Part shown: positions 1-64,000 of the stretch, one piece after another
Position numbering within the stretch: position 1 is the first letter of the stretch
Layout of the letters: each line of letters begins with the position of its first letter
The notes under the pieces: model-generated
What the model was told of the DNA's origin: nothing
The model's database searches: none
Seen by the model: the letters and a program-made list of their open reading frames with translations, nothing else
Virus record (IMG/VR): IMGVR_UViG_3300009151_000031
Source: a virus
Direction: 5' to 3' (one strand)
Length of the DNA stretch: 64,000 bases
Translations under genes and position numbers: made by a program

Positions 1-1
1 T

Positions 2-502
2 AACCAACAACCGGAATGGCAGTATACAGGCGAACAATATTCTACACTTAAGACATACTGGATGGTTCCTGCTGAAGTAACCAAAGACAAGGTACAGGCA
101 ATTGAAGAAGGACGTAGTTGTTGTGGCGGACGTAAATTAAGTCTCAATGGCGATTTAAAATCTAGTGTGGGGTTTGTTCCCAGACAAGGGTTTGAAGGTT
201 GGTCATGTAGTGTAAATTGGTTTTTCTTGTTTGTGCGGCAACTAGATGGTGCTGTATATACCAATAAGGATTGCCTAATGAGCACAACTGGCAACGTAGA
301 ACCTTTAGGAAATATTAACAACGCACAAAAGATTATAAGTACGCTTAAGGATCAATTGGATAATGGAGCAATGCCCATTATTAAATGTAAAAAACGAATT
401 TGTAGATGTGGGTTCTGTGCCCCAAAAGCCGAAAGTGAAAATGACTTTCGGGATTTAATTAAGAGAAACGTTCCAGTTGACGTTTTTCTAAAAGAGTGTT
501 AA
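2..502 (+). CDS. Radical SAM/SPASM-like protein, C-terminal part (5' truncated by window)
   Basis: Frame open from base 2; Cys clusters CC..C, C and CxxxxCxCxxC resemble an Fe-S binding tail. Confidence 0.5.
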   Translation, partial: NQQPEWQYTGEQYSTLKTYWMVPAEVTKDKVQAIEEGRSCCGGRKLSLNGDLKSSVGFVPRQGFEGWSCSVNWFFLFVRQLDGAVYTNKDCLMSTTGNVEPLGNINNAQKIISTLKDQLDNGAMPIIKCKKRICRCGFCAPKAESENDFRDLIKRNVPVDVFLKEC

Positions 503-530
503 ACTAACAATAATCAATAAGGAAACTATC

Positions 531-1649
531 ATGGCTAAACCATTTGACGTATCAAAATTTCGCAAAAGCATTACAAAAAGTATCGACGGTATTAGCGTCG
601 GCTTTACAGATCCAACTGACTGGATCAGCACAAACAATTACGCATTAAACTATTTGATCAGTGGAGACTTTAACAAAGGTGTTCCGCTAGGTAAAGTTAC
701 CGTGTTTGCTGGAGAATCTGGCGCAGGTAAATCATTTATCTGTTCAGGTAACTTGGTAGCTAACGCACAAAAGCAAGGCATCTATGTTATCCTGGTAGAT
801 AGTGAAAACGCACTTGACGAAAAGTGGCTACACGCATTGAATGTAGACACAAGTGAAGACAAACTTCTCAAACTTAACATGGCCATGATCGACGATGTGG
901 GCAAGATGATCAGTGAGTTTGTTAAAGAATACAAAACACTACCAGAACTAGAACGTCCTAAGGTTTTGTTTGTAGTTGACTCGTTGGGCATGTTGCTAAC
1001 ACCAACAGACGTTAACCAATTTGAAGCAGGAGACATGAAAGGCGATATGGGTCGTAAGCCCAAAGCACTTGCCGCACTAGTTCGTAATTGTGTTAATATG
1101 TTTGGTAGTTTGAATCTAGGCCTAGTATGTACAGCACACACATACGCAAGTCAGGACATGTTTGATCCTGATGACAAGATCAGCGGTGGACAGGGTTTTA
1201 TCTACGCTAGCTCTATCGTTGTGGCAATGCGTAAGTTGAAATTAAAAGAAGATGAAGATGGCAACAAGATCTCAGAAGTTAAAGGTATTCGTGCCGCTTG
1301 TAAGATTATGAAAACACGTTATGCTAAACCTTTTGAATCAGTACAGGTTAAGATTCCGTACGAAGAAGGTATGAATCCCTACTCTGGTCTAGTTGACTTG
1401 TTTGAAGGCAAGGGCTTACTTGCTAAAGAAGGTAACAGTTTGGTATATACATTAGTTGATGGCACTATTATCAAGAAGTTCCGCAAAGCATGGGAACGAA
1501 ATGAAGATGTATGTTTGGATCGTGCCATGGCAGACTTTGTTGCTAATCCACATCACAAGACTGTTGATGTAGAAGAACTCGAAGCAGTAGTAGAAGCTAT
1601 TGTTGAAGAAAAACCAAAGAAGTCTAAAAAAGAGGAAGTAGTTGAGTAA
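531..1649 (+). CDS. uvsX: RecA-like recombinase UvsX
   Basis: Walker A GESGAGKS, VVDSLG Walker B, GG motif ISGGQG, KIMKTR; acidic/basic tail. Confidence 0.9.
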   Translation: MAKPFDVSKFRKSITKSIDGISVGFTDPTDWISTNNYALNYLISGDFNKGVPLGKVTVFAGESGAGKSFICSGNLVANAQKQGIYVILVDSENALDEKWLHALNVDTSEDKLLKLNMAMIDDVGKMISEFVKEYKTLPELERPKVLFVVDSLGMLLTPTDVNQFEAGDMKGDMGRKPKALAALVRNCVNMFGSLNLGLVCTAHTYASQDMFDPDDKISGGQGFIYASSIVVAMRKLKLKEDEDGNKISEVKGIRAACKIMKTRYAKPFESVQVKIPYEEGMNPYSGLVDLFEGKGLLAKEGNSLVYTLVDGTIIKKFRKAWERNEDVCLDRAMADFVANPHHKTVDVEELEAVVEAIVEEKPKKSKKEEVVE

Positions 1650-2265
1650 TATACTCATCATTGGTGATAGCTTTGCCGCAGATTGGTCTACTAAATATAA
1701 AGACTATTTAGGTTGGCCCAGTCTGCTAGCAGAACAGCACACCGTAACTAATCTTGCACAAGCAGGAGTTAGTGAGTATAAAATTTACAAACAATTACTT
1801 TCAGTTAAAGATTTAAGCGTATTTGATGCAGTTATTGTAGCGCACACGAGCCCGTACCGTGTGCCTACTAGACTACACCCTGTACATTTTAATGATGTAT
1901 TGCACAATAAGTCAGATTTAATTTATACAGACATTGAATATCATTCTTTTCAGTTAAAAAATATGTTCAATAGAAGTTTATGTGCGGCAAAGAAGTTTTT
2001 TACATATCATTTTGACGAAGAGTTTTTTGAAGTTAGTTATGGATTATTTAGAGATAAGATAAACACTATATTAGCTGATAAAAAAGTTATCACTCTTGCA
2101 ACGTTTGATACATGGGCGTCAACAGAAAAATATGTACTAGACTTTGTTGATTTGTTAAATACCCAACCGGGATTAATAAATCATTATTCAAAAGAAGGCA
2201 ACCAAACTGTGTGTAACACGGTAATTGCTACACTAAAATTAATATCAAAGGAAACTAAACAATGA
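1642..2265 (+). CDS. SGNH/GDSL-like protein
   Basis: IIGDSF block I, NLAQAGVS block II, C-terminal NHYSKEGN. Confidence 0.55.
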   Translation: MSNILIIGDSFAADWSTKYKDYLGWPSLLAEQHTVTNLAQAGVSEYKIYKQLLSVKDLSVFDAVIVAHTSPYRVPTRLHPVHFNDVLHNKSDLIYTDIEYHSFQLKNMFNRSLCAAKKFFTYHFDEEFFEVSYGLFRDKINTILADKKVITLATFDTWASTEKYVLDFVDLLNTQPGLINHYSKEGNQTVCNTVIATLKLISKETKQ

Positions 2266-2489
2266 GTATGGACGTAGAAGTTTTAATTGAAGCATATACT
2301 ATTTTAAAACAGTATATCCCACAGAAAGATCGTCAAGAAGCCGCAGACAATCTTATGAGCATTATGGTTGACATGTTAAATGATGAAGAGCTTGCTAATT
2401 TTGGCGGAGCAGATAATACACTTAAACGTGCCCTTAAAGAATACTCAGCCGACGATGATGAAGTCGAGGACGAAGAAGGTGATTGGTAA
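2262..2489 (+). CDS. Small acidic hypothetical protein
   Basis: ATGA-overlap chain with neighbours, acidic tail. Confidence 0.7.
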   Translation: MSMDVEVLIEAYTILKQYIPQKDRQEAADNLMSIMVDMLNDEELANFGGADNTLKRALKEYSADDDEVEDEEGDW

Positions 2490-3123
2490 ATCGGGCGTAA
2501 TTGATAATTTCTTTACTGAGCCAGAATTGGACCCAGTGATAAAATACCTGTCGAATTTAAAATCAGCATTTAGTTACGGCAACGGAATTGATGCAACTAA
2601 TAGTCTTTATCCGTGGTTTGTTAAAAAGTGTTTTAACAAGATACAAGAAACATTTGGCAAAGACCTAATACTTAACAGAGTTACGTATTTAAATGATGGA
2701 GTTCCTATTTCATTACATTCAGATTATTACCAAATGGATGGTAAAGGGATACCAAAGTTTGCAATGCTAATCCCAATCTCAGTTAACAATGATAGGTCGT
2801 TTAAAAGCAAAGTTCATACTGTTATTTTTAATGAGGTTGATGAATTTTCTAATAGAACAGACAAATTAACTACACATTGGAATAAAGAAGGTTGGTATAG
2901 TAATAAATCGATTAAAGAAAATAATGCTATGCAATATAAAGATGAACATCTTGGGCATCTTAGCACTGAAGATTTAGAATGTTTGACTGTGCATACTATA
3001 TCGGAATGGAAGTTTGGTAGTTTAATATATTGGGATTCAAGTCTATTACACACAAGCGATAACTTTACAAAAAACAATGTTACATCAAAACAGGCGTTAG
3101 TACTACACACTTATGTTTTATAA
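2479..3123 (+). CDS. 2OG-Fe(II) oxygenase-like protein (likely GTG start at 2479)
   Basis: LHSD (HxD) and distal WDSSLLH; upstream part of track ORF overlaps previous gene. Confidence 0.5.
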   Translation: MIGKSGVIDNFFTEPELDPVIKYLSNLKSAFSYGNGIDATNSLYPWFVKKCFNKIQETFGKDLILNRVTYLNDGVPISLHSDYYQMDGKGIPKFAMLIPISVNNDRSFKSKVHTVIFNEVDEFSNRTDKLTTHWNKEGWYSNKSIKENNAMQYKDEHLGHLSTEDLECLTVHTISEWKFGSLIYWDSSLLHTSDNFTKNNVTSKQALVLHTYVL

Positions 3124-3568
3124 TAAAATCGTTGCCAATCTTGGAGAAATTCCAAACTTCATTGATTACTATGAAGGCGAACTTATTGCGGCTAAAGCCG
3201 ACATTAAAATTCGAGGCAACGTAGAACGAGCATTAAGTAACTTGCCGGGTGAAACAGAACATCGTTTTAATCAATTGCAAGAAATTGAAGCAGTATTAGA
3301 GTTTCTTAATATACAGTTGCGTAAAATACGTCAGTCACACTATAAAAAATATTTAGAAGCCTATGCTCGTGCATTAACAAGCCGAGATGCAGAAAAGTAT
3401 GCAGAAGCCGAAGACGAAGTTATTGATATGGAAACTATTATCAACGAGGTAGCACTACTCCGTAACAAATGGTTAGGAGTAATGAAAGGCATAGAGAGTA
3501 AGAACTTTATGCTAGGGCACGTTGTTCGATTACGAACGGCGGGTATGGAGGATATTGTTGTATCATGA
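3113..3568 (+). CDS. uvsY: Recombination mediator UvsY-like
   Basis: Helical 151 aa, YLEAYARALTSRDAEKYAE, KNFMLGHVVRLRTAGMED, near uvsX. Confidence 0.75.
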   Translation: MFYNKIVANLGEIPNFIDYYEGELIAAKADIKIRGNVERALSNLPGETEHRFNQLQEIEAVLEFLNIQLRKIRQSHYKKYLEAYARALTSRDAEKYAEAEDEVIDMETIINEVALLRNKWLGVMKGIESKNFMLGHVVRLRTAGMEDIVVS

Positions 3569-3819
3569 TAGACTGGAAAGCACGAGCTGATCAACTATTA
3601 GAAGAGTTTAACATGTGCATTAAGGCTAAACCAATGCACAATGTAGTAGATATACAATTAGAAAAAGATACGGTTGCTAAGTTTGCTTATAATTTAAGTA
3701 CACAACGTGGCTGGGGTTCTGATACGGAGATTGCTGAAGCAATTTATCAACTTGAACCAAGACTTGCAGAACTTAAAAAGAAATTAATTATAGAGATACT
3801 ACAACGTGGGCCTGTTTAA
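3565..3819 (+). CDS. Hypothetical protein
   Basis: ATGA overlap, operon continuity. Confidence 0.65.
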   Translation: MIDWKARADQLLEEFNMCIKAKPMHNVVDIQLEKDTVAKFAYNLSTQRGWGSDTEIAEAIYQLEPRLAELKKKLIIEILQRGPV

Positions 3820-4561
3820 AAACTCATACGCTAGCCATGATCATAGTTTAGAATTTTTAAACATGATCTATGGGTATGATACCTTTCTTGACAATTTAGA
3901 AGTCATAGCCGATATGGGCTGTGGCGAAGGTCGAGACGTTGAGTGGTGGGCTACATTAACTACACGTGACGATCCGCCTATTCCGCACAACTATCTAGTA
4001 TATGCTGTAGATAAAGATATTAACCAAATAGAACCAGACATACTAAAAAACAATACTAACGTAAAAGCTATTGAAGGAGACTTTGAAACTCGTGTTGTTC
4101 CTAGGAATGTTGATTTAATTTGGGCACATGATAGTTTCCAGTATGCCCGAGACCCATTTAAGTGTTTGAATACATGGAAAAGTACACTGAATGTTAATGG
4201 TATGTTATTAATGACAATACCACAGACTACTTACTTGTATAATAATCGTCTAATAGTTGCTAACTATAGTCATCAATACTATAACTATAATATATTGAAT
4301 ATGATGTATATGTTGGCCATTAGCGGATTTGATTGTAGAGATGCATATTTTTATCGTAAAGAAAATAGCCCTTGGTTGTATATTGGCGTGTATGCTAGCG
4401 AACACGGACCATTAACTCAAGATGCTACATGGTACGATTTAGCGGATCGCAACTTAATTAACGACAGCGTAATTAATAGCGTAAGTAAATATGGATACGC
4501 TAGATTAGAAGATGTTGTTGTAAGTTGGTTCGATAAAAACTTATATCAAATAACAAATTAA
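3806..4561 (+). CDS. Class I SAM-dependent methyltransferase
   Basis: IADMGCGEG motif I, YAVD, IEGDF, DLIWAHDSFQY. Confidence 0.7.
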   Translation: MGLFKNSYASHDHSLEFLNMIYGYDTFLDNLEVIADMGCGEGRDVEWWATLTTRDDPPIPHNYLVYAVDKDINQIEPDILKNNTNVKAIEGDFETRVVPRNVDLIWAHDSFQYARDPFKCLNTWKSTLNVNGMLLMTIPQTTYLYNNRLIVANYSHQYYNYNILNMMYMLAISGFDCRDAYFYRKENSPWLYIGVYASEHGPLTQDATWYDLADRNLINDSVINSVSKYGYARLEDVVVSWFDKNLYQITN

Positions 4562-4562
4562 A

Positions 4563-5297
4563 ATGAAAATTGTAATAGTAACCGGGGGATTTGATCCCAT
4601 ACACAGTGGACATATTGCTTACCTTAAAGAAGCACGACTCCTAGGCGACATGCTAATAGTAGGACTAAACAGCGATGCGTGGTTGGAACGTAAAAAAGGT
4701 CGTGCGTTTATGCCATTCACGGAACGTGCCTGTATCATTGATAATCTGTCAATGGTTGATTATGTGATTAATTTTTCTGATGACGATAACACCGCAATAG
4801 ATGCAATACGCAAAGTTCAGGCCGAATATCCAGGTGCTACTATCATATTTGCCAACGGTGGTGACCGCACACAAAACAACATTCCTGAAATGTCAGTAGC
4901 AGGAGTAACATTTGCATTTGGTGTTGGGGGAACTAATAAAGCCAACAGTAGTAGTTGGATCCTTGAGGAGTGGAAAGCACCCAAGATCTATCGTCCTTGG
5001 GGGTATTACCGTGTGTTATACGATGTTCCTGGAACGAAAGTTAAGGAGTTAGTAGTCGAGCCGGGTAAACAACTAAGTATGCAACGTCATAAAATGCGAT
5101 CTGAATACTGGAAAGTAGCCGAAGGTATGGCCCGTGTGGTTAACGAAACTGGAACAACCACGTTAGGAATACATGGAAGCTATTTTGTAGCTCGTACTGA
5201 ATGGCATCAACTGACTAATCCGTTCAAAGATCCATTAAAGCTGGTAGAAATACAGTATGGCCCGGACTGTGCTGAAGAAGATATAGAACGCAGATAA
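4563..5297 (+). CDS. Cytidylyltransferase-like domain fused to mannose-6-P isomerase-type cupin
   Basis: GGFDPIHSGH (HxGH), ANGGDR; C-terminal RPWG..LSMQRHKMRSEYW..EIQYG..EEDIER. Confidence 0.8.
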   Translation: MKIVIVTGGFDPIHSGHIAYLKEARLLGDMLIVGLNSDAWLERKKGRAFMPFTERACIIDNLSMVDYVINFSDDDNTAIDAIRKVQAEYPGATIIFANGGDRTQNNIPEMSVAGVTFAFGVGGTNKANSSSWILEEWKAPKIYRPWGYYRVLYDVPGTKVKELVVEPGKQLSMQRHKMRSEYWKVAEGMARVVNETGTTTLGIHGSYFVARTEWHQLTNPFKDPLKLVEIQYGPDCAEEDIERR

Positions 5298-5304
5298 ATA
5301 CTTG

Positions 5305-6876
5305 ATGCGTAATTTAATCGATATCATCACTGAAGCTACTATTGCAGACTATCCAATGGGTACAACGTACCTAATTAGTGGTAGTAAATCTGGTCGTGCA
5401 TTAGCTGATGCATTATCGCATCAAGGCGTTAACATCGAAGAACCAATGGTTAGTGTTGATCAAAGTGAAGTTAACCCCAAAGAAATTAAAGCCTACGTAG
5501 GCAAAAATGCTCCGGGTGTTGCTAGTCAAGCATTCCGTGACGCCGATAACACATTGTGGGTTTACTATGGCGGTGCAAGCGGTATGAACAGTTGTTTTGT
5601 ACACGCAGATAAACTAGCTAACCGTGGCGAGATTGCAGAAGGCATTCTTGGCGCGGCTATGTTTGCCAAGTTTACTAAACGTGCCCCACAAGAAGAAATA
5701 GCACAAGTTACGGTACAAGATGTAGAACGTGTTCTTGCACAGTTGAGTAATAAAGCCGAAGACGTATACTCCGTTACGGTAAATGATGCCGATAATCGGC
5801 ATGCTGACACTATTACATTTGATCTATTCTTAAAAACAAAACCTTTTCAAGACCTAATGGATTTAAAAAAGCGCGAAGCACTTATGCAAGAGTTTAGTAG
5901 TGCCGCCGCCTATGTAAATACTCCCAATGCAGAACGTTACAGCCGTTACTTTTATATCAACGGTAAAACAGACTCGATCGAAATTATTGCCAATGGAGCA
6001 CTTGCTGAAAAATCAAGCAAGGTTGATGTGTTTGTACAAGTTAACGGTAAGCGTTTACGGTTAAACACTAGTCTTAAAGTTGGCGGCATCAAGCAGTTTG
6101 GTCAAGTTGGCGGCAGCGAAATGGCCAGTATGATTAAACTATGGAACTACTTTGGCGTTGATGTAGCACCAATGACTAAAAAGTTTGAAAAACTACGTAA
6201 CAACGATCAGTTTGACGCATTGGAATATATGTATCGCAACATTGCTGATCAGCTAGGTAAAGAACTACGCGGTAACAATGACAGAACTGAAGCATCGTTT
6301 GTAGTAAAAGTTGCTAATGCCGTTTCGTATTTTGCTACATTAGGCGAAAAGAATGTTGAGCTAGTAGACTTTAGCAAGGGTGGCTTCAAGATTTTACGTT
6401 TTAATGATCTAGTACAAAAGTTACATAATGTTGACTTAACAGCAACTTATAAAGAAGCAAAAGGTCGCCCAGAAATTGGTATCCATGATGTCTCAGATCC
6501 AAAACGAGAACTAGTAAGTATTCGTGTTAAAATTGAAAACAAAAAAGAAGGCCCTTATGTTCGTAACATCATCGAAAAAGGTCCGTTGTTAGAAGAATTA
6601 ACTACAGTACAACAAGGATCGTTGGCACACGGCACCGGATCAAAAATATTAGCACGTACACCTGCTCCGGTTAAAACAGCACCAGCATCCACCTCACCAG
6701 TTGCTAAAGTCAATGCACCAGTACAGCAACCAGTGGCCAAAAAACCAACAGGACCAACTCAAGATTATACCCCACCCGGACATCCAGACTATGTTGAGCC
6801 AGACGATGAGCTCAGATATTCTGAATCGGTAAGACCCAAACGCAGTCTGTCTGAAATACGTCGCCAACGCCGTTGA
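5305..6876 (+). CDS. Late/virion-associated protein with Pro-rich tail
   Basis: ATAAATA at 5294-5300 just upstream; N-terminus MRNLIDIITEA; low-complexity Pro/Ala/Thr C-terminus. Confidence 0.5.
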   Translation: MRNLIDIITEATIADYPMGTTYLISGSKSGRALADALSHQGVNIEEPMVSVDQSEVNPKEIKAYVGKNAPGVASQAFRDADNTLWVYYGGASGMNSCFVHADKLANRGEIAEGILGAAMFAKFTKRAPQEEIAQVTVQDVERVLAQLSNKAEDVYSVTVNDADNRHADTITFDLFLKTKPFQDLMDLKKREALMQEFSSAAAYVNTPNAERYSRYFYINGKTDSIEIIANGALAEKSSKVDVFVQVNGKRLRLNTSLKVGGIKQFGQVGGSEMASMIKLWNYFGVDVAPMTKKFEKLRNNDQFDALEYMYRNIADQLGKELRGNNDRTEASFVVKVANAVSYFATLGEKNVELVDFSKGGFKILRFNDLVQKLHNVDLTATYKEAKGRPEIGIHDVSDPKRELVSIRVKIENKKEGPYVRNIIEKGPLLEELTTVQQGSLAHGTGSKILARTPAPVKTAPASTSPVAKVNAPVQQPVAKKPTGPTQDYTPPGHPDYVEPDDELRYSESVRPKRSLSEIRRQRR

Positions 6877-6901
6877 CCTTTAAATAGCAATAATATATAA
6901 T
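6873..6901 (+). promoter_or_regulatory. sigma70 promoter for tRNA island
   Basis: TTGACC-17 nt-TATAAT, 12 nt before tRNA-Ile2. Confidence 0.8.
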
Positions 6902-6913
6902 ACATGCTTAGTT

Positions 6914-6988
6914 GGGCCAATAGCTTAATGGTAAAGCAATCGACTCATAATCGATTGAGTCTTGGTTCAATTCCAAGTTGGCCCACCA
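6914..6988 (+). tRNA. trnI: tRNA-Ile2(CAT) (lysidine type; Met not excluded)
   Basis: Cloverleaf, ATCGA-CTCATAA-TCGAT, GG start, A73, CCA. Confidence 0.8.
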
Positions 6989-7012
6989 GAATTAGTTGAT
7001 AAGTAGTACATT

Positions 7013-7097
7013 GCCCCGATGGTGGAATTGGTAGACACGCTGGTCTTAGAAGCCAGTGCCGAAAGGTGTGCGAGTTCGAGTCTCGCTTGGGGCACCA
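7013..7097 (+). tRNA. trnL: tRNA-Leu(TAG)
   Basis: CTGGT-CTTAGAA-GCCAG, long variable arm, CCA. Confidence 0.95.
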
Positions 7098-7113
7098 GAT
7101 TTAAGGAAGTAAG

Positions 7114-7320
7114 ATGAACATGGATCAAGCCGCAGTATTTTTAGCGGCAAGTATTTTAACAGCCTTAGGGTTTATTGTGTTTGTTATTGGCGCAGTTGTA
7201 GTAAACAATATTCTTCACCAATTTTGGAAGCCAATTAAATGGTCAAACTATTTAGAGTTTCCGCCAAACTTTATAGCCGAAGAAGATCTTAAAAAAGATA
7301 AAGAGCCTAAATTTAAGTAA
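7114..7320 (+). CDS. Small single-pass membrane protein
   Basis: RBS AAGGAAG; hydrophobic AAVFLAASILTALGFIVFVIGAVVV. Confidence 0.7.
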   Translation: MNMDQAAVFLAASILTALGFIVFVIGAVVVNNILHQFWKPIKWSNYLEFPPNFIAEEDLKKDKEPKFK

Positions 7321-7325
7321 AATCT

Positions 7326-7478
7326 GCGACTGTGGTGAAATAATGCCCGGGTGATGAAATGGTATACATAGAAGACTTAAAATCTTCCGTCTGTAATGGG
7401 CATGCCGGTTCGAGTCCGGCTCCGGGCACCAAGTTAGTTTGCGATGGTATGCCGGTTCGATTCCGGCCAGTCGCACCA
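7326..7478 (+). pseudogene. Split tRNA-Leu-like shell enclosing tRNA-Leu(TAA)
   Basis: 5' GCGACTG-TG-GTGAAAT at 7326 pairs with CAGTCGC-A-CCA at 7468-7478, with its own T arm GCCGG-TTCGATT-CCGGC. Confidence 0.75.
7345..7431 (+). tRNA. trnL: tRNA-Leu(TAA), long variable arm
   Basis: GAAGA-CTTAAAA-TCTTC, acceptor GCCCGGG/TCCGGGC, CCA. Confidence 0.93.
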
Positions 7479-7541
7479 ATTAATCTAGCCCAAACGGGCT
7501 AAAATGATAAATAAAAGTAAGAACTTCAGGAGATTTCCCAC

Positions 7542-8513
7542 ATGAATCAACCACGTAAAATCCGTTGGCTATTAGAACACGAACCAGTTGAGCTTTTCTT
7601 ACGCACAGCTAAAGAGTTTGACAAGCGTATTCGCGCTCTAACAAACGACGAAATCCAAGTAGAAATGTATAAAAAAGAAGAATACCAAGCTAAATTTGGT
7701 GTTGCTAAAGAAATGATGGATTCAGTAGGCCTAATGCACTCTGGCGATATTGAAATGACTCAAACACAAATCGGCAACGTTGGTCAGTGGTACTGCCCAG
7801 ATTTCTTTGCATTAGAAATGCCATTCTTGTTTGATAGCCATGAACACGCTACTCGTGTTCTTGATGGCCAAATTGGTGAACGCCTATTAGACACCATTGA
7901 GCAAAATGCAAGTGCCAAAGGTTTAGCATTTACATACTCAGGTGGTTATCGTGTGTTTGCATCCAATGACAAACTAACAACAGCCGAAGACTTAAAAGGT
8001 CTAAATTGTTTGACTGACATCAGTGCAGTTCGTATTGATACAGCCAAAGCATTTGGTTTAAATGTAGTTCCATTCAAAGATGCCACCTTAGAAGGCGGTC
8101 AAATTGAGATTCTAAATGATCGTTACGAAGCAAGCCAAACACGTGAAACAACATTGCCACGTTATGAAGCCGAAGCGTACCATGCAGGTCATCACCACAT
8201 TGGTGTTACTAACCACAGCATGTACTTGACTACTATTCTAGTTAACAAAGAGTTCTTTGCAAGTTTAACAGCGGACCAACAGGTCGCAATGAAACAAGTT
8301 GCTATGGAAGTTGCCAAGTTAGAGCGTGAATGGTCGGTGACTGATGCAGACACATTGGCTAACAACACAGTTAAACACGCTGAAATGGGTATTACCTATA
8401 CAGAGTTTGCTGATAGCGAAGTGGCCAAATTGAAACAAGCAGTTGAGCCATTGTACGAAAAATATCGTGCGATTTTTAGCCCATTGCTGATTGATAACAT
8501 TCGCTCTGCCTAA
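7542..8513 (+). CDS. TRAP/DctP-family solute-binding protein paralog 1, no signal peptide
   Basis: F..R..T..EIQVE, ALEMPFLFDS.EHA.RVLDG, YSGGYRV, DLKGL, LTTILVNKEFFASLTADQQ. Confidence 0.8.
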   Translation: MNQPRKIRWLLEHEPVELFLRTAKEFDKRIRALTNDEIQVEMYKKEEYQAKFGVAKEMMDSVGLMHSGDIEMTQTQIGNVGQWYCPDFFALEMPFLFDSHEHATRVLDGQIGERLLDTIEQNASAKGLAFTYSGGYRVFASNDKLTTAEDLKGLNCLTDISAVRIDTAKAFGLNVVPFKDATLEGGQIEILNDRYEASQTRETTLPRYEAEAYHAGHHHIGVTNHSMYLTTILVNKEFFASLTADQQVAMKQVAMEVAKLEREWSVTDADTLANNTVKHAEMGITYTEFADSEVAKLKQAVEPLYEKYRAIFSPLLIDNIRSA

Positions 8514-8521
8514 TTAGCCCT

Positions 8522-9145
8522 TTGAAGTATCCTGAAAAACAATTCGAGTTGTATGACAAGAATTGTTTTTCTACGACTAGCTGGCAAGAAATATTTTCTG
8601 GACGTAGAGTTCTGATTTGTTCTATTGTGCGTCCTCCTTTGTGTTTTAATCAAAATTATATAATAGATTTACAAATTTACAGAGAAATGTACAAGTTGCT
8701 TGGGGTAGATGAAGTCTACTTACTAAGCCGTTCTCGTCTTGGATTAGTCAGTTTATTAAATCGAACAACAATACCTTGCATGGCAGATGTAAATTCAGAA
8801 TTTGCATTGCATTTGAACAGTCTGGTCAATACAAAAGAATACAGTAAAAATCATTTGTCATCGTTCTGGGCATATCAGGTATTAATCAACGACGGCGAAG
8901 TGGAACAGATCACACAACAACCTCTAGAAAATTATCTGGCCACCATGCTCAAGGATACCAAGAACATTGCCGCACTTAAAGCAATTGGATTAAAAAACGA
9001 AAAGTTAATTTGGACACCGACTTTTTTGACACGAACTATTAAATTGGCCAGAGACATTTTTTACTACCGATTGCACCCAAACATCGAGCTCAAAAAACAT
9101 TTATTCTCAACTTATCCAAACATACTTGACAATAAAGATAAATAA
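8522..9145 (+). CDS. Degenerate Prx5/redoxin-fold protein 1 (TTG start)
   Basis: EIFSGRRVLI, LGVDEVYLLS, MADVNSEF, WAYQVLINDGEVEQ align with Prx5 scaffold. Confidence 0.55.
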   Translation: MKYPEKQFELYDKNCFSTTSWQEIFSGRRVLICSIVRPPLCFNQNYIIDLQIYREMYKLLGVDEVYLLSRSRLGLVSLLNRTTIPCMADVNSEFALHLNSLVNTKEYSKNHLSSFWAYQVLINDGEVEQITQQPLENYLATMLKDTKNIAALKAIGLKNEKLIWTPTFLTRTIKLARDIFYYRLHPNIELKKHLFSTYPNILDNKDK

Positions 9146-9154
9146 ATGTATAAT
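9126..9154 (+). promoter_or_regulatory. sigma70 promoter driving leader/attenuator
   Basis: TTGACA-17 nt-TATAAT, overlapping end of upstream gene. Confidence 0.85.
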
Positions 9155-9164
9155 TGATAACATT

Positions 9165-9293
9165 ATGACACTAAGAACTTGTAAACATCTACCATCCATA
9201 CAGCCAACACTAGGTATGTTAGCCTATTGGCCTGCGAATGAAGTGTTTACATCAATTAATAGTGATCGTGAATACAGAGAGGGTCTCAATTAG
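9165..9293 (+). CDS. Putative 42-aa attenuator leader peptide MTLRTCKHLPSIQPTLGMLAYWPANEVFTSINSDREYREGLN
   Basis: ATG 10 nt after -10 box (near-leaderless), TAG inside antiterminator stem; too short for ORF track. Confidence 0.7.
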   Translation: MTLRTCKHLPSIQPTLGMLAYWPANEVFTSINSDREYREGLN

Positions 9294-9351
9294 AGTATTG
9301 TAGTTTACCATATTTTAATCGAGACCCTGGACTAAACACCCAGGGTTTTTT
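9280..9351 (+). terminator. Mutually exclusive antiterminator (9280-9328) and intrinsic terminator (9323-9351)
   Basis: AGGGTCTC/GAGACCCT closes a ~22-bp hairpin; ACCCTGG/CCAGGGT stem plus U6 uses the same ACCCT. Confidence 0.8.
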
Positions 9352-9370
9352 GTTTATAAAGGAGAAAGAA

Positions 9371-9547
9371 ATGTCGCATAAAATTAATAAAAATGAGTAT
9401 TCGCAATTTATTCTTTCCCGTGAAGAAAAGGTTGCATTAATGGAAGCAAAAATTGCAAGAGCGGAAGCTCAAGTAAAGGCGTTAGCAGAAATTGTAAAAG
9501 TAAAAGCAAAGGAATCTGCAAGGGGGTCGAAATACACCTCACGCTGA
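9371..9547 (+). CDS. Small coiled-coil protein, first gene after attenuator
   Basis: RBS AAGGAGA, ATG 9371, EEKVALMEAKIARAEAQVKALAE heptads. Confidence 0.7.
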   Translation: MSHKINKNEYSQFILSREEKVALMEAKIARAEAQVKALAEIVKVKAKESARGSKYTSR

Positions 9548-9609
9548 TAAATGGATTGAGGTTATGTTAAGTACAGGCACGTTTTTTTCGTGTACTATAT
9601 TTGATAAAC

Positions 9610-9960
9610 CTGAGTAAGTGTGTAAAGAGGAAACGAGGTCCTCGCTGGGCACTATAAACATCTAGCAAACGGGCGGACAGGATACATAAAAGCCGGGCGA
9701 TAACCGGTTAGTAAGACTCCTGGGTAGGGTACTATCCCTATCATATCCTGTAGCAATACAGGGTATTCTAAAGCATATTAGATGAGAGCGTCCAAAGGTC
9801 CTGAACACCTTGTGGGACAGGGCACAGGAATCACCGTGACACTAGTATGTTTTATAATACCCTTTAGAAGAACACGCCCAAGCACCGCACCGATAAAGCG
9901 GACTGCCAGAGCAACCGTCACATAAACGGCCGCTGTTATCCAACACAGCAACTAAAGGGT
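9610..9960 (+). ncRNA. Candidate large multi-branched structured RNA
   Basis: No ORF, GC-richer, nested stems GGGCG/CGCCC, CAGGATA/TATCCTG, GGGTATT/AATACCC and at least six hairpins; boundaries approximate. Confidence 0.6.
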
Positions 9961-9970
9961 AGACTTATAT

Positions 9971-10055
9971 GGAGGAACGGCGCAGATGGCGGGGCGCGGC
10001 AGACTGTAAATCTGTTCTCTAGGGCTAGTTGGTTCGAATCCATCTTCCTCCACCA
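9971..10055 (+). tRNA. trnY: tRNA-Tyr(GTA), atypical C8 and D loop
   Basis: GCAGA-CTGTAAA-TCTGT, long variable arm, CCA. Confidence 0.88.
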
Positions 10056-10136
10056 CAAATCCTGAATTTTAATAAATATATTGAGCAGTATTTCAAATTG
10101 CACATAAATACATAATAAAATCCCAGGAGATTGTTG

Positions 10137-11084
10137 ATGCAAAAAACAAATAAAATTAAGTGGCTAATCGCACACGAGCCGGTACATCTTTTCTTACGTA
10201 CAGCAGAAGCATTTGCCGCTGATGTTAAAGCAAAAACCAACGGTGAGATTGATATTGAAATTTATACAGCAACAGAATATGCCAATAAATTCCACAATGG
10301 TCACAAAGAAAACCCATTGACACATATGGAAAATGGCACGTTAGAGATGAGCCAATTGCATATCAGTCAGTTATGGAAATACAATGCTCCATCATTTATG
10401 GCTCTTGAAATGCCATTCTTGTTTAGCGATCATGACCATGCTACCCGTGTATTGGAAGGCAACATTGGTCAAGACATGCTAGCAAGTTTGAAAGAAAAAT
10501 CACCAGCACGTGGACTAGCGTTCACATACAGCGGCGGCTATCGTGTCATGGTCAGTGATACCGAAGTTAACGAAATAGCTGACTTCCGTAATATGAAGTT
10601 CTATACAGGCACAAACCCAATTGGTATGGATACTATCGAAGTTATCGGTGGCCAACCCGATCCACACGCTATTGACCATTTTTGGCACAGCGTTACTGCT
10701 AATGGTATCAAACACGATGCAATCGATACAACAATTCCACGTGTTTTAGCCACAGTTGACAAACTAAGCAAGCGTTTTATCACTGACACCAAGCACAGCA
10801 TGTTTTTGACAAGCATTATTGTTAGTGAAGCATGGTGGAACACACTAAGCGAAGAGACAAAAGAAATTTTGGCCACTGCCGCAACCGATGCCGCACGTTT
10901 AGAGCGTAAGTGGTCAGTTGAAGACAGCAACCATGTTATTGCCAATGCTGTAGAATTGGGCTTAGAATATAAAGAACTAAGCAAAGAAGATCAATCCAAG
11001 TTCCAGGCACTAACAGAACCATTGTACCAAAAGTATGAATCTATGTTTATGCCAGGTTTAGTTAACGGAATTATCCGCGGTTAA
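10137..11084 (+). CDS. TRAP/DctP-family solute-binding protein paralog 2, no signal peptide
   Basis: HEPVHLFLRTA, ALEMPFLFSDHDHATRVLEG, YSGGYRV, FLTSIIVSEAWWNTLSEE. Confidence 0.8.
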   Translation: MQKTNKIKWLIAHEPVHLFLRTAEAFAADVKAKTNGEIDIEIYTATEYANKFHNGHKENPLTHMENGTLEMSQLHISQLWKYNAPSFMALEMPFLFSDHDHATRVLEGNIGQDMLASLKEKSPARGLAFTYSGGYRVMVSDTEVNEIADFRNMKFYTGTNPIGMDTIEVIGGQPDPHAIDHFWHSVTANGIKHDAIDTTIPRVLATVDKLSKRFITDTKHSMFLTSIIVSEAWWNTLSEETKEILATAATDAARLERKWSVEDSNHVIANAVELGLEYKELSKEDQSKFQALTEPLYQKYESMFMPGLVNGIIRG

Positions 11085-11090
11085 TAATCG

Positions 11091-11119
11091 TTGCAATAGT
11101 TTTAGTTTTAGTATATAAT
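11091..11119 (+). promoter_or_regulatory. sigma70 promoter for redoxin-fold gene 2 (leaderless)
   Basis: TTGCAA-17 nt-TATAAT; ATG 8 nt downstream, no SD. Confidence 0.7.
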
Positions 11120-11127
11120 CAGACTCT

Positions 11128-11580
11128 ATGAAAGATAATCTTTTAGAGTCTGATTCCTTTTGTGCAAAACGAATTCTGGTATTTGGTATTAATAGAATTC
11201 AAAGCCATCCTACAATAGATCATGTTAAGACCATTGATGCTATGCACGATGAATTTTTAGCACATGGCATAGACGAAATACATTTTATTTCTATTTGTGA
11301 TTTTTTATTGTTTGATCCAATGATGACCAAATTGGCACCACATTGCAAGTCTACTCAATTGACTGATACAACAGCGTTACAAAAAATGTTCAGTAAAAAA
11401 GGTCATCCTAGATACCTTTGTGAATATTGGCAGTTTGCAGCCGTTGTTAATAAACAACAGGTCGAATTCTATGCAGAGCAACCGTTTGTGGCAAAGTTTG
11501 GCCCAGACACCAGAGCTGATATTTATAGCAACGTGAGTGCAGAAAAAGTTCTAGCATGGTTGTCCAATAAATCAGTTTAA
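11128..11580 (+). CDS. Degenerate Prx5/redoxin-fold protein 2
   Basis: KRILVFG, HGIDEIHFISICD, WQFAAVVNKQQVEFYAEQP, YSNVSAEKVLAWL. Confidence 0.55.
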   Translation: MKDNLLESDSFCAKRILVFGINRIQSHPTIDHVKTIDAMHDEFLAHGIDEIHFISICDFLLFDPMMTKLAPHCKSTQLTDTTALQKMFSKKGHPRYLCEYWQFAAVVNKQQVEFYAEQPFVAKFGPDTRADIYSNVSAEKVLAWLSNKSV

Positions 11581-11588
11581 TGTACAAT
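11560..11588 (+). promoter_or_regulatory. sigma70 promoter restarting tRNA transcription
   Basis: TTGTCC-17 nt-TACAAT across the stop codon. Confidence 0.7.
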
Positions 11589-11612
11589 TGATACATCAAG
11601 TAAGAAATTACA

Positions 11613-11624
11613 CGCTCTTTAAAA
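11613..11624 (+). promoter_or_regulatory. rrn-like boxA antitermination element
   Basis: CGCTCTTTAAAA vs rrn boxA TGCTCTTTAACA, about 20 nt after predicted TSS. Confidence 0.7.
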
Positions 11625-11653
11625 ATTTAAACCATAGAACCCTGTGAAGGGTG

Positions 11654-11737
11654 CTATACAAAAATACACAATGACCAAACTCGGGTTCATCCGTGAGGTC
11701 AAGTAATTGATCCTATATCTTGTGTATTTTTGTATAG
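11654..11737 (+). ncRNA. Closed-stem structured element
   Basis: Perfect 18-bp stem CTATACAAAAATACACAA/TTGTGTATTTTTGTATAG around TGACC/GGTCA hairpin. Confidence 0.55.
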
Positions 11738-11828
11738 TCGAAAGAATTGGCACCCTAAGAAGTCCATTAGAGGCCTGACGCCCCTGTAAATCAATCAATA
11801 CTGTTTACGAACCGGGTCACTAAATTTT

Positions 11829-11905
11829 GGAGAAGTAGCTCAGTTGGTTAGAGTGCCTGCCTGTCACGCAGGAAGTCGCGGGTTCGAGTCCCGTCTTTTC
11901 CGCCA
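11829..11905 (+). tRNA. trnD: tRNA-Asp(GTC)
   Basis: CCTGC-CTGTCAC-GCAGG, G73, CCA. Confidence 0.95.
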
Positions 11906-11909
11906 AATT

Positions 11910-11985
11910 GCTCGGTTCGTCTATCGGTCTAGGACACCGCCCTTTCACGGCGGGAAGAGGGGTTCGATTCCCCTACCGAGTACCA
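11910..11985 (+). tRNA. trnE: tRNA-Glu(TTC)
   Basis: CCGCC-CTTTCAC-GGCGG, CCA. Confidence 0.95.
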
Positions 11986-11992
11986 ATGTTAT

Positions 11993-12067
11993 GCAGGATT
12001 AATTCAGTGGTAGAATGTCTCGTTGCCAACGAGAATGTCAGGAGTTCGACCCTCCTATCCTGCTCCA
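11993..12067 (+). tRNA. trnG: tRNA-Gly(GCC)
   Basis: TCTCG-TTGCCAA-CGAGA, U73, CCA. Confidence 0.95.
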
Positions 12068-12073
12068 AGTTAG

Positions 12074-12149
12074 GTATCCTTAGCTCAATTGGCAGAGCGT
12101 TGGTCTCCAAAACCAAAGGTTCGCGGTTCGAGGCCGTGAGGGTACGCCA
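12074..12149 (+). tRNA. trnW: tRNA-Trp(CCA)
   Basis: TTGGT-CTCCAAA-ACCAA, G73, CCA. Confidence 0.92.
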
Positions 12150-12155
12150 AGTTAG

Positions 12156-12269
12156 GTTTGTATAGTAGCTACAATGGAACACCGAGACACTTGCCAAAGT
12201 CGACTAATGCAAGGACCGGCCATGAAGAGTAGGGCTACCTCAGGTTCAAGCACTGAATACAAACACCCA
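12156..12269 (+). ncRNA. tRNA-like RNA: 8-bp acceptor + T arm, central rod instead of D/anticodon arms
   Basis: GTTTGTAT/ATACAAAC, TCAGG-TTCAAGC-ACTGA, inner GTAGC/GCTAC, ATGG/CCAT, CTTGC/GCAAG; ends ACCCA. Confidence 0.6.
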
Positions 12270-12276
12270 ATCCTAA

Positions 12277-12350
12277 GCGGGATTAGTTTAATGGTAAAAC
12301 AGCAGATTTCCAATCTTCGGTCAAGAGTTCGATTCTCTTATCCCGCTCCA
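12277..12350 (+). tRNA. trnG: tRNA-Gly(TCC)
   Basis: loop TTTCCAA, acceptor GCGGGAT/ATCCCGC, U73, CCA. Confidence 0.93.
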
Positions 12351-12359
12351 TTTTAACAT

Positions 12360-12563
12360 ATGACATTAAACGATTTAAAAGAAAAAGACCAGGCAGTGAT
12401 ACTCAGTGTCACCAACGAGCGTTTACAGCAAATGGGTCTTGTTCCTACAAGAACTGTAACTGTTTTAAGACGCATGGCCTGTTGTCTTCACATACGTGTG
12501 GGTTCCACTGAATGGGCCATACGTGATCAAGACGCTCAGTCAGTAACGATTATTCCCCGATAG
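12360..12563 (+). CDS. feoA: FeoA-family SH3-like protein
   Basis: LNDLKEKDQAVILSV, RLQQMGLVP, V.VLRR, IRVGSTEWAIR. Confidence 0.7.
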   Translation: MTLNDLKEKDQAVILSVTNERLQQMGLVPTRTVTVLRRMACCLHIRVGSTEWAIRDQDAQSVTIIPR

Positions 12564-12628
12564 CTCAGCGGTAGAGCAGTAGACTGTTAATCTATTGGTC
12601 GGTGGTTCGATCCCACCTTGGGGAGCCA
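12554..12628 (+). tRNA. trnN: tRNA-Asn(GTT)
   Basis: GTAGA-CTGTTAA-TCTAT, G73, CCA. Confidence 0.95.
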
Positions 12629-12635
12629 AAATCAT

Positions 12636-12713
12636 ATAGCGGTGGCAGAGTGGTCAATTGCACGGGATTGCAAATCCCGAAAACCGTGAGTTCAAATCTC
12701 ACCCGCTATTCCA
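12636..12713 (+). tRNA. trnC: tRNA-Cys(GCA)
   Basis: CGGGA-TTGCAAA-TCCCG, U73, CCA. Confidence 0.93.
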
Positions 12714-12741
12714 ATAAATCTTTTTAATGTATAATAGGTAT

Positions 12742-13050
12742 ATGATGAATAAATTAATCCGTGATGGTCAAGTTGCTGTACTAGTAAGTCCAGGATATGG
12801 TGCTGGCTGGTACTCGTGGCATTCAATTGAAGAACTGGTCTACGATCCTAGCATAGTAGAGTGGTTAGAACAAGGTGAAATGCCAAAAATTCAAGCATAC
12901 TTGGCCTTAAAATACAAAGATGAGTATTTTGGTGGCCTAGAAGATTTAGTAGTAATGTGGGTACCTGAAGGAGCTCGGTTTCGTATTAAAGAATATGACG
13001 GAGCAGAGAGCTTGGTACTTGAATCACAAGAACGCTGGATGACAGCATAA
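12742..13050 (+). CDS. Hypothetical protein (start probably 12742)
   Basis: VAVLVSPGYGAGWYSW, FRIKEYDGAESL; ATG 6 nt after TATAAT. Confidence 0.7.
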   Translation: MMNKLIRDGQVAVLVSPGYGAGWYSWHSIEELVYDPSIVEWLEQGEMPKIQAYLALKYKDEYFGGLEDLVVMWVPEGARFRIKEYDGAESLVLESQERWMTA

Positions 13051-13059
13051 GGAGGCCGT

Positions 13060-13524
13060 ATGTCCTGGATTGAAAATGTAGCGGCTGTAGATGTGTCTAG
13101 CGGATTCCATCATGCGGCTGGTCCTAACAGTATGCTGATTAGTATTGCTGACTGTGGTAGTTGGCGCCCAGAATCAAAGCACGAATTCAAGGAGCGTCAC
13201 AACTTTGAGTTTCTTGATATTGAGCTTAACGATTTTGCTTTAGAAGAAGCAATGCGTTGTAGCCAAGAGCAAGCAGATGAATTAGTTCGTTTGCTACAAC
13301 ATGCACTGGCTAATCGTATGAATGTGGTTGTACATTGTACCGCTGGCATTTGTAGATCCGGTGCAGTAACAGAAGTTGGAGTTATGTTAGGTTTTGATGA
13401 TACTGAACGGTTTCGTAGTCCTAATTTGTTAGTAAAACATCGTATGATGAAAGCCCTTGGGTGGACATACAATGAAAACGAAAAGCCAAACATTGATGAC
13501 TGGCGTACTTTTAGGAGTGTCTGA
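13060..13524 (+). CDS. Cys-based (PTP/dual-specificity) phosphatase
   Basis: VHCTAGICRSG = HCx5R P-loop; RBS AAGGAGG. Confidence 0.8.
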   Translation: MSWIENVAAVDVSSGFHHAAGPNSMLISIADCGSWRPESKHEFKERHNFEFLDIELNDFALEEAMRCSQEQADELVRLLQHALANRMNVVVHCTAGICRSGAVTEVGVMLGFDDTERFRSPNLLVKHRMMKALGWTYNENEKPNIDDWRTFRSV

Positions 13525-13721
13525 TGACAATTAATGCTATTTCACAATATAATAATAAAATATTTAATTTGATGGCTGTAAAGCAGTTGGATTTTAGACA
13601 TGAAGAACTTCGCTTAGAAGCAGTTCGAGTAAAAGAACAGCTTGAAGAAAATGAGCAAAAACGAATTGAAATGAATCGCCGGATGAATCGGCCCGGACAA
13701 AATGTTGATAAACTAGCGTAA
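13524..13721 (+). CDS. Small basic coiled-coil hypothetical protein
   Basis: TGATG overlap; ends PGQNVDKLA. Confidence 0.6.
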   Translation: MTINAISQYNNKIFNLMAVKQLDFRHEELRLEAVRVKEQLEENEQKRIEMNRRMNRPGQNVDKLA

Positions 13722-13743
13722 CTCAAATTGAAAGGAGTATAAT

Positions 13744-14346
13744 ATGCCAGCAGTATTTTTAGTAAGCGACACGCACTTTGGTCATGCCGGTGTATGCCGT
13801 TTTACCCGCAACGATGGTGTTACAAAACTTCGCCCATGGGATGATGCAGACGAAATGGATGAATTCATGGTCAAGGCCTGGAACGAACGTGTTCGTCCTA
13901 ACGATAAAGTTTATCACTTAGGCGATGTAGTTATTAACCGTAAAAGTCTTGCTATTATGCGTAGGCTCAACGGGGATAAAGTTCTTATCCGTGGTAACCA
14001 CGATATCTTTAAGGACACTGACTATCGTGAACATTTCCGTGAACTTCGTGCATACCATGTGATGAATGGAATGATTCTTAGTCACATTCCTGTACACGTA
14101 GAGTCACTTGGTCGGTTTGGTGTTAACATTCACGGACACTTACACGCAAATCGTGTTAAGAAAATTCGTGGAGTAAACGCCAAGACAGGTGAACTTCTGT
14201 ACAGTGATGAACCAGATGTACGCTACCATTGCGTATGTGTGGAGCAAACTGACTTTGCACCTATTCTGTTTGAAGATGTTATCAAACGTATTGAAGCAGA
14301 AGGTGGTTCCGTGGGTTTCCGTAACGGTAACGGCCCTACGATGTAA
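13744..14346 (+). CDS. Calcineurin-like metallophosphoesterase
   Basis: SDTHFGH, YHLGDV, GNHD, LSHIP, HGHLH. Confidence 0.88.
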   Translation: MPAVFLVSDTHFGHAGVCRFTRNDGVTKLRPWDDADEMDEFMVKAWNERVRPNDKVYHLGDVVINRKSLAIMRRLNGDKVLIRGNHDIFKDTDYREHFRELRAYHVMNGMILSHIPVHVESLGRFGVNIHGHLHANRVKKIRGVNAKTGELLYSDEPDVRYHCVCVEQTDFAPILFEDVIKRIEAEGGSVGFRNGNGPTM

Positions 14347-14406
14347 GAACAGTCTTGGACACGCAGACTTTAAAGCGAGGTGGGAGTAGGTGGAAGCCCT
14401 GCATCT

Positions 14407-14515
14407 ATATAAAAACACATCTATGATCTGGGATATGCGAATGCGTACATATAAACTAAGATCCCACTTGTTAGTGGGTACGGGAGTGGGAATCTCCCTA
14501 GGTGTGTTTCTATAT
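14407..14515 (+). ncRNA. Closed-stem three-hairpin element abutting tRNA-Met
   Basis: 17-nt outer stem (15 WC, 1 GU, 1 mismatch) enclosing GATCT/AGATC, CCCAC/GTGGG, GGGAG/CTCCC. Confidence 0.55.
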
Positions 14516-14590
14516 GGAAATATAGCACAGCGGTAGTGCATCGCCTTCATACGGCGCAGGTCAGTAGTTCAAATCTACTTATTTCCACCA
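14516..14590 (+). tRNA. trnM: tRNA-Met(CAT), elongator type
   Basis: loop TTCATAC, paired G1-C72, A73, CCA. Confidence 0.8.
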
Positions 14591-14594
14591 ATTA

Positions 14595-14673
14595 CGGAGT
14601 GTAGGAAAGTCTGGCTTAATCCGCCTCGTTTGGGACGAGGAGACCGAAGGTTCGAATCCTTCCATTCCGACCA
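14595..14673 (+). tRNA. trnP: tRNA-Pro(TGG)
   Basis: CCTCG-TTTGGGA-CGAGG, C1-G72, A73, CCA. Confidence 0.93.
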
Positions 14674-14678
14674 TATAT

Positions 14679-14754
14679 AGGACTTTAGCTCAGTTGGTAG
14701 AGCGTCTGCCTTACACGCAGAATGTCGTCAGTTCGAACCTGGCAAGTCCTACCA
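14679..14754 (+). tRNA. trnV: tRNA-Val(TAC)
   Basis: TCTGC-CTTACAC-GCAGA, CCA. Confidence 0.95.
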
Positions 14755-14757
14755 TTT

Positions 14758-14833
14758 GCCCCTATAGCTCAGTTGGTAGAGCACCGCCTTGATAAGGCGT
14801 AGGTCCCTGGTTCGAGTCCAGGTGGAGGCACCA
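14758..14833 (+). tRNA. trnI: tRNA-Ile(GAT)
   Basis: loop TTGATAA, A73, CCA; one C-A mismatch in acceptor. Confidence 0.9.
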
Positions 14834-14837
14834 ATAT

Positions 14838-14914
14838 CGGCCTTTAACTCAATTGGATAGAGTGCAAGTCTTCGAAACTTGAAGTTGGGAGTTCGAATCT
14901 CTCAGGGCCGGCCA
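14838..14914 (+). tRNA. trnR: tRNA-Arg(TCG)
   Basis: CAAGT-CTTCGAA-ACTTG, CCA. Confidence 0.92.
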
Positions 14915-14920
14915 AATTAC

Positions 14921-14996
14921 AGGACGTTAGCTCAGCCGGTAGAGCAGTAGACTTTTAATCTATTGGTCGTGGGTTCGATCCCCGCACGTCCTACCA
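14921..14996 (+). tRNA. trnK: tRNA-Lys(TTT)
   Basis: GTAGA-CTTTTAA-TCTAT, A73, CCA. Confidence 0.95.
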
Positions 14997-14998
14997 AT

Positions 14999-15074
14999 GC
15001 TACTTTAGCTGATGTGGTCATAGCGGCGGTTTGAAGAACCGTTGAACTAGGTTCGATTCCTAGAGGTAGCACCA
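14999..15074 (+). tRNA. trnF: tRNA-Phe(GAA)
   Basis: GCGGT-TTGAAGA-ACCGT, CCA. Confidence 0.92.
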
Positions 15075-15083
15075 AATTATTGT

Positions 15084-15157
15084 TGGGGGTTAGTGTAGCG
15101 GTAACACTACAGACTTTGACTCTGTCATCACTGGTTCGATCCCAGTACCCTCTGCCA
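15084..15157 (+). tRNA. trnQ: tRNA-Gln(TTG)
   Basis: ACAGA-CTTTGAC-TCTGT, 1-72 mismatch, G73, CCA. Confidence 0.93.
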
Positions 15158-15163
15158 AATTAC

Positions 15164-15238
15164 CTCGCCTTAGTATAATGGATAATACAGTAGGCTTCTA
15201 CCCTACGAATGTGGGTTCGATTCCTGCAGGCGAGGCCA
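15164..15238 (+). tRNA. trnR: tRNA-Arg(TCT)
   Basis: GTAGG-CTTCTAC-CCTAC, G73, CCA. Confidence 0.93.
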
Positions 15239-15244
15239 AACAAT

Positions 15245-15320
15245 GGTGACTATAGTGTAAAGGTTAACACCACGGATTGTGATTCCGTTAATATGGGTTC
15301 GATTCCCATTAGTTACCCCA
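15245..15320 (+). tRNA. trnH: tRNA-His(GTG)
   Basis: G-1/C73, ACGGA-TTGTGAT-TCCGT, CCA. Confidence 0.95.
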
Positions 15321-15328
15321 ATCAATAT

Positions 15329-15406
15329 ACCCCTGTAGGCAAATTGGTAAAGCCAACTCTCTTAAAAGGAGTAGTCTTCCCTGTTCGAATCAGGGCAGGG
15401 GTACCA
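15329..15406 (+). tRNA. tRNA with TAA anticodon and short variable region (atypical Leu?)
   Basis: ACTCT-CTTAAAA-GGAGT, 6-nt variable region AGTCTT, acceptor ACCCCTG/CAGGGGT, A73, CCA. Confidence 0.75.
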
Positions 15407-15411
15407 ATCAA

Positions 15412-15501
15412 GGAAGTGTGTCTGAGTCCGGCTTAAGGAAACAGTCTTGAAAACTGTCGGCTGTAAAAGGTCCGTGGGTTCGAATCCCACCGCTTCCGCC
15501 A
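15412..15501 (+). tRNA. trnS: tRNA-Ser(TGA)
   Basis: ACAGT-CTTGAAA-ACTGT, long variable arm, G73, CCA. Confidence 0.95.
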
Positions 15502-16803
15502 TTAATAAATGCTTAACTTGCCTTCGATGCAATGCAAGTATCGTGTTTGATCGTTCTTAAAATCCTGCGCTTTAACTGCGCCAGTACTAGGAATACTACT
15601 GTCACCGATGTAATACATTGGACTAATGTATTGCTTAAGGTCTCGTAATTGTCCGTCTAGAGTTTTTGTAATGTATCTAGCATCTAAGTTAGTAGACATA
15701 AATTCTACACCGGCTTCCCAAATCTGATATTGTTTAGTATCGATAAAATTTTGAAAGAACCAATTATCCATTTCTGCTCTGATGCCGGTAGTAGGTTTAG
15801 CAACTTGGAAGGTATTAAAGTCATAGTCGGGATAAACAATAGCACGTACAAGACCTTCGTACGTAGTGCGGTTATAGTGATCGCCATTGGGCCAGCGTAC
15901 AGCACTTTGGAAATTATAATGCATGGGCATTTCAAACCATTGTCGTACCATGTGTGCTTGTTTAGTTAACATTGCACAACTATCTGGTGACCAGTAAAAC
16001 AGTTCTGTTGTCACATTGGTAATATCACCCATGTCTGCGCTGTTGTGATTAGCAAGTGGATCTTGGAAATACAAGAACCACCGACAGTCTTTGACACACA
16101 GCTTGGGTTTATCGCAGCCAAATACCATGGCAATACGTATATTGCAATCAACCAAGTTCTTTTGTTCTGCACTACTGGCCACAGTATGCTTTGACCATTG
16201 TCCAGGCTGTAATGCATGACGAGTGCGAAAGATCCAAGACTCATCTGTACCTTGACGATCGATCAAATCGTCTGTGTAATCGTGTATGGTAATTTTTGTA
16301 GCAGGATAGTTTGCGGCAATCCAATTCATTATTGGTTTGACAGCAAAATCAAACTCGCTGAGATGATTGGCAGAACTGGTATCCCAGGGATTGCCTGATG
16401 CGTTTTTATCTGCTTGTTTTGGGTAACGATAGATAACTTCGTCTAAGTGTATTCCGTTAAGCAAAAACGCAAATGCTACTGTGGCACTATCGGCACCACC
16501 GCTTAACTCTAGACGTACATAGTCATAGTTATCGCGAATAGATTGTGCGCGACGTCGATACAGTTCACGTATATCTTCTTCGGGCTCAATATGCCAGGCA
16601 TGTTTTAAGAATACATCTTCGTTAAATAGCCAGCGCACAGGATCGTTATTGAGATTGTGTGCATGACCGGGAAGTTTTGAACCAGCTAAGATTGCTTGGT
16701 TTTTATTATAAAATACTTCATTACCTAAAGTATAGTAGCCAAGTTTTTTGTTTGGTTCAAATTTAATACCACCTGCAGAGGTGTGTTCAATTTTAGGTAG
16801 CAT
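15502..16803 (-). CDS. PP-loop (adenine nucleotide alpha hydrolase) family protein
   Basis: RLELSGGADSATV motif; TAAATA motifs upstream on minus strand near 16840-16850. Confidence 0.65.
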   Translation of the reverse strand: MLPKIEHTSAGGIKFEPNKKLGYYTLGNEVFYNKNQAILAGSKLPGHAHNLNNDPVRWLFNEDVFLKHAWHIEPEEDIRELYRRRAQSIRDNYDYVRLELSGGADSATVAFAFLLNGIHLDEVIYRYPKQADKNASGNPWDTSSANHLSEFDFAVKPIMNWIAANYPATKITIHDYTDDLIDRQGTDESWIFRTRHALQPGQWSKHTVASSAEQKNLVDCNIRIAMVFGCDKPKLCVKDCRWFLYFQDPLANHNSADMGDITNVTTELFYWSPDSCAMLTKQAHMVRQWFEMPMHYNFQSAVRWPNGDHYNRTTYEGLVRAIVYPDYDFNTFQVAKPTTGIRAEMDNWFFQNFIDTKQYQIWEAGVEFMSTNLDARYITKTLDGQLRDLKQYISPMYYIGDSSIPSTGAVKAQDFKNDQTRYLHCIEGKLSIY

Positions 16804-16829
16804 AGTTGATTATAACAGATAAGTAAGTG

Positions 16830-16858
16830 TTGACGCAAGTATTTATTTAATATATAAT
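16830..16858 (+). promoter_or_regulatory. sigma70 promoter, back-to-back with minus-strand late motif
   Basis: TTGACG-17 nt-TATAAT. Confidence 0.75.
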
Positions 16859-16879
16859 ACATCAATAATGAAAGGTGAT

Positions 16880-17023
16880 ATGAGCCATAACGACACACTC
16901 AATCGAGCATACGGTAATATCCCAAAAGAAGTCGGATACACAGTTGACTTCAGTTTCATGCCATTTCATCGCCCAGTTAAGTATTTTTGGCTTACCTGGA
17001 TTGTAAGAAAGTTTTTTAGATAA
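16880..17023 (+). CDS. 47-aa hypothetical protein MSHNDTLNRAYGNIPKEVG...WIVRKFFR
   Basis: RBS AAAGGTG; below ORF-track cutoff; alternative ATG 16868. Confidence 0.6.
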   Translation: MSHNDTLNRAYGNIPKEVGYTVDFSFMPFHRPVKYFWLTWIVRKFFR

Positions 17024-17028
17024 TCTAA

Positions 17029-17103
17029 CGCGGGGTACGTCAGTGGTAGACCGCCAGGCTCATAACCTGGAAGACGGAGGTTCGAATCCTTCCCCCGCAA
17101 CCA
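17029..17103 (+). tRNA. trnfM: Initiator tRNA-fMet(CAT)
   Basis: C1-A72 mismatch, CCAGG-CTCATAA-CCTGG, CCA. Confidence 0.9.
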
Positions 17104-17106
17104 AAT

Positions 17107-18186
17107 ATGTTACACCTAATACTACACCCATTAAAACGCCCAGCCGAAAAACAAGTTGATCTACTTGTTGCAACCTTAGACATGCACGGAATTGATTACG
17201 TTAAATGTAGTATTGACAAGGTTCCAGCAGGAGCCACAATCATCACAGATTGTTTTATAATGGAAACTCCTTGTGGAGATCCGGGCAATGATATTGCTAG
17301 TAATATTATAGATCATGCCGCAAGTCACAATAACAAAATTGTATTTTATTATCCTAGCGAAAGCTACGCAACATTATCGGCAAGTTTTTGCCCTACCGCA
17401 GAAGCAATACAAGAAAAAAATGTCAAGGGATATTTAGTAAAGTGTGGTGACTGGGATATAGATGGTTACGTAAAAAATTATAACATGCCAGAGTTTTTTG
17501 CATGGATACTTAATAATGAATTTAATCGTACCAGATTAGACTATACACACAGTCTGATAGATACTATGACAAAGTCACACAAGTTCCTATTCTTTAACGG
17601 AGAGTTCCGCAACAATAGAGAACGCTTCTTTGAATTGTTTAAAGAGGCTGGATTACTTGAATCAAGTATATGGAGTCATAGGTCGGGCAAGAGTGCAGAA
17701 GGCTTCGGTCCTGACAAAGATTGGCCGGATCCATTTATACATCCAGACTTTAGATTTTATGCATATTATCCTAGTCATTATTATGACACTAGTATAAGCA
17801 TTGTGAGTGAAACTACACAAACAGAATTCTTCCCTACGGAAAAGACCTATAAGAGTTTAATGCTAGGACATCCATTTGCTGTGTATGGCGGGCAACATAG
17901 TCTACGTAAACTGCAAGCATTAGGATTTGAAACGTTTGGCGATAGCATAGATGAAACGTATGACAACTGCGAGTGGCCAGAAGAACGTGCCAATGTTCTA
18001 ATAGAAAGTCTAAAAAATTGCAGTATTCCACGACCCAGTAACCATAATAGGCTACAATTTCAGAAAGTGGCTAATTCAGCATACAATCATCTGTTAAATA
18101 TCTTGCAAGATATAGATAATAATGTTATAATAAAAGAGAACTTTGCAGTCAGTAGTTCTGTTTTGAACAAGTATTTTTTAAATTAA
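17107..18186 (+). CDS. Putative glycosyltransferase-like protein
   Basis: C-terminal SIVSET..FPTEKTYKSL...PF.VYG...LRKL..LGFETF..IDETYD, GT10-like by inference. Confidence 0.45.
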   Translation: MLHLILHPLKRPAEKQVDLLVATLDMHGIDYVKCSIDKVPAGATIITDCFIMETPCGDPGNDIASNIIDHAASHNNKIVFYYPSESYATLSASFCPTAEAIQEKNVKGYLVKCGDWDIDGYVKNYNMPEFFAWILNNEFNRTRLDYTHSLIDTMTKSHKFLFFNGEFRNNRERFFELFKEAGLLESSIWSHRSGKSAEGFGPDKDWPDPFIHPDFRFYAYYPSHYYDTSISIVSETTQTEFFPTEKTYKSLMLGHPFAVYGGQHSLRKLQALGFETFGDSIDETYDNCEWPEERANVLIESLKNCSIPRPSNHNRLQFQKVANSAYNHLLNILQDIDNNVIIKENFAVSSSVLNKYFLN

Positions 18187-18195
18187 AGGATTACA

Positions 18196-18423
18196 ATGCC
18201 ACAGTACATCAGCCGCGGAGCATCAATTGACACAGAAAAATGTGTTGCAGAAGCAGGTGGAAATAGATTTGATTTAGTCATTATGGCCACTCAACGTGCC
18301 AGAGAAATTAAACAACGTAATCAACATAGTGTAAAGCATGAGCATCTACATGGTGTAGTTACAGCACTAATAGAAATACAAGATGGTAATGTAGATCCCA
18401 ATTGGAAACAAAAAGTTCGATGA
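18196..18423 (+). CDS. rpoZ: RNA polymerase omega subunit homolog
   Basis: GNRFDLVIMATQRAREI and VTALIEIQDG match omega NRFDLV..A..RAR / ALREIEEG. Confidence 0.8.
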   Translation: MPQYISRGASIDTEKCVAEAGGNRFDLVIMATQRAREIKQRNQHSVKHEHLHGVVTALIEIQDGNVDPNWKQKVR

Positions 18424-18857
18424 AACCAAAGTTTCAACAGCTATATATAACTATAGCAAGTACAGTAGCAACAATGAGTACAGCACGTCGCCTACAAGTT
18501 GGTGCTATTGTGGTCAAAGATGATCGTGTTATTAGTATGGGCTACAATGGTATGCCTAGTGGGTGGGACAATAATTGCGAAGATGAAATATGTTGGCCCA
18601 ATGGGGAAATAAAGTTTTTAACAACTAAACCGGAGGTACTTCATGCTGAAACTAATGCAATCGCTAAGTTGGCAAGATCAAACGAGTCTGGCCTTGGTGC
18701 TACTATGTTCATTACTCACTCACCTTGCTTGGACTGTGCCAAATTGGTTTACCAATCTGGTATCAATACTGTTTATTATCGCAATAGTTATCGTAACGAA
18801 GAAGGCATACAATTCCTGGAAAAAGCAGGAGTAGAAGTAGTAAAATTAGAAGATTAA
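18420..18857 (+). CDS. dCMP deaminase (ComEB-like)
   Basis: GYNGMPSG, HAETNAI, SPCLDCAK zinc motifs. Confidence 0.9.
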   Translation: MKPKFQQLYITIASTVATMSTARRLQVGAIVVKDDRVISMGYNGMPSGWDNNCEDEICWPNGEIKFLTTKPEVLHAETNAIAKLARSNESGLGATMFITHSPCLDCAKLVYQSGINTVYYRNSYRNEEGIQFLEKAGVEVVKLED

Positions 18858-18858
18858 C

Positions 18859-18934
18859 GGGGGTGTAGCTCATTTGGGAGAGCGCCTGCTTTGCAAGCAG
18901 GATGTAGCAAGTTCGATCCTTGTCACCTCCACCA
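18859..18934 (+). tRNA. trnA: tRNA-Ala(TGC)
   Basis: G3-U70, CCTGC-TTTGCAA-GCAGG, CCA. Confidence 0.95.
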
Positions 18935-18940
18935 AAATAA

Positions 18941-19028
18941 GGAAAGTTGGCCGAGTGGTTAAGGCAACGGTTTGCTAAACCGTCGTCCCGAAAGGGGCGC
19001 ATAGGTTCGAATCCTATACTTTCCGCCA
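18941..19028 (+). tRNA. trnS: tRNA-Ser(GCT)
   Basis: ACGGT-TTGCTAA-ACCGT, long variable arm, G73, CCA. Confidence 0.95.
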
Positions 19029-19093
19029 AATTGTATCAAAAAAGTGTAAACGACAATAAATAAGTACATATACACTTACCAGGAGTTTCCCCC

Positions 19094-20059
19094 ATGAGTC
19101 AAACACGTACAATACGTTGGGTTTTATACCACGAACCAGTTGATTTGTTTTTGCGTACAGCCAAGGCATTCAGCGAAGAAATCGCTCGTACAACCAACGG
19201 CCGTTTAGCAGTTGAAATTTTAACAACACAAGAGTTTGCTGACAAATACAACAAAGATGCTGGCCTAGAACCATTGACTTGGATGCAGTCAGGCGATGCA
19301 GAAATGACACAAGTTCAAGTTGTGCATTTAGGTATTTGGCATGCTCCAGAGTTTTTTGCACTGGAATTGCCATTCTTGTTTGATAGTCACGAACATGCTA
19401 CTCGCGTACTAGAAGGAGATATTGGTGAAACTATGCTAGGCGATCTAGATAGCAAGACTCCGGTACACGGTTTAGCATTCACATATTCAGGCGGTTATCG
19501 TTGTTTAGCACTCGACCGTGAAATTAGTAAAGCTGAAGATCTTCAAGGTCTTAAGATGGTGACTAATACAAACCCAGTATCAATTGATACAGCAGAAGCA
19601 TTTGGATGCGTTGCAGTACCAGTCAATCTAAAAGAAGCAGTAAACGTTAATAGAAACAACGACAACAATCACAACGGCAACAACGCAATCGAAACAACAT
19701 TGCCACGTTATGAAAAAGAAGCCAAGAGTGCAGTACATACACACGTAAGCAATACACGTCACAGCATGTATCTAACAAGTATTTTAATTAGTAAGGACTT
19801 CTGGGCAAGTTTAAGTGCAGAAGATCAAGCGTCTATCAAGGCAGCGGCAATGCACAGTTCTGCATTAGAACGCCATTGGACTGTTAATGATAGTGCCAAG
19901 ATTGCTAACAGCACAGAAGAACAAGCTAAAATGGGCATTAGTTATACTGAGTTTGCTGATAGCGAACGTGCTAAATTAAAAGAATTAGTACAGCCAATGT
20001 ACAACAAGTATCGCCAAATCTTTGGCGTTGATCTAGTAGATGGAATTATCAAGGGATAA
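19094..20059 (+). CDS. TRAP/DctP-family solute-binding protein paralog 3, no signal peptide
   Basis: HEPVDLFLRTA, ALELPFLFDSHEHATRVLEG, YSGGYRC, DLQGLK, ISKDFWASLSAEDQ. Confidence 0.8.
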   Translation: MSQTRTIRWVLYHEPVDLFLRTAKAFSEEIARTTNGRLAVEILTTQEFADKYNKDAGLEPLTWMQSGDAEMTQVQVVHLGIWHAPEFFALELPFLFDSHEHATRVLEGDIGETMLGDLDSKTPVHGLAFTYSGGYRCLALDREISKAEDLQGLKMVTNTNPVSIDTAEAFGCVAVPVNLKEAVNVNRNNDNNHNGNNAIETTLPRYEKEAKSAVHTHVSNTRHSMYLTSILISKDFWASLSAEDQASIKAAAMHSSALERHWTVNDSAKIANSTEEQAKMGISYTEFADSERAKLKELVQPMYNKYRQIFGVDLVDGIIKG

Positions 20060-20707
20060 ATGAAAGACTTTAGTTTTTCAATTCTTAAAAATAACGAAGT
20101 ACAAAAAATAACATTCCAGGACTTAGCCTTAAACAAGCGAGTCCTGGTTTGCTCTGTTGTCCGTATGCAAACCCATGTTTCGGATTTGTATGTTAAAGAA
20201 TTAATTAAGCAAACTACTAGTTACAAACAACAAGGCATTGACGAAGTTTATCTAATAAACTCATGCCATGGACTATTTGCACTTGCAAGATTTGATAAGA
20301 TATTTCCGGAAATTACAATGTTAGCAGATACTGATAATCAATTTGTAACGTGGATTAGTAGTACGGTAAACAAAGCTACGCAGACTATAGATAATTTATC
20401 AAAGTATTGGAGTTATCAAGTACTACTGAACAATGGCAAAATAGAGCAATTTTACGAACAGCCAACTGAAAATTATATTAGACATTTAATTAAGGCTGGA
20501 CACAAACCAAATTTGGCACACCAAAAGTTTTTTATAACCGAAGGCGACACAGTTGCATTACATCGCCCTGGGTTAAGTAGAGAAGAACAAAATACATTTG
20601 GACATTTGCCATTTGATGGTGCTCGGTGTACTCCGTTGGAGTTTATGTATTTTAATCTTTGTCCAAACACTAAATTAAATCAATATTTGCTTGACACACA
20701 GGTGTAA
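20060..20707 (+). CDS. Degenerate Prx5/redoxin-fold protein 3
   Basis: DLALNKRVLV, QGIDEVYLIN, MLADTDNQF, WSYQVLLNNGKIEQFYEQP. Confidence 0.55.
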   Translation: MKDFSFSILKNNEVQKITFQDLALNKRVLVCSVVRMQTHVSDLYVKELIKQTTSYKQQGIDEVYLINSCHGLFALARFDKIFPEITMLADTDNQFVTWISSTVNKATQTIDNLSKYWSYQVLLNNGKIEQFYEQPTENYIRHLIKAGHKPNLAHQKFFITEGDTVALHRPGLSREEQNTFGHLPFDGARCTPLEFMYFNLCPNTKLNQYLLDTQV

Positions 20708-20719
20708 CTAGTATATAAT
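20691..20719 (+). promoter_or_regulatory. sigma70 promoter for 256-nt RNA and tRNA-Thr
   Basis: TTGACA-17 nt-TATAAT. Confidence 0.85.
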
Positions 20720-20727
20720 TAATACAA

Positions 20728-20983
20728 GTAATAAGTTTGGGTACATGGTGTGGCGACCATCTGATACATGTGGTAGTCTTAGTAATAGTATGTAACACAC
20801 GACCCCGTGGCACTGATACTGCAAAATCGGGTACTCCCGAGGGTACAAGGAATTTTAAAACTATGAACAGGTGCAAGAGTCCATGAAAAAGCCTGTGAAG
20901 GCAAGCTATTTAGCCGAGTCGCTCTTGGTTAGCATTGTGGTCCACTGTCGAAAAGCAGATTTAGGTGTACCCAAACTTATTAC
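20728..20983 (+). ncRNA. Candidate 256-nt structured RNA with paired ends
   Basis: Perfect 18-bp terminal stem GTAATAAGTTTGGGTACA/TGTACCCAAACTTATTAC starting at predicted TSS; internal hairpins. Confidence 0.7.
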
Positions 20984-20998
20984 ATTAAATAGTATTAT

Positions 20999-21074
20999 GC
21001 CCTTTTAGCTCATTTGGTAGAGCAACGCACTTGTAATGCGTAGGTGGTCAGTTCGAATCCGACAAAGGGCACCA
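20999..21074 (+). tRNA. trnT: tRNA-Thr(TGT)
   Basis: ACGCA-CTTGTAA-TGCGT, CCA. Confidence 0.95.
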
Positions 21075-21089
21075 TTTTAACGAGGATAT

Positions 21090-21266
21090 ATGACAGAAGA
21101 AAAGAAAAGTAAGAATCCTTTTATTAACTTGGCAAATGCCGCAAAAGCGGCGGCCGGAGTACCAAGTACACCTGGATCTAAGACAGCAGAAGTTCAAAAA
21201 GCTAAATTTGGCACACAAGTACAGGGTAACAAACCAGCTAAACGAAGTGCTGGCAGAGGCAGATAA
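21090..21266 (+). CDS. 58-aa basic low-complexity protein MTEEKKSKNPF...KRSAGRGR
   Basis: RBS GAGGA; below ORF-track cutoff. Confidence 0.65.
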   Translation: MTEEKKSKNPFINLANAAKAAAGVPSTPGSKTAEVQKAKFGTQVQGNKPAKRSAGRGR

Positions 21267-21311
21267 GCATAAATAAAGCTATAGAGTACCATACTTGATT
21301 TAGGAAAAATT

Positions 21312-21854
21312 ATGCACATTATATCATCCACAGATCCTTGGGATTTAACCACACGTCAAATTGATATTGGTTTACTGGTGTCGGCGCTTAACACAGCATC
21401 ATCGTCAACCGGGTCAGCATCTATTCAGATCAACGGAACAACAGTTGCATCTGGGATTGCTGTATCTAATATTGCCGCGAGCAACGAAACAATTGATCCA
21501 ATTGGTGCAGATCATGCACAATTGACTATTCACAGCATTTATGCAAATATTTCACGTAACGATGCCACACAAGGTCCTATTACAGTTCGTGTAACTGCCG
21601 ATGAAGGTAGTGCGGATTTGTTATGGTGCTATACAGGCTCTAAATCAATACAATATTTTCGTACTGTAAATGGTGTTATAGAATACGGTCCTAGAGGTAA
21701 CACATTACCAAGATTTGACCCAACTCTCGGAACCGTTCAAACTCCAACAGGCGGTGGTGTAGGCAATGTAGAGTTAGGGTATGGATGGAAAACTATTCCT
21801 TCAGCTGGTAGCGTTGTTGTAGATATAACCGGTATTTTAGGTAATATCGCTTAA
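21312..21854 (+). CDS. Late, beta-rich hypothetical (possibly virion) protein
   Basis: ATAAATA near 21269, RBS AGGAAA, followed by terminator. Confidence 0.6.
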   Translation: MHIISSTDPWDLTTRQIDIGLLVSALNTASSSTGSASIQINGTTVASGIAVSNIAASNETIDPIGADHAQLTIHSIYANISRNDATQGPITVRVTADEGSADLLWCYTGSKSIQYFRTVNGVIEYGPRGNTLPRFDPTLGTVQTPTGGGVGNVELGYGWKTIPSAGSVVVDITGILGNIA

Positions 21855-21871
21855 TTACCACATGCCACAAT

Positions 21872-21899
21872 AATCCGCTCTTTTGGGCGGATTTTTTTT
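21872..21899 (+). terminator. Rho-independent terminator
   Basis: AATCCGCTC-TTTT-GGGCGGATT + T run. Confidence 0.85.
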
Positions 21900-21926
21900 G
21901 ACCTTTAATTCTTTCTATGTTATACT
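21898..21926 (+). promoter_or_regulatory. sigma70 promoter
   Basis: TTGACC-17 nt-TATACT. Confidence 0.75.
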
Positions 21927-21955
21927 AGATATTAGTTAAACCCTAGGAGTAATAA

Positions 21956-22120
21956 ATGTTTGAATCACTAGAAATCCGCAGAGTTGCAAATGGTTTTATT
22001 TTGGTAGTTAATACCGAAGAAGATGCCACTGAGTTTGTGTACGATACTGAACGCAAATTAATGCGTGTAGTTAAACAGTACCTTGGAGAGCGTGTAAGCA
22101 AGGATGAGTTGGCTGATTAA
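21956..22120 (+). CDS. 54-aa hypothetical protein MFESLEIRRVANGFILVV...
   Basis: RBS AGGAG; TAATG overlap with next gene. Confidence 0.7.
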   Translation: MFESLEIRRVANGFILVVNTEEDATEFVYDTERKLMRVVKQYLGERVSKDELAD

Positions 22121-22761
22121 TGAGTATTGCCGATTATTTAACAAATAACCCGGTTGCTAAATTACAACTAGGGTGTGGTGGTAATATGTTGCAGGGCTGG
22201 TGCAATACCGATGGTCAAAGTGACGGCTGGTATCATCCCAACGGGATCAAGTTAGATGCCAGTAAGCCTTTTCCCGTTGCCGACGATAGTTTTGATTATG
22301 TATTCAGCGAGCACATGATTGAGCATCTTGATTATTGGGCCGGGTACCGTATGCTAGAAGAATCATTTAGGGTAATGAAACCAGGCGCTCGTATTCGTAT
22401 CAGTTGCCCGTCAATTGATTTGCTCATGCAAATTTGCGCCGATAAAGAGCATCCTGACCATCGAGCCTACATTGAATTTTTATTAAATGAACCCGACAAA
22501 GAGCCTTTTGTGGATACCATGTTTATCTTTAATAAAATGTTTAGATTTTGTGGGCATACACATATCTATACTAAAACAGGTTTAGTAACTACCATGGAGG
22601 CAGTTGGGTTTGCGGACTTCAGTGAACATAAGATCATTGAAAGCAACGATCCTAACTTGGCAGGATTAGAAAAAGTTTGGCACATGCCTGACTTTGATGG
22701 ACATAACAGTCGTATCCTGCAAATGGAAACTATGACAATAGAAGCAGTTAAGCCAAAATAA
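22120..22761 (+). CDS. SAM-dependent methyltransferase (type 11-like)
   Basis: LQLGCGG, LDASKPFP, FDYVFSEHMIEHL, RVMKPGARIRISCP. Confidence 0.85.
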   Translation: MSIADYLTNNPVAKLQLGCGGNMLQGWCNTDGQSDGWYHPNGIKLDASKPFPVADDSFDYVFSEHMIEHLDYWAGYRMLEESFRVMKPGARIRISCPSIDLLMQICADKEHPDHRAYIEFLLNEPDKEPFVDTMFIFNKMFRFCGHTHIYTKTGLVTTMEAVGFADFSEHKIIESNDPNLAGLEKVWHMPDFDGHNSRILQMETMTIEAVKPK

Positions 22762-22785
22762 AACCGCCCAAAGGCGGTTTTTTAA
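22759..22785. terminator. Bidirectional terminator between convergent genes
   Basis: AAAACCGCC-CAAA-GGCGGTTTTTT. Confidence 0.8.
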
Positions 22786-22797
22786 TGACTGTAAATG

Positions 22798-23829
22798 TTA
22801 ACGCTCAAACAACTTACGCTCAAAGTTTTCACGTAATTCATCTGCGGTACGATTAGCTTGATACCATTCGATGGTCTTTGCAATGCCATCTTTAAAACTA
22901 ACAGTAGGTTGCCAACCTAACCATAGTTTCTGATTAGTAGTATCTGCCGCACGAGCATGTACACCTTCTGGCTTACTACGATCAAAGAAGAAACCATCAG
23001 CTGGCTGATATCCCATAATGTCACATACTGTTTGGACTGCATCGGCGATCTTGGTAATTTCGCTAGTGCCAATGTTGATACTACGGCAGTCAGTAATGTT
23101 TTCACAGGCTAGTTTTAACCCTTCAACGATATCGCTTACATAGGTAAAGTTACGATCTTGTTGTCCACTGCCCCAAACCTCATACGGGTTTTGTTCTATC
23201 ATGGCCTTGGCAATAAACGCAATAATAGCATGACTCTCGTTTTCACGTGGGCCGTATACAGTGAACAGTCGGCAACTTACACCCTTGGTACCATATTGTT
23301 TGTGATACCCTTTAAGTGCCATTTCACCCATGAACTTGGCCCAGCCATATTCGCCATCGGCCAAGGCGGCACCTTTAGTAAATGGATCGGCCATTTCTTC
23401 GCTTAGGTAACGTTGTTGATCTGGCCCATCTTCTTGTAAGTTAGTTGGGTACGCACAAGCACTTGACGTATATACAACTCGGTCGACATTGTTTAAATGG
23501 CTATAGTAAAATACGTTACCATCGATTAAAAAGTTTTGACTGATCTCGCCTGGGTGTGTTTCAATGAAGCCTCGTCCACCATGGATGTTGGCCAAGTGGA
23601 ATACAATGTCTTTATCTCGGGTCACATCTCGAGCAACATTGGCATCCCGTAAATCGCCTAATACAAAATTAATTTGGCCGCGAACTGTTTCGATGTTTTC
23701 AATCTTACCACTACTTAAATCGTCAACTACAGTAACGTGTGCGCCATCGGCCAATAGGCTTTCAACCAAGAAGCTACCAATAAAACAACAGCCGCCTGTG
23801 ACTAAAACTTTTTTATTTTTAAAAAACAT
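22798..23829 (-). CDS. NAD-dependent nucleotide-sugar epimerase/dehydratase
   Basis: VLVTGGCCFIGS, VFHLA, YGWAK (YxxxK), VWGSGQQDRNFTYVSD. Confidence 0.88.
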   Translation of the reverse strand: MFFKNKKVLVTGGCCFIGSFLVESLLADGAHVTVVDDLSSGKIENIETVRGQINFVLGDLRDANVARDVTRDKDIVFHLANIHGGRGFIETHPGEISQNFLIDGNVFYYSHLNNVDRVVYTSSACAYPTNLQEDGPDQQRYLSEEMADPFTKGAALADGEYGWAKFMGEMALKGYHKQYGTKGVSCRLFTVYGPRENESHAIIAFIAKAMIEQNPYEVWGSGQQDRNFTYVSDIVEGLKLACENITDCRSINIGTSEITKIADAVQTVCDIMGYQPADGFFFDRSKPEGVHARAADTTNQKLWLGWQPTVSFKDGIAKTIEWYQANRTADELRENFERKLFER

Positions 23830-23838
23830 ATTTTTCCT

Positions 23839-24633
23839 TTATTCGATGGTTACAGCATACAAGCAACTACGACCAGACTGAACAGGTATGTGCCATGCAC
23901 GTTCTGTTTCGCAAGTCATCAAGTAGTACTGCCCATCTTTTAATATAAATGCTGTTGGGTCAATGATGTTGTAACGGTTGTCCCAATCAAAATTAACGTT
24001 AACAATATCAACATTTTGTTTTGACATATCAATGCACCAACCAAATGGTCTATGTCTAATACTATCTCTATTAGATGCATAATTGTCGTGTCCAAATCCT
24101 ACAACTAAATTGTTGCCAATATCTAATCCGTTGCACCCACCACGTAATGTTGAGTAGCTATCCAGTGGTTGTATTTCCGTTGGCAAGTCTTGTGTAAACA
24201 CTGAGTATACTACATCACCCGCTAACTTTACTACCCTGAATGGAGAAATTTCATGCACAAAATAAATTTCGTCATTGTACACAAACGGTGCCCAATTTTT
24301 CCCTGGGCGTAGATTATCGCCCATATTGATTTGTATGCAATCCCATGTATCATCACTTTTGATATACAACTGCGGTATAAATTTGTTACCGGTAAACCTC
24401 ACTGAGTAGCATACCGGGATTCCAAGCAAATCAAACGCTCTAGGATCTTCGCCAGGACCTATTAGGGTACTGCCAATTTTGACCTGCGTATTGAACCAGT
24501 CTTGACGATTTACATGTCGAGAAAAAGTATGCTCAATGTCATCAACATAACATTGGCTATGGAACACATCAAAAGTTGTTGGAGTAAATTCAAATTGATT
24601 AATTATGGTACAATCAGTAATTGATATTTTCAT
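23839..24633 (-). CDS. Five-bladed beta-propeller glycosidase-like protein (GH130-like)
   Basis: GEDPRAF, KNWAPF, LRGG, GFGH motifs. Confidence 0.5.
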   Translation of the reverse strand: MKISITDCTIINQFEFTPTTFDVFHSQCYVDDIEHTFSRHVNRQDWFNTQVKIGSTLIGPGEDPRAFDLLGIPVCYSVRFTGNKFIPQLYIKSDDTWDCIQINMGDNLRPGKNWAPFVYNDEIYFVHEISPFRVVKLAGDVVYSVFTQDLPTEIQPLDSYSTLRGGCNGLDIGNNLVVGFGHDNYASNRDSIRHRPFGWCIDMSKQNVDIVNVNFDWDNRYNIIDPTAFILKDGQYYLMTCETERAWHIPVQSGRSCLYAVTIE

Positions 24634-24707
24634 TAAGTGTATTTATAATAGCATAAACTATGGCTCGCAAATAATTGAGCCAAACTTGGCTAAAAATAAA
24701 TACGTAT

Positions 24708-25577
24708 ATGAAAATCTATGACTGTTTTACGTTTTACAACGAACTCGACTTACTTGAATTTAGACTAGAAGAACTTTATGATCATGTTGATCATTTTGTC
24801 CTTGTGGAAGCAAACACAACATATACCAGCATACCTAAACCATTCTTGTTTGAAGAAAACAAAGAACGTTATGCCCGCTGGATGGATAAAATTATTCATG
24901 TTCGAGTGGAAGACATGCCCATGAATCCAGATGCCTGGGTAAACGACCGATTCCAGCGTGATCAAATTTATCGCGGCATCGCGGATGCTGATCATAATGA
25001 TTTAATTATAGTCAGTGACCTAGATGAAATTATACGCCCAGAAGCAATTGAGTATATGAAACAAAGCGATCAAAGTATATTTGCATTGCGTATGCCCTTG
25101 TTTAACTTCAAATTTAATTACATGAGGTTTAATCCTAATCAATATGATATTTGGGGCATGGCCGGAAGACGTATCTTTTTTGAAGATATCAAACCCGATG
25201 CATTTAGATTCTTGCGTTTTAATTTTATGGACAAGCCATACCAGTATCAAAATGACGGTTGCGAAGTCATTGAACACGGCGGTTGGCAGTTTAGTAACCT
25301 AGGCGACAACGAGTTTATGAAAAACAAACTTCGTAGTTTTGCTCATGCTGAAGTAAACTATCCAGAATATCTAGCACAAGTTGATATTGATGCTAGTATT
25401 GCCGAAGGCTTGGGTGTTGGCCGTAAGTTTGAGCAACAGGAATGGAAGCTAGTTGAAATAGACAGCTACTTTCCAAAAACATTGTTAAACAATCTAGACA
25501 AATATAAAAATTACATTTTGGACAATCCGGCAACTACAGCTCTTGCTATATTGCCCAAGTTCCCGTATAATAGTTAA
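24708..25577 (+). CDS. Glycosyltransferase family 17 (GnT-III-like)
   Basis: IYDCFTFYNELDLLEFRLEEL, FVLVEAN, SDLDEI, GWQFS; ATAAATA just upstream. Confidence 0.85.
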   Translation: MKIYDCFTFYNELDLLEFRLEELYDHVDHFVLVEANTTYTSIPKPFLFEENKERYARWMDKIIHVRVEDMPMNPDAWVNDRFQRDQIYRGIADADHNDLIIVSDLDEIIRPEAIEYMKQSDQSIFALRMPLFNFKFNYMRFNPNQYDIWGMAGRRIFFEDIKPDAFRFLRFNFMDKPYQYQNDGCEVIEHGGWQFSNLGDNEFMKNKLRSFAHAEVNYPEYLAQVDIDASIAEGLGVGRKFEQQEWKLVEIDSYFPKTLLNNLDKYKNYILDNPATTALAILPKFPYNS

Positions 25578-25594
25578 ATTCAAACAGGTATATA

Positions 25595-26635
25595 ATGGCA
25601 AAGACAGTTCTAATAACAGGTGGTGCTGGATTCATCGCGCATCACGTAATTGACAAAATTTTAAAAGACACAGACTGGAAGATTGTTTGTTTAGATCGAC
25701 TAGATATTTCTGGCAACCTAAACAGACTAGCAGACATGCTACACACGCACAATAAAGTGGATGTAACTCGGCGTTTGCGTATTGTATTCCATGATCTTAA
25801 AGCAGAACTAAATGAAATGATTGTCAAGGACATCGGTCCTGTTGATATTGTATTACATTTAGCGGCCGGCAGTCATGTGGATCGTTCAATTACATATCCA
25901 ATGGAATTTGTATTAGATAATACAGTTGGTACTGTTAACATGTTAGACTATGCTCGTAAACATTTGCCCGATCTAGAACGTTTTGTTTATTTTAGTACAG
26001 ATGAAATATTTGGTGTTGCTCCTCCTGGCGTCAGCTATAAAGAATACGATCGTTACAACAGCACAAACCCGTATTCAGCTAGCAAAGCAGCCGCAGAAGA
26101 GTTTTGCGTGGCATATGAAAACACATACAAAATGCCTATTGTGGTCACCCATACCATGAATGTATTTGGCGAACGTCAACATCCAGAAAAGTTTATTCCC
26201 ATGTGTATCCAACGTGCCAGAGATGGTGAACGAGTATATATTCACGCCAATGCAGACTGTACAGAAGCAGGCACACGTATGTATATCCATGCTCGAGATG
26301 TAGCAGAAGGCCTGATGTTCATTCTTAATACATTACCTCGAGATTACAAACACACAGGCGACTACGGATGGGCTCATTGTCCCAAGTTTAACCTGGTAGG
26401 CACAGAAGAAATTGATAACTTAACCTTGGCTCGCATGATTGCTGATGCACAAGGCCGAGAACTTAATTATGAAATGGTTGACTTCCACGGAAGCCGTCCC
26501 GGGCACGACTTACGCTATGCATTAGATGGCGGATTGTTAAAGCAACTTGGATGGGAACCCAAGATTAAATTAAGCGAACGCATTAAAGAAATGACACTTT
26601 GGACTTTGGAGAACACACGTTGGCTCAGCAAATAA
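25595..26635 (+). CDS. rfbB: dTDP-glucose 4,6-dehydratase-like
   Basis: TGGAGFIA, HLAAGSHVDRSI, STDEIFG, PYSASKA, RPGHDLRYALD. Confidence 0.85.
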   Translation: MAKTVLITGGAGFIAHHVIDKILKDTDWKIVCLDRLDISGNLNRLADMLHTHNKVDVTRRLRIVFHDLKAELNEMIVKDIGPVDIVLHLAAGSHVDRSITYPMEFVLDNTVGTVNMLDYARKHLPDLERFVYFSTDEIFGVAPPGVSYKEYDRYNSTNPYSASKAAAEEFCVAYENTYKMPIVVTHTMNVFGERQHPEKFIPMCIQRARDGERVYIHANADCTEAGTRMYIHARDVAEGLMFILNTLPRDYKHTGDYGWAHCPKFNLVGTEEIDNLTLARMIADAQGRELNYEMVDFHGSRPGHDLRYALDGGLLKQLGWEPKIKLSERIKEMTLWTLENTRWLSK

Positions 26636-27354
26636 CTAATACAAAACACGCATTCATTGTTACATCTGCTATTAATAGCAAGTTTGGTGTATTCAACCCA
26701 ATGCAACGTTTACAGCAAACCCTAGACACAATTAACAGTATTAAAAATAAAATACCCGCCGCTAAAATTATTATCTTAGAATGTTGTGGAGATCCTGTTA
26801 CACCCGAACAAGAAAACATACTTAGAAAAAGTTGTGATGTATATGTTGACTTTGGTACCGATCCAGACGTCAAGGACATGTACGATAACAACAACTGGGA
26901 CGTTGTAAAGAACGGAACAGAAATCATGGTATTTGGTCGCGCTTTGGCAATTTTAAATAAAGAAAATCAGTTTGCAGGAATTGATCGTATTCACAAAATG
27001 TCGGGACGATATGTATTAAACGACATGTTTGATCCGATGACATATGATCAATCTGAACTTGAAGATAAAATTATCATTGGACCAAAATGTCGAAGTCAGT
27101 TCCCGATTGAAGTAACTACCGTACCACTACAATACATGGCACGACTTTGGAGTTGGCCAACTAGTCGTATTGATGAAGTTATACAAGTATACAATGACAG
27201 TCTAATGTTCTTTGCAGAACGATTGGCAGTGGGTGGATACGTAGATATCGAACACGTACTGGCCAAGTTTCTAAATCCTGAAGTGGTACACGAAATTCAA
27301 AACATGGGCGTTGAAGGATGTATTGCACCCACTGGACAAGCTATTAAAAACTAA
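26620..27354 (+). CDS. Hypothetical, glycosylation-cluster protein (likely TTG start 26620)
   Basis: RBS GGAGA; HKMSGRY motif. Confidence 0.6.
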   Translation: MAQQITNTKHAFIVTSAINSKFGVFNPMQRLQQTLDTINSIKNKIPAAKIIILECCGDPVTPEQENILRKSCDVYVDFGTDPDVKDMYDNNNWDVVKNGTEIMVFGRALAILNKENQFAGIDRIHKMSGRYVLNDMFDPMTYDQSELEDKIIIGPKCRSQFPIEVTTVPLQYMARLWSWPTSRIDEVIQVYNDSLMFFAERLAVGGYVDIEHVLAKFLNPEVVHEIQNMGVEGCIAPTGQAIKN

Positions 27355-28565
27355 TGGAAAACTGTACTCTTATCAATCAATGTCTGGCATGCGGTAGCAC
27401 AGACTTAGTACCTACACTAGATCTTGGCAATCAACCATTGGCCAATAATTTCAGGTCTGGTGAATCCATGGACTCTGAAGAAAAGTATCCGTTGGCAATT
27501 AACCGTTGTCAAGATTGTGATCATTTACAATTAACACACGCAGTGGATCCTAAATTGATTTACACACATTATCTTTACGTTAGCGGTACTAGCGATACCT
27601 ATGTACAATACATGGATTGGTATGCTAAATTTGTACGCGAACAGTTTCGACATTGGACTACTAGGGTGTTAGACATTGGATGCAATGACGGCAGTCAACT
27701 TAACGCATTTAAAAAAATAGGATATACCACGTACGGAGTAGATCCTGCTGAAAATTTATATGCCACGTCGAGTGCAAATCACAATGTTATCTGCGGATTC
27801 TGGAATGAAGAAGTTGCTGCCAAATTGGACTGTAATTTTGATATTATTAGTACACAAAATGCATTTGCACACAATCCCGATCCCTTGGCATATTTACAAT
27901 TAGCTAAAAAATATTTAAAAGCTGATGGCAAAATCTTTATTAGTACCAGTCAAGCAGACATGGTTGTTAATGGCGAATTTGATACCATCTACCACGAACA
28001 TATTAGTTACTACAATGCCGAATCAATGCAGGCGCTAGCAGAACGTGCTGGCCTGCATTTAATTGATATGGTTAAGGCTCCCATACACGGAACTAGCTAT
28101 ATTTTTATACTTGCCAACGAGCCACTTAAAAAATACAGGATGGAAAATATTTTAGCAACAGAATTTAAACTACATTCAGGATCAACGTATAGAAATTGGG
28201 CCGCTGGTGTAGAAGAATTGCTAATAGGTCTTAAAGATCAAATCGACGAGTATCAGCATTGGGGATATCGGTGTATTGGCTACGGAGCCGCCGCCAAAGG
28301 AATGACCTTGCTCAATGCTAGCAAGATTACGTTAGATTGTGTCATTGATGACAATCCATTGAAGCAAGGACTGTATTGCCCGGGCACAACTATTCCAGTT
28401 GTAAGTAGTAACTACATTAATCAATTGCCCGAAACAGATCGAGTCATATTCATTCCATTGGCCTGGAACTTTTACGATGAGATCAAACGTAAAATACAAA
28501 AAATTAGAACTAACGAACACGATATGTTTTTACGTTATTTCCCGACTATTAAAACCGAAACATGA
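27354..28565 (+). CDS. NDP-hexose C-methyltransferase
   Basis: Zn finger CLACG..CQDC, VLDIGCNDG, FDTIYHEHISY, GYGAAAKG, DDNPLKQG. Confidence 0.88.
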   Translation: MENCTLINQCLACGSTDLVPTLDLGNQPLANNFRSGESMDSEEKYPLAINRCQDCDHLQLTHAVDPKLIYTHYLYVSGTSDTYVQYMDWYAKFVREQFRHWTTRVLDIGCNDGSQLNAFKKIGYTTYGVDPAENLYATSSANHNVICGFWNEEVAAKLDCNFDIISTQNAFAHNPDPLAYLQLAKKYLKADGKIFISTSQADMVVNGEFDTIYHEHISYYNAESMQALAERAGLHLIDMVKAPIHGTSYIFILANEPLKKYRMENILATEFKLHSGSTYRNWAAGVEELLIGLKDQIDEYQHWGYRCIGYGAAAKGMTLLNASKITLDCVIDDNPLKQGLYCPGTTIPVVSSNYINQLPETDRVIFIPLAWNFYDEIKRKIQKIRTNEHDMFLRYFPTIKTET

Positions 28566-29452
28566 AATTAGAAAATCCAATTAACATACTTGTGCAACGT
28601 CGTGCGGCAATTGGCGACGTTATTATGACCACAGGTGTTGTGCGCGAACTAAAGAAACGTTACGGCGATGATGCCAACATTGATGTCGCCACGGACTTTG
28701 CTGGCATATACCGCAATAACCCACACATACGCAATATCTTTCCAGTGGACCTGGTGCCTGCAGTCAATAACAAATATGAAATTTACATTAATCTAGATAA
28801 CGCATATGAATTAAATCCCACAGAGCATTATGTAAAAAACTATTTTTATCGTGCGTTTGGTTCAACTACTATGAACATGTCTACAGAGCTGTTTCCCAGT
28901 AACGAAGATAAGATTCTTGTTGATGCAGATCTTAAAGAAATTGGCACAAAGTTTATAGCAGTACATTTACGTAACTGGCATTGGACAGCTAAAAATATTA
29001 CCATGGATATATGGTTAGAAGTATTTGGCAAGCTGTTTGAAAAACGTGCAGATTTTAAAGTGGTATGTTTGGGTGGATCCACTGATCACTTTGTTGACCA
29101 TCCGCTGTTCCTGGACCGGCGCACAGTATATAATGATCAGCAGATTAAGTACCTGTGTGATCATGCCAAGTGTTTTGTGGGAATCGATTCTGGGCCCTAC
29201 TGGGCGGCTTCGGCAAGTAGCACTCATATAGTTGCTTTGCTGACACATTTACGTCCAGAGGTTATTTTGCCGTGGCGCAAACATGATTATGCTAACAACG
29301 CCACAGCAATACAAACATTAGAAGATTGCCGTGGATGCAATGATGATCAAGCACGTCCAGTTAGCCAATTGGTATGTAAAAAGGGTAACACTCCTTGTAA
29401 CAATAATTTTGATACAGATGCAATAGCAAACGCAATATTGGAACAATTATGA
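28562..29452 (+). CDS. GT9 (heptosyltransferase-like) glycosyltransferase
   Basis: RAAIGDVIMTT, NNPHI, FVGIDSGPYWAA. Confidence 0.8.
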   Translation: MKLENPINILVQRRAAIGDVIMTTGVVRELKKRYGDDANIDVATDFAGIYRNNPHIRNIFPVDLVPAVNNKYEIYINLDNAYELNPTEHYVKNYFYRAFGSTTMNMSTELFPSNEDKILVDADLKEIGTKFIAVHLRNWHWTAKNITMDIWLEVFGKLFEKRADFKVVCLGGSTDHFVDHPLFLDRRTVYNDQQIKYLCDHAKCFVGIDSGPYWAASASSTHIVALLTHLRPEVILPWRKHDYANNATAIQTLEDCRGCNDDQARPVSQLVCKKGNTPCNNNFDTDAIANAILEQL

Positions 29453-29829
29453 TAGTACTGGCACCAATCAGTGTAGGTGAATTAATTGACAAGATTACTA
29501 TCTTGGAGATCAAAGTAGAAAACATTACAGACTTTGATAAAAATGACAACATCACCCGTGAACTAAGAACCTTAATTGGAATCTTAGAAGGGTTAGAAGG
29601 TTTACCGAACTTGCAGTCTTTATCACAACAACTAAGCATGATAAATCTTGAACTATGGCGTATTGAAGATGCAAAAAGAGAATGTGAACGTAATCAATCA
29701 TTTGACGAGCACTTTATTCATTTAGCCAGACAAGTTTACATTAAAAATGATGTACGTGCTCAGATTAAAAGAGAAATTAATATGCTCTGCGGTAGCTACA
29801 TTGTAGAAGAAAAAAGTTACAAAAAATAA
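29449..29829 (+). CDS. Helical hypothetical protein
   Basis: PISVGELIDKITILEIK, LWRIED, ARQVYIKND.RAQIKREIN, IVEEKSY. Confidence 0.7.
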   Translation: MIVLAPISVGELIDKITILEIKVENITDFDKNDNITRELRTLIGILEGLEGLPNLQSLSQQLSMINLELWRIEDAKRECERNQSFDEHFIHLARQVYIKNDVRAQIKREINMLCGSYIVEEKSYKK

Positions 29830-29840
29830 TTAGGAAATTT

Positions 29841-30647
29841 ATGCAAACAGCATTTACTGTACCTAGCATACGCTCTGGATACAAAGTTGATATATCCGGG
29901 ACAAGTTGCTATTGGTTTGAACCCGAGCACCCCGGCGAAGGCCATCGTACGTTACTAGATGTGTTTGACATGTACCTCAATGATTTTCAGTGGGACAAGT
30001 TTATCATTCCTGGCTCTACTGTTATTGACATTGGCGGACACTCAGGGGATACGGCTGTGCCTATGCAGTTACTCGCCAACGGCACAGTATTAGTAGTCGA
30101 GCCAAATCCTACTATTAAACCTTATTTAGATATGACCTGCATTGCCAATGGTCACTTAGGTAAATTTGTTACTGCCAGTGAAGCAGTTACTACCGAAGAT
30201 ACCGACAGCGTTACTATATTAGATCACTGTAACGCACTATGCAATGGCGGCATGATTGATCCAACATGGACTGAAGGACTACAGCAACGTATGACAGAAA
30301 TGTCAGGCAACAGCGTTACAGTACCTGGATTGACCCTAGAACATCTTTGCGAAAAATATCTAACATCAACAGAAATTGATAATATTAGTTTTATTAAAAC
30401 TGACACAGAAGGACATGATGTTAGTATCCTAGAATCAAGTAAAGCGTTTATTGATCGCAGACGGCCTGTAATTTTTATTGAATGGTTCTTTGCATTTACT
30501 GATGTTGAAAGCAAGCACATGTTTGATGTAATAGAATCAATGGACTACTTACCATTTTATCCGTTAACACTAGAGCCAGCTACGATTGATATTCGCAGTG
30601 ACGATTTAGTGTTAATACATAAGTCTAAGGTCGGCAACTATCTATGA
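29841..30647 (+). CDS. FkbM-family methyltransferase
   Basis: VIDIGGHSGD, VEPNP, FIKTDTEGHD, PVIFIE. Confidence 0.85.
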   Translation: MQTAFTVPSIRSGYKVDISGTSCYWFEPEHPGEGHRTLLDVFDMYLNDFQWDKFIIPGSTVIDIGGHSGDTAVPMQLLANGTVLVVEPNPTIKPYLDMTCIANGHLGKFVTASEAVTTEDTDSVTILDHCNALCNGGMIDPTWTEGLQQRMTEMSGNSVTVPGLTLEHLCEKYLTSTEIDNISFIKTDTEGHDVSILESSKAFIDRRRPVIFIEWFFAFTDVESKHMFDVIESMDYLPFYPLTLEPATIDIRSDDLVLIHKSKVGNYL

Positions 30648-31414
30648 AAACATTTGTACACTCTGGCACACTAGGTGATTTAATTTACAGCCTTCCTATT
30701 GTAAAGAAAATGGGCGGTGGCAAGTTCTTGGTTGCTATTGACAACATACAAGAGTGCGTAACTAAGTATTCGTGTGGTAATCCTGCGTGGGCACAAGTAG
30801 ATCCCGAACACGTAGGTCGCTTTACTGTTAAGGATTACGAAAAACTTAAACCGTTATTAGAACGACAAAGTTACATTCAAGATACAGGTATGTGGCACAA
30901 AGGTGATGCACCAGCTGATGTTGATCTAGACCATTTCCGTAGTGTACAGTTTAGATCGTTTGAAGGAAATTATGTACAAGGATATCATTTGGCATTTGAT
31001 CTACCATTTACCATGGCTGACTATGATGCTACTTGGTTAGAAGCAGATCCAAATCCAGTTGCACCCATTGTGGTATGTCGGTCAGGGCGTTATCAAGATC
31101 CAGCAGGCGACGCACAATGGCAAAAAATAATTAACGATGTCCAATTGGAAAAACACGGAACATTTGTTGGTGTAGAATCCGAACGCCAAGCATTTATACA
31201 AGCAACCGGATGCAATATTCCACTTTGCCCAATTAATGGGTTCTTAGAATTAGCCAACGTAATAGCCGGCGCCGAACTGGTGCTATGTAACCAAAGTTTT
31301 ACATATAGTATAGCAATGGGGCTGGGTAAACAAACAGTTTTGGAAACAATGAAACTCAAACCATTACAACATAACGAGTGTTTCTTTCCAAGAACCAATA
31401 TTCAGTACTTTTAA
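30644..31414 (+). CDS. Second GT9-like glycosyltransferase
   Basis: HSGTLGDLIYSLP, ELANVIAGAELVLCNQS. Confidence 0.65.
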   Translation: MKTFVHSGTLGDLIYSLPIVKKMGGGKFLVAIDNIQECVTKYSCGNPAWAQVDPEHVGRFTVKDYEKLKPLLERQSYIQDTGMWHKGDAPADVDLDHFRSVQFRSFEGNYVQGYHLAFDLPFTMADYDATWLEADPNPVAPIVVCRSGRYQDPAGDAQWQKIINDVQLEKHGTFVGVESERQAFIQATGCNIPLCPINGFLELANVIAGAELVLCNQSFTYSIAMGLGKQTVLETMKLKPLQHNECFFPRTNIQYF

Positions 31415-31441
31415 AAAAATAAATAAATTTGCCAATAGAGT

Positions 31442-31470
31442 TTGACTTATTGGCATTCATGTAGTATAAT
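31442..31470 (+). promoter_or_regulatory. sigma70 promoter of groES-groEL
   Basis: TTGACT-17 nt-TATAAT. Confidence 0.8.
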
Positions 31471-31502
31471 CAATTATTAAATCATTTAACAAGGAGATCA
31501 TA

Positions 31503-31796
31503 ATGAATCTAAAACCGCTATCTGATAGGGTCGTAGTCCGCCGTGTTGACAGTGAATCTGTGACTGCTGGTGGCATTTTTATCCCAGACGCCGCCACGGA
31601 AAAAGCCGATCAAGGCACCGTTCTCGCTGTTGGTCCAGGAAAACGCAATGACGAAGGTGAAGTAATTGCCTTGGACATTGCTGTAAACGACCGGGTATTA
31701 TTTGGGAAGTTTTCTGGACAGACTGTCAAAGTCAACGGAGAAGAAGTTTTAATTTTAAAAGAGGATGACATCCTCGCTGTTATTCAAGGAGAATAA
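31503..31796 (+). CDS. groES: Co-chaperonin GroES
   Basis: [17 protein letters not shown] mobile loop, LKEDDILAV. Confidence 0.97.
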
Positions 31797-33419
<1,623 letters not shown>

Positions 33420-33533
33420 TTGATCAATAAATAGAAGTAACACGGCCCTGACCTCTGCGGATTGATCATCCTGGCACGTTGGGGTTTTCTTTGGCCAAAA
33501 CGTATAAATAACAGTATAGAGGGAGATTTATAA

Positions 33534-33818
33534 ATGATTCGCATATACGCCTTACACGAACAAGAAGAACAAATTTATCAACTACACGAGTGGTTAAACA
33601 GCAAAGACTTGCCAATTGAACACGCATACGTAGACTTGAATGAAGATGCCAAAGCAGTTGCTGAACAATATAACCTAACAGTATTTCCAGTACTATTTGA
33701 ACTTAAAAATTTAAATGGCAAAGACATTATTACCAAGTTTGCAGACGGCAAAGATATTGACAAAATGTCCGACGACATGATTGCCAAAATCAAGGCAGAA
33801 TTGACACCAGCCGAGTAA
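33534..33818 (+). CDS. Thioredoxin/glutaredoxin-fold protein without cysteines
   Basis: YVDLNED, AEQYNLTVFPVLF cis-Pro pattern; TATAAATA at 33503-33510. Confidence 0.5.
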   Translation: MIRIYALHEQEEQIYQLHEWLNSKDLPIEHAYVDLNEDAKAVAEQYNLTVFPVLFELKNLNGKDIITKFADGKDIDKMSDDMIAKIKAELTPAE

Positions 33819-33838
33819 GAAAATTACCAATTACATAT

Positions 33839-33862
33839 AAACCCGCTTAGGCGGGTTTTTTA
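33839..33862 (+). terminator. Rho-independent terminator
   Basis: AAACCCGC-TTAG-GCGGGTTT + T run. Confidence 0.85.
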
Positions 33863-33916
33863 TTGACCTATTAATCGTTTAATGCTATACTTGTGTTATC
33901 AATTAATTTAAGGATT

Positions 33917-34117
33917 GTGATGAAACTCAAAGAAATAATCATTGATGAATACGAAACTGCATTTCCGTATGAGCAGGAATATAATCTGTGGATTGAGGGC
34001 ATGGAACGGGATTTTCAAGAAGAACTAGAATACAGGGCTAAGTTAGTGGTCACTAACAAAGTAGTACTTTATGCTGATGGAGAAGAATTAAGCCCGTTTG
34101 CTACTGTAAATTCCTAG
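33917..34117 (+). CDS. Acidic early hypothetical protein
   Basis: Promoter TTGACC-17-TATACT at 33863-33891; RBS AAGGA. Confidence 0.6.
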   Translation: MMKLKEIIIDEYETAFPYEQEYNLWIEGMERDFQEELEYRAKLVVTNKVVLYADGEELSPFATVNS

Positions 34118-34118
34118 G

Positions 34119-34147
34119 TTGACCCATAAATCCATTAAATGTATAAT
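34119..34147 (+). promoter_or_regulatory. Repeated early promoter copy 1
   Basis: TTGACCCATAAATCCATTAAATGTATAAT. Confidence 0.85.
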
Positions 34148-34153
34148 CAATAC

Positions 34154-34381
34154 ATGAAGTTAGAAATCAACGATATTTTACAGTGGACTGGAACAGTCTG
34201 TTTTATGGCGATGTATACACTTATGTCGCTGAACATTTATCCATGGAATATTGTAGCTGGAATCTGCGGTAGTACTTGTTACTTACTGTGGTGTATCCGT
34301 GTTGCAAATAAGCCACAAATGGTGGTCAATGCTGTAGGCATACTAGTATGCTTGGTGGGCCTGGTAAAAGCCTTTGGTTGA
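34154..34381 (+). CDS. Small 3-TM membrane protein (leaderless start 34154)
   Basis: Three hydrophobic segments; ATG 6 nt after -10. Confidence 0.7.
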   Translation: MKLEINDILQWTGTVCFMAMYTLMSLNIYPWNIVAGICGSTCYLLWCIRVANKPQMVVNAVGILVCLVGLVKAFG

Positions 34382-34406
34382 CCCATAAATCCATTAAATG
34401 TATAAT
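34378..34406 (+). promoter_or_regulatory. Repeated early promoter copy 2
   Basis: Identical 29-mer to copy 1. Confidence 0.85.
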
Positions 34407-34437
34407 AGTTGTATTGTTTAGTTAAAAGGGGTTTTAG

Positions 34438-34773
34438 ATGAAGCTGATGATTACCACACAAATTCAGGAAAACTACGGTGCCCACGATTGGGACGGTATT
34501 GGTGCTTGCCCACAGTATTGGAAGTTCAAGGGTGGTAATGATTACTCATATGCGTTGGGCTCACACTTACGCAACCCGGAAGCTCTTGCAGAGTTGGTTG
34601 AGGCTTTCCGCGGTCAGATTGATTGCGATAACGAAGGTTATCGCGAGTACATTGTTGGTTGGTCTGTTGAGTCAGATGACTACCTTACTGACTTTGAACA
34701 AAGCCAGTTGGAGTACGAGGGTAAGATTACTTATCGTACTACCGAATTAAAATTACAAGAAGCTGTGGCGTAA
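34438..34773 (+). CDS. Early hypothetical protein
   Basis: TQIQENYGAHDWDG.G.CPQYWKFKGG; RBS AAGGGG. Confidence 0.75.
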   Translation: MKLMITTQIQENYGAHDWDGIGACPQYWKFKGGNDYSYALGSHLRNPEALAELVEAFRGQIDCDNEGYREYIVGWSVESDDYLTDFEQSQLEYEGKITYRTTELKLQEAVA

Positions 34774-34789
34774 AAACAACACCTAGATG

Positions 34790-34818
34790 TTGACCCTAAA
34801 ATCCATTAAATGTATAAT
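34790..34818 (+). promoter_or_regulatory. Repeated early promoter copy 3
   Basis: TTGACCCTAAAATCCATTAAATGTATAAT (2 differences). Confidence 0.85.
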
Positions 34819-34850
34819 AGTTGTATTGTGTTAATAAAGAAGGAGCTAAA

Positions 34851-35894
34851 ATGACTGTATCTTTTGTGCGTATTAAATCTGGTGCTTATCGTACTACAGA
34901 TGTTTCCGGCCAAGTGTTTCAGCTAGTTGAGCAATATAAGTTCACAGCTAAAGGTGGCTATGTTACTGTTAAGAATGGTGGCCGGTTTCCTGGCATGCCA
35001 GTTGACATCCGTGTCAAAGTTGAAGGCATGAGCGATTACGATTTTGTAAGCGAAACTGAATTCGTTGAAGCAGGTAATACACCTGTTAAAGAAGCCGTTG
35101 CACTAGAAGTTGCGGCAGAATCTGATGAAGAAGTGATTGCACGTATTCGTCAGCGTTTTGAGATCTTGGATGAGATGACTACTGCCGCAACAAACGGCGA
35201 CATCCGTGCCATGATTGTAAGTGGCCCTCCTGGTGTTGGTAAATCATTTGGTGTTGAGCGTATTGTTGAGAAGGCTTGTTTGTTTGATCAAATCTCAGGT
35301 AAGCGTCTCCGTGCAGAAGTCATTAAAGGCTCAACAAGTGCCTTGGGTTTGTATTGCCAACTGTACAAATACAGTGATGCCAACAGTATGCTAGTGTTTG
35401 ATGACTGTGACTCAATTTTGCTTGATGACGTAAGTTTGAACTTGCTTAAAGGTGCCCTGGACTCAGGTAAGAAACGTAAGATTTCGTGGTTGTCAGATAG
35501 CCATATGTTGCGTCGTGAAGGCGTTCCAGATAGTTTTGAGTTTAAAGGAAGTGTGATTTTTATTACCAACCTTAAGTTTGATCAAATGAAATCGCAAAAG
35601 TTGCGTGATCACTTGGATGCACTACAAAGCCGTTGTCACTATTTGGATTTGACTTTAGACACAATGCGTGACAAGGTCCTGCGTATTAAACAGATTGCCA
35701 GTGACGGTGGTTTGTTTGACGAATATGACTTTGAACAATGTGAGCAAGATGAACTCATTGAGTTCTTGGAAACTAACAAGAACAAGTTCCGTGAAATGAG
35801 CCTGCGTATGGCAATCAAGATCGCGGATTTGAAGAAGAGCTTCCCACTCAAGTGGAAGGCTATGGCTCAAGTTACTTGCATGAAAACTGCATAA
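34851..35894 (+). CDS. AAA+ ATPase with N-terminal beta domain
   Basis: GPPGVGKS Walker A, LVFDDCD Walker B, FITN sensor, ALQSR finger; RBS AGGAG. Confidence 0.8.
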   Translation: MTVSFVRIKSGAYRTTDVSGQVFQLVEQYKFTAKGGYVTVKNGGRFPGMPVDIRVKVEGMSDYDFVSETEFVEAGNTPVKEAVALEVAAESDEEVIARIRQRFEILDEMTTAATNGDIRAMIVSGPPGVGKSFGVERIVEKACLFDQISGKRLRAEVIKGSTSALGLYCQLYKYSDANSMLVFDDCDSILLDDVSLNLLKGALDSGKKRKISWLSDSHMLRREGVPDSFEFKGSVIFITNLKFDQMKSQKLRDHLDALQSRCHYLDLTLDTMRDKVLRIKQIASDGGLFDEYDFEQCEQDELIEFLETNKNKFREMSLRMAIKIADLKKSFPLKWKAMAQVTCMKTA

Positions 35895-35898
35895 GTTT

Positions 35899-35988
35899 TA
35901 TAGCCGAAAGGCTATACTACCATAGCTCTCTTTAGCTCCTGAGTTATGGTTTTCGATCCCCGGGTTTAACTGCTCGGGGATTTTTTTA
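35899..35988 (+). terminator. Structured 3' UTR: GAAA hairpin, anti-SD loop hairpin, intrinsic terminator
   Basis: TATAGCC-GAAA-GGCTATA; CCATAGCTC/GAGTTATGG; ATCCCCGGG/CTCGGGGAT + T7. Confidence 0.8.
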
Positions 35989-36023
35989 TTTGCAATATCA
36001 TTGAATGTATGCTACAATAACAT

Positions 36024-37196
36024 ATGGCTCAATACACACATCAATACGTAGAAGACTACATCGAAATTATTGCTGGTTACAGAGAACCTAGTGGTAAAAG
36101 TAACTACAGTATCTTTACTGTGGGAGAAAGTCCACTTAGTCTGGCCAGGTACGATATGAAAGTTGTACCAAGTTTGGCTGAGCAAATAATAGCAGGCAAA
36201 GGATTCACAGACAAACAGGCCGCGTTGGCTGTGTCCTTGATTATTAAATACGAAAGACAGTTAACTAAATTATTGGTTGATATTACGCCAGTCAGGACAC
36301 CACAGTATAGAATTCCTTTGCGAACAATTGACAGAGAAAGTCGAGTATGGGTAGAAGGTGATATTATCAATTTGAAGTTTCCTTACGATACCAAGCTAAT
36401 TGATCTAGTAAGGACTGCCAGCAAGGAGAGCAAAGGTAACATACACTTTAACAGAGAACGACGTGTGCAAGAGTTATCCTTGACCGAATGGAACGTGAAC
36501 TGGGTATATACATTTGCTCAGGTTAACAATCTCACAATAGATCCTGGTCTAGAAGCAATAATGCAAACACTACTGGCGGCAGAAAATACTCCTTATGCAA
36601 TTGAACTGACATACAACAATGGTGTTTTATCCATTAGTAATGCCACAGACAGTTTAATAGAATATGTAAATAGTAATGTTGGGTTTGATGATTTACTCAA
36701 ACTTATTGATCATGCACCAATTCTTGGGTACACCGTAAACAGTACAATACGTGATACAGTTGTAGAGCAATGTGGGACACGTTTTTGGAGCCTGTGTGCT
36801 AACCGTGAACTCAAAGTTGATCCGCAAACAAGTCATGGCCTGGTTAAAGACCTTGCTGACTACGCAGAGAAAACTAATCGTTTTCCTATATACGTTTATG
36901 AAGCTGACTTGACTGATAGGTTGTTGAATGAATTTACAAAACACTTTCCTGACCAAGTTTTTAAATTAGGCAATCAAAAGACCATACCAGATGATCCAAC
37001 AATTAAAGTAATTTACACAAATAAAATTCCACGTACACCGCTTAACGGTCGTATTCCGTTATTGGTTAGTAGTGCAGGTATGTTACATGGTGGCGACAGG
37101 CAGATATGGATTCAAACAGCCGAAAAGATTGTGTACTTTGCCAAAGACGTGTATACTAAGAACTCTAAAGGACCCGAAGTTTGCAAGCTAGACTAA
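36024..37196 (+). CDS. Hypothetical protein (leaderless), upstream partner of helicase
   Basis: TTGCAA-17-TACAAT at 35990-36018, ATG 5 nt later; FPYD motif. Confidence 0.75.
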   Translation: MAQYTHQYVEDYIEIIAGYREPSGKSNYSIFTVGESPLSLARYDMKVVPSLAEQIIAGKGFTDKQAALAVSLIIKYERQLTKLLVDITPVRTPQYRIPLRTIDRESRVWVEGDIINLKFPYDTKLIDLVRTASKESKGNIHFNRERRVQELSLTEWNVNWVYTFAQVNNLTIDPGLEAIMQTLLAAENTPYAIELTYNNGVLSISNATDSLIEYVNSNVGFDDLLKLIDHAPILGYTVNSTIRDTVVEQCGTRFWSLCANRELKVDPQTSHGLVKDLADYAEKTNRFPIYVYEADLTDRLLNEFTKHFPDQVFKLGNQKTIPDDPTIKVIYTNKIPRTPLNGRIPLLVSSAGMLHGGDRQIWIQTAEKIVYFAKDVYTKNSKGPEVCKLD

Positions 37197-38641
37197 TAAT
37201 CAAAGATGAAGTGAATGTCAAGATTGAAGGATTAGATCTTGCCGACCGCACGGCGCTGGTAAAGAAATTCAAGTATGAAATCCCGGGAGCTCGTTATCAA
37301 CCAAGTGTGCGATTAGGCAGGTGGGACGGCAAAGTAGCCTTCTTCCAACTTGGCGGCAGTACATACATCAATTTGTTGCCAGATATTATTACTTATTTGG
37401 AAAGCCATAATTACGATATTGAGATTGATGACCAAAGAACTTACAGCACTAACTTTGCATTTGACCAAGTAGCCGAAGATAGCTTTGCAGATATTAGTTG
37501 GCCAAAAGGACATCCAGCCGCAGGTCAACCTATTATGCTTCGAGACTATCAGGTACAAATTCTAAATAACTTTTTAGCAAATCCACAAAGCATACAAGAA
37601 GTAGCTACAGGCGCAGGCAAGACTATTATGACTGCGGCCTTGAGTAAAAGTGTAGAGTCGTATGGTCGCAGTATTATTATTGTCCCAAACAAAAGTTTAG
37701 TAACACAAACAGAAGATGACTACAAGAACATGGGGCTAGACGTAGGTGTGTACTTTGGTGACCGTAAAGAGTTCGGCAAGACTCATACTATTTGTACATG
37801 GCAAAGTCTAAACATCCTGTTAAAGAATACACAAGCCGGCATCGGTGATGTTACTATTGGCGACTTTATTGAAGATGTTGTATTGGTCATGGTTGATGAA
37901 GTACACATGGCCAAAGCAGATGCGTTAAAGACTCTGCTTACCGGTGTATTTGCTCGGGTACCTATTCGCTGGGGATTAACAGGAACTATTCCCAAAGAAG
38001 ATTACGAGTTTGTTAGCCTGCGTTGTAGTTTAGGTGATGTCATTGGCAAACTAAGTGCTAGCGAACTTCAAGAAGCTGGACATTTGGCCAATTGTCACGT
38101 AAATATAGTACAGTTAATAGATCACGTAGAGTACAAAGAGTATCAAACAGAATTAAAGTATCTAACAGAAACACCGGAACGTTTAAAGTATATTTCAGAC
38201 CTAGTCACCAGCGTCAATGACACAGGCAATACACTAGTCCTAGTAGATCGTATTGCCACCGGTAAGTTACTTACAGAACAATTAGGCGATCGTGCTGTAT
38301 TTGTTAGTGGTAGTACCAAAGCCAAAGACAGGAAAGATGAATATGATGAAATTGCTACTAGTACTGGGAAAATTATTGTTGCTACTTATGGTGTTGCCGC
38401 TGTTGGGATTAATATTCCTCGCATTTTTAATCTTGTGCTTGTGGAACCGGGAAAATCCTTTGTCCGCGTTATCCAATCCATCGGGCGTGGTATTCGCAAA
38501 GCGGAGGACAAGGACTTCGTTCAAATCTGGGACATAACTAGTACCTGTAAGTTTGCCAAGCGACATTTGACCAAGCGCAAGCAGTTCTATAAAGAAGCAA
38601 ACTATCCCTTTACAATAGAAAAAGCAGAATGGCAAAATTAA
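37181..38641 (+). CDS. uvsW: SF2 helicase, UvsW-like
   Basis: LRDYQ, ATGAGKT, VDEVH, GLTGT, QSIGRGIR. Confidence 0.85.
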   Translation: MQARLIIKDEVNVKIEGLDLADRTALVKKFKYEIPGARYQPSVRLGRWDGKVAFFQLGGSTYINLLPDIITYLESHNYDIEIDDQRTYSTNFAFDQVAEDSFADISWPKGHPAAGQPIMLRDYQVQILNNFLANPQSIQEVATGAGKTIMTAALSKSVESYGRSIIIVPNKSLVTQTEDDYKNMGLDVGVYFGDRKEFGKTHTICTWQSLNILLKNTQAGIGDVTIGDFIEDVVLVMVDEVHMAKADALKTLLTGVFARVPIRWGLTGTIPKEDYEFVSLRCSLGDVIGKLSASELQEAGHLANCHVNIVQLIDHVEYKEYQTELKYLTETPERLKYISDLVTSVNDTGNTLVLVDRIATGKLLTEQLGDRAVFVSGSTKAKDRKDEYDEIATSTGKIIVATYGVAAVGINIPRIFNLVLVEPGKSFVRVIQSIGRGIRKAEDKDFVQIWDITSTCKFAKRHLTKRKQFYKEANYPFTIEKAEWQN

Positions 38642-39426
38642 TAGTATGTGGTTGTAGTTACTCTGCCCCCAGCCAACCCTTACCCGGCACATCCTACGGT
38701 GAAGTCCTTGCTAAACGATTAGGATGGGACGTGGAGATACTAGCACGTCAAGGATGCAGTAATGGTGGTATTCGTGTGCAAATAGATGAAGTGTTACGAC
38801 AACGTCCTGCCTTTGCAATCGTGGCACCTACGTTTTGGGACAGGATGGAAATACCTGCTGGTGCGGCACCTTATGATTGGTCGCAAAACACAGAACGTGG
38901 ATGGAACCCTAGCTTACAACAACACCTACAACGAGAAATGCTCAACGGATATGATCGATCTGTGGGCATTGATAATGTAAACTATGGCACAAATCCATAT
39001 CGTATGATATGCGAAACTATCTTTAGTCTAGCAGAGAATTACGATCATCCATATCGTAGTGGCCGGATTGACCGAGATACACAAGCGGCAGTTAAACATT
39101 ACATTAACCATATGTATGATAGTAATTGGAAGCGTCAACAAGATGAATGGATTGTGCGAGATGGTATTATGCAGTTGTTTTATTCAGGAATACCGTTTTT
39201 AGTTGTTGCAAACAACCTTTGGGATAGCGTTACCATACGAGATGCTATACCCAATGTAGTTGATGACAAATACTTGACTTTAAAGTATGAAGACACACCA
39301 GCCTATGCAACAAACAAGTGGCCGTTTGAAGGCAAACAAGACCCAGGATATCACGGTAGTCCTGCCAGTCAAGAGTATCTAGCTGATACCTATTATGATT
39401 TGATTAAAAATACCTGGAAACTATGA
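38629..39426 (+). CDS. SGNH/GDSL-like protein
   Basis: VCGCSYS, ILARQGCSN, DPGYH.SPASQ. Confidence 0.55.
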   Translation: MAKLIVCGCSYSAPSQPLPGTSYGEVLAKRLGWDVEILARQGCSNGGIRVQIDEVLRQRPAFAIVAPTFWDRMEIPAGAAPYDWSQNTERGWNPSLQQHLQREMLNGYDRSVGIDNVNYGTNPYRMICETIFSLAENYDHPYRSGRIDRDTQAAVKHYINHMYDSNWKRQQDEWIVRDGIMQLFYSGIPFLVVANNLWDSVTIRDAIPNVVDDKYLTLKYEDTPAYATNKWPFEGKQDPGYHGSPASQEYLADTYYDLIKNTWKL

Positions 39427-40358
39427 CCGACAATACAGTAACACAAAACATAGACGAATTCAATTGGTTCAAGAACAATGGTATATTCATGCCAATGATA
39501 AACGACACTGGTCGCAATGTGTTTTATAAGCAGGCCATTGAAGAAAACGTCCGCGGCAAGACAGTGGTAGACATAGGTACAGGTACCGGATTCTTAAGTG
39601 TACTGGCCGCAAAAGCTGGTGCAGAAAAAGTATATGCAATTGAAATGGATCCCGGACGTGCCAAATATGCCAAGGAAATGATTCGTACAGTTGGATTAGA
39701 TAATATCATTGAAGTTGTCAATGATAATTTTTATAATACACAAATACCCGCAGACATTTATGTCAGTGAAACAATAGGTACACCAATCTTTAACGAACAT
39801 ATTATACCTATTGCTGAACATGCTCGCCAGTTTGGCGGAATGTTTATTCCGGGCAAGTTTGAAATATGGGCTACAGCATTTGCTGACCATCCAATCTTTC
39901 CCATTGTAGAAGTAGAGTCTAATGCATTTGAGTTTCAACCCGATATTGCCATTGATGCAGTATTTGAAAATAAAATCAACGAAGCATTCCAAAAACAACA
40001 TCCACTAGACACTACACTATATCGCGCCAATCATATAGAGAAGTTCTTCACAATGCTACCTAGGTTCAAGGATCTTAAACTAACAGAATTGTACAAGACC
40101 GAGCCTATAACCGTCGATTTAAACAGCCCCGTGGACGTCAATAACATACGTCTGACTATTCCCAGTTCAGTTACACATCTGTCAGGTATGTGTGTAGTTA
40201 TATTCTGGCGTGCCATTGCAGGCAACGTTGTTATGAATGTAACAGACACCTGGTGGGGTAATCCTAGCAAGATGATATTGACCCGCACCCGTAAACCCAA
40301 CACAGATATCACCATGTGGTATGATCCTACCATCCGAGATTGGAGATTTGCATTTTGA
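39423..40358 (+). CDS. PRMT-like SAM-dependent protein methyltransferase
   Basis: MINDTGRNVFYKQAI, VVDIGTGTGFLSVLAAKAGAEKVYAIE, double-E loop SETIGTPIFNE. Confidence 0.75.
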   Translation: MTDNTVTQNIDEFNWFKNNGIFMPMINDTGRNVFYKQAIEENVRGKTVVDIGTGTGFLSVLAAKAGAEKVYAIEMDPGRAKYAKEMIRTVGLDNIIEVVNDNFYNTQIPADIYVSETIGTPIFNEHIIPIAEHARQFGGMFIPGKFEIWATAFADHPIFPIVEVESNAFEFQPDIAIDAVFENKINEAFQKQHPLDTTLYRANHIEKFFTMLPRFKDLKLTELYKTEPITVDLNSPVDVNNIRLTIPSSVTHLSGMCVVIFWRAIAGNVVMNVTDTWWGNPSKMILTRTRKPNTDITMWYDPTIRDWRFAF

Positions 40359-40894
40359 GAGCAGTTGCACTTGTGGCCCACCCCGACGATTGTGTTATTT
40401 TTGCCTGGCCCTTTATAGAAGCTCACCCAGAGTTCAGCTGGCACATAGTCTATATGACATACATAGACTGGGAGCCTAGAGCAAAAGAGATGAGAGCCTA
40501 TTGGTCAAAGCGCAATGTACCAACAACATTCTTGGGTTACACTGACGATTGGCAATACGTAAAGAATGGTGAATTGGGATTCAACGGAGATAATGCTATT
40601 AGAGAACTTGCCAGTATTTCTGGCCAATTTGATTTGATATTGACGCACTACCAGGACGGCGACTACGGCCACGTACATCATAAACTTGTTAATACAGCGG
40701 CTCAACAAAATGGTAAACCAAAGGTTTACTTTGCTAGTACTTTCAACTATAATACAGAATGTATAGTGCAAGAGCCAGTTGCAGTAGACGAGCTTCCGTT
40801 ACACAAAAGCGTGATAGAAGAATTTACAGATCGAAATACCGGAAGGTATATCGTGACGCCGGAAGCGGAACTATTAATAAAGAATAATAAATGA
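40355..40894 (+). CDS. PIG-L/LmbE-family N-deacetylase
   Basis: VAHPDD and THYQDGDYGHVHH; TTG start after GGAGA. Confidence 0.8.
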   Translation: MRAVALVAHPDDCVIFAWPFIEAHPEFSWHIVYMTYIDWEPRAKEMRAYWSKRNVPTTFLGYTDDWQYVKNGELGFNGDNAIRELASISGQFDLILTHYQDGDYGHVHHKLVNTAAQQNGKPKVYFASTFNYNTECIVQEPVAVDELPLHKSVIEEFTDRNTGRYIVTPEAELLIKNNK

Positions 40895-41391
40895 GAATTT
40901 TAACACTAGATAACACAGCATACCCAATGGATCAAATCCCAGATGAGATAGACGAGGTACGTTTCTGTGTATTAGATAACAGTGATCCCAAAGAACCTGA
41001 TTATTTTTATATTCCATTAATATTTTTAGAGTCATTTAATAGTCCAGCATTGGTGTTACGTATTGGACCGTATACTGTACGCATGCCAGTAGATTGGCAA
41101 CTGTTAATAGGCGAACCTGACTTTGGCGATCTAGAAGTTGTCCCACTAACAAGCATCAATGATCGTGGCTTTAATGTATTTTGTTTTAATCCACTAACTA
41201 GTTTTAGACCCGAGTTCTATCCAGTGGAAATTATAGATATATATCAAGACGTTAAATGGTATTTTCCAAAACTTAAACCTGGTCAACTGTTGGCCATCCC
41301 GTTAACAGAAGGTGAAAAACCCATGTGTGCATATTTTATCAAAGACATCAGCCGCCAGAGCGAGGTCATAAATTACGGTAAGGTATGGTAA
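40891..41391 (+). CDS. Hypothetical protein
   Basis: ATGA overlap, 166 aa. Confidence 0.75.
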   Translation: MRILTLDNTAYPMDQIPDEIDEVRFCVLDNSDPKEPDYFYIPLIFLESFNSPALVLRIGPYTVRMPVDWQLLIGEPDFGDLEVVPLTSINDRGFNVFCFNPLTSFRPEFYPVEIIDIYQDVKWYFPKLKPGQLLAIPLTEGEKPMCAYFIKDISRQSEVINYGKVW

Positions 41392-41688
41392 ATGTACACA
41401 GGCCCATACAAAGCTAATCAAATAAACGAATATGTTGTGTACGAAAGCCCAGATGGTGGACGCACAGTATATAAACGTAAAAGCGGACAAGTTGAAAGAG
41501 TATTACACAGCATTGATCCAGCATTAGAAGCAGAGATATTGCGTGAAAGAGAACGCAACGAATGGATGGACATATTTAACACAGCCGAGCGTGTGCCTGC
41601 TTTACAAGAAGCCATGGACCGTGTTAAAATATTATACGAGTTAAGCAAAGATTCTAAAACACTTCCACCAGATTGGCACCCAGTATGA
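41392..41688 (+). CDS. Hypothetical protein
   Basis: YESPDGG.TVY.R motif, operon continuity. Confidence 0.7.
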   Translation: MYTGPYKANQINEYVVYESPDGGRTVYKRKSGQVERVLHSIDPALEAEILRERERNEWMDIFNTAERVPALQEAMDRVKILYELSKDSKTLPPDWHPV

Positions 41689-42173
41689 CAGTAGCAAAAG
41701 CAAAAAAAGCACCAGCACTTGATATTAAAAAAGAAATGGCGGCCTTTGATCGCAAGGATCGAGATTTCTATGACAACTTAACTGATGAAGAACGCAAGGC
41801 CTTCAGTGGGTTTATGATGATTCGTTGGGGTGCCACAGTACAAGGTAGTGGAGACCTGCAAGCATACTATGTAATGAGTGTTAACGAAAAGTTAAACAAG
41901 AACTTCTTTGACATCAGTCCCAAGGAACATGAAAAACTGCATTGGTTAATGGCCACAACAGTAAGTCCCGGTATGGGCACACACTATCATCCGTGGCTAG
42001 GTCTTCCAAAGAAAACAACAGACAATAAAAATGTTAAGTTTTTGCGTGAACTACACCCGCATTTTAAAGACGATGATCTTAAACTGATGTCTGAGCTAAA
42101 CAGCAAAGACGAACTCAAAGCGTATGCTCGAGATATGGGGTGGGCAGATAAGGATATCAAGAAAGAGTTATGA
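41685..42173 (+). CDS. Possible clamp-loader small subunit (gp62-like)
   Basis: FSGFMMIRW, VNEKLN, HEKLHWL..TV, HPWL, LMSELNSKDELK pattern and replication context. Confidence 0.45.
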   Translation: MTVAKAKKAPALDIKKEMAAFDRKDRDFYDNLTDEERKAFSGFMMIRWGATVQGSGDLQAYYVMSVNEKLNKNFFDISPKEHEKLHWLMATTVSPGMGTHYHPWLGLPKKTTDNKNVKFLRELHPHFKDDDLKLMSELNSKDELKAYARDMGWADKDIKKEL

Positions 42174-42823
42174 ACGTACTGGTAAATGGCTGTAGTTTCA
42201 TGGATAGCTATTTTTACACTAGACACTTTGATCAATTGCTAGGTGCCCGGACTGTAAACCTAGCCCGGCCTGGCAGTAGTAATCGCCGCATTATAAGAAC
42301 CACAGTAGAATATATAGAACGCAATCCTGTAGACCTTGTTGTACTAGGATTGACTTTCTACGATCGTCAAGAAAGTCCGTTAAAACCACAGCATGCCAAC
42401 CCCTGGGTCAGTTACAATAGTCAAGGTATGCAGGCGCAGTTTGCATCTGCGGAAGACTTTGATAGTTCAACGGAACATAAAATGGTAGACGATTATGTAA
42501 AATCACGTTACCGGTTTGATATCAATCAACACTATATGGAACAACTGTATCTTGACCTAAAGTTATTGGCCTCGTACCTTAGAGAACGATCCATTGAGTT
42601 TTGTATTTTTAACACCTGTGATAGACATCACCAAAATGTCAAGTTAGGACCGGGGTTTGTACCATTTACCTTTATTGGCAATGAGTATTTAGAACAAAAT
42701 GGATCTGTATGCATGGAGCAGGATCGGAATTTGCCCCTTAATGCTAGACATCATTACGGAGAAGATGTTATAATGTTAGTTCAGTATCTTGTAAAGTTTA
42801 TCAATGACAACCGAACCGTATAA
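42170..42823 (+). CDS. SGNH/GDSL-like protein
   Basis: LVNGCSFM, NLARPGSSN, C-terminal HHYGE. Confidence 0.55.
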   Translation: MNVLVNGCSFMDSYFYTRHFDQLLGARTVNLARPGSSNRRIIRTTVEYIERNPVDLVVLGLTFYDRQESPLKPQHANPWVSYNSQGMQAQFASAEDFDSSTEHKMVDDYVKSRYRFDINQHYMEQLYLDLKLLASYLRERSIEFCIFNTCDRHHQNVKLGPGFVPFTFIGNEYLEQNGSVCMEQDRNLPLNARHHYGEDVIMLVQYLVKFINDNRTV

Positions 42824-43496
42824 GTGTCGCTATTGCGAAAAGGCATTTGTCAAGGAATCAACCTTGGCGGTGCATCTTTGCGAGCCCAAACGTCGGTGGC
42901 AACAAGAAAAAGAAGTGGGTGTGCAATTAGGACTCAAAGCCTATTTGCGATTTTACGAAGTAACACAGGGTAGCGCCAGGCTAAAGTCATATGCAGATTT
43001 TGTTAGCAGTCCTTATTATAATGCTTTCGTCAAACATGGAAGATACTGTCAATCGATACGCTGTATTAACTTTGCTAATTTTCTTGATTGGCTATTACGC
43101 AATAATAAAAAAATAGATAACTGGTGTAGTGACAAATTATACGAAGAGTGGATGCATGACTATCTACGTCGAGAGGCAGTACAAGACGCTCTTGAAAGAG
43201 CATTAAAGGAAATGCAAACGTATGCAGATGACCATCCTGACCTTAAAAACGGTTTTAGCGATTATTTTCGTTATGGTAACAGCAACCGTGTGGTACATCA
43301 TATTGTTACCGGCCGTATTAGTCCTTGGATTGTTTACAACTGTGCTTCGGGTGTTGACTTTCTTGGTAACTTATCAGAAGAGCAAGTAGCAATGGTAATG
43401 CCCTGGATCGATCCCGACCACTGGCAACGTAAATTTACAGATTATCTTGCTGATACAGAATGGGTCAAGGATATCTTGAACAAGGCAGACCTATGA
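42804..43496 (+). CDS. Zn-finger protein in replication module
   Basis: CRYC-x12-HLC N-terminal finger. Confidence 0.6.
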   Translation: MTTEPYKCRYCEKAFVKESTLAVHLCEPKRRWQQEKEVGVQLGLKAYLRFYEVTQGSARLKSYADFVSSPYYNAFVKHGRYCQSIRCINFANFLDWLLRNNKKIDNWCSDKLYEEWMHDYLRREAVQDALERALKEMQTYADDHPDLKNGFSDYFRYGNSNRVVHHIVTGRISPWIVYNCASGVDFLGNLSEEQVAMVMPWIDPDHWQRKFTDYLADTEWVKDILNKADL

Positions 43497-44101
43497 AATT
43501 TCGGTCAGACATTGATATTGATTTTGGTGATCGTACACGAGCACTAGACTTGCTTAAACATACTCCTGCTAGTATCAATCGTGATGGCAATTGGGTTAAT
43601 CATAATACTGGTGTATATGTAACAGACATTCCGACGGACCCATTTACAGGGCGTGCCAGCTTAGATTATGAAGCCGCAGAAGCTCGTGGCTACATGAAGT
43701 TGGACATGCTAAATGTTAGTTTATACAATCAGGTAAAGAGTGAACAGCATCTACAGGAGTTGATAGCACAAGAACCCGAGTGGGAACGACTGTATGACCC
43801 AGAGTTTTGCAGTAAACTAATACACATCGGTAACCACTATGACACCTTGATTAAAATGCCCGAAGCTGTGAACACTATACCACGAATGTCCATGTTACTG
43901 GCCATAATACGTCCAGCAAAAAGACATTTGATTGGTAAATCTTGGAAGGATGTTGCCGCTGATGTGTGGACTAAGCCCACAGATGATGGATACTTCTTTA
44001 AAAAGTCGCATAGCCTGGCCTATGCACATCTAGTTGTTGTAAATATGAACTTATTGAGTAATAGCGATATTACGTTTAGACAACTTTGCGGACAAGCGTA
44101 A
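43493..44101 (+). CDS. Miniature DnaE (Pol III alpha, C-family)-like protein, 202 aa
   Basis: SDIDIDF, HNTGVYV, GYMKLDMLN, YFFKKSHSLAYA. Confidence 0.75.
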   Translation: MKFRSDIDIDFGDRTRALDLLKHTPASINRDGNWVNHNTGVYVTDIPTDPFTGRASLDYEAAEARGYMKLDMLNVSLYNQVKSEQHLQELIAQEPEWERLYDPEFCSKLIHIGNHYDTLIKMPEAVNTIPRMSMLLAIIRPAKRHLIGKSWKDVAADVWTKPTDDGYFFKKSHSLAYAHLVVVNMNLLSNSDITFRQLCGQA

Positions 44102-44501
44102 TACTTTTGCGCTTTGATCTTTTGCTGGCCATCTCTTTAAGGCTAACATAAGGTCCCATCTTGATTTCTACGTCCTTGCTGTTCATTGTACGTAGACAGG
44201 TCTTAAAGATAGCCCAATCCTGCTTTAGAAACACGTTAATGGGCATCAATCTGTTACTTTCCCACCACCATGTTTCGCCAAGACTCAGGAACACCTTCTT
44301 GATTTCTGCATTTTTTAATGTGCCAAAATCATAAAGTGTAGTTATAATTTCGTCAAAGTTCTGTATGATGCCTATATAATCATTACCGCCATATGTTATA
44401 TGTGAAAGGTAAGGGTATTGGGCGAGTAGTTGCTTGTAGTGATCTTCCACGTTGTCCGATAAATAGTTATTAAAGACGAACCAATTAATGATTACTGTCA
44501 A
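44076..44501 (-). CDS. Hypothetical protein (start uncertain)
   Basis: Only long ORF in gap; ends KRSKRKSITLVRKV. Confidence 0.65.
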   Translation of the reverse strand: MTVIINWFVFNNYLSDNVEDHYKQLLAQYPYLSHITYGGNDYIGIIQNFDEIITTLYDFGTLKNAEIKKVFLSLGETWWWESNRLMPINVFLKQDWAIFKTCLRTMNSKDVEIKMGPYVSLKEMASKRSKRKSITLVRKVV

Positions 44502-44976
44502 AACATATTTATACCCAAATACAGCCGAGGTTCAGGTTTTTGATCCTACGATATTTACAACAAGGAATCGCCAAGTGTACTCACGCCCTATCAAAGTCTA
44601 TCAAGGTATAGACAATCCCATCCAAGTCTTGGTTAAGAATCAAGATCAAAAGAATGTTAACCTGACAGGATATACTGTGCAGGCCAGCATACAAGATCCC
44701 ACTAACAAAACAACCATCGAAACTTATGCTGTTACTTTTGCCAATATTGCTGTTGGGCAAGGCACGTTTACTCTGGATAAAGGTACTATTAACACCTTGG
44801 AAAATCGTTTTTACAAACTGACATTTAAAACAATCAAATCAAGCGACAACACAGAACAACCGGTTTATATCGACGACAATTATGGTGTTCCACTGGATTT
44901 AGAAGTGTTGCCAGCTTATTATGCAGACTCTGCCAGCGATACCAGTGAAGTTATATTTGATGGTGGAGTAATTTAA
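44488..44976 (+). CDS. BppU-N-like virion/baseplate protein
   Basis: YQGIDNPIQV.VKNQDQK.VNLTGYTV; ATAAATA at 44459-44465. Confidence 0.55.
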   Translation: MITVKTYLYPNTAEVQVFDPTIFTTRNRQVYSRPIKVYQGIDNPIQVLVKNQDQKNVNLTGYTVQASIQDPTNKTTIETYAVTFANIAVGQGTFTLDKGTINTLENRFYKLTFKTIKSSDNTEQPVYIDDNYGVPLDLEVLPAYYADSASDTSEVIFDGGVI

Positions 44977-46277
44977 TGACAACATACGCCAACGTGGGCC
45001 ACGTACTATTAAAACGTGGTAATACAGCACAAAGTCGAGGTTACACAGGCCCATTGGGTGAACTAACTTACGATACAGATCTAGGCACAGTACGAGTACA
45101 TAATAATATTGTAGCTGGCGGTGTTAATATCTTAGCCACACAGGCACAAGTCAATTCGATCAATGCCAACCTGGCATCAGCAGTCAGCACAATTGGCAAC
45201 AGTATCAGCACCATCACCGGAATTGATGCTATTTTTGTTGCCAACATTAATACGTTGTTGGCCAATGCCGCTGTACAAAGTTTGGCCATTGGCAATTTAC
45301 AAGCGTTTCAGACTTATGCCAATGCCACATTTGGTACCAGTAACTTTGGCAATGCCAATGTTGCGGCATATTTAACTTCTAACCCACAGGGCGGGCAATA
45401 CAGCAACGCCAATGTGGCCAGTTACTTGCCAACTTATACTGGTAACATTACAACTGGAAACTTAACTGTAAGCAATCGCTCAATCAAATCTACTTACACC
45501 GTTCAATATCTTTTAGCAAGCGGTGGTGGTGGTGGCGGTAGTGGATATTATACTGGTGCATTTTATGGTTCAGCACCCGGCGGTTCAGGTGGAGCAGGTG
45601 GAGTATTAACTGGAACTACACAATTTACATCTGGCTTAACTTATAATGTTGTAGTTGGCACAGGCGGTACTGGCGGAGTATGGGGCACAAATAATGGCAA
45701 TGCCACTAGTGGTAATGTAACTTACATTTCGGAACCTACAACATTAGCAAATATTATAGCATATTCTGGCGGGTATGGCGGAGGTGCTGGACAAAATGGT
45801 GGTGCTGGCTCTGCCGGCGGCGGCGGTGGAGCTGGAACATCACCTAACGGCACAGGTGACACAGTTACAACTGGTGGATCAGCAAATAATTATTTTGTTA
45901 GTTCTTCATACACAACACAAGGTACAGCAGGCGGATCTGGTAATAGAACAATGGACGCGGGTGGCGGCGGTGGCGTTAATGTGTCTTTGAGTATAGGCAA
46001 TGTTACAGCAACGTACGGCACAGGTGCAAGTGTAAGTAGAGCATATTCTGGTAACGGAGTTAACGCCACACCAAATACTGGTAATGGTGGGGGCGGGGGC
46101 GGGCAAGTATCTGCTTCAAATAATCAAATTGGTGGCAACGGCGCATCCGGTGTAGTATACATCACCTACTGTAGTCTAACACAACTAGGTACCGGCGGCA
46201 ACACTTGGTCCTACACACAAAACGGTTATACATACTGGATGCACCAATTTACTGCCAACGGAACTTACGTAGCCTAA
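44976..46277 (+). CDS. Tail fibre-like protein with Mtd-N-like head and Gly-rich domain
   Basis: LLKRGN...GELTYDTD..TVRVH; ASGGGGG, GGSGGAGGV, GASGVVYI, HQFTANGT. Confidence 0.65.
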   Translation: MTTYANVGHVLLKRGNTAQSRGYTGPLGELTYDTDLGTVRVHNNIVAGGVNILATQAQVNSINANLASAVSTIGNSISTITGIDAIFVANINTLLANAAVQSLAIGNLQAFQTYANATFGTSNFGNANVAAYLTSNPQGGQYSNANVASYLPTYTGNITTGNLTVSNRSIKSTYTVQYLLASGGGGGGSGYYTGAFYGSAPGGSGGAGGVLTGTTQFTSGLTYNVVVGTGGTGGVWGTNNGNATSGNVTYISEPTTLANIIAYSGGYGGGAGQNGGAGSAGGGGGAGTSPNGTGDTVTTGGSANNYFVSSSYTTQGTAGGSGNRTMDAGGGGGVNVSLSIGNVTATYGTGASVSRAYSGNGVNATPNTGNGGGGGGQVSASNNQIGGNGASGVVYITYCSLTQLGTGGNTWSYTQNGYTYWMHQFTANGTYVA

Positions 46278-46281
46278 TCTG

Positions 46282-46310
46282 TTGACTTAACCAAAAACAT
46301 CCTGTATAAT
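46282..46310 (+). promoter_or_regulatory. sigma70 promoter of primase-helicase (leaderless)
   Basis: TTGACT-17-TATAAT, ATG 7 nt downstream. Confidence 0.8.
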
Positions 46311-46317
46311 TTACAGA

Positions 46318-47352
46318 ATGTTGAACTCTATTCGCGACGCCGTAACTCAAATATTACCGCACAAACGTAAAACTAATTCCGCTTCTGGCTGGATTAGTTT
46401 TAACGCACCCTGTTGTCAACACAACGGTGAATCAGCGGACACACGTGGTCGTGGTGGATTAGTAATGAACGCAGATGGTGGTGTTTCTTATCATTGTTTT
46501 AACTGCAACTTCAAAGCCAGTTATGTTCCAGGTCGTCCACTATATTATAAATTCCGTAAGTTACTAAGTTGGTTAGGTGCAGACGAAAATACAGTCAAAC
46601 GACTAGTTATAGATGCCATTCGCATACGTGAACTAGTATCACCAGAAACCCTGGTCGAAGTAGAAGAAGCAGAGCCCATAAACTTCAAGGCAAGACCATT
46701 GCCCGAAGAAGCACAAACATTTCACGCACTAAGCAATTTCTATGCATTAAATGATGATCGTGACGTGCCTGACGATTTTCATAACGCTGTGCTATACACA
46801 GCCAGTCGCAAACTTGATTTAAGTAAGTATGAGTTTTATTGGACTCCGGAAACACAATACAATTTACATAAACGAGTAATTGTTCCGTTTACTTGGCGGA
46901 ACCAAACAATAGGATACACAGCACGTGGTATATATGATACCATCAAGCCCAAGTATTACAACAGCCACGAACCTAACTATGTGTTCAACGTTGACCGACA
47001 GTTAAAAGATGCCAAGTTTGTTGTTGTAGTAGAAGGGCCATTTGATGCCATGGCCATTGATGGTGTTGCTATTTGTGGCAATGAGTGTAGTGAAATGCAA
47101 GCAGACATTATTGACAGTTTAGCACGTGAAGTTATTGTTGTACCTGATGCAGACCGGGCAGGTGCTCGGTTAGTAGACCGTGCTATCGAATTTGGTTGGA
47201 GTGTAAGTTTTCCTGAATGGCAACAACGGCACAAAGACGTAGGAAGCGCAGTAGAAGAATTTGGCAAGTTATTTGTTTTAAAGAGCATTATCGAAGCTAG
47301 ACAGTCGAGCAAATTAAAAATTGAGTTACGTAAAAAAAGAATATATAATTAA
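46318..47352 (+). CDS. DNA primase (gp61/DnaG-like)
   Basis: Zn ribbon CC..YHCFNC, TOPRIM VEGPFDA, VPDADRAG, KDV. Confidence 0.88.
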   Translation: MLNSIRDAVTQILPHKRKTNSASGWISFNAPCCQHNGESADTRGRGGLVMNADGGVSYHCFNCNFKASYVPGRPLYYKFRKLLSWLGADENTVKRLVIDAIRIRELVSPETLVEVEEAEPINFKARPLPEEAQTFHALSNFYALNDDRDVPDDFHNAVLYTASRKLDLSKYEFYWTPETQYNLHKRVIVPFTWRNQTIGYTARGIYDTIKPKYYNSHEPNYVFNVDRQLKDAKFVVVVEGPFDAMAIDGVAICGNECSEMQADIIDSLAREVIVVPDADRAGARLVDRAIEFGWSVSFPEWQQRHKDVGSAVEEFGKLFVLKSIIEARQSSKLKIELRKKRIYN

Positions 47353-47354
47353 CT

Positions 47355-48800
47355 ATGGCAAAAGAATACAACACCGATATACAAAAACTATTTTTAGAAA
47401 TGATGATGCAGGATGCTACTAGTTACATCCGTGTTCAAAATATCTATAACCCAGAAAACTTTGATCGCAGTTTGCGTGATACCGCAAAGTTCATACAAGA
47501 ACATAGTGCGACGCATAAAACACTACCCACATACGAACAAATTAAGGCAGTAACTGGCGTAGAACTTAAACCAATCCCAGATGCTGTTGAAGGGCATCAA
47601 GAATGGTTTATGAATGAGTTTGAAGGATTTAGCCGTAAGGAAGAACTATCACGTGCTATTCTTAAAGCCGCAGACTTGTTAGAAGAAGGCGACTACGATC
47701 CTGTAGAAAAGCTAATCAAAGATGCAGTACAAATATCATTAACCAAAGACATGGGTACAGATTACTTTGGTGATCCAAGAGCACGTATTGACCGATATTT
47801 TAACTCTGGTGGACAAGTAAGCACAGGCTGGCCCACTATGGATAAGATCTTGTACGGAGGTATGAGCCGTGGTGAACTTAATATTTTTGCCGGTGGATCG
47901 GGATCGGGCAAATCGCTTGTCATGATGAACAAAGCATTGAGTTGGTTACAAGCAGGACTCAGTGGCGCATATATAACACTAGAACTAAGTGAAGAACTAT
48001 GTAGTTTGCGTACAGATGCTATGCTAACAGGTATGGGTACAAAAGAAATCCGCAAGGACATTGATACCACTGAACTTAAAGTTAAGATGGTATCTAAAAA
48101 AGCCGGGCAATATCGTGTTAAGGGATTTCCGGCACAAAGTAACATCAATGATATTCGTGCATACTTGAAAGAAGTACAAATACAAACAGGTATTAAGATT
48201 GACTTTGTTATGGTTGACTACTTAGACTTGTTAATGCCAGTGTCAGTTAAAGTTAATCCCAATGATCAGTTTATCAAAGACAAATACGTAGCAGAAGAAT
48301 TGCGTAACTTGGCTAAAGAACTTAATGTATTGTTGGTAACAGCAAGTCAGTTAAATCGTAGTGCTGTTGAAGAAATTGAATTTGATCACAGTCACATTGC
48401 TGGTGGTATTAGTAAAATTAATACAGCAGATAACGTGTTTGGTATCTTTACAAGCCGGGCAATGAAAGAACGTGGGCGTTATCAAATACAATGTATGAAG
48501 TCACGTAGTAGTACAGGTGTTGGTATGAAGATTGATCTAGAATACAACATTGAAACTATGCGTATTACTGATCCGGGCGAAGACGGACAGGATAGTAATA
48601 CAGGTGGCTACGGTAAACCTGCTACTAGTATCTTGAATCAAATTAAAACTAACAGTACTGTTACAGAGTCTAAACCCTGGGCAAGACCGCAGGCAAAAGA
48701 AGGATTTGATTTAGAAGCGCCACAAGCTACTCCGGGCAGTAGCGTAGAAAGCACAAAACTCAAGCAAATGCTATCAGCTCTAAAAGCCAAATCTGAATAA
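47355..48800 (+). CDS. Replicative helicase (gp41/DnaB-like)
   Basis: AGGSGSGKS, ITLELSE, VDYLDL, TASQLNR, MKSRSS. Confidence 0.9.
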   Translation: MAKEYNTDIQKLFLEMMMQDATSYIRVQNIYNPENFDRSLRDTAKFIQEHSATHKTLPTYEQIKAVTGVELKPIPDAVEGHQEWFMNEFEGFSRKEELSRAILKAADLLEEGDYDPVEKLIKDAVQISLTKDMGTDYFGDPRARIDRYFNSGGQVSTGWPTMDKILYGGMSRGELNIFAGGSGSGKSLVMMNKALSWLQAGLSGAYITLELSEELCSLRTDAMLTGMGTKEIRKDIDTTELKVKMVSKKAGQYRVKGFPAQSNINDIRAYLKEVQIQTGIKIDFVMVDYLDLLMPVSVKVNPNDQFIKDKYVAEELRNLAKELNVLLVTASQLNRSAVEEIEFDHSHIAGGISKINTADNVFGIFTSRAMKERGRYQIQCMKSRSSTGVGMKIDLEYNIETMRITDPGEDGQDSNTGGYGKPATSILNQIKTNSTVTESKPWARPQAKEGFDLEAPQATPGSSVESTKLKQMLSALKAKSE

Positions 48801-48835
48801 CACTTCCATAAATATAACATAAACTGGAGCATACT

Positions 48836-49078
48836 TTGCAAAAGAAGGCCCGTAGCATTTTAGACGAATTAGACACGTTGCTAGTACACAAAGATCGTGA
48901 GAATCTTGTGGAGAGCCGTGCCACCCATGTTATACAGGGTGCAATTAATCTAATCAACTATATTCGTGAAAACTATGATGCCGACGCCGCAGGAGAGCTG
49001 GAACGCCGCTTGATCAATTCAATCCGCACCCAAGAGCCAGAGAAATTCAAGCGTGGTGTTAGGAGAATGAAGCAATGA
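48836..49078 (+). CDS. Late hypothetical protein
   Basis: ATAAATA near 48808, RBS GGAG, TTG start. Confidence 0.65.
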   Translation: MQKKARSILDELDTLLVHKDRENLVESRATHVIQGAINLINYIRENYDADAAGELERRLINSIRTQEPEKFKRGVRRMKQ

Positions 49079-49824
49079 AAATTAATGAAGTAATCCAAGA
49101 AGGTATAGGTAATTGGGCTAAAGGCTGGGGCAAGGTTGGCAATAATTTAGCTAAAAGTGCATTTGGCATGGATCGTAATGACACCTGGACTGGCGAGAAT
49201 GGATTGGTCCCAGGCGTAGGAAGATATAAAACCAATCGAGCACAAGCGGCCGCAAATGCACAGCCAACGGCTACCCCTGCTAGTACTACACCCCCAGAAC
49301 AAACAGCACCCGAGCCAGAAGAAGTAACAGGTAAAAATGTACCAAAACTAGTAAAACTAAAAAGCGGAAGAGAAGGTGTTCAATTTCAAGGTAAAATTTA
49401 TGTTACCGGAGATGATGGGCGTTGGGTAGTTTTTGGTAGCAATAAGCCCGTTGGCACAGATTTACAAGCCGAGTTTGATAGCCTAATAGGTTACAAAAAT
49501 ACAGGAGGTGCTAATACGCCTCCTCCACCACAACCAGCGGCATCATCACCTGCACAGCAACAAACATCAACCGAGCCTGATGTGGGGTCTGATGTGGAGC
49601 CCGAATCAGACCCTGCTCCTACCACACCACCCCCAACCGCTAAAGCTAGAATTTCTAGAAAACCAGATGGTAGTGTAACAATAACTGATAAAAATGGTCA
49701 AGCATGGACTAAACCTGCTGACAAAGATTACTGGTCTGATGGCAAGGGAATCTTTATGCCTGGCAGTGAACAGTACAACGCATTAACTAATTTTAATCAA
49801 AATCTTAAAGAAGCAGGCCTATAA
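49075..49824 (+). CDS. Pro-rich probable internal head protein
   Basis: MKINEVIQEG N-terminus, Pro/Thr linkers. Confidence 0.5.
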   Translation: MKINEVIQEGIGNWAKGWGKVGNNLAKSAFGMDRNDTWTGENGLVPGVGRYKTNRAQAAANAQPTATPASTTPPEQTAPEPEEVTGKNVPKLVKLKSGREGVQFQGKIYVTGDDGRWVVFGSNKPVGTDLQAEFDSLIGYKNTGGANTPPPPQPAASSPAQQQTSTEPDVGSDVEPESDPAPTTPPPTAKARISRKPDGSVTITDKNGQAWTKPADKDYWSDGKGIFMPGSEQYNALTNFNQNLKEAGL

Positions 49825-50591
49825 TGTATCTGTATGAAGGCGGAAACGTATTTGACAACACCAGTGATGTAGCAAAAGAAAATGTTGCCGCAGTAATAGA
49901 CACGATTCGCAGAGAACTACCAAGCGGATTACAAAAGAAAATTATAGCAGACATTGGCTCTGCTGGATACAAAGTTCAATCCGGAGATATTGATTTATTT
50001 TTAGATCAAGTCGCTACTGTGAAGAACTTTGGTGTGGCTGATGAAAAGCAAGCTAAACAGGCACTAGCACAATATTTCCAAGCAAAAGGTTATGCAGTTA
50101 AAGTAATGGGTCGTAACGTTCACGTTGATGTTCCTTACAAAGGCGCAGACGGAAAAACATTGTACGCTCAAGTTGACGTAATGATTATTCCTAATGCCAG
50201 GGGAGTTGCTGATTGGCATCAACATGGCCCACGTGGTATGTACGATGATCCTAAGTTTAAAGGCGCCCATTTGTTTATGTTATTAAACAGCATTGGCAAA
50301 GCATTGGGTGTTAAGGTAGATGCATTTGGCGGTACTGTTATACGTCGAGATGATAATACAGTAGTTGCTGACAATCGTGAAGATGCCGCAAAACTGTTGT
50401 TAAACCCAGGCGCACATGCCGCCGACTTAAATTCTGTTGCTACAGTAATGGCCGCATTGGCCAACGATCCGGACAAAGAAGCTAAACTAGCACAAGCACG
50501 TCAAGACCAACAAAAAGGTTTGTTAACATTACCCGAAGACATTGCACCAGGCACAGCCGCTTGGTTCCGTAAACTAGGACACAATCTGTGA
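49824..50591 (+). CDS. Pol-beta-superfamily nucleotidyltransferase-like late protein
   Basis: IGSAG...SGDIDLFLD, QVDVM; N-terminus MYLYEGG. Confidence 0.55.
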   Translation: MYLYEGGNVFDNTSDVAKENVAAVIDTIRRELPSGLQKKIIADIGSAGYKVQSGDIDLFLDQVATVKNFGVADEKQAKQALAQYFQAKGYAVKVMGRNVHVDVPYKGADGKTLYAQVDVMIIPNARGVADWHQHGPRGMYDDPKFKGAHLFMLLNSIGKALGVKVDAFGGTVIRRDDNTVVADNREDAAKLLLNPGAHAADLNSVATVMAALANDPDKEAKLAQARQDQQKGLLTLPEDIAPGTAAWFRKLGHNL

Positions 50592-51679
50592 GATTAGATT
50601 TTATCAATAACATTCTTGTAGAAGCACGAGCAGGTGCCCAACCTCATCCAGAGGACAGCATATTTGATGGTGCACAGGCCGCAACACAAGCTCTACAAAG
50701 TTTACAATACGTTATTAAGAATCCTGGTAGTGTAACTATTAAATGGGATGGCTTCCCTGCATTGATATTTGGTCGTGTTAGAGATGGTCGTTTTACTGTA
50801 CAAGACAAATATATGTTTGACGCTAAGTTTTTTGCCGATAGCCCGGCCAATTGGCAAGAGTACGATAGTAAAAAAGCGTCAGGTAAACTACGTCCCGATT
50901 TATATTCTAAATTGGCAAATATTTGGAAGGGACTTGAAGCCGCAGTAGGTAGCAGTACTGGTTTCTTTTGGGGCGACTTGCTGTGGTGGGAACAACTACC
51001 GGAACAAAATGGTATGTATGCGTTTAAGCCGAACGTGGTAGAGTATCGCATACCAGCTAATACTCCGCTAGGTCAAAAAATTGGTAAAAGTGTAGGTGGT
51101 GTGGTAGTACACCAATTCTTTGCCGATGATGGCGCCTCACCACAACAATGGAACGGCAAAGGACTCAACACCGACGGCGCTGTAGTTATACTGACCCCAA
51201 GTGCAGGAGTTGCATTTAAGTTAAATGATCCTGTACAGTTGACCAAAGCCGCAAGCCGAGCAGTCTCACAGTACGGACAAACAGCTGAAAGTTTCTTGAC
51301 AGAACTTCCTGGTGTTGTTCGTCAAGCAATGCAAAAGTATTGTAACAAAAAAATCACAGGACAAACCGCAGAAGAACTAGGCCCGTGGTTGCAAAAGAAC
51401 GTTAGTGCCAAACAGTTCAACTTCTTGGTTGGTACAGAAGGACAAGACGGATATTTGGTACGTGAACAAAAGGGGTTGAATGCTCTATTTACTATATGGA
51501 ACAGTTTGTATGCTCTCAAAGTTAACCTAGCAGATCAGCTAGAAAAACAAGTGCAAGGAATTGAGCAATCAGTTAACGGCAAACCTGCTGGTGAAGGATT
51601 TGTATTCAATACCCCAACTGGCCTAGTAAAACTAGTAAACCGCGGAACATTTAGCGCGGCTTTGTTCGCTAAAGAGTAA
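50588..51679 (+). CDS. ATP-dependent ligase-fold (RNA ligase-like) late protein
   Basis: TIKWDG (KxDG), WGDLL, GEGFVF, VKLVNR. Confidence 0.55.
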   Translation: MRLDFINNILVEARAGAQPHPEDSIFDGAQAATQALQSLQYVIKNPGSVTIKWDGFPALIFGRVRDGRFTVQDKYMFDAKFFADSPANWQEYDSKKASGKLRPDLYSKLANIWKGLEAAVGSSTGFFWGDLLWWEQLPEQNGMYAFKPNVVEYRIPANTPLGQKIGKSVGGVVVHQFFADDGASPQQWNGKGLNTDGAVVILTPSAGVAFKLNDPVQLTKAASRAVSQYGQTAESFLTELPGVVRQAMQKYCNKKITGQTAEELGPWLQKNVSAKQFNFLVGTEGQDGYLVREQKGLNALFTIWNSLYALKVNLADQLEKQVQGIEQSVNGKPAGEGFVFNTPTGLVKLVNRGTFSAALFAKE

Positions 51680-51752
51680 TAACACACCATTTTCCTCCAG
51701 TTTGTATAAATAACTGTATGCAGAGATGCACATATATTAAGGAGATTTAAAA

Positions 51753-52157
51753 ATGGCAATCCAAACACGTTACGCAGGTGATGCAACAGGTATCAACAAC
51801 GTTGATGCAAAATATGATGGTACATTAGCTACTATTATCGCTACAGGTTTAACAAAGAACCCAACAGCACTAAAGATTACTGGTTTCGGTACTTTCTCAG
51901 CCACTGAGAGCGGTACAGGCGGTCCAGTAGAAGCAATTCTACGTTCAATCGCTATCGATTCTACAATCGTTATGTATCAAGTTGATACTACACAGGTCAG
52001 CGTTTTAGTTGAAGCTACTGGCGCAACTACAGCACAGATCCAAACTCGTCTACAAACTTTAAATGGCGGAGCCGTTGGTAACATTGGCTTGGCAGCAAAC
52101 ATTTATAGCGGTCCAGGCGTTGCATGTGTTAGCACAGGCGGTTTCAAACTAGCTTAA
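51753..52157 (+). CDS. Probable virion structural protein
   Basis: TATAAATA at 51704-51711, strong RBS AAGGAGA, Ala/Thr/Gly-rich, followed by terminator. Confidence 0.6.
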   Translation: MAIQTRYAGDATGINNVDAKYDGTLATIIATGLTKNPTALKITGFGTFSATESGTGGPVEAILRSIAIDSTIVMYQVDTTQVSVLVEATGATTAQIQTRLQTLNGGAVGNIGLAANIYSGPGVACVSTGGFKLA

Positions 52158-52174
52158 TAGTTTTTAAAACTAAC

Positions 52175-52202
52175 AAAAAGGCAACTTTATGTTGCCTTTT
52201 TT
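52175..52202 (+). terminator. Rho-independent terminator
   Basis: AAAAAGGCAAC-TTTAT-GTTGCCTTTTTT. Confidence 0.85.
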
Positions 52203-52225
52203 GTTGGCCACTAAATACGTATATC

Positions 52226-52657
52226 ATGTCCAGCACTAATATACATCTATACCAAGGGTTCAGTCTAATAGACATTACCGCCACAGGTGTAATACGTGGA
52301 CAGGATGCCGACGCTGTTGATCGTAACCAACAACGTAATTGGGAAACAGTTATACAATGCATGGGACTAAGAACACAGCCACAGAACATACAACCACCTT
52401 CACAAATTGATGTGGGACTCGACCAATTGGAATTTGGTGATTTTTATTCAGGCATACAACGAGTCTGGACGTGGACCTGGACTGTGGAAAGTGCTGGTGT
52501 GTATGATACCGACCGACCACTGAGCGGACTACTGCAAGATTTTGAACAAGTACCTGTTATAACTGGATTAACTGAAACCGCTCGATTTATGCTACCCATA
52601 TTTTATCCATATGGTTCCATTAAAAACGTTTATTTCAAAGAGATTAAGCCAAGCTAA
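52226..52657 (+). CDS. Late hypothetical protein
   Basis: TAAATA upstream; QQRNWETVIQ..GLRTQP. Confidence 0.7.
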   Translation: MSSTNIHLYQGFSLIDITATGVIRGQDADAVDRNQQRNWETVIQCMGLRTQPQNIQPPSQIDVGLDQLEFGDFYSGIQRVWTWTWTVESAGVYDTDRPLSGLLQDFEQVPVITGLTETARFMLPIFYPYGSIKNVYFKEIKPS

Positions 52658-52756
52658 ATAGTAACATAGATGCTACAAGGCAATTATTAAGGCTCATATC
52701 AAGGCACACACAGGCTCAAAAAATAATGCATCGCTAATATGAAAGCGACTGGATAA

Positions 52757-53020
52757 ATGTCCACTACAACAGATATAGAAAAGAAGAGTCTTGAAGCTCA
52801 CGTAGAACTTTGCGCGGAAAGATACTCTAACTTGGAAACAAAATTAAACAACCTAGACAATCGTATGGATAAACTAGAAGGTCACATTGTTGACATCAAA
52901 GATAGCCTAACTAAAAATGGCGGAGAAAGTAACAAAACTATTATTACCATTGGCACATCAATATTTGTGGCACTACTAACGGCAGTTCTAGGTATAGTGG
53001 TACATTTAGCAAACAGATGA
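52757..53020 (+). CDS. Coiled-coil protein with C-terminal TM helix (XhlA/holin-like)
   Basis: LETKLNNLDNRMDKLE heptads; IITIGTSIFVALLTAVLGIVV. Confidence 0.6.
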   Translation: MSTTTDIEKKSLEAHVELCAERYSNLETKLNNLDNRMDKLEGHIVDIKDSLTKNGGESNKTIITIGTSIFVALLTAVLGIVVHLANR

Positions 53021-53226
53021 AAATAGTAGAATTATTAAGCAAAATACAAGTTGCTATAACAAACGAACAAGCCGATCTACTTGGCCGCTTTCAACATGAG
53101 CCAAGTATAGTAAAGAACAAACTCGATGAACGAGAGCAAGTAATTGCAAATCAATTAACACAGCAGGACATCCTGTTGCGCCGTAATGAAAATGGCCAAA
53201 TCACATACACGAAAAAAATCCAATAA
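53017..53226 (+). CDS. Small late hypothetical protein
   Basis: ATGA overlap; MKIVELL. Confidence 0.7.
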   Translation: MKIVELLSKIQVAITNEQADLLGRFQHEPSIVKNKLDEREQVIANQLTQQDILLRRNENGQITYTKKIQ

Positions 53227-53722
53227 TCTGGAACCCAAAGAAGTAAGAGCAATATCTAACGCCGCAACGGACTACATTAAACAGTGGACTAATCGTGAGT
53301 TAGGTAAGATTCAGCAAGAACGTACAAGCCCGTTATGTATACCTGTAAAAAATGGGTATCGTATTGGGCTTTATAGTTTAAAAGTTTATCCAAATAAAAC
53401 TTGTGATGTAACAAATCCCACTGGTGATTTTGTACATCGATTTGATACCAAAATTAGTGCTATACTATACACAATTTACACTATCAAGAATAGATTGTTT
53501 AACGCAGACGAAATCCTTACGTGCGATAAGGAAATAAATAAGTGTTATACAGACATGTTGTCATTGCGTAATACTGTAGAAAAAGCAAGACAGCGCCAGG
53601 ACTATGTAACAGTTGATACTAGGATGCCTAGGTTGGAGATAGCTGAATCTAGGCTAAATCTTGCCCGGGATAAAATATCAAAATTACAAAGAACTGCTAA
53701 ATACTACAAGATATGGGAATAA
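53186..53722 (+). CDS. Hypothetical protein
   Basis: Operon continuity. Confidence 0.65.
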   Translation: MKMAKSHTRKKSNNLEPKEVRAISNAATDYIKQWTNRELGKIQQERTSPLCIPVKNGYRIGLYSLKVYPNKTCDVTNPTGDFVHRFDTKISAILYTIYTIKNRLFNADEILTCDKEINKCYTDMLSLRNTVEKARQRQDYVTVDTRMPRLEIAESRLNLARDKISKLQRTAKYYKIWE

Positions 53723-53728
53723 TACATC

Positions 53729-54415
53729 ATGAGACTTTCTGAAATGCGAACCGAAGTAACACCACAAAAGATTAACAAAGTTATGGAAAGCCGCTTTGGT
53801 TTTACCATTGACTATGATAACTTAACTTACGCTAAAGCGCAACGCTTGAGTAAAGCTCTTGGTGAGAACATCACACAAATTAAAAAATCCTTTGGCGCAC
53901 ACACCGCTGAAAAGAATGGCAAGTATATGGAACTTATGCTTGTTAAAGAAGGCCTAGACAAATGGATGGGCTCTGAACAAGGTTTGTTTGAATCTGAAAT
54001 GGGTCGTAGCGAAGCTGTTCTAGCCGCTAAAGACATTGTTGACAGTATTCAAGACATGCTAGAAAAAATCAGCAAAGTACAGAACGAACAAGTTCCTGCA
54101 CTAATTGATACTATTCGTGACCAAATTGGTAGCGAACAGGCAGAAGCATTTAAAGGTGCTATTAGTCCAACACTAGCAGAACTATACACAGCATTGAGTC
54201 AAGCACGTGAAACAAGCGACACATCAGTTCGAGTACTAAGTGGTGAACAGCCACCAGCTACAGATATGAACTTGGGTGGTGCTCCTGATGCAATGGGTGG
54301 TGCTCCTGAAAGCGATATGGATAGTGACTTAGGTGCTCCTCCAGAAACTGATGGATTTGATGCTACCGATGCCGCAGTTGGCGGTGAAGAAGAACTAGGA
54401 CGCGAACGTCGTTAA
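53729..54415 (+). CDS. Possible prohead core/scaffold-like protein
   Basis: MRLSEM start, helical body, acidic Gly/Pro tail ending GRERR. Confidence 0.45.
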   Translation: MRLSEMRTEVTPQKINKVMESRFGFTIDYDNLTYAKAQRLSKALGENITQIKKSFGAHTAEKNGKYMELMLVKEGLDKWMGSEQGLFESEMGRSEAVLAAKDIVDSIQDMLEKISKVQNEQVPALIDTIRDQIGSEQAEAFKGAISPTLAELYTALSQARETSDTSVRVLSGEQPPATDMNLGGAPDAMGGAPESDMDSDLGAPPETDGFDATDAAVGGEEELGRERR

Positions 54416-54416
54416 T

Positions 54417-54869
54417 ATGCGTATTACTGAAATCATTCGTGAAGATTTAGGTCAACCTCCTACACAAGGACCCGACCCGGGTGCTGAACCCAATCATAAC
54501 GATAAAGCTGACGCCCACGGTTACAATGACATTATGAATGCTCTTGCAACCACGCAAAGTCAGTTGGCATTTACACACGCAATACCAAGAGAAGAAGCCG
54601 CCAAGGTAGTTGCCATGGTCAACGCACAACGTGGCGACAACTCTTTCCGTTGGACAGATTTAAATGACGCAATCAAATCTGGACAATTTAAAGATGTAGT
54701 AGAAAAAATTGAACCAGACGAAAAAACTGGTGTAAATTATGTCTACTTTGTAACACCAGAGACACAAGTACAGTCTACCGTAGATGGTGGCGGCGCAGGT
54801 GCTGGTGGCAGTCCAAAAGATTCCGGTAAAGTCGTTAGCCAAATGGCCAAACGTGCCGCCGGTGCTTAA
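54417..54869 (+). CDS. Probable internal head protein
   Basis: MRITEIIRE start; ends KVVSQMAKRAAGA. Confidence 0.5.
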   Translation: MRITEIIREDLGQPPTQGPDPGAEPNHNDKADAHGYNDIMNALATTQSQLAFTHAIPREEAAKVVAMVNAQRGDNSFRWTDLNDAIKSGQFKDVVEKIEPDEKTGVNYVYFVTPETQVQSTVDGGGAGAGGSPKDSGKVVSQMAKRAAGA

Positions 54870-54883
54870 TCCAAAAACTCCCA

Positions 54884-54918
54884 TTGACATACTGTGATTA
54901 ATACGCTATAATAGCGTA
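54884..54918 (+). promoter_or_regulatory. sigma70 promoter of iscU-iscA with palindrome over -10
   Basis: TTGACA-17-TATAAT; TACGCTAT-A-ATAGCGTA at 54902-54918. Confidence 0.75.
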
Positions 54919-54930
54919 AGGAACATAGTT

Positions 54931-55311
54931 ATGGCTTATTCAGATAAAGTAATTGATCATTATGAAAATCCACGCAACGTGGGATCGTTTTCTAAAGAAG
55001 ACGATAATGTGGGCACCGGCATGGTTGGTGCTCCTGCGTGTGGTGATGTAATGAAACTACAAATAAAGGTTGAAGATGGGATCATCACAGATGCTAAATT
55101 TAAAACGTATGGTTGCGGCTCGGCGATTGCATCGAGCTCTTTGGTTACAGAATGGGTCAAAGGCAAAACACTTGACGCCGCAGCCTCTATTAAAAATTCG
55201 GAAATTGCAGAAGAACTCGCCCTTCCGCCAGTTAAGATCCATTGTAGCATCTTGGCCGAAGATGCAATTAAAGCGGCTGTAAATGATTACCGTAACAAAC
55301 ACAGCGTCTAA
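54931..55311 (+). CDS. iscU: Fe-S cluster scaffold IscU
   Basis: YSDKVIDHYENPRNVG, GAPACGDVM, GCGSAIASSS, LPPVKIHCS. Confidence 0.97.
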   Translation: MAYSDKVIDHYENPRNVGSFSKEDDNVGTGMVGAPACGDVMKLQIKVEDGIITDAKFKTYGCGSAIASSSLVTEWVKGKTLDAAASIKNSEIAEELALPPVKIHCSILAEDAIKAAVNDYRNKHSV

Positions 55312-55609
55312 AAAAATTATTGACAACTTGGCCCGTCGTGGCAAAGGTGTTGGTATAAGGCTGGGCGTTCGCACCACAGGATGTAGTGGCATGGCGTATG
55401 TGTTAGAGTATGTTGACGAATACACCGGTGATCCTGGTACTATTAACTATGCCCAACAAGACTTTGTTATACTAGTAGATGTTAAAGATAATTTATATCT
55501 AGATGGTATGGAAGTTGATTATGTAAGACAAGGCCTAAACGAAGGCTTTGAATTTAGTAACCCCAACGAACGTGATCGTTGTGGATGTGGCGAATCATTT
55601 AGAATATAA
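55283..55609 (+). CDS. iscA: A-type Fe-S carrier IscA
   Basis: GCSGMAY, GFEFSNPN...CGCGESF. Confidence 0.93.
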   Translation: MITVTNTASKKIIDNLARRGKGVGIRLGVRTTGCSGMAYVLEYVDEYTGDPGTINYAQQDFVILVDVKDNLYLDGMEVDYVRQGLNEGFEFSNPNERDRCGCGESFRI

Positions 55610-56319
55610 TGCTTATACAAAAATACAATTATGAACCCATTAATAGAGAAACGATTGATGGGAAGAGACACTATTGTCTTCCAGATGGTAGCAAAGTTCC
55701 TAGTGTTACAACAATCCTAGATAAAACTAAAAGTAAAGAATCTCGAGATGCATTAGCACAATGGCGCAAGAATGTTGGCGAAGTGCGAGCCCAACAGATT
55801 ACTACGGAAGCCGCTAACCGCGGAACACGTATGCACAGCTATCTAGAGCACTATGTTCTAACCGGCGAAATGAAAGAACTCCCAGGTAATCCCTTTGCAC
55901 AGCCAAGTTGGTTTATGGCCGCCCAAGTAATTCTAGAAGGATTCCAGAAAGTAAACGAAGTATGGGGAGTTGAAGTTCCTGTTTACTATAGTGGTTTATA
56001 TGCTGGCACTACAGATAGCGTAGGCGTACACGATAGCGAAGCATGTATAATGGATTACAAGCAAACTAATAAACTTAAAAAACGTGAGTATATTGGTGAC
56101 TATTTTATACAGTTGGCGGCCTATGCACAGGCACACAATAGTATGCACGGAACAGACATCAAAAAAGGTGTAATTCTTATGTGCCAACAGCCAAAAGAGC
56201 TCAGTCCTGGCGTTTTTGACACCCCTGTTTATCAAGAGTTTATTCTTGAAGGACACGAGTTTGAGCACTATTGCACCCAATGGAATAAACGAGTAGAACA
56301 GTACTATCAAACTTCATAA
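55609..56319 (+). CDS. PD-(D/E)XK exonuclease
   Basis: PSVTTIL, RGTRMH, YAGTTD, MDYKQT, QLAAY. Confidence 0.85.
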   Translation: MLIQKYNYEPINRETIDGKRHYCLPDGSKVPSVTTILDKTKSKESRDALAQWRKNVGEVRAQQITTEAANRGTRMHSYLEHYVLTGEMKELPGNPFAQPSWFMAAQVILEGFQKVNEVWGVEVPVYYSGLYAGTTDSVGVHDSEACIMDYKQTNKLKKREYIGDYFIQLAAYAQAHNSMHGTDIKKGVILMCQQPKELSPGVFDTPVYQEFILEGHEFEHYCTQWNKRVEQYYQTS

Positions 56320-56346
56320 ATACATTATATTTCAGGATTAATGTAA

Positions 56347-57513
56347 ATGGCAATAGTACAAATCAGTCAAATTCAAGTTCGTAGAGGCCTACAGCAAGAT
56401 CTTGCCGCCACTACGCTCACCGGCGGAGAAATGGGCTGGAGCCTAGATCAACGCAGATTATTCATTGGCAATGGCACAACAGCAGAAGGTGCACCAGCAA
56501 TTGGGCACACAGAAATTCTAACTGAACATAGCGATTTCTTAGGATTTGTTTCTAGTTATACATTTGCAGGAACCGATGCCGGTTACACCAGTCAAACTGG
56601 CGCAACAATTCTAGCACCTGTTACTCGTAGTTTACGAAGTGTATTAGATGACAGCGTTAGTGTACGTGACTTTGGTACAGTAGCTAACGGCACAACAGAC
56701 GACACAGCCGCACTCAACCGTGCCATACAACAAATTTATGTAAGCAGTTTAAATGGTACATATCGCAATGTTCAGCGTACTATTAAAATTCCCGCAGGCA
56801 CTTACAAAATTTCAAGTCCTTTACTAATCCCACCTAATTGTACATTAGCAGGCGATGGTAAAAACAACACATATATTTCAGCCACCGCTGGCACAGCATT
56901 TTCTTTTTGCGATAGTTTATTCCAACTTGGTACCAACATGGGTACTAATGGTGCAACATTGCCGTCTGGAATTTCTATTAGAGATTTGTCAGTTGCTACA
57001 GCCAGCATAATAGCCCCAACAGTACTAGTTAATAAATCTACAGATGTTACATTTAACGATGTAAAATTCATTGGTGGAAATTATGGACTAAGTTTAACTG
57101 GTGCAACGTCAGACATTAAACTTAATAACAGTTCTTTCTCAGGATACGCTACTAAGTCAATGTACATTGACCCGGCTGTAACCGGTATTGTTACTAGAGC
57201 ACGTTATTTTGATACAACCAATGTGAGTATATCAAGTAACTCAGTAGCATCGATTGGCAACGTATTTGCCGCTGGTGCAGGCGTATTTAAATATCAAATG
57301 AATAATTCAGCAAGTACTGTTTATCGCATTGGCGAATTAAAATACAATAGCATGGGTACCGTGGGTAACGTAAAGTTTGATGATGAGTTTGTTGAACCAA
57401 CTACGTATGGTAGTTCATTAACTGCTAACCTTTTTGCTCATGCCAATGGCAATGTCATCTGCTCGACCACAACTCCGGTAACTATAAAATACAACCAGAC
57501 ACAATTTATATAA
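56347..57513 (+). CDS. Tail/baseplate protein with Mtd-N-like and pectate-lyase-like beta-helix domains
   Basis: IQVRRG...GEMGWSLD..RLFIG; SVRDFG..ANGTTDDTAALNRAI; IPAGTYKI; late motif upstream. Confidence 0.7.
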   Translation: MAIVQISQIQVRRGLQQDLAATTLTGGEMGWSLDQRRLFIGNGTTAEGAPAIGHTEILTEHSDFLGFVSSYTFAGTDAGYTSQTGATILAPVTRSLRSVLDDSVSVRDFGTVANGTTDDTAALNRAIQQIYVSSLNGTYRNVQRTIKIPAGTYKISSPLLIPPNCTLAGDGKNNTYISATAGTAFSFCDSLFQLGTNMGTNGATLPSGISIRDLSVATASIIAPTVLVNKSTDVTFNDVKFIGGNYGLSLTGATSDIKLNNSSFSGYATKSMYIDPAVTGIVTRARYFDTTNVSISSNSVASIGNVFAAGAGVFKYQMNNSASTVYRIGELKYNSMGTVGNVKFDDEFVEPTTYGSSLTANLFAHANGNVICSTTTPVTIKYNQTQFI

Positions 57514-57520
57514 GTACAAC

Positions 57521-57967
57521 ATGTTTCAACAAAAGCCAGAGGACCGACTGAGGTCCTGGCGTGAATTTCGATCGACGTTAGATTTAATACCATTAGAACA
57601 AGCACTAGCTCAAACAGCAGAGTATTGGGCAAGGGCTCCTTTTACTCCGTATTATCTGGATCCAGACGATCCATCTAGATGGCCAGATCCCTGGACATTA
57701 ATTATGGAAAATACCTATTGTGATGTTGCAAAATGTCTTGGGATAGTGTATACTGTTACATTAACAACGCATAGAACGGATCTTGATATTGTATTTCAGC
57801 AATATACTGACACCAGAAATAATCATGTGTATAATTTAGCTTGTGTTAACCAGGGAAAATATATACTTAATATGATTGATGGAGCGGTAGTAAATACCAA
57901 ACAGATAGATAAAACATTAGCATTAACAAAGCAGTACCGTGAAGAGTTACAATTAGATAATTATTAA
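57521..57967 (+). CDS. Hypothetical protein
   Basis: WPDPWTLI.EN.YC..AK.LGI.YT. Confidence 0.7.
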   Translation: MFQQKPEDRLRSWREFRSTLDLIPLEQALAQTAEYWARAPFTPYYLDPDDPSRWPDPWTLIMENTYCDVAKCLGIVYTVTLTTHRTDLDIVFQQYTDTRNNHVYNLACVNQGKYILNMIDGAVVNTKQIDKTLALTKQYREELQLDNY

Positions 57968-57976
57968 GAGAAATCA

Positions 57977-60271
57977 ATGACATCAATTAAAGTTACAAAA
58001 CGAGAAGGACACACAGAGGTCCTCGATTTAGAAAAGTTGCACAAGGTAGTATTTTGGGCCACAGAAGGCATTACCGGAGTCAGCGCAAGCGAAGTAGAAA
58101 TAAAAAGCCACATACAGTTTTATAATGGCATCAAGACAGCGGATATTCAAGAAACTCTTATCAAGAGCGCCGCAGATTTAATCAACGAAGAAACACCAAA
58201 TTATCAATACGTAGCAGGTCGTTTAATCAACTACCATCTGCGTAAACAAGTTTATAACAGCTATGATCCGTGCTCGCTATTAGATCTAGTTAATAAAAAC
58301 GTAGCCAGTGGTTTTTATGACCGCGGTCTACTAGAAGCGTATTCACAAGATGAGTGGAATACGTTGGATACATATATTCATCATGACCGTGATGAGAACT
58401 TTACTTACGTTGCTATGGAACAATGGCGTGGCAAGTACCTGGTTCAAAATCGTGTCACAGGCGAAATCTTCGAAACTCCACAAATGGCCTATATCTTAAT
58501 TGCGGCCACGTTATTTCAATCGTACCCGGCCGATACTCGTTTGCGGTGGGTAAAGGATTATTATGATGCAATTAGTCTTGGAGACATTAGCCTTCCTACC
58601 CCTGTCATGGCTGGTGTACGCACTCCTCAGAAACAATTTAGTTCCTGTGTTCTCATTGAAACAGACGATAGTCTTGACAGCATTAACGCTACTGCTAGTA
58701 GTATTGTCAAGTACGTATCTCAGAAAGCAGGTATCGGTATCGGCGCAGGTCGCATCCGTGCCTTGGGTAGCCCAATTCGTAACGGCGACGCCTATCACAC
58801 TGGTGTAATTCCTTTTTATAAGCATTTCCAAACAGCTACACGTTCATGCTCACAAGGCGGTGTACGCAATGGTGCCGCCACGTTGTATTTTCCGCTCTGG
58901 CATTATGAAATTGAAGACCTCATTGTATTGAAGAATAACAAAGGTACAGAGGATAATCGTATACGTCACATGGATTACGGTGTCCAATTCAACAAATTAA
59001 TGTACAAAAGACTCATTCAAGGTGGCAATATTACCTTGTTTAGCCCCCACGATGTACCGGAAATGTACGAAGCTTTCTTTAATGACCAAGAGCGTTTTAA
59101 AGAACTTTATGAACGTGCAGAACGCAATACCAAGTTACGCAAGAGGGTAGTAAAAGCAGGTGATTTATTCAGCGCCTTTATGAGTGAACGTAAAGACACT
59201 GGACGCATTTATTTACAGAACGTGGATCATGCTAATACGCATAGTCCATTCAAGGAAGAGATTGCTCCTGTAAAAATGAGTAATCTTTGTTGTGAGATTG
59301 ACTTACCCACCGTGCCATTGAAAGATGTCAACGACGAGGATGGTAGGATCGCACTATGTACCTTAAGTGCGATCAATTGGGGCAATGTAAAAAGCCCACA
59401 TGACTTTGAAAAGATGTGCCGCCTAGCAGTACGTGGTTTAGACGCACTATTAACATATCAGAATTACCCTGTAAGAGCAGCCGAACTAGCAACTGAAGAA
59501 TTTAGACCACTAGGCGTGGGTATTATTAACTTTGCTTATTTCTTGGCAAAGAACGATGTAAGTTATTCAGATCCAAAAGCACTAGCACTAGTAGACGAGT
59601 ATGCTGAAGCTTGGAGTTATTACCTGCTCAAAGCTTCAGCAGATCTTGCCGTTGAACAAGGTCCTTGCCTGCGTTGGAAAGATTTAAAATCAGCAGACGG
59701 ACGACTGCCTATTGATACACGCAAGGCAGAGATTGATGAATTAGTACCACACCAAGAACGTATGCCTTGGACAGAACTTCGCGAGCAAATTAAATCTACT
59801 GGTCAGCGTAATGCGACCCTCATGGCCCTAATGCCGGCAGAAACATCAGCACAAATTTCAAACGCCACAAACGGTATTGAGCCCCCTCGCAATTATGTAA
59901 GTATCAAAGGTAGTAAACACGGACAGCTACGTCAGGTAGTCCCCGAGTTCCGCCGCCTGAAGAACAAATACGAGTTACTCTGGGATCAAAAATCACCAGA
60001 GGGTTATCTAAAGATTTGTGCTGTATTACAAAAGTACATTGACCAAGGTATTTCGATTAATACAAGTTATAACCCACGTTTCTATGCGGATGAAAAAATC
60101 CCAATGAGCGAGATGTTACAGCACCTGTTATTGTGCTACAAGTATGGTACTAAGCAGTTGTATTATTTTAATACCAATGACCAGCAAGGTGAGATTGATA
60201 TTGATAAATTAAGTACTCCATTAGCCGTTACTAATAACGACGAAATGGATTGTGATAGTTGTGTAATTTAA
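57977..60271 (+). CDS. nrdA: Class Ia ribonucleotide reductase alpha with ATP cone
   Basis: VTKREG cone, QFSSC, SNLCCEI, LMPAETS, YYFNT, C-terminal CDSC. Confidence 0.97.
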   Translation: MTSIKVTKREGHTEVLDLEKLHKVVFWATEGITGVSASEVEIKSHIQFYNGIKTADIQETLIKSAADLINEETPNYQYVAGRLINYHLRKQVYNSYDPCSLLDLVNKNVASGFYDRGLLEAYSQDEWNTLDTYIHHDRDENFTYVAMEQWRGKYLVQNRVTGEIFETPQMAYILIAATLFQSYPADTRLRWVKDYYDAISLGDISLPTPVMAGVRTPQKQFSSCVLIETDDSLDSINATASSIVKYVSQKAGIGIGAGRIRALGSPIRNGDAYHTGVIPFYKHFQTATRSCSQGGVRNGAATLYFPLWHYEIEDLIVLKNNKGTEDNRIRHMDYGVQFNKLMYKRLIQGGNITLFSPHDVPEMYEAFFNDQERFKELYERAERNTKLRKRVVKAGDLFSAFMSERKDTGRIYLQNVDHANTHSPFKEEIAPVKMSNLCCEIDLPTVPLKDVNDEDGRIALCTLSAINWGNVKSPHDFEKMCRLAVRGLDALLTYQNYPVRAAELATEEFRPLGVGIINFAYFLAKNDVSYSDPKALALVDEYAEAWSYYLLKASADLAVEQGPCLRWKDLKSADGRLPIDTRKAEIDELVPHQERMPWTELREQIKSTGQRNATLMALMPAETSAQISNATNGIEPPRNYVSIKGSKHGQLRQVVPEFRRLKNKYELLWDQKSPEGYLKICAVLQKYIDQGISINTSYNPRFYADEKIPMSEMLQHLLLCYKYGTKQLYYFNTNDQQGEIDIDKLSTPLAVTNNDEMDCDSCVI

Positions 60272-60282
60272 GGAAAAGACAA

Positions 60283-61410
60283 ATGAGTGTATTTAATATT
60301 AAGAAAACAGACCATACCAAATCATTGGCTTTTCTAGACACCAACGGAACACCAGCAATTCAGCGGTATGACGTACTAAAGTATCGTCAATTTGACAAAC
60401 TAACGGACAAGCAGTTGGGATTCTTTTGGCGTCCGGAAGAAGTTGATGTGTTACGTGATGCAAAAGACTTTAAAGAACTAACAGACTTTGAAAAGCATAT
60501 CTTTACTAGCAATTTAAAACGTCAGATTCTATTAGACTCAGTGCAAGGACGAAGTCCTAACCTAGCCTTTCTACCTCTCGCCACCATTCCTGAATTAGAA
60601 ACATGGATTGAGACTTGGGCATTTAACGAAACCATTCATAGTCGTAGTTACACACATATTATTCGTAATGTCTATAGCGATCCAAGTGCTATATTTGATG
60701 AGTTAATGGATGTAGAAGAAATTCTTGCCTGTGCTCGAGATATTAGCAAGTACTACGATGATCTAATTGAATATGGTACATGGTATCGTATGCTTGGCGT
60801 AGGTACACATACAGTTAACGGTAAGAAGATTGAAGTTGACATGTATCAACTTAAAAAGAAGTTGTGGTTGGCATTAAATTCAGTAAACGCATTAGAAGGC
60901 ATTCGCTTCTATGTTAGTTTTGCTTGCTCATGGGCATTTGCAGAATTAAAGAAAATGGAAGGTAATGCTAAAATTATTAAACTCATAGCCCGGGATGAAA
61001 ATATCCACTTAGGATCCACGCAAACCCTACTCAAAATTTTGCCTACAGATGACCCAGACTATGCTTTACTAAAAATTGAAACCAAGCAAGAGTGCGAAAC
61101 AATGTTTCTGGCAGCGGCCGCACAAGAAAAAGCCTGGGCCAAGTACCTGTTCAAAGATGGATCAATGATTGGACTTAATGAAGTATTGTTAAGTCAATAT
61201 ATTGATTGGTTAACCTGTAAACGTATGACAGCGGTCGGATTGGACTGCGGCATGAAACCAGGCTCAAGCAATCCTCTACCATGGACACAAAAATGGATAG
61301 CAGGATCAGATGTACAAGTAGCACCTCAAGAGACCGAAATAACCACTTATGTAATTGGTGGTACAAAACAAGACGTTGACAATAACACATTCAAAGGATT
61401 TAGTTTATGA
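60283..61410 (+). CDS. nrdB: Class Ia ribonucleotide reductase beta
   Basis: FFWRPEEVD, LDSVQ, ETIHSRSY, LEGIRFY, RDENIH, APQETE. Confidence 0.96.
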   Translation: MSVFNIKKTDHTKSLAFLDTNGTPAIQRYDVLKYRQFDKLTDKQLGFFWRPEEVDVLRDAKDFKELTDFEKHIFTSNLKRQILLDSVQGRSPNLAFLPLATIPELETWIETWAFNETIHSRSYTHIIRNVYSDPSAIFDELMDVEEILACARDISKYYDDLIEYGTWYRMLGVGTHTVNGKKIEVDMYQLKKKLWLALNSVNALEGIRFYVSFACSWAFAELKKMEGNAKIIKLIARDENIHLGSTQTLLKILPTDDPDYALLKIETKQECETMFLAAAAQEKAWAKYLFKDGSMIGLNEVLLSQYIDWLTCKRMTAVGLDCGMKPGSSNPLPWTQKWIAGSDVQVAPQETEITTYVIGGTKQDVDNNTFKGFSL

Positions 61411-61649
61411 TCACAGTATACTCAAAGAACAACTGCCCTTTTTGCGTTCAAGCAAAGAGCCTATTACAACTAAAGGGTGTTGACTTCGAAGAAGTAAAAA
61501 TAGATGAAAGCACAGAAGCACGTGAGTTTATTGTAGGAGAAGGACATAGAACTGTTCCGCAGATCTATCAAGATGGTAAATTATTAGTAGAGGGTGGATT
61601 CCAAGGCTTGAAGAAACAGTCTGATGAATTCTTCCAGGCTTTGCAATAA
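61407..61649 (+). CDS. Glutaredoxin
   Basis: CPFC, RTVPQI, GGF. Confidence 0.92.
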   Translation: MITVYSKNNCPFCVQAKSLLQLKGVDFEEVKIDESTEAREFIVGEGHRTVPQIYQDGKLLVEGGFQGLKKQSDEFFQALQ

Positions 61650-61667
61650 TATCAATTAAGGAAAATT

Positions 61668-61976
61668 ATGTTAATTCAAAAAGGTTACCAAGCAGGTGAC
61701 GTTGTAGTCTTCAAGACTGTTACAGGCGACGAAATTGTTGCTAAAATTGTAGAAACACTAAGCGACGGATTTTTAGTAAATCGTCCTTGTACTGTTATTC
61801 CTAGCCCGCAAGGTTTAGGACTCATGCAAAGCATGATTTCTGCGGATATAAATACTAATGTAACGCTGAAATCTGAGCATATTATTATGCATGGTCCTGT
61901 AATACAAGATATTGAAAATCACTATATCCGTACTACAACAGGTATTCAGCCAGCCAAGAGTGGAATAATTACTTAA
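61668..61976 (+). CDS. Hypothetical protein, Sm-like beta pattern
   Basis: KTVTGDEIVAKI; Y...TTGI C-terminus. Confidence 0.65.
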   Translation: MLIQKGYQAGDVVVFKTVTGDEIVAKIVETLSDGFLVNRPCTVIPSPQGLGLMQSMISADINTNVTLKSEHIIMHGPVIQDIENHYIRTTTGIQPAKSGIIT

Positions 61977-61977
61977 A

Positions 61978-62349
61978 ATGCCAGGCCCAAATTTAGTAGC
62001 AACAGTTGCCGCAAGCACTGACATAACCCCAGGAACAGGAGTAGAAGGCGCATGTGCGTTGCTACCAGCTGGCCCGGGATATGTTATGGCCACTGCCGCA
62101 ACAGTTGTTTGTGAAATGTTGCCAGTTGCCAAAATGGGAGACCCTGTAAGCCCGCACGGTAATTTCACTAACCCTAAGTTGCCAGGATTTAATCCTTTAT
62201 GTGGTGCGGCATTCATAGCCGAAGGTGCTCCTACAATACTTGTTAATGGTCGACCAATGGCAGTAGTAGGACCATTAGGTAGTTTATGTACATGTGGCCA
62301 TTGGCTACAAGTACCTCGTACTACACGTACACTCACTAAAGGTATATAA
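61978..62349 (+). CDS. PAAR-like spike tip protein
   Basis: AKMGDPVSPH, GAPTILVNGRPMA, CTCGH. Confidence 0.7.
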   Translation: MPGPNLVATVAASTDITPGTGVEGACALLPAGPGYVMATAATVVCEMLPVAKMGDPVSPHGNFTNPKLPGFNPLCGAAFIAEGAPTILVNGRPMAVVGPLGSLCTCGHWLQVPRTTRTLTKGI

Positions 62350-64000
62350 TGGCATCAGCCGCAACACTAAATGCCACAGCTACTATTGTCAATGGACATG
62401 GACTTGCCGCTAGCCCAGAGCTAACATCTGCAATAGCTGTTTATCAAAATCACACGCCACTAACTCTATTGGCCAATGTATACACTAACGCACAAACCGA
62501 CGGCAACGTGGCCAACGTCATTGTTCCATTATTAAACAATATAAGTAGTGCATCAGTTGGGCATTTTTTATTAAACATATATCCTTCTAACATCGCACCT
62601 GCTTGTAGTTCTAGCGTATCTTATTATGCCAGTGGCGGATTAGCAAATGTAACTGGAACTATACAAAGCCAGGCAAATTATCCTTTTAGAAACGGACTTG
62701 CTGGATTTGCTAGTGGATTTAGTTTATGTTACGGAAGTGCAAGCGGATCATTGGATACCGTTGGCTCATTGAGTATGTTGTCCGGAAAAACCTACAGTGA
62801 TTGCGGAGTTGGATATACCGGGATCACTGATTTATTAACCGGCGGTGTTGGTAGCGAAGCTAATTTGCTTGGCTCAATAGTTGCTGGGTGGGGCACAATG
62901 TATGACGCAACCAATATTAATTTAATTGCAGATCCATATGTGTTTGGTCAAAACTTATTAAATCAAGGACTTGGTAGTTACGGTAATTTAAAAAGTAAAC
63001 TAGAAGCTACTGGATTAAACACAGCCGATATTACACAGTCATCATTGATTGGTACTATTAGTTACCCCGGCGACAGTGACCTAACCCATTCATCGTTTAT
63101 TGGTCAAATTACATTGACCACAGTAGATAATATTACAGAAACTACAACAGCTACAGGAAATAATCCTGAAGTAATTAAAGCAATTTATGCAACTATTACA
63201 GGTAGCGACTTAGCCGCAATCGTGTCAGCTACAGGATTTAGTAATAAAAATAATAGTTTAGTAACACTAGCAGATTACATTAATTTTAATAAAGTAGTTG
63301 GCTCAACTAATGTTGTTGAATTAGCAAAATATGATGTTGCTACATTTGCTGATTTTAGCAGTTACTTAAATAGTCGACTTAGCAAACAACCACAAACTTT
63401 TAATAGTTGGAAAAGCATATCAGATTATTTACAGTCAGTATCAGTGCCAACATTATCGCACACACCCACAACAGCAAACACACCTGTATTAAATCCAGGA
63501 ACCGCTAGCACATTACTTGCACAAGTCGGTACTGGCAGCGGTCCGTTTGGTAATCCGGTTATGTCGGATTATTTAGGCGCAGTTGCTGGCTTGCCGTACG
63601 CCAACAGCCTTACTACCATTAACACAAATTACAATTTATTTGCTGGCACAATTACACCGGCAATGCAGGCGTTAGACAAATCAGTAACCGATACATACCG
63701 TGATTATTGGGCATCCGGGACAGCCGGGACAGACCCTGACACAGGAGCACCAACATTTACGTATGGCAACGTAACTACTTCATATATAATTGCAAACGTT
63801 GGTAAGGTAACGTCTGCATTAAATTCGTTGACAGCCAATGCGGCATTTATAAATTCTCAAACGGCATATTATACAATGCTTAATAGTATAACTTCTGAAG
63901 TTGGAAATTTATCCAGAGCCAGTATTAAATTTACCAGTGGCGGCACCACTATGTTGATGTCGTTTGGTTCAGGAATTGGACAGTGGGGAGGTCCAGATTT
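62349..64000 (+). CDS. Large virion-like protein, 3' truncated (MASAATLNATATIVNGHGLAA...)
   Basis: TAATG overlap with PAAR; absent from track, consistent with no stop before window end; Ser/Thr/Gly/Asn-rich. Confidence 0.7.
   Translation, partial: MASAATLNATATIVNGHGLAASPELTSAIAVYQNHTPLTLLANVYTNAQTDGNVANVIVPLLNNISSASVGHFLLNIYPSNIAPACSSSVSYYASGGLANVTGTIQSQANYPFRNGLAGFASGFSLCYGSASGSLDTVGSLSMLSGKTYSDCGVGYTGITDLLTGGVGSEANLLGSIVAGWGTMYDATNINLIADPYVFGQNLLNQGLGSYGNLKSKLEATGLNTADITQSSLIGTISYPGDSDLTHSSFIGQITLTTVDNITETTTATGNNPEVIKAIYATITGSDLAAIVSATGFSNKNNSLVTLADYINFNKVVGSTNVVELAKYDVATFADFSSYLNSRLSKQPQTFNSWKSISDYLQSVSVPTLSHTPTTANTPVLNPGTASTLLAQVGTGSGPFGNPVMSDYLGAVAGLPYANSLTTINTNYNLFAGTITPAMQALDKSVTDTYRDYWASGTAGTDPDTGAPTFTYGNVTTSYIIANVGKVTSALNSLTANAAFINSQTAYYTMLNSITSEVGNLSRASIKFTSGGTTMLMSFGSGIGQWGGPD

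Follow-up and report, generated by a model that had tools for sequence, protein, structure and literature searches.

Here we describe a tRNA gene that sits inside the remains of another tRNA gene in a viral genome, together with a comparative analysis of how it may have come to be there. Within the 64,000 nucleotides that were analysed (hereafter the window), positions 7326–7478 hold an intact tRNA-Leu(UAA) gene, the cargo, between two end pieces of a second tRNA-Leu(UAA) gene, the shell. Judged by comparison with other phage sequences, this scar is probably the endonuclease-less remnant of a homing cassette that carries a tRNA-Leu(UAA) of its own, and the cassette would have been the agent of the replacement. 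We also lean, with less assurance, towards a broader reading, in which a small HNH endonuclease settles in an RNA gene, with no intron around it, by bringing along a complete, cut-resistant spare tRNA-Leu(UAA), and so would act as a natural cleave-and-rescue drive among unrelated freshwater phages, its victims becoming the shell and sometimes the next cargo; the window would then represent an end state. The sequence-only reading of this DNA had named gene replacement as the cause, and that part stands; a homing-endonuclease cassette carrying the inner tRNA was absent from its account.

The nest and the gene it replaced

The window, a phage-type record, contains 27 tRNA genes, and every element of the nest lies on the plus strand. 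The 5′ relic of the resident tRNA-Leu(UAA) (7326–7341, 16 nt) consists of the acceptor strand GCGACTG (7326–7332), the linker TG (7333–7334) and the start of the D arm, GTGAAAT (7335–7341). It is followed by the left joint AAT (7342–7344), of which A7342 matches the allele of the related locus L060 (GAAATA), and then by the cargo (7345–7431), an 87-nt class II tRNA-Leu(UAA) with an encoded CCA. The cargo is called tRNA-Leu(taa) by ARAGORN, matches Rfam RF00005 with 52.5 bits (gathering threshold 29) over model positions 1–71, and forms a complete cloverleaf of acceptor, D, anticodon and T arms. Next comes an 18-nt spacer, AGTTAGTTTGCGATGGTA (7432–7449), which we assign to the right end of the cassette, and finally the 29-nt 3′ relic of the resident gene (7450–7478), made up of a first T (7450), the T arm GCCGG/TTCGATT/CCGGC (7451–7467), the acceptor strand CAGTCGC (7468–7474), A73 (7475) and CCA (7476–7478). 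The outer acceptor strands GCGACTG and CAGTCGC pair at seven of seven positions. This layout had been described from the letters beforehand, and both the letters and ARAGORN agree with it exactly. The outer pieces lack the remainder of the D arm (its 3′ half), the anticodon arm and most of the variable arm, and they do not jointly encode a whole tRNA, as the pieces of a split or permuted tRNA do. For the outer gene there was no ARAGORN call and no Rfam tRNA match, the inner gene being the only one called. The outer gene is not a tRNA, and the 153-nt structure should best be annotated as one tRNA gene and two pseudogene fragments.

Upstream, a sigma-70-like promoter (TTGACC-17-TATAAT, 6873–6901, plus strand; 11 of 12 positions, as a consensus match only) stands directly before a tRNA-Met gene at 6914, and is followed by that tRNA-Met, a tRNA-Leu(UAG), a 68-aa ORF and then the nest, which suggests that the region may be transcribed as a unit. 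The ORFs beside the nest encode the 68-aa membrane-like protein and a DctP-like protein.

What stood here before can be read from the closest relatives of the window. L058 is 95.6% identical to window positions 648–8309 over 7.6 kb, and L060 is 82–99% identical over approximately 13 kb. Both have the gene order tRNA-Met, tRNA-Leu(UAG), 68-aa ORF, tRNA-Leu(UAA), and in both the last of these is an uninterrupted gene of 85–86 nt exactly at the position of the window's shell; in L058 it measures 85 nt and is flanked, as the nest is, by the 68-aa ORF on one side and the DctP-like gene on the other. The 5′ relic is identical at 16 of 16 positions to the first 16 nt of this gene in both relatives, and the 3′ relic at 29 of 29 positions to its 3′ end in L060, and because of these two identities the shell cannot be put down to chance; the Leu-like character that had been claimed for the outer tRNA is thereby borne out, since its halves are those of an intact tRNA-Leu(UAA). 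With the empty site intact in L058 and L060, it follows that about 40 nt of the resident gene (the D-arm remainder, the anticodon arm and most of the variable arm) were replaced by 108 nt, namely the AAT joint, the foreign tRNA and the spacer. The replacement dates from after the split between the window lineage and L058. Presence and absence at one site in close relatives, as expected of a homing element, is thus found here, and we regard the shell as almost certainly a fossil of gene replacement.

The resident gene belongs to a widespread phage tRNA-Leu(UAA) family opened by the 16-mer GCGACTGTGGTGAAAT and intact in roughly 90 of 120 fetched IMG/VR loci; an intact member is about 85 nt long, starts GCGACTG TG GTGAAAT.GGTAGACAC and ends ...GGTTCGATTC.GG. 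CAGTCGC ACCA. Among INPHARED phages, blastn of positions 6900–7700 and tblastn of the DctP-like protein returned no close relative of the window, the matches being to generic tRNA-Leu only (phiKZ, for example, at 81%). Nests without an endonuclease gene are rare. When 1669 tRNAs in 177 sequences were screened for a 7-mer upstream whose complement followed by NCCA occurs downstream, relics with tRNA features were found only at the window and at the locus L132; three further matches all lacked tRNA features.

An identical cargo tRNA behind an endonuclease gene

A link to a mobile element comes from a contig that is otherwise unrelated to the window. Positions 7345–7466 (inner tRNA, spacer and T arm; 122 nt) are 98.4% identical by BLAST to a segment of L137, and outside this segment the two share one weak 66% stretch, the remaining 6.3 kb of L137 being dissimilar. 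L137 and L139 are metagenome contigs, recovered with the right joint of the window as query, identical to each other and otherwise unrelated to the window, in which a tRNA identical to the inner tRNA at 87 of 87 positions stands behind an HNH-type endonuclease gene; the spacer that follows has two differences, and the T arm agrees as far as CCGG. The same element is therefore present in otherwise unrelated genomes, as homing elements are, and the insert is mobile. The spacer of a further locus, L146, AGTATTTTGCGA, is related to that of the window. A total of 14 IMG/VR contigs carry the inner tRNA family (GCCCGGG...), recognised by its shared 5′ 25-mer. In L123, L125, L133 and L134 the tRNA is a normal part of the array and has no shell; in L132 it is nested again, within a different shell (GCGAGTA...TACTCGC ACCA); and in the seven contigs of the L126 group it comes straight after a small ORF and has a 3′ tRNA relic behind it. 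A gapped pattern of cargo end and nearby T arm, searched in IMG/VR, recovered the L126 group and L132 only. IMG/VR matches to a 17-mer across the right joint (L140–L142) were chance matches inside coding sequence.

In L137 the cassette can be followed from end to end. After a tRNA-Met come the 5′ shell GTCCGCG TG GTGGAATAGGTAGACAC, a leader of 50 nt that contains TATAAATA and a ribosome-binding site, an ORF of 143 aa, 9 nt, and the cargo tRNA; then follow the spacer, the T arm and CGCGGAC ACCA, of which CGCGGAC pairs with the 5′ shell at seven of seven positions. The 143-aa protein matches the PHROG families phrog_1872 ('endonuclease', E 4e-7) and phrog_6254 ('HNH endonuclease', E 4e-6). Its motif CHACNN-KCSNP-HLYWGT aligns weakly with the His-Me finger of I-PpoI (PDB, E 0.2), the only Pfam match of the cassette protein is zf-His_Me_endon at E 0.029, below the cut-off, and its tail is one that we take, by eye, to be NUMOD3-like. 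The endonuclease ORF is present in the cassettes of L137, L139, L146 and L160, and its product in L146 measures 141 aa. The leader that separates the start codon of this ORF from the 5′ relic (L137 3047–3095) is conserved also in L143–L150 and L160. It holds AGGAG and GTTTAGTATAAATA, within which TATAAATA resembles a T4-type late promoter, and these features suggest that the cassette may carry its own expression signals. In L126 (7175–7639), L147 and L151 the endonuclease ORF runs into the cargo tRNA and has its stop codon within the first bases of the tRNA. The sequence TGGCGCAAGATAG before the L126 cargo was considered as a decayed 5′ relic through which the endonuclease ORF reads, and was rejected as such, since the coding sequences of L126, L147 and L151 all conserve the tail NRKGGKPKGW(R/K)K.

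A protein search of IMG/VR with the L137 endonuclease gave 33 loci. Wherever identity to the L137 protein is 58% or more, a complete tRNA-Leu(UAA) follows the gene at a distance of no more than about 50 nt; at L165, whose protein is 46% identical, a tRNA-Leu(UAG) takes its place, and the more distant or partial matches L166–L168 have no tRNA-Leu at the locus. The endonuclease is usually preceded by a tRNA-Leu 5′ relic ending ...GGTAGACAC; a full 5′ relic, ending ...GGTA(G/A)ACAC, is found at 12 loci (the metagenome contigs L137 and L139 counted) and comes in five acceptor types. A 3′ relic complementary to it at seven of seven positions is kept in L137/L139, L146 and L160, and is reduced or gone in L143, L145, L147, L148 and L151; in the L126 group it is the 5′ relic that is absent.

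These loci bear directly on a second proposal of the sequence-only reading, namely that the shell is maintained as a second RNase P/CCA substrate or as a decoy. We considered it in a wider form, in which the outer ends and T arm would be selected as a second substrate for RNase P and the CCA enzyme, as a processing scaffold for the inner tRNA or as a decoy for a host nuclease. The minimum-energy fold computed for the 153-nt RNA (−56.3 kcal/mol, z −2.6) does close the outer stem with its seven pairs, but it lacks the inner cloverleaf and says little either way; both relic pieces are unmutated relative to L060, and the promoter-like site upstream suggests co-transcription. However, 45 unmutated bases are what a recent event at about 4% divergence would leave, and the closest relatives carry an ordinary tRNA and no shell. 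RNase P cleavage at G7345, as general tRNA processing entails, would also place the two halves on different RNAs. Elsewhere the halves are about 500 nt apart with the endonuclease gene between them (L137, L146, L160), and, as listed above, at least five other lineages have lost all or part of the 3′ half, while the L126 group lacks the 5′ half. A maintained shell is accordingly very improbable, and of the two proposals only the fossil survives; the two shell pieces are expected to have no role of their own, and the 87-nt tRNA is expected to be the only mature product.

The same tRNA types appear on both sides of the arrangement. The shell of L146 is of the window type (GCGACTG...CAGTCGC ACCA) and surrounds a different cargo, of the GCTCCGA type; the GCTCCGA type is the shell in L143, L145, L148 and L160, two of which, L145 and L160, carry the GCGACTG type as their cargo, from which it follows that victim and cargo swap roles. 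A shell consensus, GGTGAAATAGGTAGACAC, is exact in six of eight shell contexts, with L137 and L148 one base off, and occurs in none of nine distinct cargo alleles, which fits a cargo that would not be a target.

Further tRNAs may be placed beside these. The tRNA-Leu(UAG) of the window (7013–7097, plus strand) has a D arm, TGGTGGAATTGGTAGACAC, nearly identical to the shell consensus, and L165 carries a GGTAGACAC relic upstream of its endonuclease relative as well as the tRNA-Leu(UAG) after it; sister enzymes may therefore target tRNA-Leu(UAG) too. The window also holds a second tRNA with a UAA anticodon (15329–15406, plus strand; 78 nt), whose short variable region gives it a class I build, unlike the long-armed tRNA-Leu, and in L151/L152 and L162, too, the cargo that follows the endonuclease gene is a short UAA tRNA, of 77 nt.

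The joints and the missing endonuclease gene

Cassette (L137) and resident allele (L060) have the 17 nt at 7450–7466 in common, and BLAST identity with L137 stops at 7466; since the stretch is shared, the right recombination joint is placed within it. On the left side, identity with the resident allele extends through GAAATA (7337–7342). In L146 the last letters of the endonuclease gene, ...GAGAAATAAT, abut the cargo, and a deletion between the two GAAATA copies there reproduces the 19-nt left joint of the window exactly, giving GCGACTGTGGTGAAATAAT and then the cargo. L132 shares its cargo allele and right joint with the L126 type but lacks the endonuclease gene. The L126-type gene ends GATAGATCAAAC, and its deletion through TAGA would leave precisely the left joint that L132 shows, GGTAGA|TCAAAC; L132 thus appears to be an independent case in which the endonuclease was lost in parallel.

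With three family members as tblastn queries against the window, neither an endonuclease gene nor a remnant of one was found in or near the nest, and the cargo is separated from the 5′ relic by just 3 nt; the ORF that a homing cassette contains is missing from this copy, and we therefore infer the involvement of an endonuclease here from the cassette's relatives. A weak tblastn match at 56152–56304 lies inside an unrelated 236-aa ORF and was set aside. The tail GAGAAATAAT occurs only with a different cargo (L146), and the copy with the identical cargo, L137, has the spacer ACAGATTTA. Searches for a donor that combines the GCCCGGG cargo with the endonuclease tail GAAATAAT found none, and for this reason the step in which the endonuclease gene was lost is likewise one that we infer.

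Could the nest be a product of assembly, that is, a chimeric join of two strain variants with different tRNA-Leu genes? The record is a metagenome-type assembly, and the exact left joint is found in no other contig: an exact search of metagenome_contigs did not return it, and searches of IMG/VR and metagenome contigs gave no second genome with the window's exact nest. The joints, however, share no long repeat for an assembler to cross (6 nt on the left, 17 nt on the right), and equivalent nests occur in independent assemblies from different samples (L137, which equals L139, and the same design in L132, L146 and L160). We consider an artefact highly unlikely.

The absence of the gene also speaks for a plainer history, in which an unrelated tRNA-Leu replaced the core of the resident gene by illegitimate or short-homology recombination within phage tRNA arrays, and the link to an endonuclease elsewhere is incidental. 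The members of the inner tRNA family that stand free of any shell in L123, L125, L133 and L134 agree with this account, as do the D-loop, anticodon-loop and T-arm sequences that inner and outer tRNAs share and that could support recombination. It accounts poorly for L137/L139, where an endonuclease gene precedes the identical tRNA and both the right spacer and the position of the joint agree with those of the window. Nor does it account well for the recurrence of nests in five shell acceptor types whose left boundary stays constant and whose companion is in every case this endonuclease family; endonuclease-less nests, moreover, are only 2 among the 1669 tRNAs screened. Replacement in which no endonuclease took part is therefore unlikely, though less so than either a maintained shell or a faulty assembly, and descent from a homing cassette is the reading that we prefer.

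In the course of events that we propose for the cassette, a mixed infection would bring the two alleles together, and the endonuclease would cut the resident tRNA-Leu(UAA) near the boundary between the D arm and the anticodon stem. The break would then be repaired by copying the donor cassette, with the conserved D-arm and T-arm sequences serving as short homology arms; these arms would be only about 17–26 nt, which counts against this step. Because the spare tRNA-Leu(UAA) of the cassette differs from the target in the D arm and the anticodon stem, decoding of UUA and UUG would be kept and the new locus would be uncuttable. In the window lineage the endonuclease gene would have been left out of the copying or deleted later. 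Loss after homing could have run through recombination between GAAATA in the relic D-loop and GAAATA at the end of the endonuclease gene, leaving a nest with the tRNA only; alternatively, a repair crossover at the inner repeat would mean that the gene was never copied at all. Once formed, an endonuclease-less nest could persist as an immune allele, with no target site left and no nuclease to pay for.

Known systems and wider meaning

The closest described system is SegB of phage T4, a free-standing GIY-YIG homing endonuclease in the phage tRNA gene cluster (PMC2330249; also PMC13096335). SegB cuts within tRNA genes of related phages that lack it, and it is inherited with its neighbouring tRNA genes while the tRNA markers of the recipient are lost (PMC2330249). 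SegB and the cassette have in common an endonuclease gene within a phage tRNA region. They differ in that SegB lies between intact tRNA genes and recognises a conserved T-arm motif of many tRNAs, whereas the cassette lies inside one specific tRNA gene, which it destroys, and brings one dedicated replacement with the same anticodon; the cassette enzyme, too, appears to be of the HNH/His-Me type rather than GIY-YIG, and the window copy has no endonuclease gene.

Other mobile elements enter tRNA genes by different routes. In cyanobacteria and plastids, group I introns occupy the anticodon loop of tRNA-Leu(UAA), and they share with the nest the target gene, the mid-gene insertion and an outcome in which decoding is left intact. 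With an intron, however, RNA splicing restores the gene and the exons are functional, whereas in the nest the outer anticodon arm is deleted and a second complete gene restores the function. No Intron_gpI match was found at 6800–7800 with Rfam, even at E values up to 10, so that the ribozyme core of such an intron is missing from the nest. A GCGACTG-type tRNA-Leu(UAA) with a group I intron in its anticodon loop does occur in L018 (6414–6700, plus strand; Rfam RF00028, 57.5 bits, 6439–6638), and L009, L022, L053 and L065 likewise have a group I intron in a GCGACTG-type tRNA-Leu(UAA), as judged only by shared sequence after GACTT. This tRNA-Leu(UAA) family is thus a repeated target of mobile DNA, for which there are two solutions, splicing or a spare gene.

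Islands and prophages that integrate into tRNA genes by an integrase duplicate the 3′ end of the tRNA at attL and attR. Like the nest, they place a mobile element in a tRNA gene, bring a replacement part and leave a duplicated tRNA fragment behind; in their case, however, only the 3′ part is duplicated, the 5′ part of the host gene stays in use and an integrase is encoded, whereas in the nest 5′ and 3′ relics flank a whole foreign tRNA. No integrase gene is present among the ORFs around the nest, and the 5′ relic is itself at odds with insertion of that kind. Engineered cleave-and-rescue or home-and-rescue drives use a nuclease to destroy a useful gene where it resides, and make good the loss with a recoded copy of their own that cannot be cut. 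The logic of the cassette would be the same, with the difference that those drives are synthetic CRISPR constructs in insects and the cassette is a natural phage element whose cutting is deduced. A literature search, of incomplete coverage and so no proof of novelty, found no description of an endonuclease with a spare tRNA nested in a tRNA gene, and a homing element of this design is apparently of an undescribed kind.

Homing endonucleases are thought to persist in essential or useful genes within introns or inteins, or beside their target. If the proposed history is true, overwriting a tRNA gene and bringing a replacement with the same anticodon would be a third way for them to survive, there would be an explanation for the odd pieces of tRNA and the duplicate tRNA-Leu genes that phage tRNA arrays contain, and avoidance of a nuclease, besides codon use, could shape the tRNA alleles of phages. 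To such an account the window would contribute a clean comparison of empty and filled site, a near-identical cassette in an unrelated phage, and a stage at which the endonuclease has been lost.

A separate difference lies next to the resident gene in one of the relatives. On the same contig as L060, about 2.9 kb (L121 91–3000) stand between the tRNA-Leu(UAA) and the DctP-like gene and are absent in the window and in L058; they hold three ORFs, of 383 aa (minus strand), 254 aa (short-chain dehydrogenase-like by eye) and 313 aa.

Follow-up and report, generated by a model that had tools for sequence, protein, structure and literature searches.

A candidate cytoplasmic ligand-binding module in a giant freshwater phage: DctP-like proteins paired with peroxiredoxin-fold partners

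TRAP-type binding proteins are textbook periplasmic shuttles, believed to work only via a membrane partner. Within a 64,000 nt stretch of DNA from an uncultured freshwater giant phage (IMG/VR record IMGVR_UViG_3300009151_000031; the whole stretch is called the window here), three two-gene cassettes encode relatives of these proteins in a different setting. The best explanation, in which our confidence is a little less than even, is that each cassette encodes a transporter-independent, cytoplasmic heterodimer binding a small ligand, in which the DctP-like protein is paired with a catalytically dead Prx5-fold partner. The fold, loss of motifs, pairing, co-divergence and promoter box come from computation on sequences and structures, and the complex and its interface from a model. 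No published description of a cassette of this type was found in the literature.

Three cassettes and their upstream elements

An earlier, sequence-only reading of the window had placed DctP-like and partner pairs at 7542-9145, 10137-11580 and 19094-20707, and all three are found there:

7542..8513, + strand: DctP-like protein 1 (323 aa, P0001; PF03480 E 3e-35; phrog_31178; hydropathy)
8522..9145, + strand: Prx5-fold partner 1 (207 aa, P0002; phrog_2281 E 1e-7; alignment; junction sequence)
10137..11084, + strand: DctP-like protein 2 (315 aa from ATG 10137; PF03480 E 2e-42, full length)
11128..11580, + strand: Prx5-fold partner 2, short form (150 aa, P0004; phrog_2281 E 5e-8)
19094..20059, + strand: DctP-like protein 3 (321 aa, P0005; PF03480 E 8e-35; AlphaFold2 model)
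20060..20707, + strand: Prx5-fold partner 3 (215 aa, P0006; phrog_2281 E 4e-10; model; junction sequence)

Partner 1 has a TTG start 8 nt after the upstream stop, with no obvious ribosome-binding site before it, and the ATG of partner 3 directly follows the TAA of DctP-like gene 3. The start of DctP-like protein 2 is placed at ATG 10137 and not at the listed TTG 10131 (from which P0003 is translated), because the Shine-Dalgarno spacing suits the ATG; the protein is 100% identical to a public 315-aa protein (P0038). Its partner is without the long helical insert present in partners 1 and 3, and a TTGCAA-17-TATAAT match lies immediately 5' of the partner 2 ATG, at 11091-11119. The description of a thrice-repeated cassette holds for the two-gene units, but not for the DNA: pairwise identity between the three copies is 36-50% for the DctP-like proteins and 24-31% for the partners, and on this comparison the cassettes are ancient paralogs, not DNA repeats.

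Each cassette is preceded by a tRNA gene with an encoded CCA, a promoter-like box and a ribosome-binding site:

7345..7431, + strand: tRNA-Leu(taa), 5' of cassette 1 (ARAGORN)
7507..7513, + strand: ATAAATA box, cassette 1, T4-late-promoter-like, NATAAATA (sequence match, conservation)
7527..7532, + strand: CAGGAG ribosome-binding site, cassette 1 (sequence match)
9971..10055, + strand: tRNA-Tyr, 5' of cassette 2 (ARAGORN)
10104..10110, + strand: ATAAATA box, cassette 2 (sequence match, conservation)
10124..10129, + strand: CAGGAG ribosome-binding site, cassette 2 (sequence match)
18941..19028, + strand: tRNA-Ser(gct), 5' of cassette 3 (ARAGORN)
19056..19062, + strand: ATAAATA box, cassette 3 (sequence match, conservation)
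19080..19085, + strand: CAGGAG ribosome-binding site, cassette 3 (sequence match)

The shared leader of ATAAATA and CAGGAG that had been pointed out is thus present 5' of all three cassettes. The tRNA ends lie 111, 82 and 66 nt before the DctP-like starts of cassettes 1, 2 and 3; this adjacency is true of all three in the window but of only 22 of 65 unique cassettes elsewhere, and is lineage-specific. ATAAATA occurs across the window at the chance rate (17 observed, 17 expected), whereas within 96 nt upstream it is found in 59 of 71 unique cassettes of relatives (0.03 expected per 96-nt window), and TAAATA in 70 of 71 (0.06 expected). Nearly all cassettes combine such a box with a strong ribosome-binding site. 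The T4-late promoter consensus is NATAAATA (PMC2984593), and a close relative has a weak T4 gp55-like match. Each cassette is a transcription unit of its own, with a box of the T4 late type and a strong ribosome-binding site, and would be suited to abundant late production; box motif and weak sigma-factor match together point to a time late in infection.

Fold, probable location and cleft of the DctP-like proteins

The three DctP-like proteins score 120.9-146 bits against PF03480 (gathering cut-off 23.4), matching it over its full length, and 84.7-120.4 bits against NCBIfam TRAP_S1 (cut-off 50). The AlphaFold2 model of DctP-like protein 3 (pLDDT 92.9) has the two-lobe type II periplasmic-binding-protein fold of the solved TRAP binding proteins 4p47, SiaP and DctPAm, with TM scores of about 0.8 (0.76-0.82). 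Unlike these, the phage proteins are without a signal peptide and without DctQM. Judged from N-terminal hydropathy and the start position in the fold, a signal peptide is found in none of the three window proteins, which begin about 6 residues ahead of strand 1 (maximum 12-residue hydropathy 0.5-1.0 in the first 36 residues), and in 0 of 72 unique phage DctP-like proteins, whereas a TctC-like binding protein in a related phage has a classic one. The phage proteins are therefore most likely cytoplasmic, as had been proposed. No DctQ or DctM was found in the window, where all ORFs have at most three hydrophobic segments, and PF06808 and PF04290 gave 0 matches in related viral records (incomplete fragments of up to 180 kb), which bears out the view of these proteins as orphans over the DNA searched. 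The accompanying premise that TRAP binding proteins are secreted and depend on DctQM fails for this clade, in which cellular members without a signal peptide exist.

The cleft has changed as well. An arginine in strand 6 is conserved in 96.8% of the TRAP binding-protein family (PMC5812351). It is the clamp for the ligand carboxylate (SiaP R147) and corresponds to position 156 in P0005 numbering. The sequence-only reading had missed its loss from the phage proteins: position 156 is L, Y or V in the window proteins and A, G, Y, I, V or L across the phage set, with A, G, Y and I the commonest among the 72, while 31 of 41 cellular relatives have R there, and 4p47 and 4n8y have LKIR at this site. 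There is thus no ground for taking canonical carboxylate binding for granted, and possibly no small molecule is bound in the cleft at all. The second arginine (the SiaP R127 equivalent) is kept as an invariant R136 in the motif FTYSGG(F/Y)R, and the conserved core also includes H13, R21, Q73, H99, H101, Y131, R205 and H223. About a dozen cleft-aligned polar residues are invariant in at least five subfamilies and in cellular relatives. Subfamily-specific residues are found at 12, 75, 156 and 179, all of them aligned with sites at which SiaP touches its ligand (pocket residues being assigned via alignment to SiaP, not coordinates); the copies in the window differ at such positions, in agreement with the suggestion of diversified paralogs.

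These observations bear on the most conventional alternative, namely that the proteins leave the cytoplasm and supply a DctQM transporter, of the host or of the phage, as ordinary auxiliary transport components. Membership of the DctP family by sequence and the signal peptides of most cellular sister-clade members are in its favour, but we consider it very improbable, with the export signal missing in every phage member in a lineage whose TctC-like protein has one, the arginine filter gone, DctQ and DctM not found in the window or related viral fragments, and the partner predicted to occupy the transporter-docking rim (see below).

The closest cellular proteins form a DctP-like clade with the motif 'W-x-L-A-H-E-P', found mainly in Bdellovibrionota and also in Elusimicrobia, Polyangiaceae, Terriglobia and Planctomycetota MAGs. 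They share 35-40% identity and 35 conserved positions with the phage proteins, have no adjacent DctQM in the loci inspected, and include some members without a signal peptide. They differ in being mostly exported, in keeping the strand-6 arginine in 31/41, and in never having a Prx-like gene downstream (53 loci); their operons contain an NMT1-type ABC importer, an AMP-binding ligase with an MBOAT protein, or an AsnB-like enzyme. In the tree, the phage proteins form a monophyletic group (support 0.998) that does not fall within this cellular clade.

Transporter-type binding proteins carried by phages have a precedent in cyanophage PstS, which is secreted and acts together with the membrane transporter of the host, whereas the DctP-like proteins here appear cytoplasmic and transporter-independent. 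Orphan binding proteins of the TTT family, such as the Bordetella Bug proteins and AdpC, are without a cognate membrane component and have many paralogs (PMC5812351). The phage proteins resemble them in both respects, having several paralogs, but Bug proteins and AdpC are periplasmic members of the TctC family without a dedicated soluble partner.

The Prx5-fold partner and its pairing with DctP-like proteins

All three partners match phrog_2281 'peroxyredoxin' (E 1e-7 to 4e-10). They fall below Pfam thresholds, with no family, and no Redoxin or AhpC-TSA match, found for the three window proteins; one distant member of the partner family has a precomputed PF08534 match. Against the PDB, the partner profile identifies the hybrid Prx5-glutaredoxin HI0572 (1nm3, E 1.7e-10), which is also the top Foldseek match. 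The model of partner 3 (pLDDT 89) has Prx5-type peroxiredoxins as its best structural matches (Z 14-15; against 1xiy, VIA Z 15.2, rmsd 2.6, 150 aligned residues). The active site, by contrast, is gone. Aligned with 1nm3, the PxxxTxxC motif of P0006 has V34 for the Pro, Q37 for the Thr and V40 for the peroxidatic Cys; P0002 has F at that site, and P0004 has P. Across 72 partners, Cys reaches 30% in a single alignment column, at C31 in a strand and away from the peroxidatic site; type 1 partners often carry an adjacent, non-equivalent Cys. The catalytic Arg is likewise replaced, the W-R-Y of 1nm3 aligning with W117-S118-Y119, and the position lies outside the conserved columns of a 33-sequence alignment. 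As far as alignment can tell, the partner is a Prx5-fold protein without the peroxidatic Cys, Thr and Arg. Long forms also differ from Prx5 in a helical insert of 40-70 residues, and residues R27, R35, N124, E129 and Q134 are invariant and polar.

Conservation of the pair across relatives, on which the earlier proposal depended, is borne out. A partner lies directly 3' of 107 of 117 DctP-like genes in 96 phage and metagenome loci (gap -25 to +72 nt), and the ten exceptions are accounted for. Among four divergent partner representatives sampled, three have a DctP-like gene upstream, and the contig of the fourth is too short there. Tree distances of the two proteins correlate with r 0.84, compared with at most 0.08 in 500 permutations. 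At least 533 loci are present in one metagenome collection, in at least five subfamilies and about three copies per genome. The module has been seen in a single lineage of large, uncultured phages, most of them from freshwater.

An alternative, drawn from the sequence-only reading, is a counter-defence role, in which the pair would act as a sponge or sensor of immune or alarm molecules of the host, with the partner as a lid or adaptor and the paralogs as a means of covering several signals. A binding fold in the cytoplasm that has diversified into several paralogs per genome, strong ribosome-binding sites suggesting high, stoichiometric expression, and restriction of the module to phages (the partner is in 0/53 cellular loci) speak for such a role. 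Tad1, Tad2 and Acb2 are phage sponges for small molecules, each a single small protein, and stoichiometric capture in the infected cell would be a possible common mode; their folds are unrelated. Known counter-defence genes are usually expressed early, whereas the cassettes carry a T4-late-type box, and known sponges are far smaller than a pair of 36 kDa plus 17-25 kDa per ligand. PADLOC matches are at chance level only, the best PHROG matches are phrog_31178 (unknown function) and phrog_2281 (peroxiredoxin), neither of them a counter-defence family, most invariant residues are common to cellular relatives in transport and acyl-activation operons, and the module has been seen in one phage lineage only. 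An immune-signal sponge is thus possible but not favoured, indirect evidence leaning against it, and we judge it quite unlikely. The same low expectation applies to its more elaborate form, in which the pairs would be signal traps made in bulk or packaged, a dead-enzyme 'lid' would make capture quasi-irreversible, and three paralogs would take up three signals.

Predicted complex and possible roles

Contact between the partner and the binding protein, proposed in the sequence-only reading, is supported in silico: the model of the complex has an ipSAE of 0.87, compared with 0.00 for the best of three controls. The model passes the mark used, which 58/80 solved complexes and 2/110 mismatched pairs reach, counts that are only approximate because the analysis used its own alignments. 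At least 92% of contacts agree between runs, with partner pLDDT of at least 86. The modelled interface has 72-91 contacts, to which the helical insert of long partners adds, and includes partner residues 37-39 and 42, either side of the former peroxidatic position 40. On the binding protein it includes residues 65-66 and 180-181, which presumably correspond to SiaP D58/S60 and E172, a mapping from alignment plus the SiaP sequence. These SiaP residues are required for SiaQM docking (PMC9352664). The model sets the former active-site face of the Prx-fold protein against the rim that serves TRAP binding proteins for docking to the membrane transporter, so that this rim would be taken up by a soluble, Prx-fold partner. 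Phage proteins, unlike cellular relatives, are invariant at interface residues N160, D165, K305, Y306 and F310. The invariant residues of the partner lie mostly outside the modelled interface, and covariation of contact pairs is no higher than that of random inter-protein pairs (NMI 0.395 vs 0.381).

So large an interface would also suit a fold that no longer holds a small ligand and has become a protein-binding scaffold, in a complex made late that would be structural or packaged, for instance as part of the virion, or would target a host protein, for instance as an inhibitor. The lack of the arginine filter throughout the phage members, and a late-type promoter with a strong ribosome-binding site like those of virion genes, are compatible with this. 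The dozen or so invariant cleft-aligned polar residues are hard to explain without a ligand, and no similarity to structural PHROGs was seen; we regard a scaffold as unlikely. A role as a two-subunit enzyme or substrate-delivery pair seems to us similarly improbable. Here a substrate with a carboxylate or other anionic group, such as a sugar acid, would be held by the binding-protein fold, and either the partner would catalyse or the substrate would be passed to biosynthetic neighbours, for example a glycan-modification cluster. In the window and three distinct relatives, type 3 and related cassettes do adjoin clusters of sugar-nucleotide and glycosyltransferase genes, but cassettes 1 and 2 do not adjoin such genes, and the synteny may simply mirror a genome layout conserved within one phage lineage. 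Cellular relatives adjoin AsnB-like amidotransferases (those without a signal peptide) or AMP-binding ligases and MBOAT acyltransferases (secreted members), and several of the nearest solved relatives are deposited as sugar-acid or sialic-acid binding proteins. The invariant polar residues of the partner are in favour of such a role, yet they lie mostly off the modelled interface, and a catalytic motif is recognisable in neither protein.

In the preferred reading, a cytoplasmic ligand-binding heterodimer, one subunit would be a derived DctP-family protein in which export signal and strand-6 arginine are gone while the two-lobe fold and a group of invariant polar residues persist, and the other a Prx5-fold protein without catalytic residues. 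The former active-site face of the partner would span both lobes at the DctQM-docking rim, so that the partner would take the transporter's place as docking partner. Ligand binding, hand-over or locking, and timing are the steps that we infer: the binding protein would close on a small metabolite of the host or phage, probably an anion, and the partner would then stabilise the loaded state or receive the ligand. Since the three pairs would share an anchor-recognising core and differ at a few specificity positions, related yet distinct ligands are proposed for them. Expression would be abundant and late in infection, from the T4-late-type box and strong ribosome-binding site.

These findings point towards a large, old, phage-specific branch of DctP proteins that appears to have parted with export, with the arginine that acts as selectivity filter and with the transporter, and to depend instead on a soluble partner whose ancestor was an antioxidant enzyme. 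If the heterodimer is confirmed, it would represent a new intracellular use of the binding-protein fold, would show the peroxiredoxin fold in a new role as a pseudoenzyme, and would provide a handle on the metabolite that giant freshwater phages hold or move late in infection.

The gene pair and its co-inheritance

The window comes from a large, uncultured phage, and the three gene pairs (cassettes) that the sequence-only reading described are present in it:

Cassette 1, 7542-8513: DctP-like gene; 8522-9145: gene of its Prx5-fold partner
Cassette 2, 10137-11084: DctP-like gene; 11128-11580: gene of its short partner
Cassette 3, 19094-20059: DctP-like gene (protein P0005); 20060-20707: gene of its partner (protein P0006)

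That reading took them for one cassette repeated three times; they are ancient paralogs and not DNA repeats, with protein identities of 36-50% among the first genes and 24-31% among the second. The pairing itself is the strongest result of the analysis. One metagenome scan gave 533 loci with phage-type DctP-like proteins, and the pair is conserved across the 96 loci retrieved from phages and metagenomes: a Prx-like gene lies directly 3' of 107 of 117 DctP-like genes, at a distance of -25 to +72 nt. The ten exceptions comprise three at contig ends, two artefacts of ORF starts, the first gene of one tandem pair, and four split-gene pieces that represent one gene on two near-identical contigs. 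In two related loci (L062:1989-2940 and L065:1989-2940) a partnerless DctP-like gene, split into two ORFs and probably decaying, lies 5' of an intact cassette. The association extends to highly divergent partners, since a DctP-like gene precedes three of four sampled representatives; in the fourth case the contig ends too soon on the 5' side for a verdict. Between the two protein trees, distances correlate at r 0.84 (best of 500 permutations 0.08). Pairing and mirrored trees together indicate that the cassette duplicates and diverges as a unit. At least five subfamilies can be told apart by partner length (about 150, 161-196, and 197-245 aa), and three of them occur in the window. When the partner family was searched exhaustively by profile, no fusion of partner and DctP came up; the long matches listed were only true Redoxin/glutaredoxin multidomain proteins.

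Close relatives of the phage are metagenome contigs of 180-370 kb, mostly from lakes. Megablast of positions 7000-21000 returned only tRNA-sized matches and no similar deposited phage genome, and tblastn found no real homolog of P0005 and P0006 in 50,697 records. Databases name both proteins automatically only, as ‘TRAP-type C4-dicarboxylate transport system periplasmic component’ and ‘peroxiredoxin’. A literature search, in which ‘DctP’ is confounded with ‘dCTP’, returned no work on phage DctP proteins that lack a signal peptide, and none on a pairing of DctP with peroxiredoxin. At the place of cassette 1, one relative has a tryptophan-halogenase-family gene (L002:5799-7403; PF04820, E 1e-56).

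A signal-less binding protein and its cellular relatives

All three first-gene products are covered over their full length by PF03480 (E 1e-35 to 1e-42), and the AlphaFold2 model of P0005 (pLDDT 92.9) superimposes on solved TRAP binding proteins with TM 0.76-0.82. None of the three has a signal peptide: N-terminal hydropathy is at most 0.5-1.0, and the proteins start a few residues before strand 1. The same is true of all 72 unique phage homologs collected. As an internal control, the TctC-like binding protein of the 360-kb relative L007 has a classic signal peptide, so that the lineage possesses an exported binding protein from a different family as well; its gene lies in L007:1449-4881, followed by that of an unknown 391-aa protein and then by an AMP-binding ligase gene on the opposite strand. 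The transporter membrane component, DctQM, is absent from the fragments of related phages covered, which are parts of contigs, including parts of the 357-kb L079, of L007, and of two other long contigs. Classical export and transport is very unlikely as the role of these proteins.

In TRAP binding proteins the strand-6 arginine (SiaP R147; position 156 in P0005) holds the carboxylate of the ligand in place, and 96.8% of the family have it (PMC5812351). Solved TRAP proteins have LKIR on this strand; the phage proteins lack the arginine and have A, G, Y, I, V, or L there. Its loss hints at a scaffold that holds no ligand. The other conserved arginine is kept, with R136 (SiaP R127) invariant in FTYSGG(F/Y)R, and H13, R21, Q73, H99, H101, Y131, R205, and H223 are invariant too. 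Residues at 12, 75, 156, and 179, the alignment equivalents of SiaP ligand contacts, are specific to subfamilies; strict criteria for subfamily-determining columns gave almost none, and the pattern appears only at these equivalents. This combination of an invariant polar core and four subfamily-specific positions suggests that the three pairs may bind related ligands with one common anchoring group.

A scan of species genomes identified 53 cellular loci with best identities of 35-40%, mainly in Bdellovibrionota but also in Elusimicrobia, Polyangiaceae, Terriglobia, and Planctomycetota MAGs. The cellular and phage proteins have 35 conserved positions in common. Most cellular relatives have a clear signal peptide and a minority none, and the strand-6 arginine is present in 31 of 41. 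A Prx-like gene is near none of the 53 loci, nor is there a conserved downstream partner related to the Prx-like family. DctQM does not adjoin the cellular genes in the loci inspected, and a DctM match is absent from two of five cellular genomes searched, which are of uncertain completeness. Several neighbours recur: an NMT1-type binding protein with an ABC importer, an AMP-binding ligase, and MBOAT acyltransferases; an AsnB-like amidotransferase adjoins the signal-less relatives. Among the bacterial loci L096-L148, many secreted Bdellovibrionota proteins are encoded in one conserved neighbourhood of an AMP-binding ligase, two MBOAT acyltransferases, an unknown protein of ~350 aa, and an NMT1-type ABC importer, which we take to resemble a Dlt-like surface-acylation system.

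The phage proteins form one monophyletic group (support 0.998). With the root assumed from Brevibacillus DctP as outgroup, this group is the sister of the cellular clade and not nested in it, and an origin inside Bdellovibrionota is ruled out on this tree. As the sister clade is mostly exported, arginine-keeping, and partnerless, the loss of export and of the arginine falls on the phage stem, as does the gain of the partner.

The partner and the predicted complex

Compared with the PDB, the partner-family profile matches Prx5-type peroxiredoxins (1nm3 at E 1.7e-10). The partner model (pLDDT 89) likewise has 1nm3 as its best Foldseek match, and aligns with 1xiy over 150 residues (VIA: Z 15.2, rmsd 2.6). 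The earlier name ‘pseudo-peroxiredoxin’ is accurate, because other residues stand in place of the Pro, Thr, and Cys of PxxxTxxC and of the catalytic Arg (V34, Q37, V40, and S118 in the P0006 alignment), and no partner subfamily keeps the catalytic residues. The family is small and divergent, with 163 representatives at 50% identity among 1.84 billion proteins, and the weak tail of its matches consists of genuine Redoxin/glutaredoxin proteins. A feature search of the ESM Atlas returned Redoxin/AhpC-like or unnamed clusters only.

Complex prediction for P0005 with P0006 scored 0.87, and the best of three controls 0.00. Of 80 solved complexes, 58 reach the score mark, as do 2 of 110 mismatched pairs; these counts are rough since our own alignments were used. 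Prediction runs agreed in at least 92% of contacts, with partner pLDDT of at least 86. Covariation at the modelled contacts was not above that of random inter-protein pairs. The prediction supports binding of the two proteins but does not show it. The modelled interface takes in residues 37-39 and 42 of the partner, around the former peroxidatic position, as well as its helix 69-81 and its C-terminal insert 157-177. Both lobes of the binding protein contribute to it (55-66, 80-88, 159-165, 176-181, and 304-310). Among these interface residues of the binding protein, N160, D165, K305, Y306, and F310 are fixed in phage proteins and variable in cellular relatives. Residues 65-66 and 180-181 presumably align with SiaP D58/S60 and E172, and would then be equivalents of its SiaQM docking site. 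Mutation of D58/S60 and E172 abolishes SiaQM docking and leaves ligand binding unaffected (PMC9352664).

Expression signals, neighbourhood, and possible roles

The ATAAATA and CAGGAG elements pointed out earlier exist and are strikingly conserved across cassettes. Within 96 nt 5' of the cassette, ATAAATA is found in 59 of 71 unique cassettes and TAAATA in 70 of 71 (background expectations 0.03 and 0.06 per such interval). The usual box, NATAAATA, lies 20-35 nt 5' of the start codon and has the consensus sequence of late promoters in T4 and T4-like phages (PMC2984593). A weak match to the T4 late sigma factor gp55 (E 6e-6) occurs in a 295-aa open frame of the close relative L156 (G001 contig 48728-48928). 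In cassettes 1 and 3 the start of the second gene follows the first by 1-9 nt, as would suit translational coupling. In cassette 2 the two genes are 43 nt apart, and the spacer contains a sigma-70-like TTGCAA-17-TATAAT (11091-11119). It ends 8 nt before the ATG at 11128, which has no ribosome-binding site; either the match is fortuitous, or it may be an internal promoter whose transcript is almost leaderless. Four lake RNA libraries contain a few exact 151-168-nt contigs in cassette genes (for example 8535-8685, 10332-10499, 10561-10711, 11462-11612, and 19786-19936), for which DNA carry-over is possible; the contigs give no expression ranking and uncovered stretches are uninformative, and none of this is counted as evidence.

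A tRNA gene precedes each cassette of the window, but elsewhere only 22 of 65 unique cassettes, so that tRNA adjacency is rejected as a defining feature: it belongs to the lineage's tRNA island (27 tRNA genes between 6914 and 21074), not to the module. That island also contains a dual-specificity-phosphatase-like gene and a metallophosphoesterase gene (13060-14346), the latter conserved in L007, L149, and L150. Just 5' of cassette 3, a 75-aa Rpb6/omega-like protein (PF01192, E 8e-9) overlaps the start of a cytidine/tRNA-deaminase-like gene (18196-18857), a synteny kept in L007 and L149. The 247-kb L150 encodes a RuBisCO-large-subunit-like protein and a peptide-chain-release-factor-like protein (PCRF/RF-1) at 13825-14978 and 2855-3409.

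A sponge for immune signals is a possible, minority reading, because the cassettes have a late-type promoter, the cellular relatives stand in a metabolic context, and no link to defence families was found. Sugar-modification genes recur in the cassette neighbourhood and hint at an enzymatic or substrate-delivery role. The window, which also encodes replication genes and ribonucleotide reductase, has such a cluster at 22798-31414 (two epimerase/dehydratases, a GT17 glycosyltransferase, a C-methyltransferase, an FkbM methyltransferase, and a GT9-like protein), followed by GroEL at 31800-33419; L007, L149, and L150 have similar clusters after the cassette.

In the mechanism we propose, the module would be a cytoplasmic heterodimer that acts without a transporter. 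The dead peroxiredoxin would stand in for DctQM on the binding protein's docking rim, where it may lock the ligand in, receive it, or signal its presence.

Follow-up and report, generated by a model that had tools for sequence, protein, structure and literature searches.

What does a 42-codon open reading frame do when it stands behind its own consensus promoter, ends inside a hairpin that shares bases with a transcription terminator, and precedes a structured RNA and a run of tRNA genes? This is the question raised by a locus in a viral stretch of 64,000 nucleotides (IMG/VR record IMGVR_UViG_3300009151_000031; hereafter the window), whose features are collected in Table 1. Our answer, to which we give a probability of roughly 0.62, is that the locus is a ribosome-dependent attenuator heading the tRNA and RNA operon of an uncultured giant phage, with a leader selected to carry codons of nearly every amino acid. 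Documented below are the anatomy of the element, its conservation, the covariation of its stems, the selection for coverage and the thermodynamic logic of its alternative folds.

Table 1. Features of the leader element and of the genes that follow it.
Feature	Position	Strand	Details
Sigma-70 promoter	9126..9154	+	-35 TTGACA 9126-9131; -10 TATAAT 9149-9154; 12/12 consensus match
Leader ORF, 42 codons	9165..9293	+	ATG 9165; TAG 9291-9293; all 20 amino acids
Sensing zone (modelled), codons 1-35	9165..9269	+	antiterminator stays intact while a ribosome is halted here; all 20 amino acids in this zone
Antiterminator hairpin	9280..9328	+	5' arm 9280-9302; loop 9303-9305; 3' arm 9306-9328
Intrinsic terminator	9324..9351	+	7-bp GC-rich stem 9324-9330/9340-9346; 9-nt loop 9331-9339; U6 9346-9351
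Small ORF, first presumed regulated gene	9371-9547 within 9359..9547	+	58-aa helical protein; RBS AAGGAG 9359-9364
Conserved structured RNA, family not known	9600..9960	+	motifs AACGAGG, CACTATAAAC, AACGGGCGG; inside presumed regulated unit
tRNA-Tyr(GTA)	9971..10055	+	first tRNA past the attenuator; synteny in homologues

Anatomy of the element and its relatives

The promoter hexamers are separated by a 17-nt spacer with the motif AAAGATAAATAA at 9134-9145. A promoter scan of positions 6000-16000 found the 12/12 match at this site only. The promoter and the end of the upstream ORF overlap. The predicted transcription start lies at about 9160-9162, and the leader ATG follows the -10 hexamer by 10 nt without a Shine-Dalgarno sequence, so that the ORF is near-leaderless. 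Its codons include CTA and TTA, TCC/TCA and AGT, AGA and CGT, and ATA and ATT, with an internal ATG at codon 18 and CGT at codon 35 (9267-9269). Folding yields a hairpin of 8+10+3 pairs with a GC-rich base (AGGGTCTC/GAGACCCT), whose 5' arm contains the stop codon and whose 3' arm has 5 nt (9324-9328) in common with the terminator stem. The folding energy is -23.5 kcal/mol (z -3.4) for the hairpin region and -51.6 (z -3.9) for the whole 192-nt leader transcript. The terminator was missed by a consensus terminator scan only because the loop limit of that scan was 8 nt. The sequence agrees base for base with the preliminary description, which had listed the promoter, the 42-codon ORF with all 20 amino acids and the above codons, the hairpin and the terminator, and the folding bears out its claim that the stop codon lies within a hairpin sharing bases with the terminator.

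We identified 75 related elements, encoding 70 distinct peptides, in viral and metagenome contigs; the sample comprised 30 distinct promoter-bearing IMG/VR stretches, some of which lack parts of the element, and over 120 stretches from metagenomes. Homologous elements are headed by the same promoter and spacer, and a small ORF, a conserved RNA without a known family, or both always follow downstream. In 75/75 terminator-bearing elements an ATG opens an ORF of 25 codons or more whose end lies 35-70 nt ahead of the U-tract, and leader lengths across the family are 32-53 codons. The remaining two frames mostly hold at least two stops, and shuffling leaves a frame open with P = 0.076. The ATG lies within 11 nt of the -10 hexamer in 55/70 leaders, most often at 7 nt, and the 15/70 others have a 5' leader of 23-59 nt, which in ten cases carries a Shine-Dalgarno-like AGGAAA motif. 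The mode of initiation has switched within the family while the ORF stayed. A gene for a small RNA only, consisting of promoter and terminator with no ORF, was considered and rejected, given the invariably open frame, the stops in the other frames and the Shine-Dalgarno sequence gained in some members. Pairwise nucleotide counts of indel length were too noisy for use.

To compare the hairpins across the family we used per-sequence folding and subfamily alignment, since MAFFT over all subfamilies failed to align the 5' arms. In 63/63 elements examined, the upstream hairpin takes up 3-8 nt, in most cases 5-8, of the 5' arm of the terminator into its own pairing, and the stop codon lies 8-42 nt within that hairpin; it stands 20-35 nt ahead of the terminator stem. 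Among 17 homologues, 92% of the cells of the hairpin are paired and 11/18 pairs show double changes, a level reached in 0/500 shuffles, with slid controls at 29-54%. The terminator stem likewise covaries and is conserved. The terminator loop reads A-Y-TAAA-M-AC in most members; this conserved loop and the conserved promoter spacer both lie outside what the attenuator reading explains. In the window the loop could also pair with the ORF segment GTGTTTA, a pairing absent in the homologues as judged by eye.

Megablast and blastn against INPHARED returned the tRNA-Tyr as the only match among cultured relatives, and tblastn with the leader peptide and with the 58-aa protein gave no meaningful match. 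The tRNA array of PA5oct, the nearest cultured jumbo phage, has tandem promoters at its head and no such leader ORF, and our literature searches turned up no account of such a leader.

Amino-acid coverage and peptide evolution

The presence of all 20 amino acids in the window ORF is not compelling on its own, since 2/177 ATG-initiated ORFs of 30-55 codons within the window are equally complete. The significance of full coverage rests instead on the 70 homologues. Their leaders contain a mean of 18.7 distinct residues in ~41, with all 20 present in 29/70 and 19 in 16/70. A set of 19 representatives sharing less than 50% identity gives a mean of 18.68, compared with null means of 16.75 ± 0.31 (family composition), 17.40 ± 0.29 (uniform composition) and 17.53 ± 0.25 (column shuffle); no simulation under these three nulls came up to it. 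Proteome 40-mers contain a mean of 16.3 distinct residues, and the probability of all 20 in such a segment is 1.1%. Coverage extends to the six-fold codon boxes, of which 5.00 of 6 are covered versus 4.55 ± 0.15 under synonymous resampling, and an internal Met is found in 67/70 leaders. Residues that occur singly wander along the peptide, occupying 12 alignment columns for Cys, 10 for Phe, 9 for Lys and 10 for Val. Over the same 98 pairs, dN/dS is 0.54 for the leader versus 0.23 for the adjacent gene. Coverage is not universal: it drops to 15-17 residue types in three clades, and Cys is absent from 16/70 leaders. The leaders have no codon runs, each residue occurring about 1-4 times, and they are not clearly biased towards the codons that the phage's own tRNAs decode.

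These results follow the expectations of the preliminary description closely. It had proposed a shuffle check of codon-class coverage, and the leaders of the family hold more kinds of amino acid than any of the four nulls predicts, just as box coverage exceeds synonymous resampling; it had also foreseen homologues that keep the ORF, its length, the alternative pairing and the stem covariation while the peptide drifts, which is the pattern found. What it did not foresee is a conserved peptide core, QPxLGxxAYW ... DR, for which a pure codon sampler does not account.

The core is maintained with synonymous changes at its Pro, Leu, Gly and Tyr codons. All leaders but one contain Trp (69/70; mean 1.01 copies), and in 31 representatives it occupies a single alignment column. 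This Trp stands 9-13 codons away from the final Arg ahead of the hairpin in 39/58 leaders (mode 10), and that Arg is encoded by CGY in 55/58; in many members it lies at the modelled switch boundary described below. The core and the W-x(9-13)-Arg spacing, as read from the alignments, point to a sequence-specific role of the peptide, one not required under codon sampling. Each of these features would suit a nascent-peptide arrest sensor, in which the motif, followed by Asp/Ile-Arg about 10 codons on, would act in the exit tunnel, so that a particular ligand or state stops the ribosome immediately ahead of the hairpin; the wide range of amino acids would then be a secondary feature. We consider this unlikely. 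The distance from the Arg to the base of the hairpin varies from 0 to 28 nt, so that the geometry of a stall site is not fixed; several clades retain the remaining architecture with a weak motif or none; a dN/dS of 0.54 is high for a precise tunnel interaction; and arrest leaves the excess coverage and the wandering singleton residues unaccounted for.

At the RNA level, RNAalifold on 30 ORF bodies gave only a 3-bp consensus at -1.4 kcal/mol, with no conserved 1:2 pause or anti-antiterminator hairpin. A pause hairpin, or a stem closing 5' to 3' ends, within the ORF body was rejected as a candidate element, the helices of the minimum-free-energy fold in the window not being conserved in the homologues. 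One nucleotide block of the leader, AGCCTATTGG, is conserved without supporting RNA structure.

Ribosome position and the choice between folds

We evaluated the attenuator reading by equilibrium folding with a ribosome footprint imposed on the leader. Over the family, the median ensemble probability of the terminator is 0.06 for the free RNA and stays at 0.08 and 0.07 when the ribosome covers codon 5 or 15, but a ribosome at the stop codon raises it to 0.96, in line with the proposed mechanism. In the window model, this probability is at most 0.17 for A-site codons 2-35, rises to 0.84 at codon 36, and is 0.97 from codon 37 to the stop. The modelled switch point thus follows codon 35 and is preceded by codons for all 20 amino acids; the preliminary description had placed CGT at codon 35, the last new codon class, about one ribosome footprint before the hairpin. 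With a conservative footprint, the modelled sensing zone averages 17.1 residue types versus 18.9. Formation of the terminator requires only the bottom 5-8 pairs of the hairpin to be opened, and the outcome therefore depends on kinetics.

From these properties we infer the translation of the ORF, the start of transcription, the kinetics and the physiological trigger, as follows. Host RNA polymerase would initiate at the consensus promoter, and a 70S ribosome would load on the AUG at or near the 5' end and trail the polymerase. With elongation keeping pace, the ribosome would enter the 5' arm of the hairpin and halt at the stop codon within it; the 3' arm would then be left free, the overlapping terminator would form, and transcription would end at the U-tract with release of a leader RNA of ~190 nt. 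With the ribosome absent, slow, or stalled in the first 33-35 codons for want of any scarce aminoacyl-tRNA, the hairpin would form first and sequester 5-8 nt of the terminator 5' arm, allowing read-through into the genes for the small protein, the structured RNA and the tRNAs. The element would in this way compare the overall speed of translation with that of transcription, and would turn on the phage's translation-support genes when they are needed. Transcripts arriving from upstream promoters, in which the ORF has no 5'-terminal AUG, would probably read through.

Slow translation of whatever cause would thus probably turn on the RNA and tRNA genes behind the element. The stronger proposition is that the element is a pan-aminoacyl-tRNA sensor, derepressing the tRNA array, the small protein and the structured RNA upon shortage or cleavage of any single tRNA as well as upon general slowing of ribosomes; in such a sensor the leader would hold every amino acid, an elongator Met and, in many members, the two codon boxes each of Leu, Ser and Arg. 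We put this at about even odds. The sensitivity of classical attenuators depends on codon runs, and with about one codon per amino acid the response should therefore be mainly to severe shortage or to summed slowness. Such a sensor could plausibly answer a loss of host tRNAs or anticodon-nuclease defences; the link to the nucleases is speculation.

The downstream unit and known regulators

The small ORF begins ~25 nt past the U-tract. The interval is too short to hold a separate promoter for it, and none is predicted ahead of the tRNA-Tyr. More tRNA genes follow on the same strand from 11829 onward, and same-strand tRNA arrays lie downstream in nearly all homologous loci long enough to show them. 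Rfam searches at gathering and permissive thresholds returned only tRNAs in the window and 13 related loci, and a search of 9100-10130 at E up to 10 gave nothing relevant, including no match to the T-box family (RF00230). The 58-aa protein has no known family, and the ESM Atlas provided no lead for it. A small basic helical protein of 54-58 aa, preceded by a Shine-Dalgarno sequence, is encoded in 43/63 related loci, and about one third of the elements keep the leader without it.

This protein bears on a further possibility, that of a ribosome-free switch: a phage protein, for example the 54-58-aa protein itself, or an RNA would attach to the leader core or to the conserved loop of the terminator and tip the balance between hairpin and terminator, with autoregulation as the result. 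We judge it very unlikely, although the frequent presence of the protein, the conserved terminator loop and the unstructured conserved block AGCCTATTGG would fit it. The elements without the protein still keep the leader; the ORF is universal, its initiation mode having changed rather than the ORF being lost, and a switch without ribosomes needs neither; and RNA binding by the small protein is purely hypothetical.

We also find it improbable that the locus is a constitutive cassette, whose strong promoter would yield a stable ~190-nt leader RNA and/or a ~40-aa micro-protein acting in trans while a leaky terminator fixes a low level of downstream expression. The overlap of hairpin and terminator and the stop codon within the hairpin, kept in 63/63 elements with covariation, are needless for a plain terminator. 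No separate promoter serves the downstream genes, and excess coverage with a relaxed dN/dS is unexpected for a micro-protein. The element does possess its own consensus promoter and terminator, a conserved peptide core and a stably folding transcript (z -3.9), yet RNAalifold detects no conserved structure in the ORF body. A precedent for action in trans exists in rnTrpL/peTrpL: for Sinorhizobium trpL, two reports describe attenuator-derived RNAs and leader peptides that act in trans (PMC6614838, PMC7298713).

The attenuator reading invites comparison with the trp/his type. Amino-acid operon attenuators include trpL, hisL, leuL, pheL, thrL and ilvL of E. coli and Salmonella, of which thrL and ilvL sense more than one amino acid. 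The phage element shares with this type a short 5'-leader ORF, an intrinsic terminator before the genes, an antiterminator that uses the terminator 5' arm and, in our model, the logic by which a ribosome at the stop codon gives termination and one stalled upstream gives read-through. In place of a run of regulatory codons, its leader holds roughly one codon for almost every amino acid, a content that selection maintains. It differs further in its mostly leaderless start and in its target, a phage RNA and tRNA operon rather than a biosynthetic one. It also has three RNA segments in place of the four of the trp type, and, as no conserved 1:2 hairpin was found, the absence of translation should therefore give read-through, not super-attenuation. 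As at pyrBI, the outcome would be set by how closely the leading ribosome trails RNA polymerase to the intrinsic terminator (PMC4824070). At pyrL a close ribosome blocks the terminator itself, whereas in the phage element, with its stop codon 20-35 nt ahead of the terminator stem, it would block the antiterminator.

Like T-box riboswitches, the element would couple expression to the state of the tRNA pool through antitermination. A T-box is an untranslated RNA that recognizes one particular uncharged tRNA by direct binding; the phage element, which matches no Rfam family, is proposed to read all tRNAs indirectly via the ribosome. The arrest-peptide leaders tnaC, secM and ermCL/ermBL have in common with it a short ORF, a conserved Trp-containing peptide and, as modelled here, control of downstream expression by ribosome position. 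They need an exact geometry from peptide to stall site and a specific ligand, whereas the phage leader has variable geometry and a drifting peptide, and what it conserves is amino-acid coverage.

Phage tRNA arrays are common and are usually tied to codon usage, decay of host tRNAs, or escape from tRNA-cleaving defences; to our knowledge, essentially nothing is known of their regulation. If the element is a pan-aminoacyl-tRNA sensor, its leader would be the first in an attenuator to be held by selection to a full set of amino acids, extending textbook attenuation from the amino acid of one pathway to the global speed of translation. The virus would gauge the health of host decoding and supply tRNAs on demand, a demand-driven translation homeostasis, and the 54-58-aa protein and the structured RNA would be marked as probable translation-related factors. 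The element would also be a genetic part of ~230 bp that reports a shortage of any aminoacyl-tRNA, and because its promoter and terminator are canonical, reporter predictions are accessible in E. coli-type systems.

Stable RNAs and promoter-stem-loop cassettes are familiar from phage tRNA regions, as in the species 1/2 RNAs of T4 and the PeSL cassettes of T4-type phages. The element resembles the latter as a modular unit of promoter plus stem-loop beside phage tRNA genes and stable RNAs; PeSL-type cassettes differ in having no conserved translated ORF that ends inside an antiterminator. One contig carries a degenerate, recombined copy of the element, which suggests cassette shuffling.

Architecture of the element and its family

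The element opens with the sole 12/12 match to the sigma-70 consensus that a promoter scan finds between positions 6000 and 16000 of the window (see table), and no promoter is predicted between its terminator and tRNA-Tyr. The leader ATG lies 10 nt past the -10 hexamer, without a Shine-Dalgarno sequence; transcription starting at its customary distance would probably leave a 5' UTR of 2-5 nt. All 20 amino acids can be read in the leader, together with both codon boxes for Leu, Ser and Arg, ATA and ATT, and an internal ATG, as the preliminary description claimed. Folding likewise bears out a stop codon inside the hairpin and the sharing of bases between hairpin and terminator: 9324-9328 are both the last five bases of the hairpin 3' arm and the start of the terminator stem.

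Features of the element and the region downstream of it in the window
Feature	Position	Strand	Basis or remark
Sigma-70 promoter	-35 TTGACA 9126-9131; 17-nt spacer; -10 TATAAT 9149-9154	+	12/12 consensus match
Leader ORF, 42 codons	ATG 9165; TAG 9291-9293	+	ORF reading
Antiterminator hairpin, 21 pairs	9280-9328	+	folding; stop codon within 5' arm
Intrinsic terminator	stem 9324-9330 : 9340-9346; T6 9346-9351	+	folding
58-aa ORF, preceded by ribosome-binding site AAGGAG	9371-9547	+	after terminator
Structured stretch without ORFs	about 9600-9960	+	between 58-aa ORF and tRNA-Tyr
tRNA-Tyr	9971-10055	+	first tRNA past attenuator

The window carries 27 same-strand tRNAs, and its proteins include GroEL, ribonucleotide reductase, and UvsX-like and DnaB-like proteins. 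Its helicase shares ~50% identity with the helicases of jumbo phages PA5oct and Atu_ph07; no close nucleotide relative was found among cultured phages. The attenuator promoter overlaps the end of the first copy of a duplicated two-gene cassette interleaved with tRNAs (7542-9145 and 10131-11580), which encodes a DctP-like solute-binding protein (Pfam PF03480, E 3e-35 and 2e-42) and a peroxiredoxin-like protein (phrog_2281).

Through the small downstream protein we reached five IMG/VR loci that share the promoter, the ORF, the hairpin and the terminator. We sought further members by promoter pattern, a search independent of ORF content, which matched 36 viral, more than 120 metagenome and 8 genome-collection stretches. 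A GGG-T5 tract is also present in 75 of the 107 distinct promoter-bearing stretches, and all 75 carry an ATG-initiated ORF, 25 codons or longer, whose end lies 35-70 nt ahead of the tract (70 distinct peptides), the retention among homologues that the preliminary description expected. The other matches are unrelated AT-rich sequence or promoters directly before tRNAs. Across the leader span the alternative two frames usually contain two to four or more stops, and the probability of a shuffled frame staying open is 0.076. The ATG lies at most 11 nt from the -10 hexamer in 55 of the 70 leaders, most commonly at 7 nt, which places its A at the expected start site; in the remaining 15 a 5' leader of 23-59 nt precedes the ORF, and ten of these 5' leaders contain an AGGAAA Shine-Dalgarno-like motif. 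The mode of initiation changed in evolution and yet the ORF was not lost, which is the best available argument for leader translation.

Leaders of the MQTIVNHKHF... subfamily (loci L055, L065, L075, L084, L090, L145, L156, L159, L022 and L040) are not leaderless, and have a 5' hairpin (ACGCTAAAGAAAGCGT) and the AGGAAA motif, 44-49 nt ahead of the ATG. Locus L006 contains, 1.1 kb upstream of the intact element at 3743, a degenerate second copy (2608-2900) with the same promoter. The ATG of this copy has become ATA, one nucleotide is deleted, and past the INSD codons it is fused to an unrelated ORF, which suggests that the attenuator cassette is a recombination point. No leader homologue was found in cultured phages, and no analogue of the attenuator in PA5oct, the nearest cultured jumbo phage: two nearly identical promoter repeats in tandem (TTGCAA..TATAAT) stand at the head of its tRNA array (NC_071039.1 267240-267560), and leader ORF and terminator are absent there.

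Amino-acid coverage of the leader

The 70 leaders contain on average 18.7 distinct residues in about 41, with all 20 types in 29 leaders and 19 types in 16. We compared this coverage with three null models, using 19 representatives of less than 50% identity (observed mean 18.68). Independent draws from the family composition gave 16.75 ± 0.31 distinct residues, a perfectly uniform composition 17.40 ± 0.29, and residue shuffling within alignment columns 17.53 ± 0.25; the observed mean was reached in 0/20,000, 0/20,000 and 0/5,000 simulations, respectively, significance values that are inflated by kinship among the sequences. For comparison, 40-residue windows of this phage's proteins average 16.3 types, with a 1.1% probability of 20. 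The excess over the column shuffle indicates compensation among the residues of each individual sequence. In line with this, the one Cys is spread over 12 different alignment columns (23 representatives), and single Phe, Lys and Val residues over 10, 9 and 10; the Trp column never changes.

An elongator Met codon occurs internally in 67 of 70 leaders, and 5.00 of 6 six-fold amino-acid boxes are covered, versus 4.55 ± 0.15 upon synonymous resampling (0/2000 as high). Over 98 locus pairs, dN/dS is 0.54 for the leader (dS 0.50) versus 0.23 for the adjacent small gene (dS 0.67), indicating that residue identity is weakly constrained and composition kept. Both the shuffle test and the persistence of coverage despite peptide drift thus favour the preliminary description. 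High coverage is common across clades, not universal: at least 19 types occur in 8 of roughly 13 clades (counted by eye), versus 7-10% expected, and three clades have only 15-17.

The predicted hairpin/terminator switch and the downstream operon

Per-sequence folding gives the same design in every member examined: a 16-26-pair hairpin that is GC-rich at its base (GGGTC/GACCC or CCTGGGG/CCCCAGG), a stop codon 8-42 nt inside it, and a terminator 5' arm of 7-8 nt, of which 3-8 nt, mostly 5-8, pair in the hairpin. The predicted stem covariation was found in a 17-sequence subfamily, where 92% of hairpin alignment cells are paired and compensatory double changes occur in 11 of 18 pairs; no shuffle was as high, slid controls pair at 29-54%, and the terminator stem covaries too. 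The terminator stem starts 20-35 nt past the stop codon, a distance at which a terminating ribosome would not mask it (compare PMC4824070).

In ensemble calculations on all 70 elements with a 28-nt ribosome footprint, the median probability of the terminator stem is 0.06 in free RNA, 0.08 and 0.07 with the footprint at codons 5 and 15, and 0.96 when the A site holds the stop codon. For the window it stays at or below 0.17 as long as one of codons 2-35 is in the A site, then rises to 0.84 at codon 36 and to 0.97 beyond. Codons 1-35 hold 20/20 amino acids, so the claim of full sampling by codon 35 agrees with a modelled switch after that codon. Across representatives the modelled sensing zone spans 32.8 codons and includes 17.1 residue types on average; a footprint uncertainty of one or two codons matters for its content, because Glu is often right at the boundary.

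How might such a leader act? The mechanism best supported by sequence analysis, the basis of all our conclusions on the attenuator, is a kinetic race between ribosome and polymerase. A ribosome keeping pace with the polymerase would occupy the 5' arm and stop codon, and the terminator would form; with the ribosome missing, slow or stalled, the antiterminator would form and the operon be transcribed. The only rationale we found for keeping one codon per nearly every amino acid is that a shortage of any one aminoacyl-tRNA should hold up the ribosome. The mode of working resembles that of the trp/his attenuators, which, unlike the element, have codon runs and a 1:2 hairpin. No description of an all-amino-acid leader attenuator was found in the literature searched; new here are the statistical evidence for selected coverage, the thermodynamic switch modelled across the family and the finding that the element is syntenic with tRNA arrays.

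Downstream order is constant in 63 loci (optional small protein, structured RNA, same-strand tRNA arrays); the element therefore heads a phage tRNA/RNA operon. Its codon coverage would make it a general decoding-capacity sensor that feeds back on phage tRNA supply; a putative link to tRNA-cleaving host defences is plausible. The small protein (49-58 aa, helical, basic), present in 43 of the 63 loci, is encoded directly after the terminator, about 25 nt past the U-tract and always with a strong Shine-Dalgarno sequence. In the window and these 43 loci it has a basic C-terminus and the pattern F/H-x-L-S/T-x-E..L..K..RAE; no relatives were found in Pfam, PHROG, the phage database or Atlas. It may be a partner of the structured RNA. 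This RNA (about 190-420 nt; motifs AACGAGG, CACTNTAAAC and AACGGGCGG; stem GTATTAAAGCA...TGCTTTAATAC) precedes the first tRNA in about 35 loci (e.g. L111, L025, L101 and L071) and in the window, following either the attenuator or the small ORF and always within the predicted attenuator-controlled unit; no Rfam family matched it in the window or 13 loci. In the MKTQLC... clade (loci L068, L076 and L100) a 15-codon ORF (MTTEEYWKWIHDNVQ) with its own Shine-Dalgarno sequence replaces the 54-aa gene, in the first 70 nt past the terminator and ahead of the structured RNA.

Conserved features beyond the proposed codon sampling

Codon sampling does not explain the peptide core QPxLGxxAYW or the W-x(9-13)-Arg(CGY) spacing, both conserved at the protein level; this conservation leaves room for an arrest-peptide or trans-acting role of the leader peptide. 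The codon-sampling model also gives no reason for the conserved terminator loop (A-Y-TAAA-M-AC) or promoter spacer AAAGATAAATAA (window 9134-9145). The spacer, found in all pattern-derived loci, is the same in phages with leader peptides less than 50% identical, is kept whatever adjoins upstream (ORF end, tRNA or intergenic DNA), and may be a regulator site. Loci L015 (near position 2960) and L016 have a different spacer, so AAAGATAAATAA is not obligatory.

In 55 of 58 leaders the final Arg ahead of the hairpin is encoded by a CGY codon (9267-9269 in the window). Since the only Arg tRNAs encoded in the window are Arg-TCG and Arg-TCT, this codon may depend on host tRNA-Arg(ACG).

Follow-up and report, generated by a model that had tools for sequence, protein, structure and literature searches.

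An uncatalogued family of pseudoknotted RNAs in uncultured, often very large phages, frequently encoded ahead of tRNA genes

What occupies the stretch of about 350 nt (9610-9960) between a small ORF (9350/9371-9547) and a tRNA-Tyr gene (GTA; 9971-10055) in the viral DNA analysed here, and what might it do for its carrier? The window, by which we mean the whole stretch of 64,000 nt (IMG/VR record IMGVR_UViG_3300009151_000031), appears to come from an uncultured phage of very large size: ARAGORN found 27 tRNA genes between 6.9 and 21 kb, and the replicative helicase region showed only distant similarity to PA5oct-like and other jumbo phages. All features of the window described below lie on the plus strand. 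The initial annotation had proposed a large structured non-coding RNA beside phage tRNA genes and outside the known families, an interpretation that the results presented here support. The stretch is ORF-free and GC-richer, as had been stated: the overlapping ORFs are all spurious (at most 57 aa), and the GC content is 0.46-0.49, compared to 0.33-0.42 in the surroundings. The whole 351 nt folded better than shuffled sequences (z = -3.9). The view of one single RNA of about 350 nt survived in part, in that the RNA is structured but does not form a single domain; it comprises a core of about 244 nt that defines a family and an optional 3′ module.

Comparison with Rfam 15, whose 4227 models include ROOL, GOLLD, tmRNA, RNase P RNA, T-box, riboswitches and ribozymes, assigned the element to no known family. 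At gathering thresholds, only tRNAs were reported in the window. At E ≤ 10, positions 9400-10150 gave only tRNA and chance miRNA-like matches, and no family recurred over the element in 12 related loci, so that the database was silent at both settings. A full-text literature search, which included an invariant 12-mer of the RNA, retrieved no relevant paper. The tRNA-Tyr gene reached 44.1 bits with the Rfam tRNA model when its region was searched alone and was missing from the whole-window Rfam list at gathering scores (26 tRNAs, compared to 27 by ARAGORN), an absence that we attribute to the search filter.

Relatives of the RNA were collected by several routes. Three related phage loci were recovered through a search with the neighbouring DctP-like protein; one of them contains the RNA at 96% identity and another at about 75-80%. 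An exact 16-mer taken from the conserved junction described below identified 49 viral stretches, about 40 of which were true relatives by blastn, and a less biased pattern, with six junction bases left free, identified 69 viral stretches comprising 67 distinct sequences. The pattern search of metagenomes returned at least 120 stretches, with 101 real ones among the matches listed, and IMG/VR and metagenome contigs together hold at least 130 distinct full-length cores. When one genome was taken for each of 185,579 prokaryotic species, ten pattern matches were obtained, nine of them due to chance; the sole real match was a 2-kb contig in a Chlorobiaceae bin (MAG). Among GenBank phage isolates no relative was found by blastn, only tRNA-Tyr or chance matches. 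One metagenome contig (L113) contains two copies on the same strand, at 3465-3626 and 6066-6225, 2.6 kb apart; tRNAs lie in the interval and behind the second copy, and about 860 nt free of ORFs follow the first.

A covariance model of the core (R1; 162 positions, 36 pairs) detected a single copy in the window, at 9615-9772 (160.7 bits), and 75 matches in viral loci, the window included, with scores of 77-170 bits. It also detected 73 further metagenome sequences among the matches listed, none of which had been used in model building. In the viral alignment, 92.1% of the pair cells were standard, compared to 38-42% when partners were slid by 1-3 columns; double-sided changes were present at 31 of the 36 pairs, and none of 500 shuffles reached the observed values. 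The 73 metagenome sequences outside the model were 94.2% paired, compared to about 40% with slid partners, again with double changes at 31/36 pairs and with none of 500 shuffles attaining these values. Alignments fitted to a model favour its structure somewhat. Chance is untenable as an explanation of the fold, considering how far pairing drops with slid partners and how many pair types occur. Both of these independent sequence sets show very strong covariation, and the window presents every element that characterizes R1 members, namely the P1/P3 pseudoknot, the AACGAGG loop, the junction AAACGGGCGGA and P4 to P8. These results show that 9617-9860 belongs to a family of pseudoknotted RNAs that has not been catalogued; its members measure about 185-275 nt and come from uncultured phages, which are often very large. 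We rate it as a new family among the orphan structured RNAs of phage tRNA regions.

The core (9617-9860) begins with a 5′ pseudoknot, continues with four hairpins and ends with a long terminal helix. In the pseudoknot helix P1, which the initial annotation did not contain, AGUGU (9617-9621) pairs with GCACU (9649-9653), bringing AGUG upstream of P2 together with CACU inside the P3 loop. A perfect 4-bp partner was present in 59 of 64 sequences (mean of shuffles 8.6, maximum 16), and compensatory variants include UGUG/CACA, CGUG/CACG and AAUG/CAUU. The P2 hairpin (9627-9643) has a 5-bp stem, 95% paired with double changes at 4/5 pairs, and an invariant 7-nt loop, AACGAGG (9632-9638); mimicry of the sarcin-ricin loop by P2 was rejected, since the flanking bases form a covarying pair. 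P3 (9644-9648 with 9662-9666; 90-95% paired, double changes at 5/5 pairs) carries in its loop the 3′ strand of P1 and UAUAAACA. The junction AAACGGGCGGA (9667-9677) that follows is invariant and single-stranded, and its GGGCGG was read in 66 of the 67 distinct sequences obtained by the search that left six positions free. No conserved complement of the junction or of the P2 loop was found in the flanking transcript.

Comparative pairing also defined the second half of the core. P4 (9678-9682 with 9718-9722) and P5 (9692-9708) together occupy 9678-9722. In P4, CAGGA pairs with UCCUG in 97-99% of cases and covaries to CAGUA/UACUG (GC to UA), and the helix encloses the P5 hairpin plus a conserved internal loop, AUGAA opposite AGUAAGA, which in our reading may form an S-turn-like arrangement. 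Two types of this internal loop exist and covary as a block. P5, drawn from the start as AGCCGG/CCGGTT, is mis-registered by the covariance model and was scored directly on 125 sequences; all five pairs were present in 101 of them, with 51 distinct stems. Its loop is GCGAUAA here and GYGNNAA in the family. P6 (9723-9742; 7 bp), which contains the TAGGG/CCCTA pairing, was 98.6-98.8% paired with double changes at 6/7 pairs, and P7 (9744-9765; 9 bp), in which UAUCCUGUA pairs with UACAGGGUA below a GNRA tetraloop (GCAA), was 96.6-98.5% paired with double changes at 9/9 pairs. The core is closed at its 3′ end by P8 (9766-9781 with 9842-9857, extendable to 9860), which corresponds to the pairing GGGTATT..AAAGCATATTAG/CTAGTATGTTTT..AATACCC. 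Tested apart from the core model on a MAFFT alignment, P8 was 94.9% paired and showed double changes at 9/13 pairs. It is A/U-rich, lacks a trailing U run and often has a large insert: a variable one of 60 nt here (9782-9841), and one of 3-82 nt in relatives, where the helix measures 14-20 bp. The outer part of the helix, AUUCUAAA/UUUAGAAU, is invariant or nearly so. Among unpaired regions, the AACGAGG loop, the junction AAACGGGCGGA, the AUGAA/AGUAAGA loop and the P5 loop GYGNNAA are invariant or nearly so, and 14 bases in single strands stay unchanged among phages that differ freely in the sequences of their helices. A mutual-information scan for tertiary pairs, P5-P6 kissing loops included, revealed nothing beyond the block in the P4 internal loop.

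The helices now called P5, P6 and P8 had thus been drawn correctly from the window alone; the observation was confirmed as to the RNA and failed in two pairings of the fold. According to that drawing, GGGCG (9671) and CGCCC (9875) would close an RNA of about 350 nt around two multi-branch domains. Both pentamers are present in the window, but CGCCC sits in the optional 3′ extension and is absent or different in sequence in most relatives, although GGGCGG is invariant, and the locus L068 has CACCT in its place without a compensating change. The inner helix CAGGATA/TATCCTG was 65.6% paired, a value that 474 of 500 shuffles reached. The comparative data already contradict such a fold, which we consider next to impossible.

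The 3′ extension comprises about 100 nt (9860-9959) and was defined by folding and comparison. Its closing helix P9 (9860-9867 with 9952-9959), formed by CCCUUUAG and CUAAAGGG, is followed by AAGAAC and encloses the three 3′ hairpins that had been noticed early on, at about 9885-9901, 9915-9929 and 9932-9949. The extension folded with an MFE z-score of -5.5 relative to shuffles. It is common to loci L001 and L068, and hairpin 3 covaries. Analogous but shorter modules, consisting of a closing helix and then A(U/C/A)GAAC, were found in some loci with a spacer between P8 and the first tRNA, and in many loci the tRNA comes directly after P8 with no extension. Because both begin similarly, the P8 insert and the 3′ extension may be the same kind of optional module.

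Upstream of the RNA, transcription probably starts at a promoter with the sequence TTGACA-17-TATAAT (9126-9154), which matches the sigma-70 consensus at 12/12 positions; no comparable promoter was found from there to the RNA. The window has promoter-like sites that match sigma-70 at 11 or 12/12 positions at 6873, 9126, 13524, 16830 and 20691. Each of these five near-consensus promoters heads one of the successive tRNA-containing units of the tRNA region, which suggests that the region is transcribed by the host polymerase as several separate units. Behind the 9126 promoter, and outside the RNA itself, lies a leader-like small ORF of about 42 codons from the ATG at 9165 (9165-9293); homologous small ORFs precede the RNA in other loci (clusters 4 and 5). 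Next comes a terminator-like hairpin and U run, CCCUGGA-loop-CCAGGG-UUUUUU (9325-9351), the single match to this pattern in the window. Such a hairpin occurs upstream of 107 of 117 distinct family members with a conserved sequence (CCCUGGA, a 9-nt loop of the form CUAAANAC, CCAGGG and a U run). Its place is always upstream of the RNA, which it either abuts or from which it is separated by a small protein gene; in the 25 members in which it abuts P1 there is no room for a separate promoter.

The small protein gene of the window encodes 58 aa from the ATG at 9371 (9371-9547). In 33 of 67 viral loci a homologous gene immediately precedes the RNA, and in relatives the stop codon falls within a few bases of P1. 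The members of this protein family have 50-65 aa, the motif H.LS.EQ...LI..K..RA and a predicted long helix rich in K/R; for the protein of the window, AlphaFold predicted a short helix and one long helix (pLDDT 83), and searches for Pfam, PHROG-function and PDB matches gave none. The RNA is part of a larger conserved unit made up of promoter, leader ORF, terminator, small protein gene and RNA, and this unit appears to switch phage tRNA genes on. Judging from gene order, many uncultured large phages place the RNA between a putative leader-ORF/terminator element and tRNA genes.

On the downstream side, a tRNA gene on the same strand lies no more than 250 nt past the point where the core model stops (the 5′ strand of P8) in 87 of 118 loci, and the identity of this tRNA varies widely. 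The tRNA started 0-4 nt past P8 in 13 measured loci, and several apparent spacers between P8 and the tRNA turned out to be tRNA-Ser or tRNA-Tyr genes missed by ARAGORN. In L042, L033, L038, L091, L034, L017 and L008, P8 or the extension is followed by a long-arm tRNA with the anticodon loop CUUGAAA (Ser, UGA); ARAGORN missed these tRNA-Ser genes, and they gave weak tRNA-Sec-like Rfam matches. About one fifth of the loci have no tRNA close behind the RNA, and radical-SAM enzymes, HNH endonucleases and a PD-(D/E)XK nuclease were found in loci of this kind. A radical-SAM gene comes next, with no close tRNA, at L053:8110-9309, L009:9471-10901 and L078:2277-3497.

Several known classes of RNA were considered and rejected. 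ARAGORN reported no tmRNA in the window and the Rfam tmRNA model found none at the locus; a tmRNA would combine a tRNA-like acceptor/T-arm domain with a tag frame behind a pseudoknot, and by inspection the frame in that place is not kept, as the spacing varies by 1-2 nt and a stop codon is often missing from the P5 loop. In bacterial RNase P RNA the long-range P4 helix is built from the conserved regions CR-I and CR-V. No RNase P model matched the locus or its 12 relatives at E ≤ 10, and no 3′ strand of the ACAGAA..CGGCUUA type was seen in the alignment. A T-box was rejected on the model searches, and an HDV-like fold on the same searches and on the order of strands, which differs in our reading. 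Leaders of the nut/rrn type have a conserved single-stranded boxA (about GCUCUUUAACAA) beside a boxB hairpin, an arrangement not found here: the sequence most like a boxA, CACUAUAAACA in the P3 loop, is not constant at the U-run positions and has its CACU paired in the pseudoknot. A riboswitch ending in an intrinsic terminator was rejected on the A/U-rich P8 and on the tRNA that starts within 0-4 nt in many loci, and a terminator scan found none after the RNA element.

How might this RNA act? Our tentative proposal, which we hold to be possible and put somewhat short of an even chance, is that it is co-transcribed with the tRNAs, released by RNase P as a stable RNA, and active in trans. As suggested by the layout, transcription from the 9126 promoter would read through the 9325-9351 hairpin and include the small protein gene and the tRNAs. 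Likewise from the layout, RNase P would cut where the next tRNA begins (9971 in the window), and this would set the 3′ end of the RNA and leave it tucked inside a helix, either P8 or P9. The stable RNA, alone or with a protein, might then act in trans on a universally conserved partner. Our leading guess is that this partner would most likely be part of the translation apparatus; it is prompted by the neighbourhood, since RNA and tRNAs would be expressed together. For trans rather than cis action we have a hesitant preference, also below an even chance. It derives from two facts: the window has five tRNA-unit promoters against a single copy of the RNA and a single terminator hairpin of this kind, and 14 single-stranded bases are invariant amid freely drifting helices, which would suit a universally conserved partner. 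Against release and action in trans we count the contig with two copies of the RNA (L113). Moreover, the fifth of loci that have no close tRNA imply that RNase P cannot always set the 3′ end, and the place of the RNA right behind a regulated terminator would suit a cis-acting leader equally well.

Such a leader is the main rival and, although unlikely, deserves serious weight. The RNA, perhaps together with the small basic helical protein, would modify RNA polymerase so that neither Rho-dependent nor intrinsic terminators stop it in the long tRNA region, most of which is untranslated, in the manner of HK022 put or the rrn/nut leaders. The RNA is indeed the first element after the regulated terminator and ahead of the tRNA arrays, the gene for a K/R-rich long helix lies directly upstream in 33 of the 67 viral loci, and RNA polymerase or Nus factors, both of which are universal, could be what the invariant bases bind. 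However, one copy is found despite the five strong promoters that head tRNA-containing units, and no intrinsic terminator was detected on the plus strand from 10055 up to 13524, where the next strong promoter lies. The boxA-like CUUUAACAA is not conserved, the P3 loop varying at exactly those positions; put and nut are far smaller and less ornate; and the tight abutment of P8 and tRNA would be left unexplained.

We consider improbable that the RNA is a new self-cleaving or self-processing ribozyme that separates the mRNA of leader and small ORF from the tRNA precursor. HDV-like ribozymes next to phage tRNAs have been published. The pseudoknot is compact and lies exactly where conservation starts on the 5′ side, and the invariant bases of junction and loops are of a kind typical of catalytic cores. 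Yet no Rfam ribozyme model matched, the strand order is in our reading unlike that of the HDV-like fold, host RNases would suffice for the job, and the sequences point to no cleavage site. More improbable still is a riboswitch-like sensor that would provide a second checkpoint on tRNA expression. Invariant junction bases within a multi-helix fold would fit a sensor, as would the competition of P7 and P8 for GGGUA, where by our reading position 9764 covaries with both partners. Against it, the RNA is followed by neither a terminator nor a ribosome-site platform, P8 is A/U-rich and without a trailing U run, no Rfam model matched, and the element also occurs ahead of protein genes with no obvious platform.

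A bolder reading is that the RNA is a ribosome-directed effector that docks on small subunits and changes their use during infection, which we regard as a long shot. The invariant ACGGGCGG is the exact complement of the universal 16S rRNA strand CCGCCCGU (1399-1406) in the decoding centre, and the same eight bases begin the universal primer 1392R. The invariant P2 loop shows a Shine-Dalgarno-like GAGG. About a dozen conserved single-stranded 8-mers set against 4.5 kb of rRNA should yield roughly one match by chance; only the location of the ACGGGCGG match is striking, and we treat it as a lead rather than a finding.

Among known systems, ROOL (about 580 nt) and GOLLD (about 800 nt), found in phages and prophages, resemble this RNA in being phage-borne, non-coding, encoded near tRNA genes and elaborately folded with covariation. 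The present family is smaller (about 185-275 nt), gave no Rfam match even at E ≤ 10 and, unlike ROOL and GOLLD, has a 5′ pseudoknot and lies behind a conserved leader ORF and terminator. RNAs C and D of phage T4 (species 1 and 2) are stable RNAs encoded in the tRNA unit and matured by tRNA-processing enzymes. They measure about 120-140 nt and are located downstream in the T4 cluster, a comparison of size and position; among the phages that blastn listed for the RNA itself from the GenBank collection, none was of the T4 type. Antitermination leaders (HK022 putL/putR, lambda nut with N, and the boxB-boxA-boxC leaders of rrn operons) likewise place a structured RNA at the head of a long operon, and the small basic protein encoded beside the RNA in half of the viral loci recalls the pairing of lambda nut with N. 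Compared to these leaders, the RNA has no conserved boxA, is several times larger and is present as a single copy despite the several tRNA units of the window. Hammerhead and HDV-like theta ribozymes also occur at junctions of phage tRNA precursors; here no Rfam ribozyme matched and the strand order of the pseudoknot is unlike HDV-like folds.

Orphan structured RNAs of such size and covariation are rare, and this family is abundant, with at least 130 distinct sequences. It offers a well-defined new fold of a size that suits in-line probing or crystallography, and the covariance model R1 can be used to catalogue further members. Knowledge of the partner would reveal by what means large phages manage translation or take it over.

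The tRNA region of the window contains a second ORF-free stretch of about 270 nt (20722-20998), located between a 12/12 consensus promoter (20691-20719) and a tRNA-Thr gene. It gave no Rfam match, folded with an MFE z-score of -2.6 and is closed by a 19-bp helix (about 20728-20746 with 20965-20983); possibly this is another structured RNA that precedes a tRNA.
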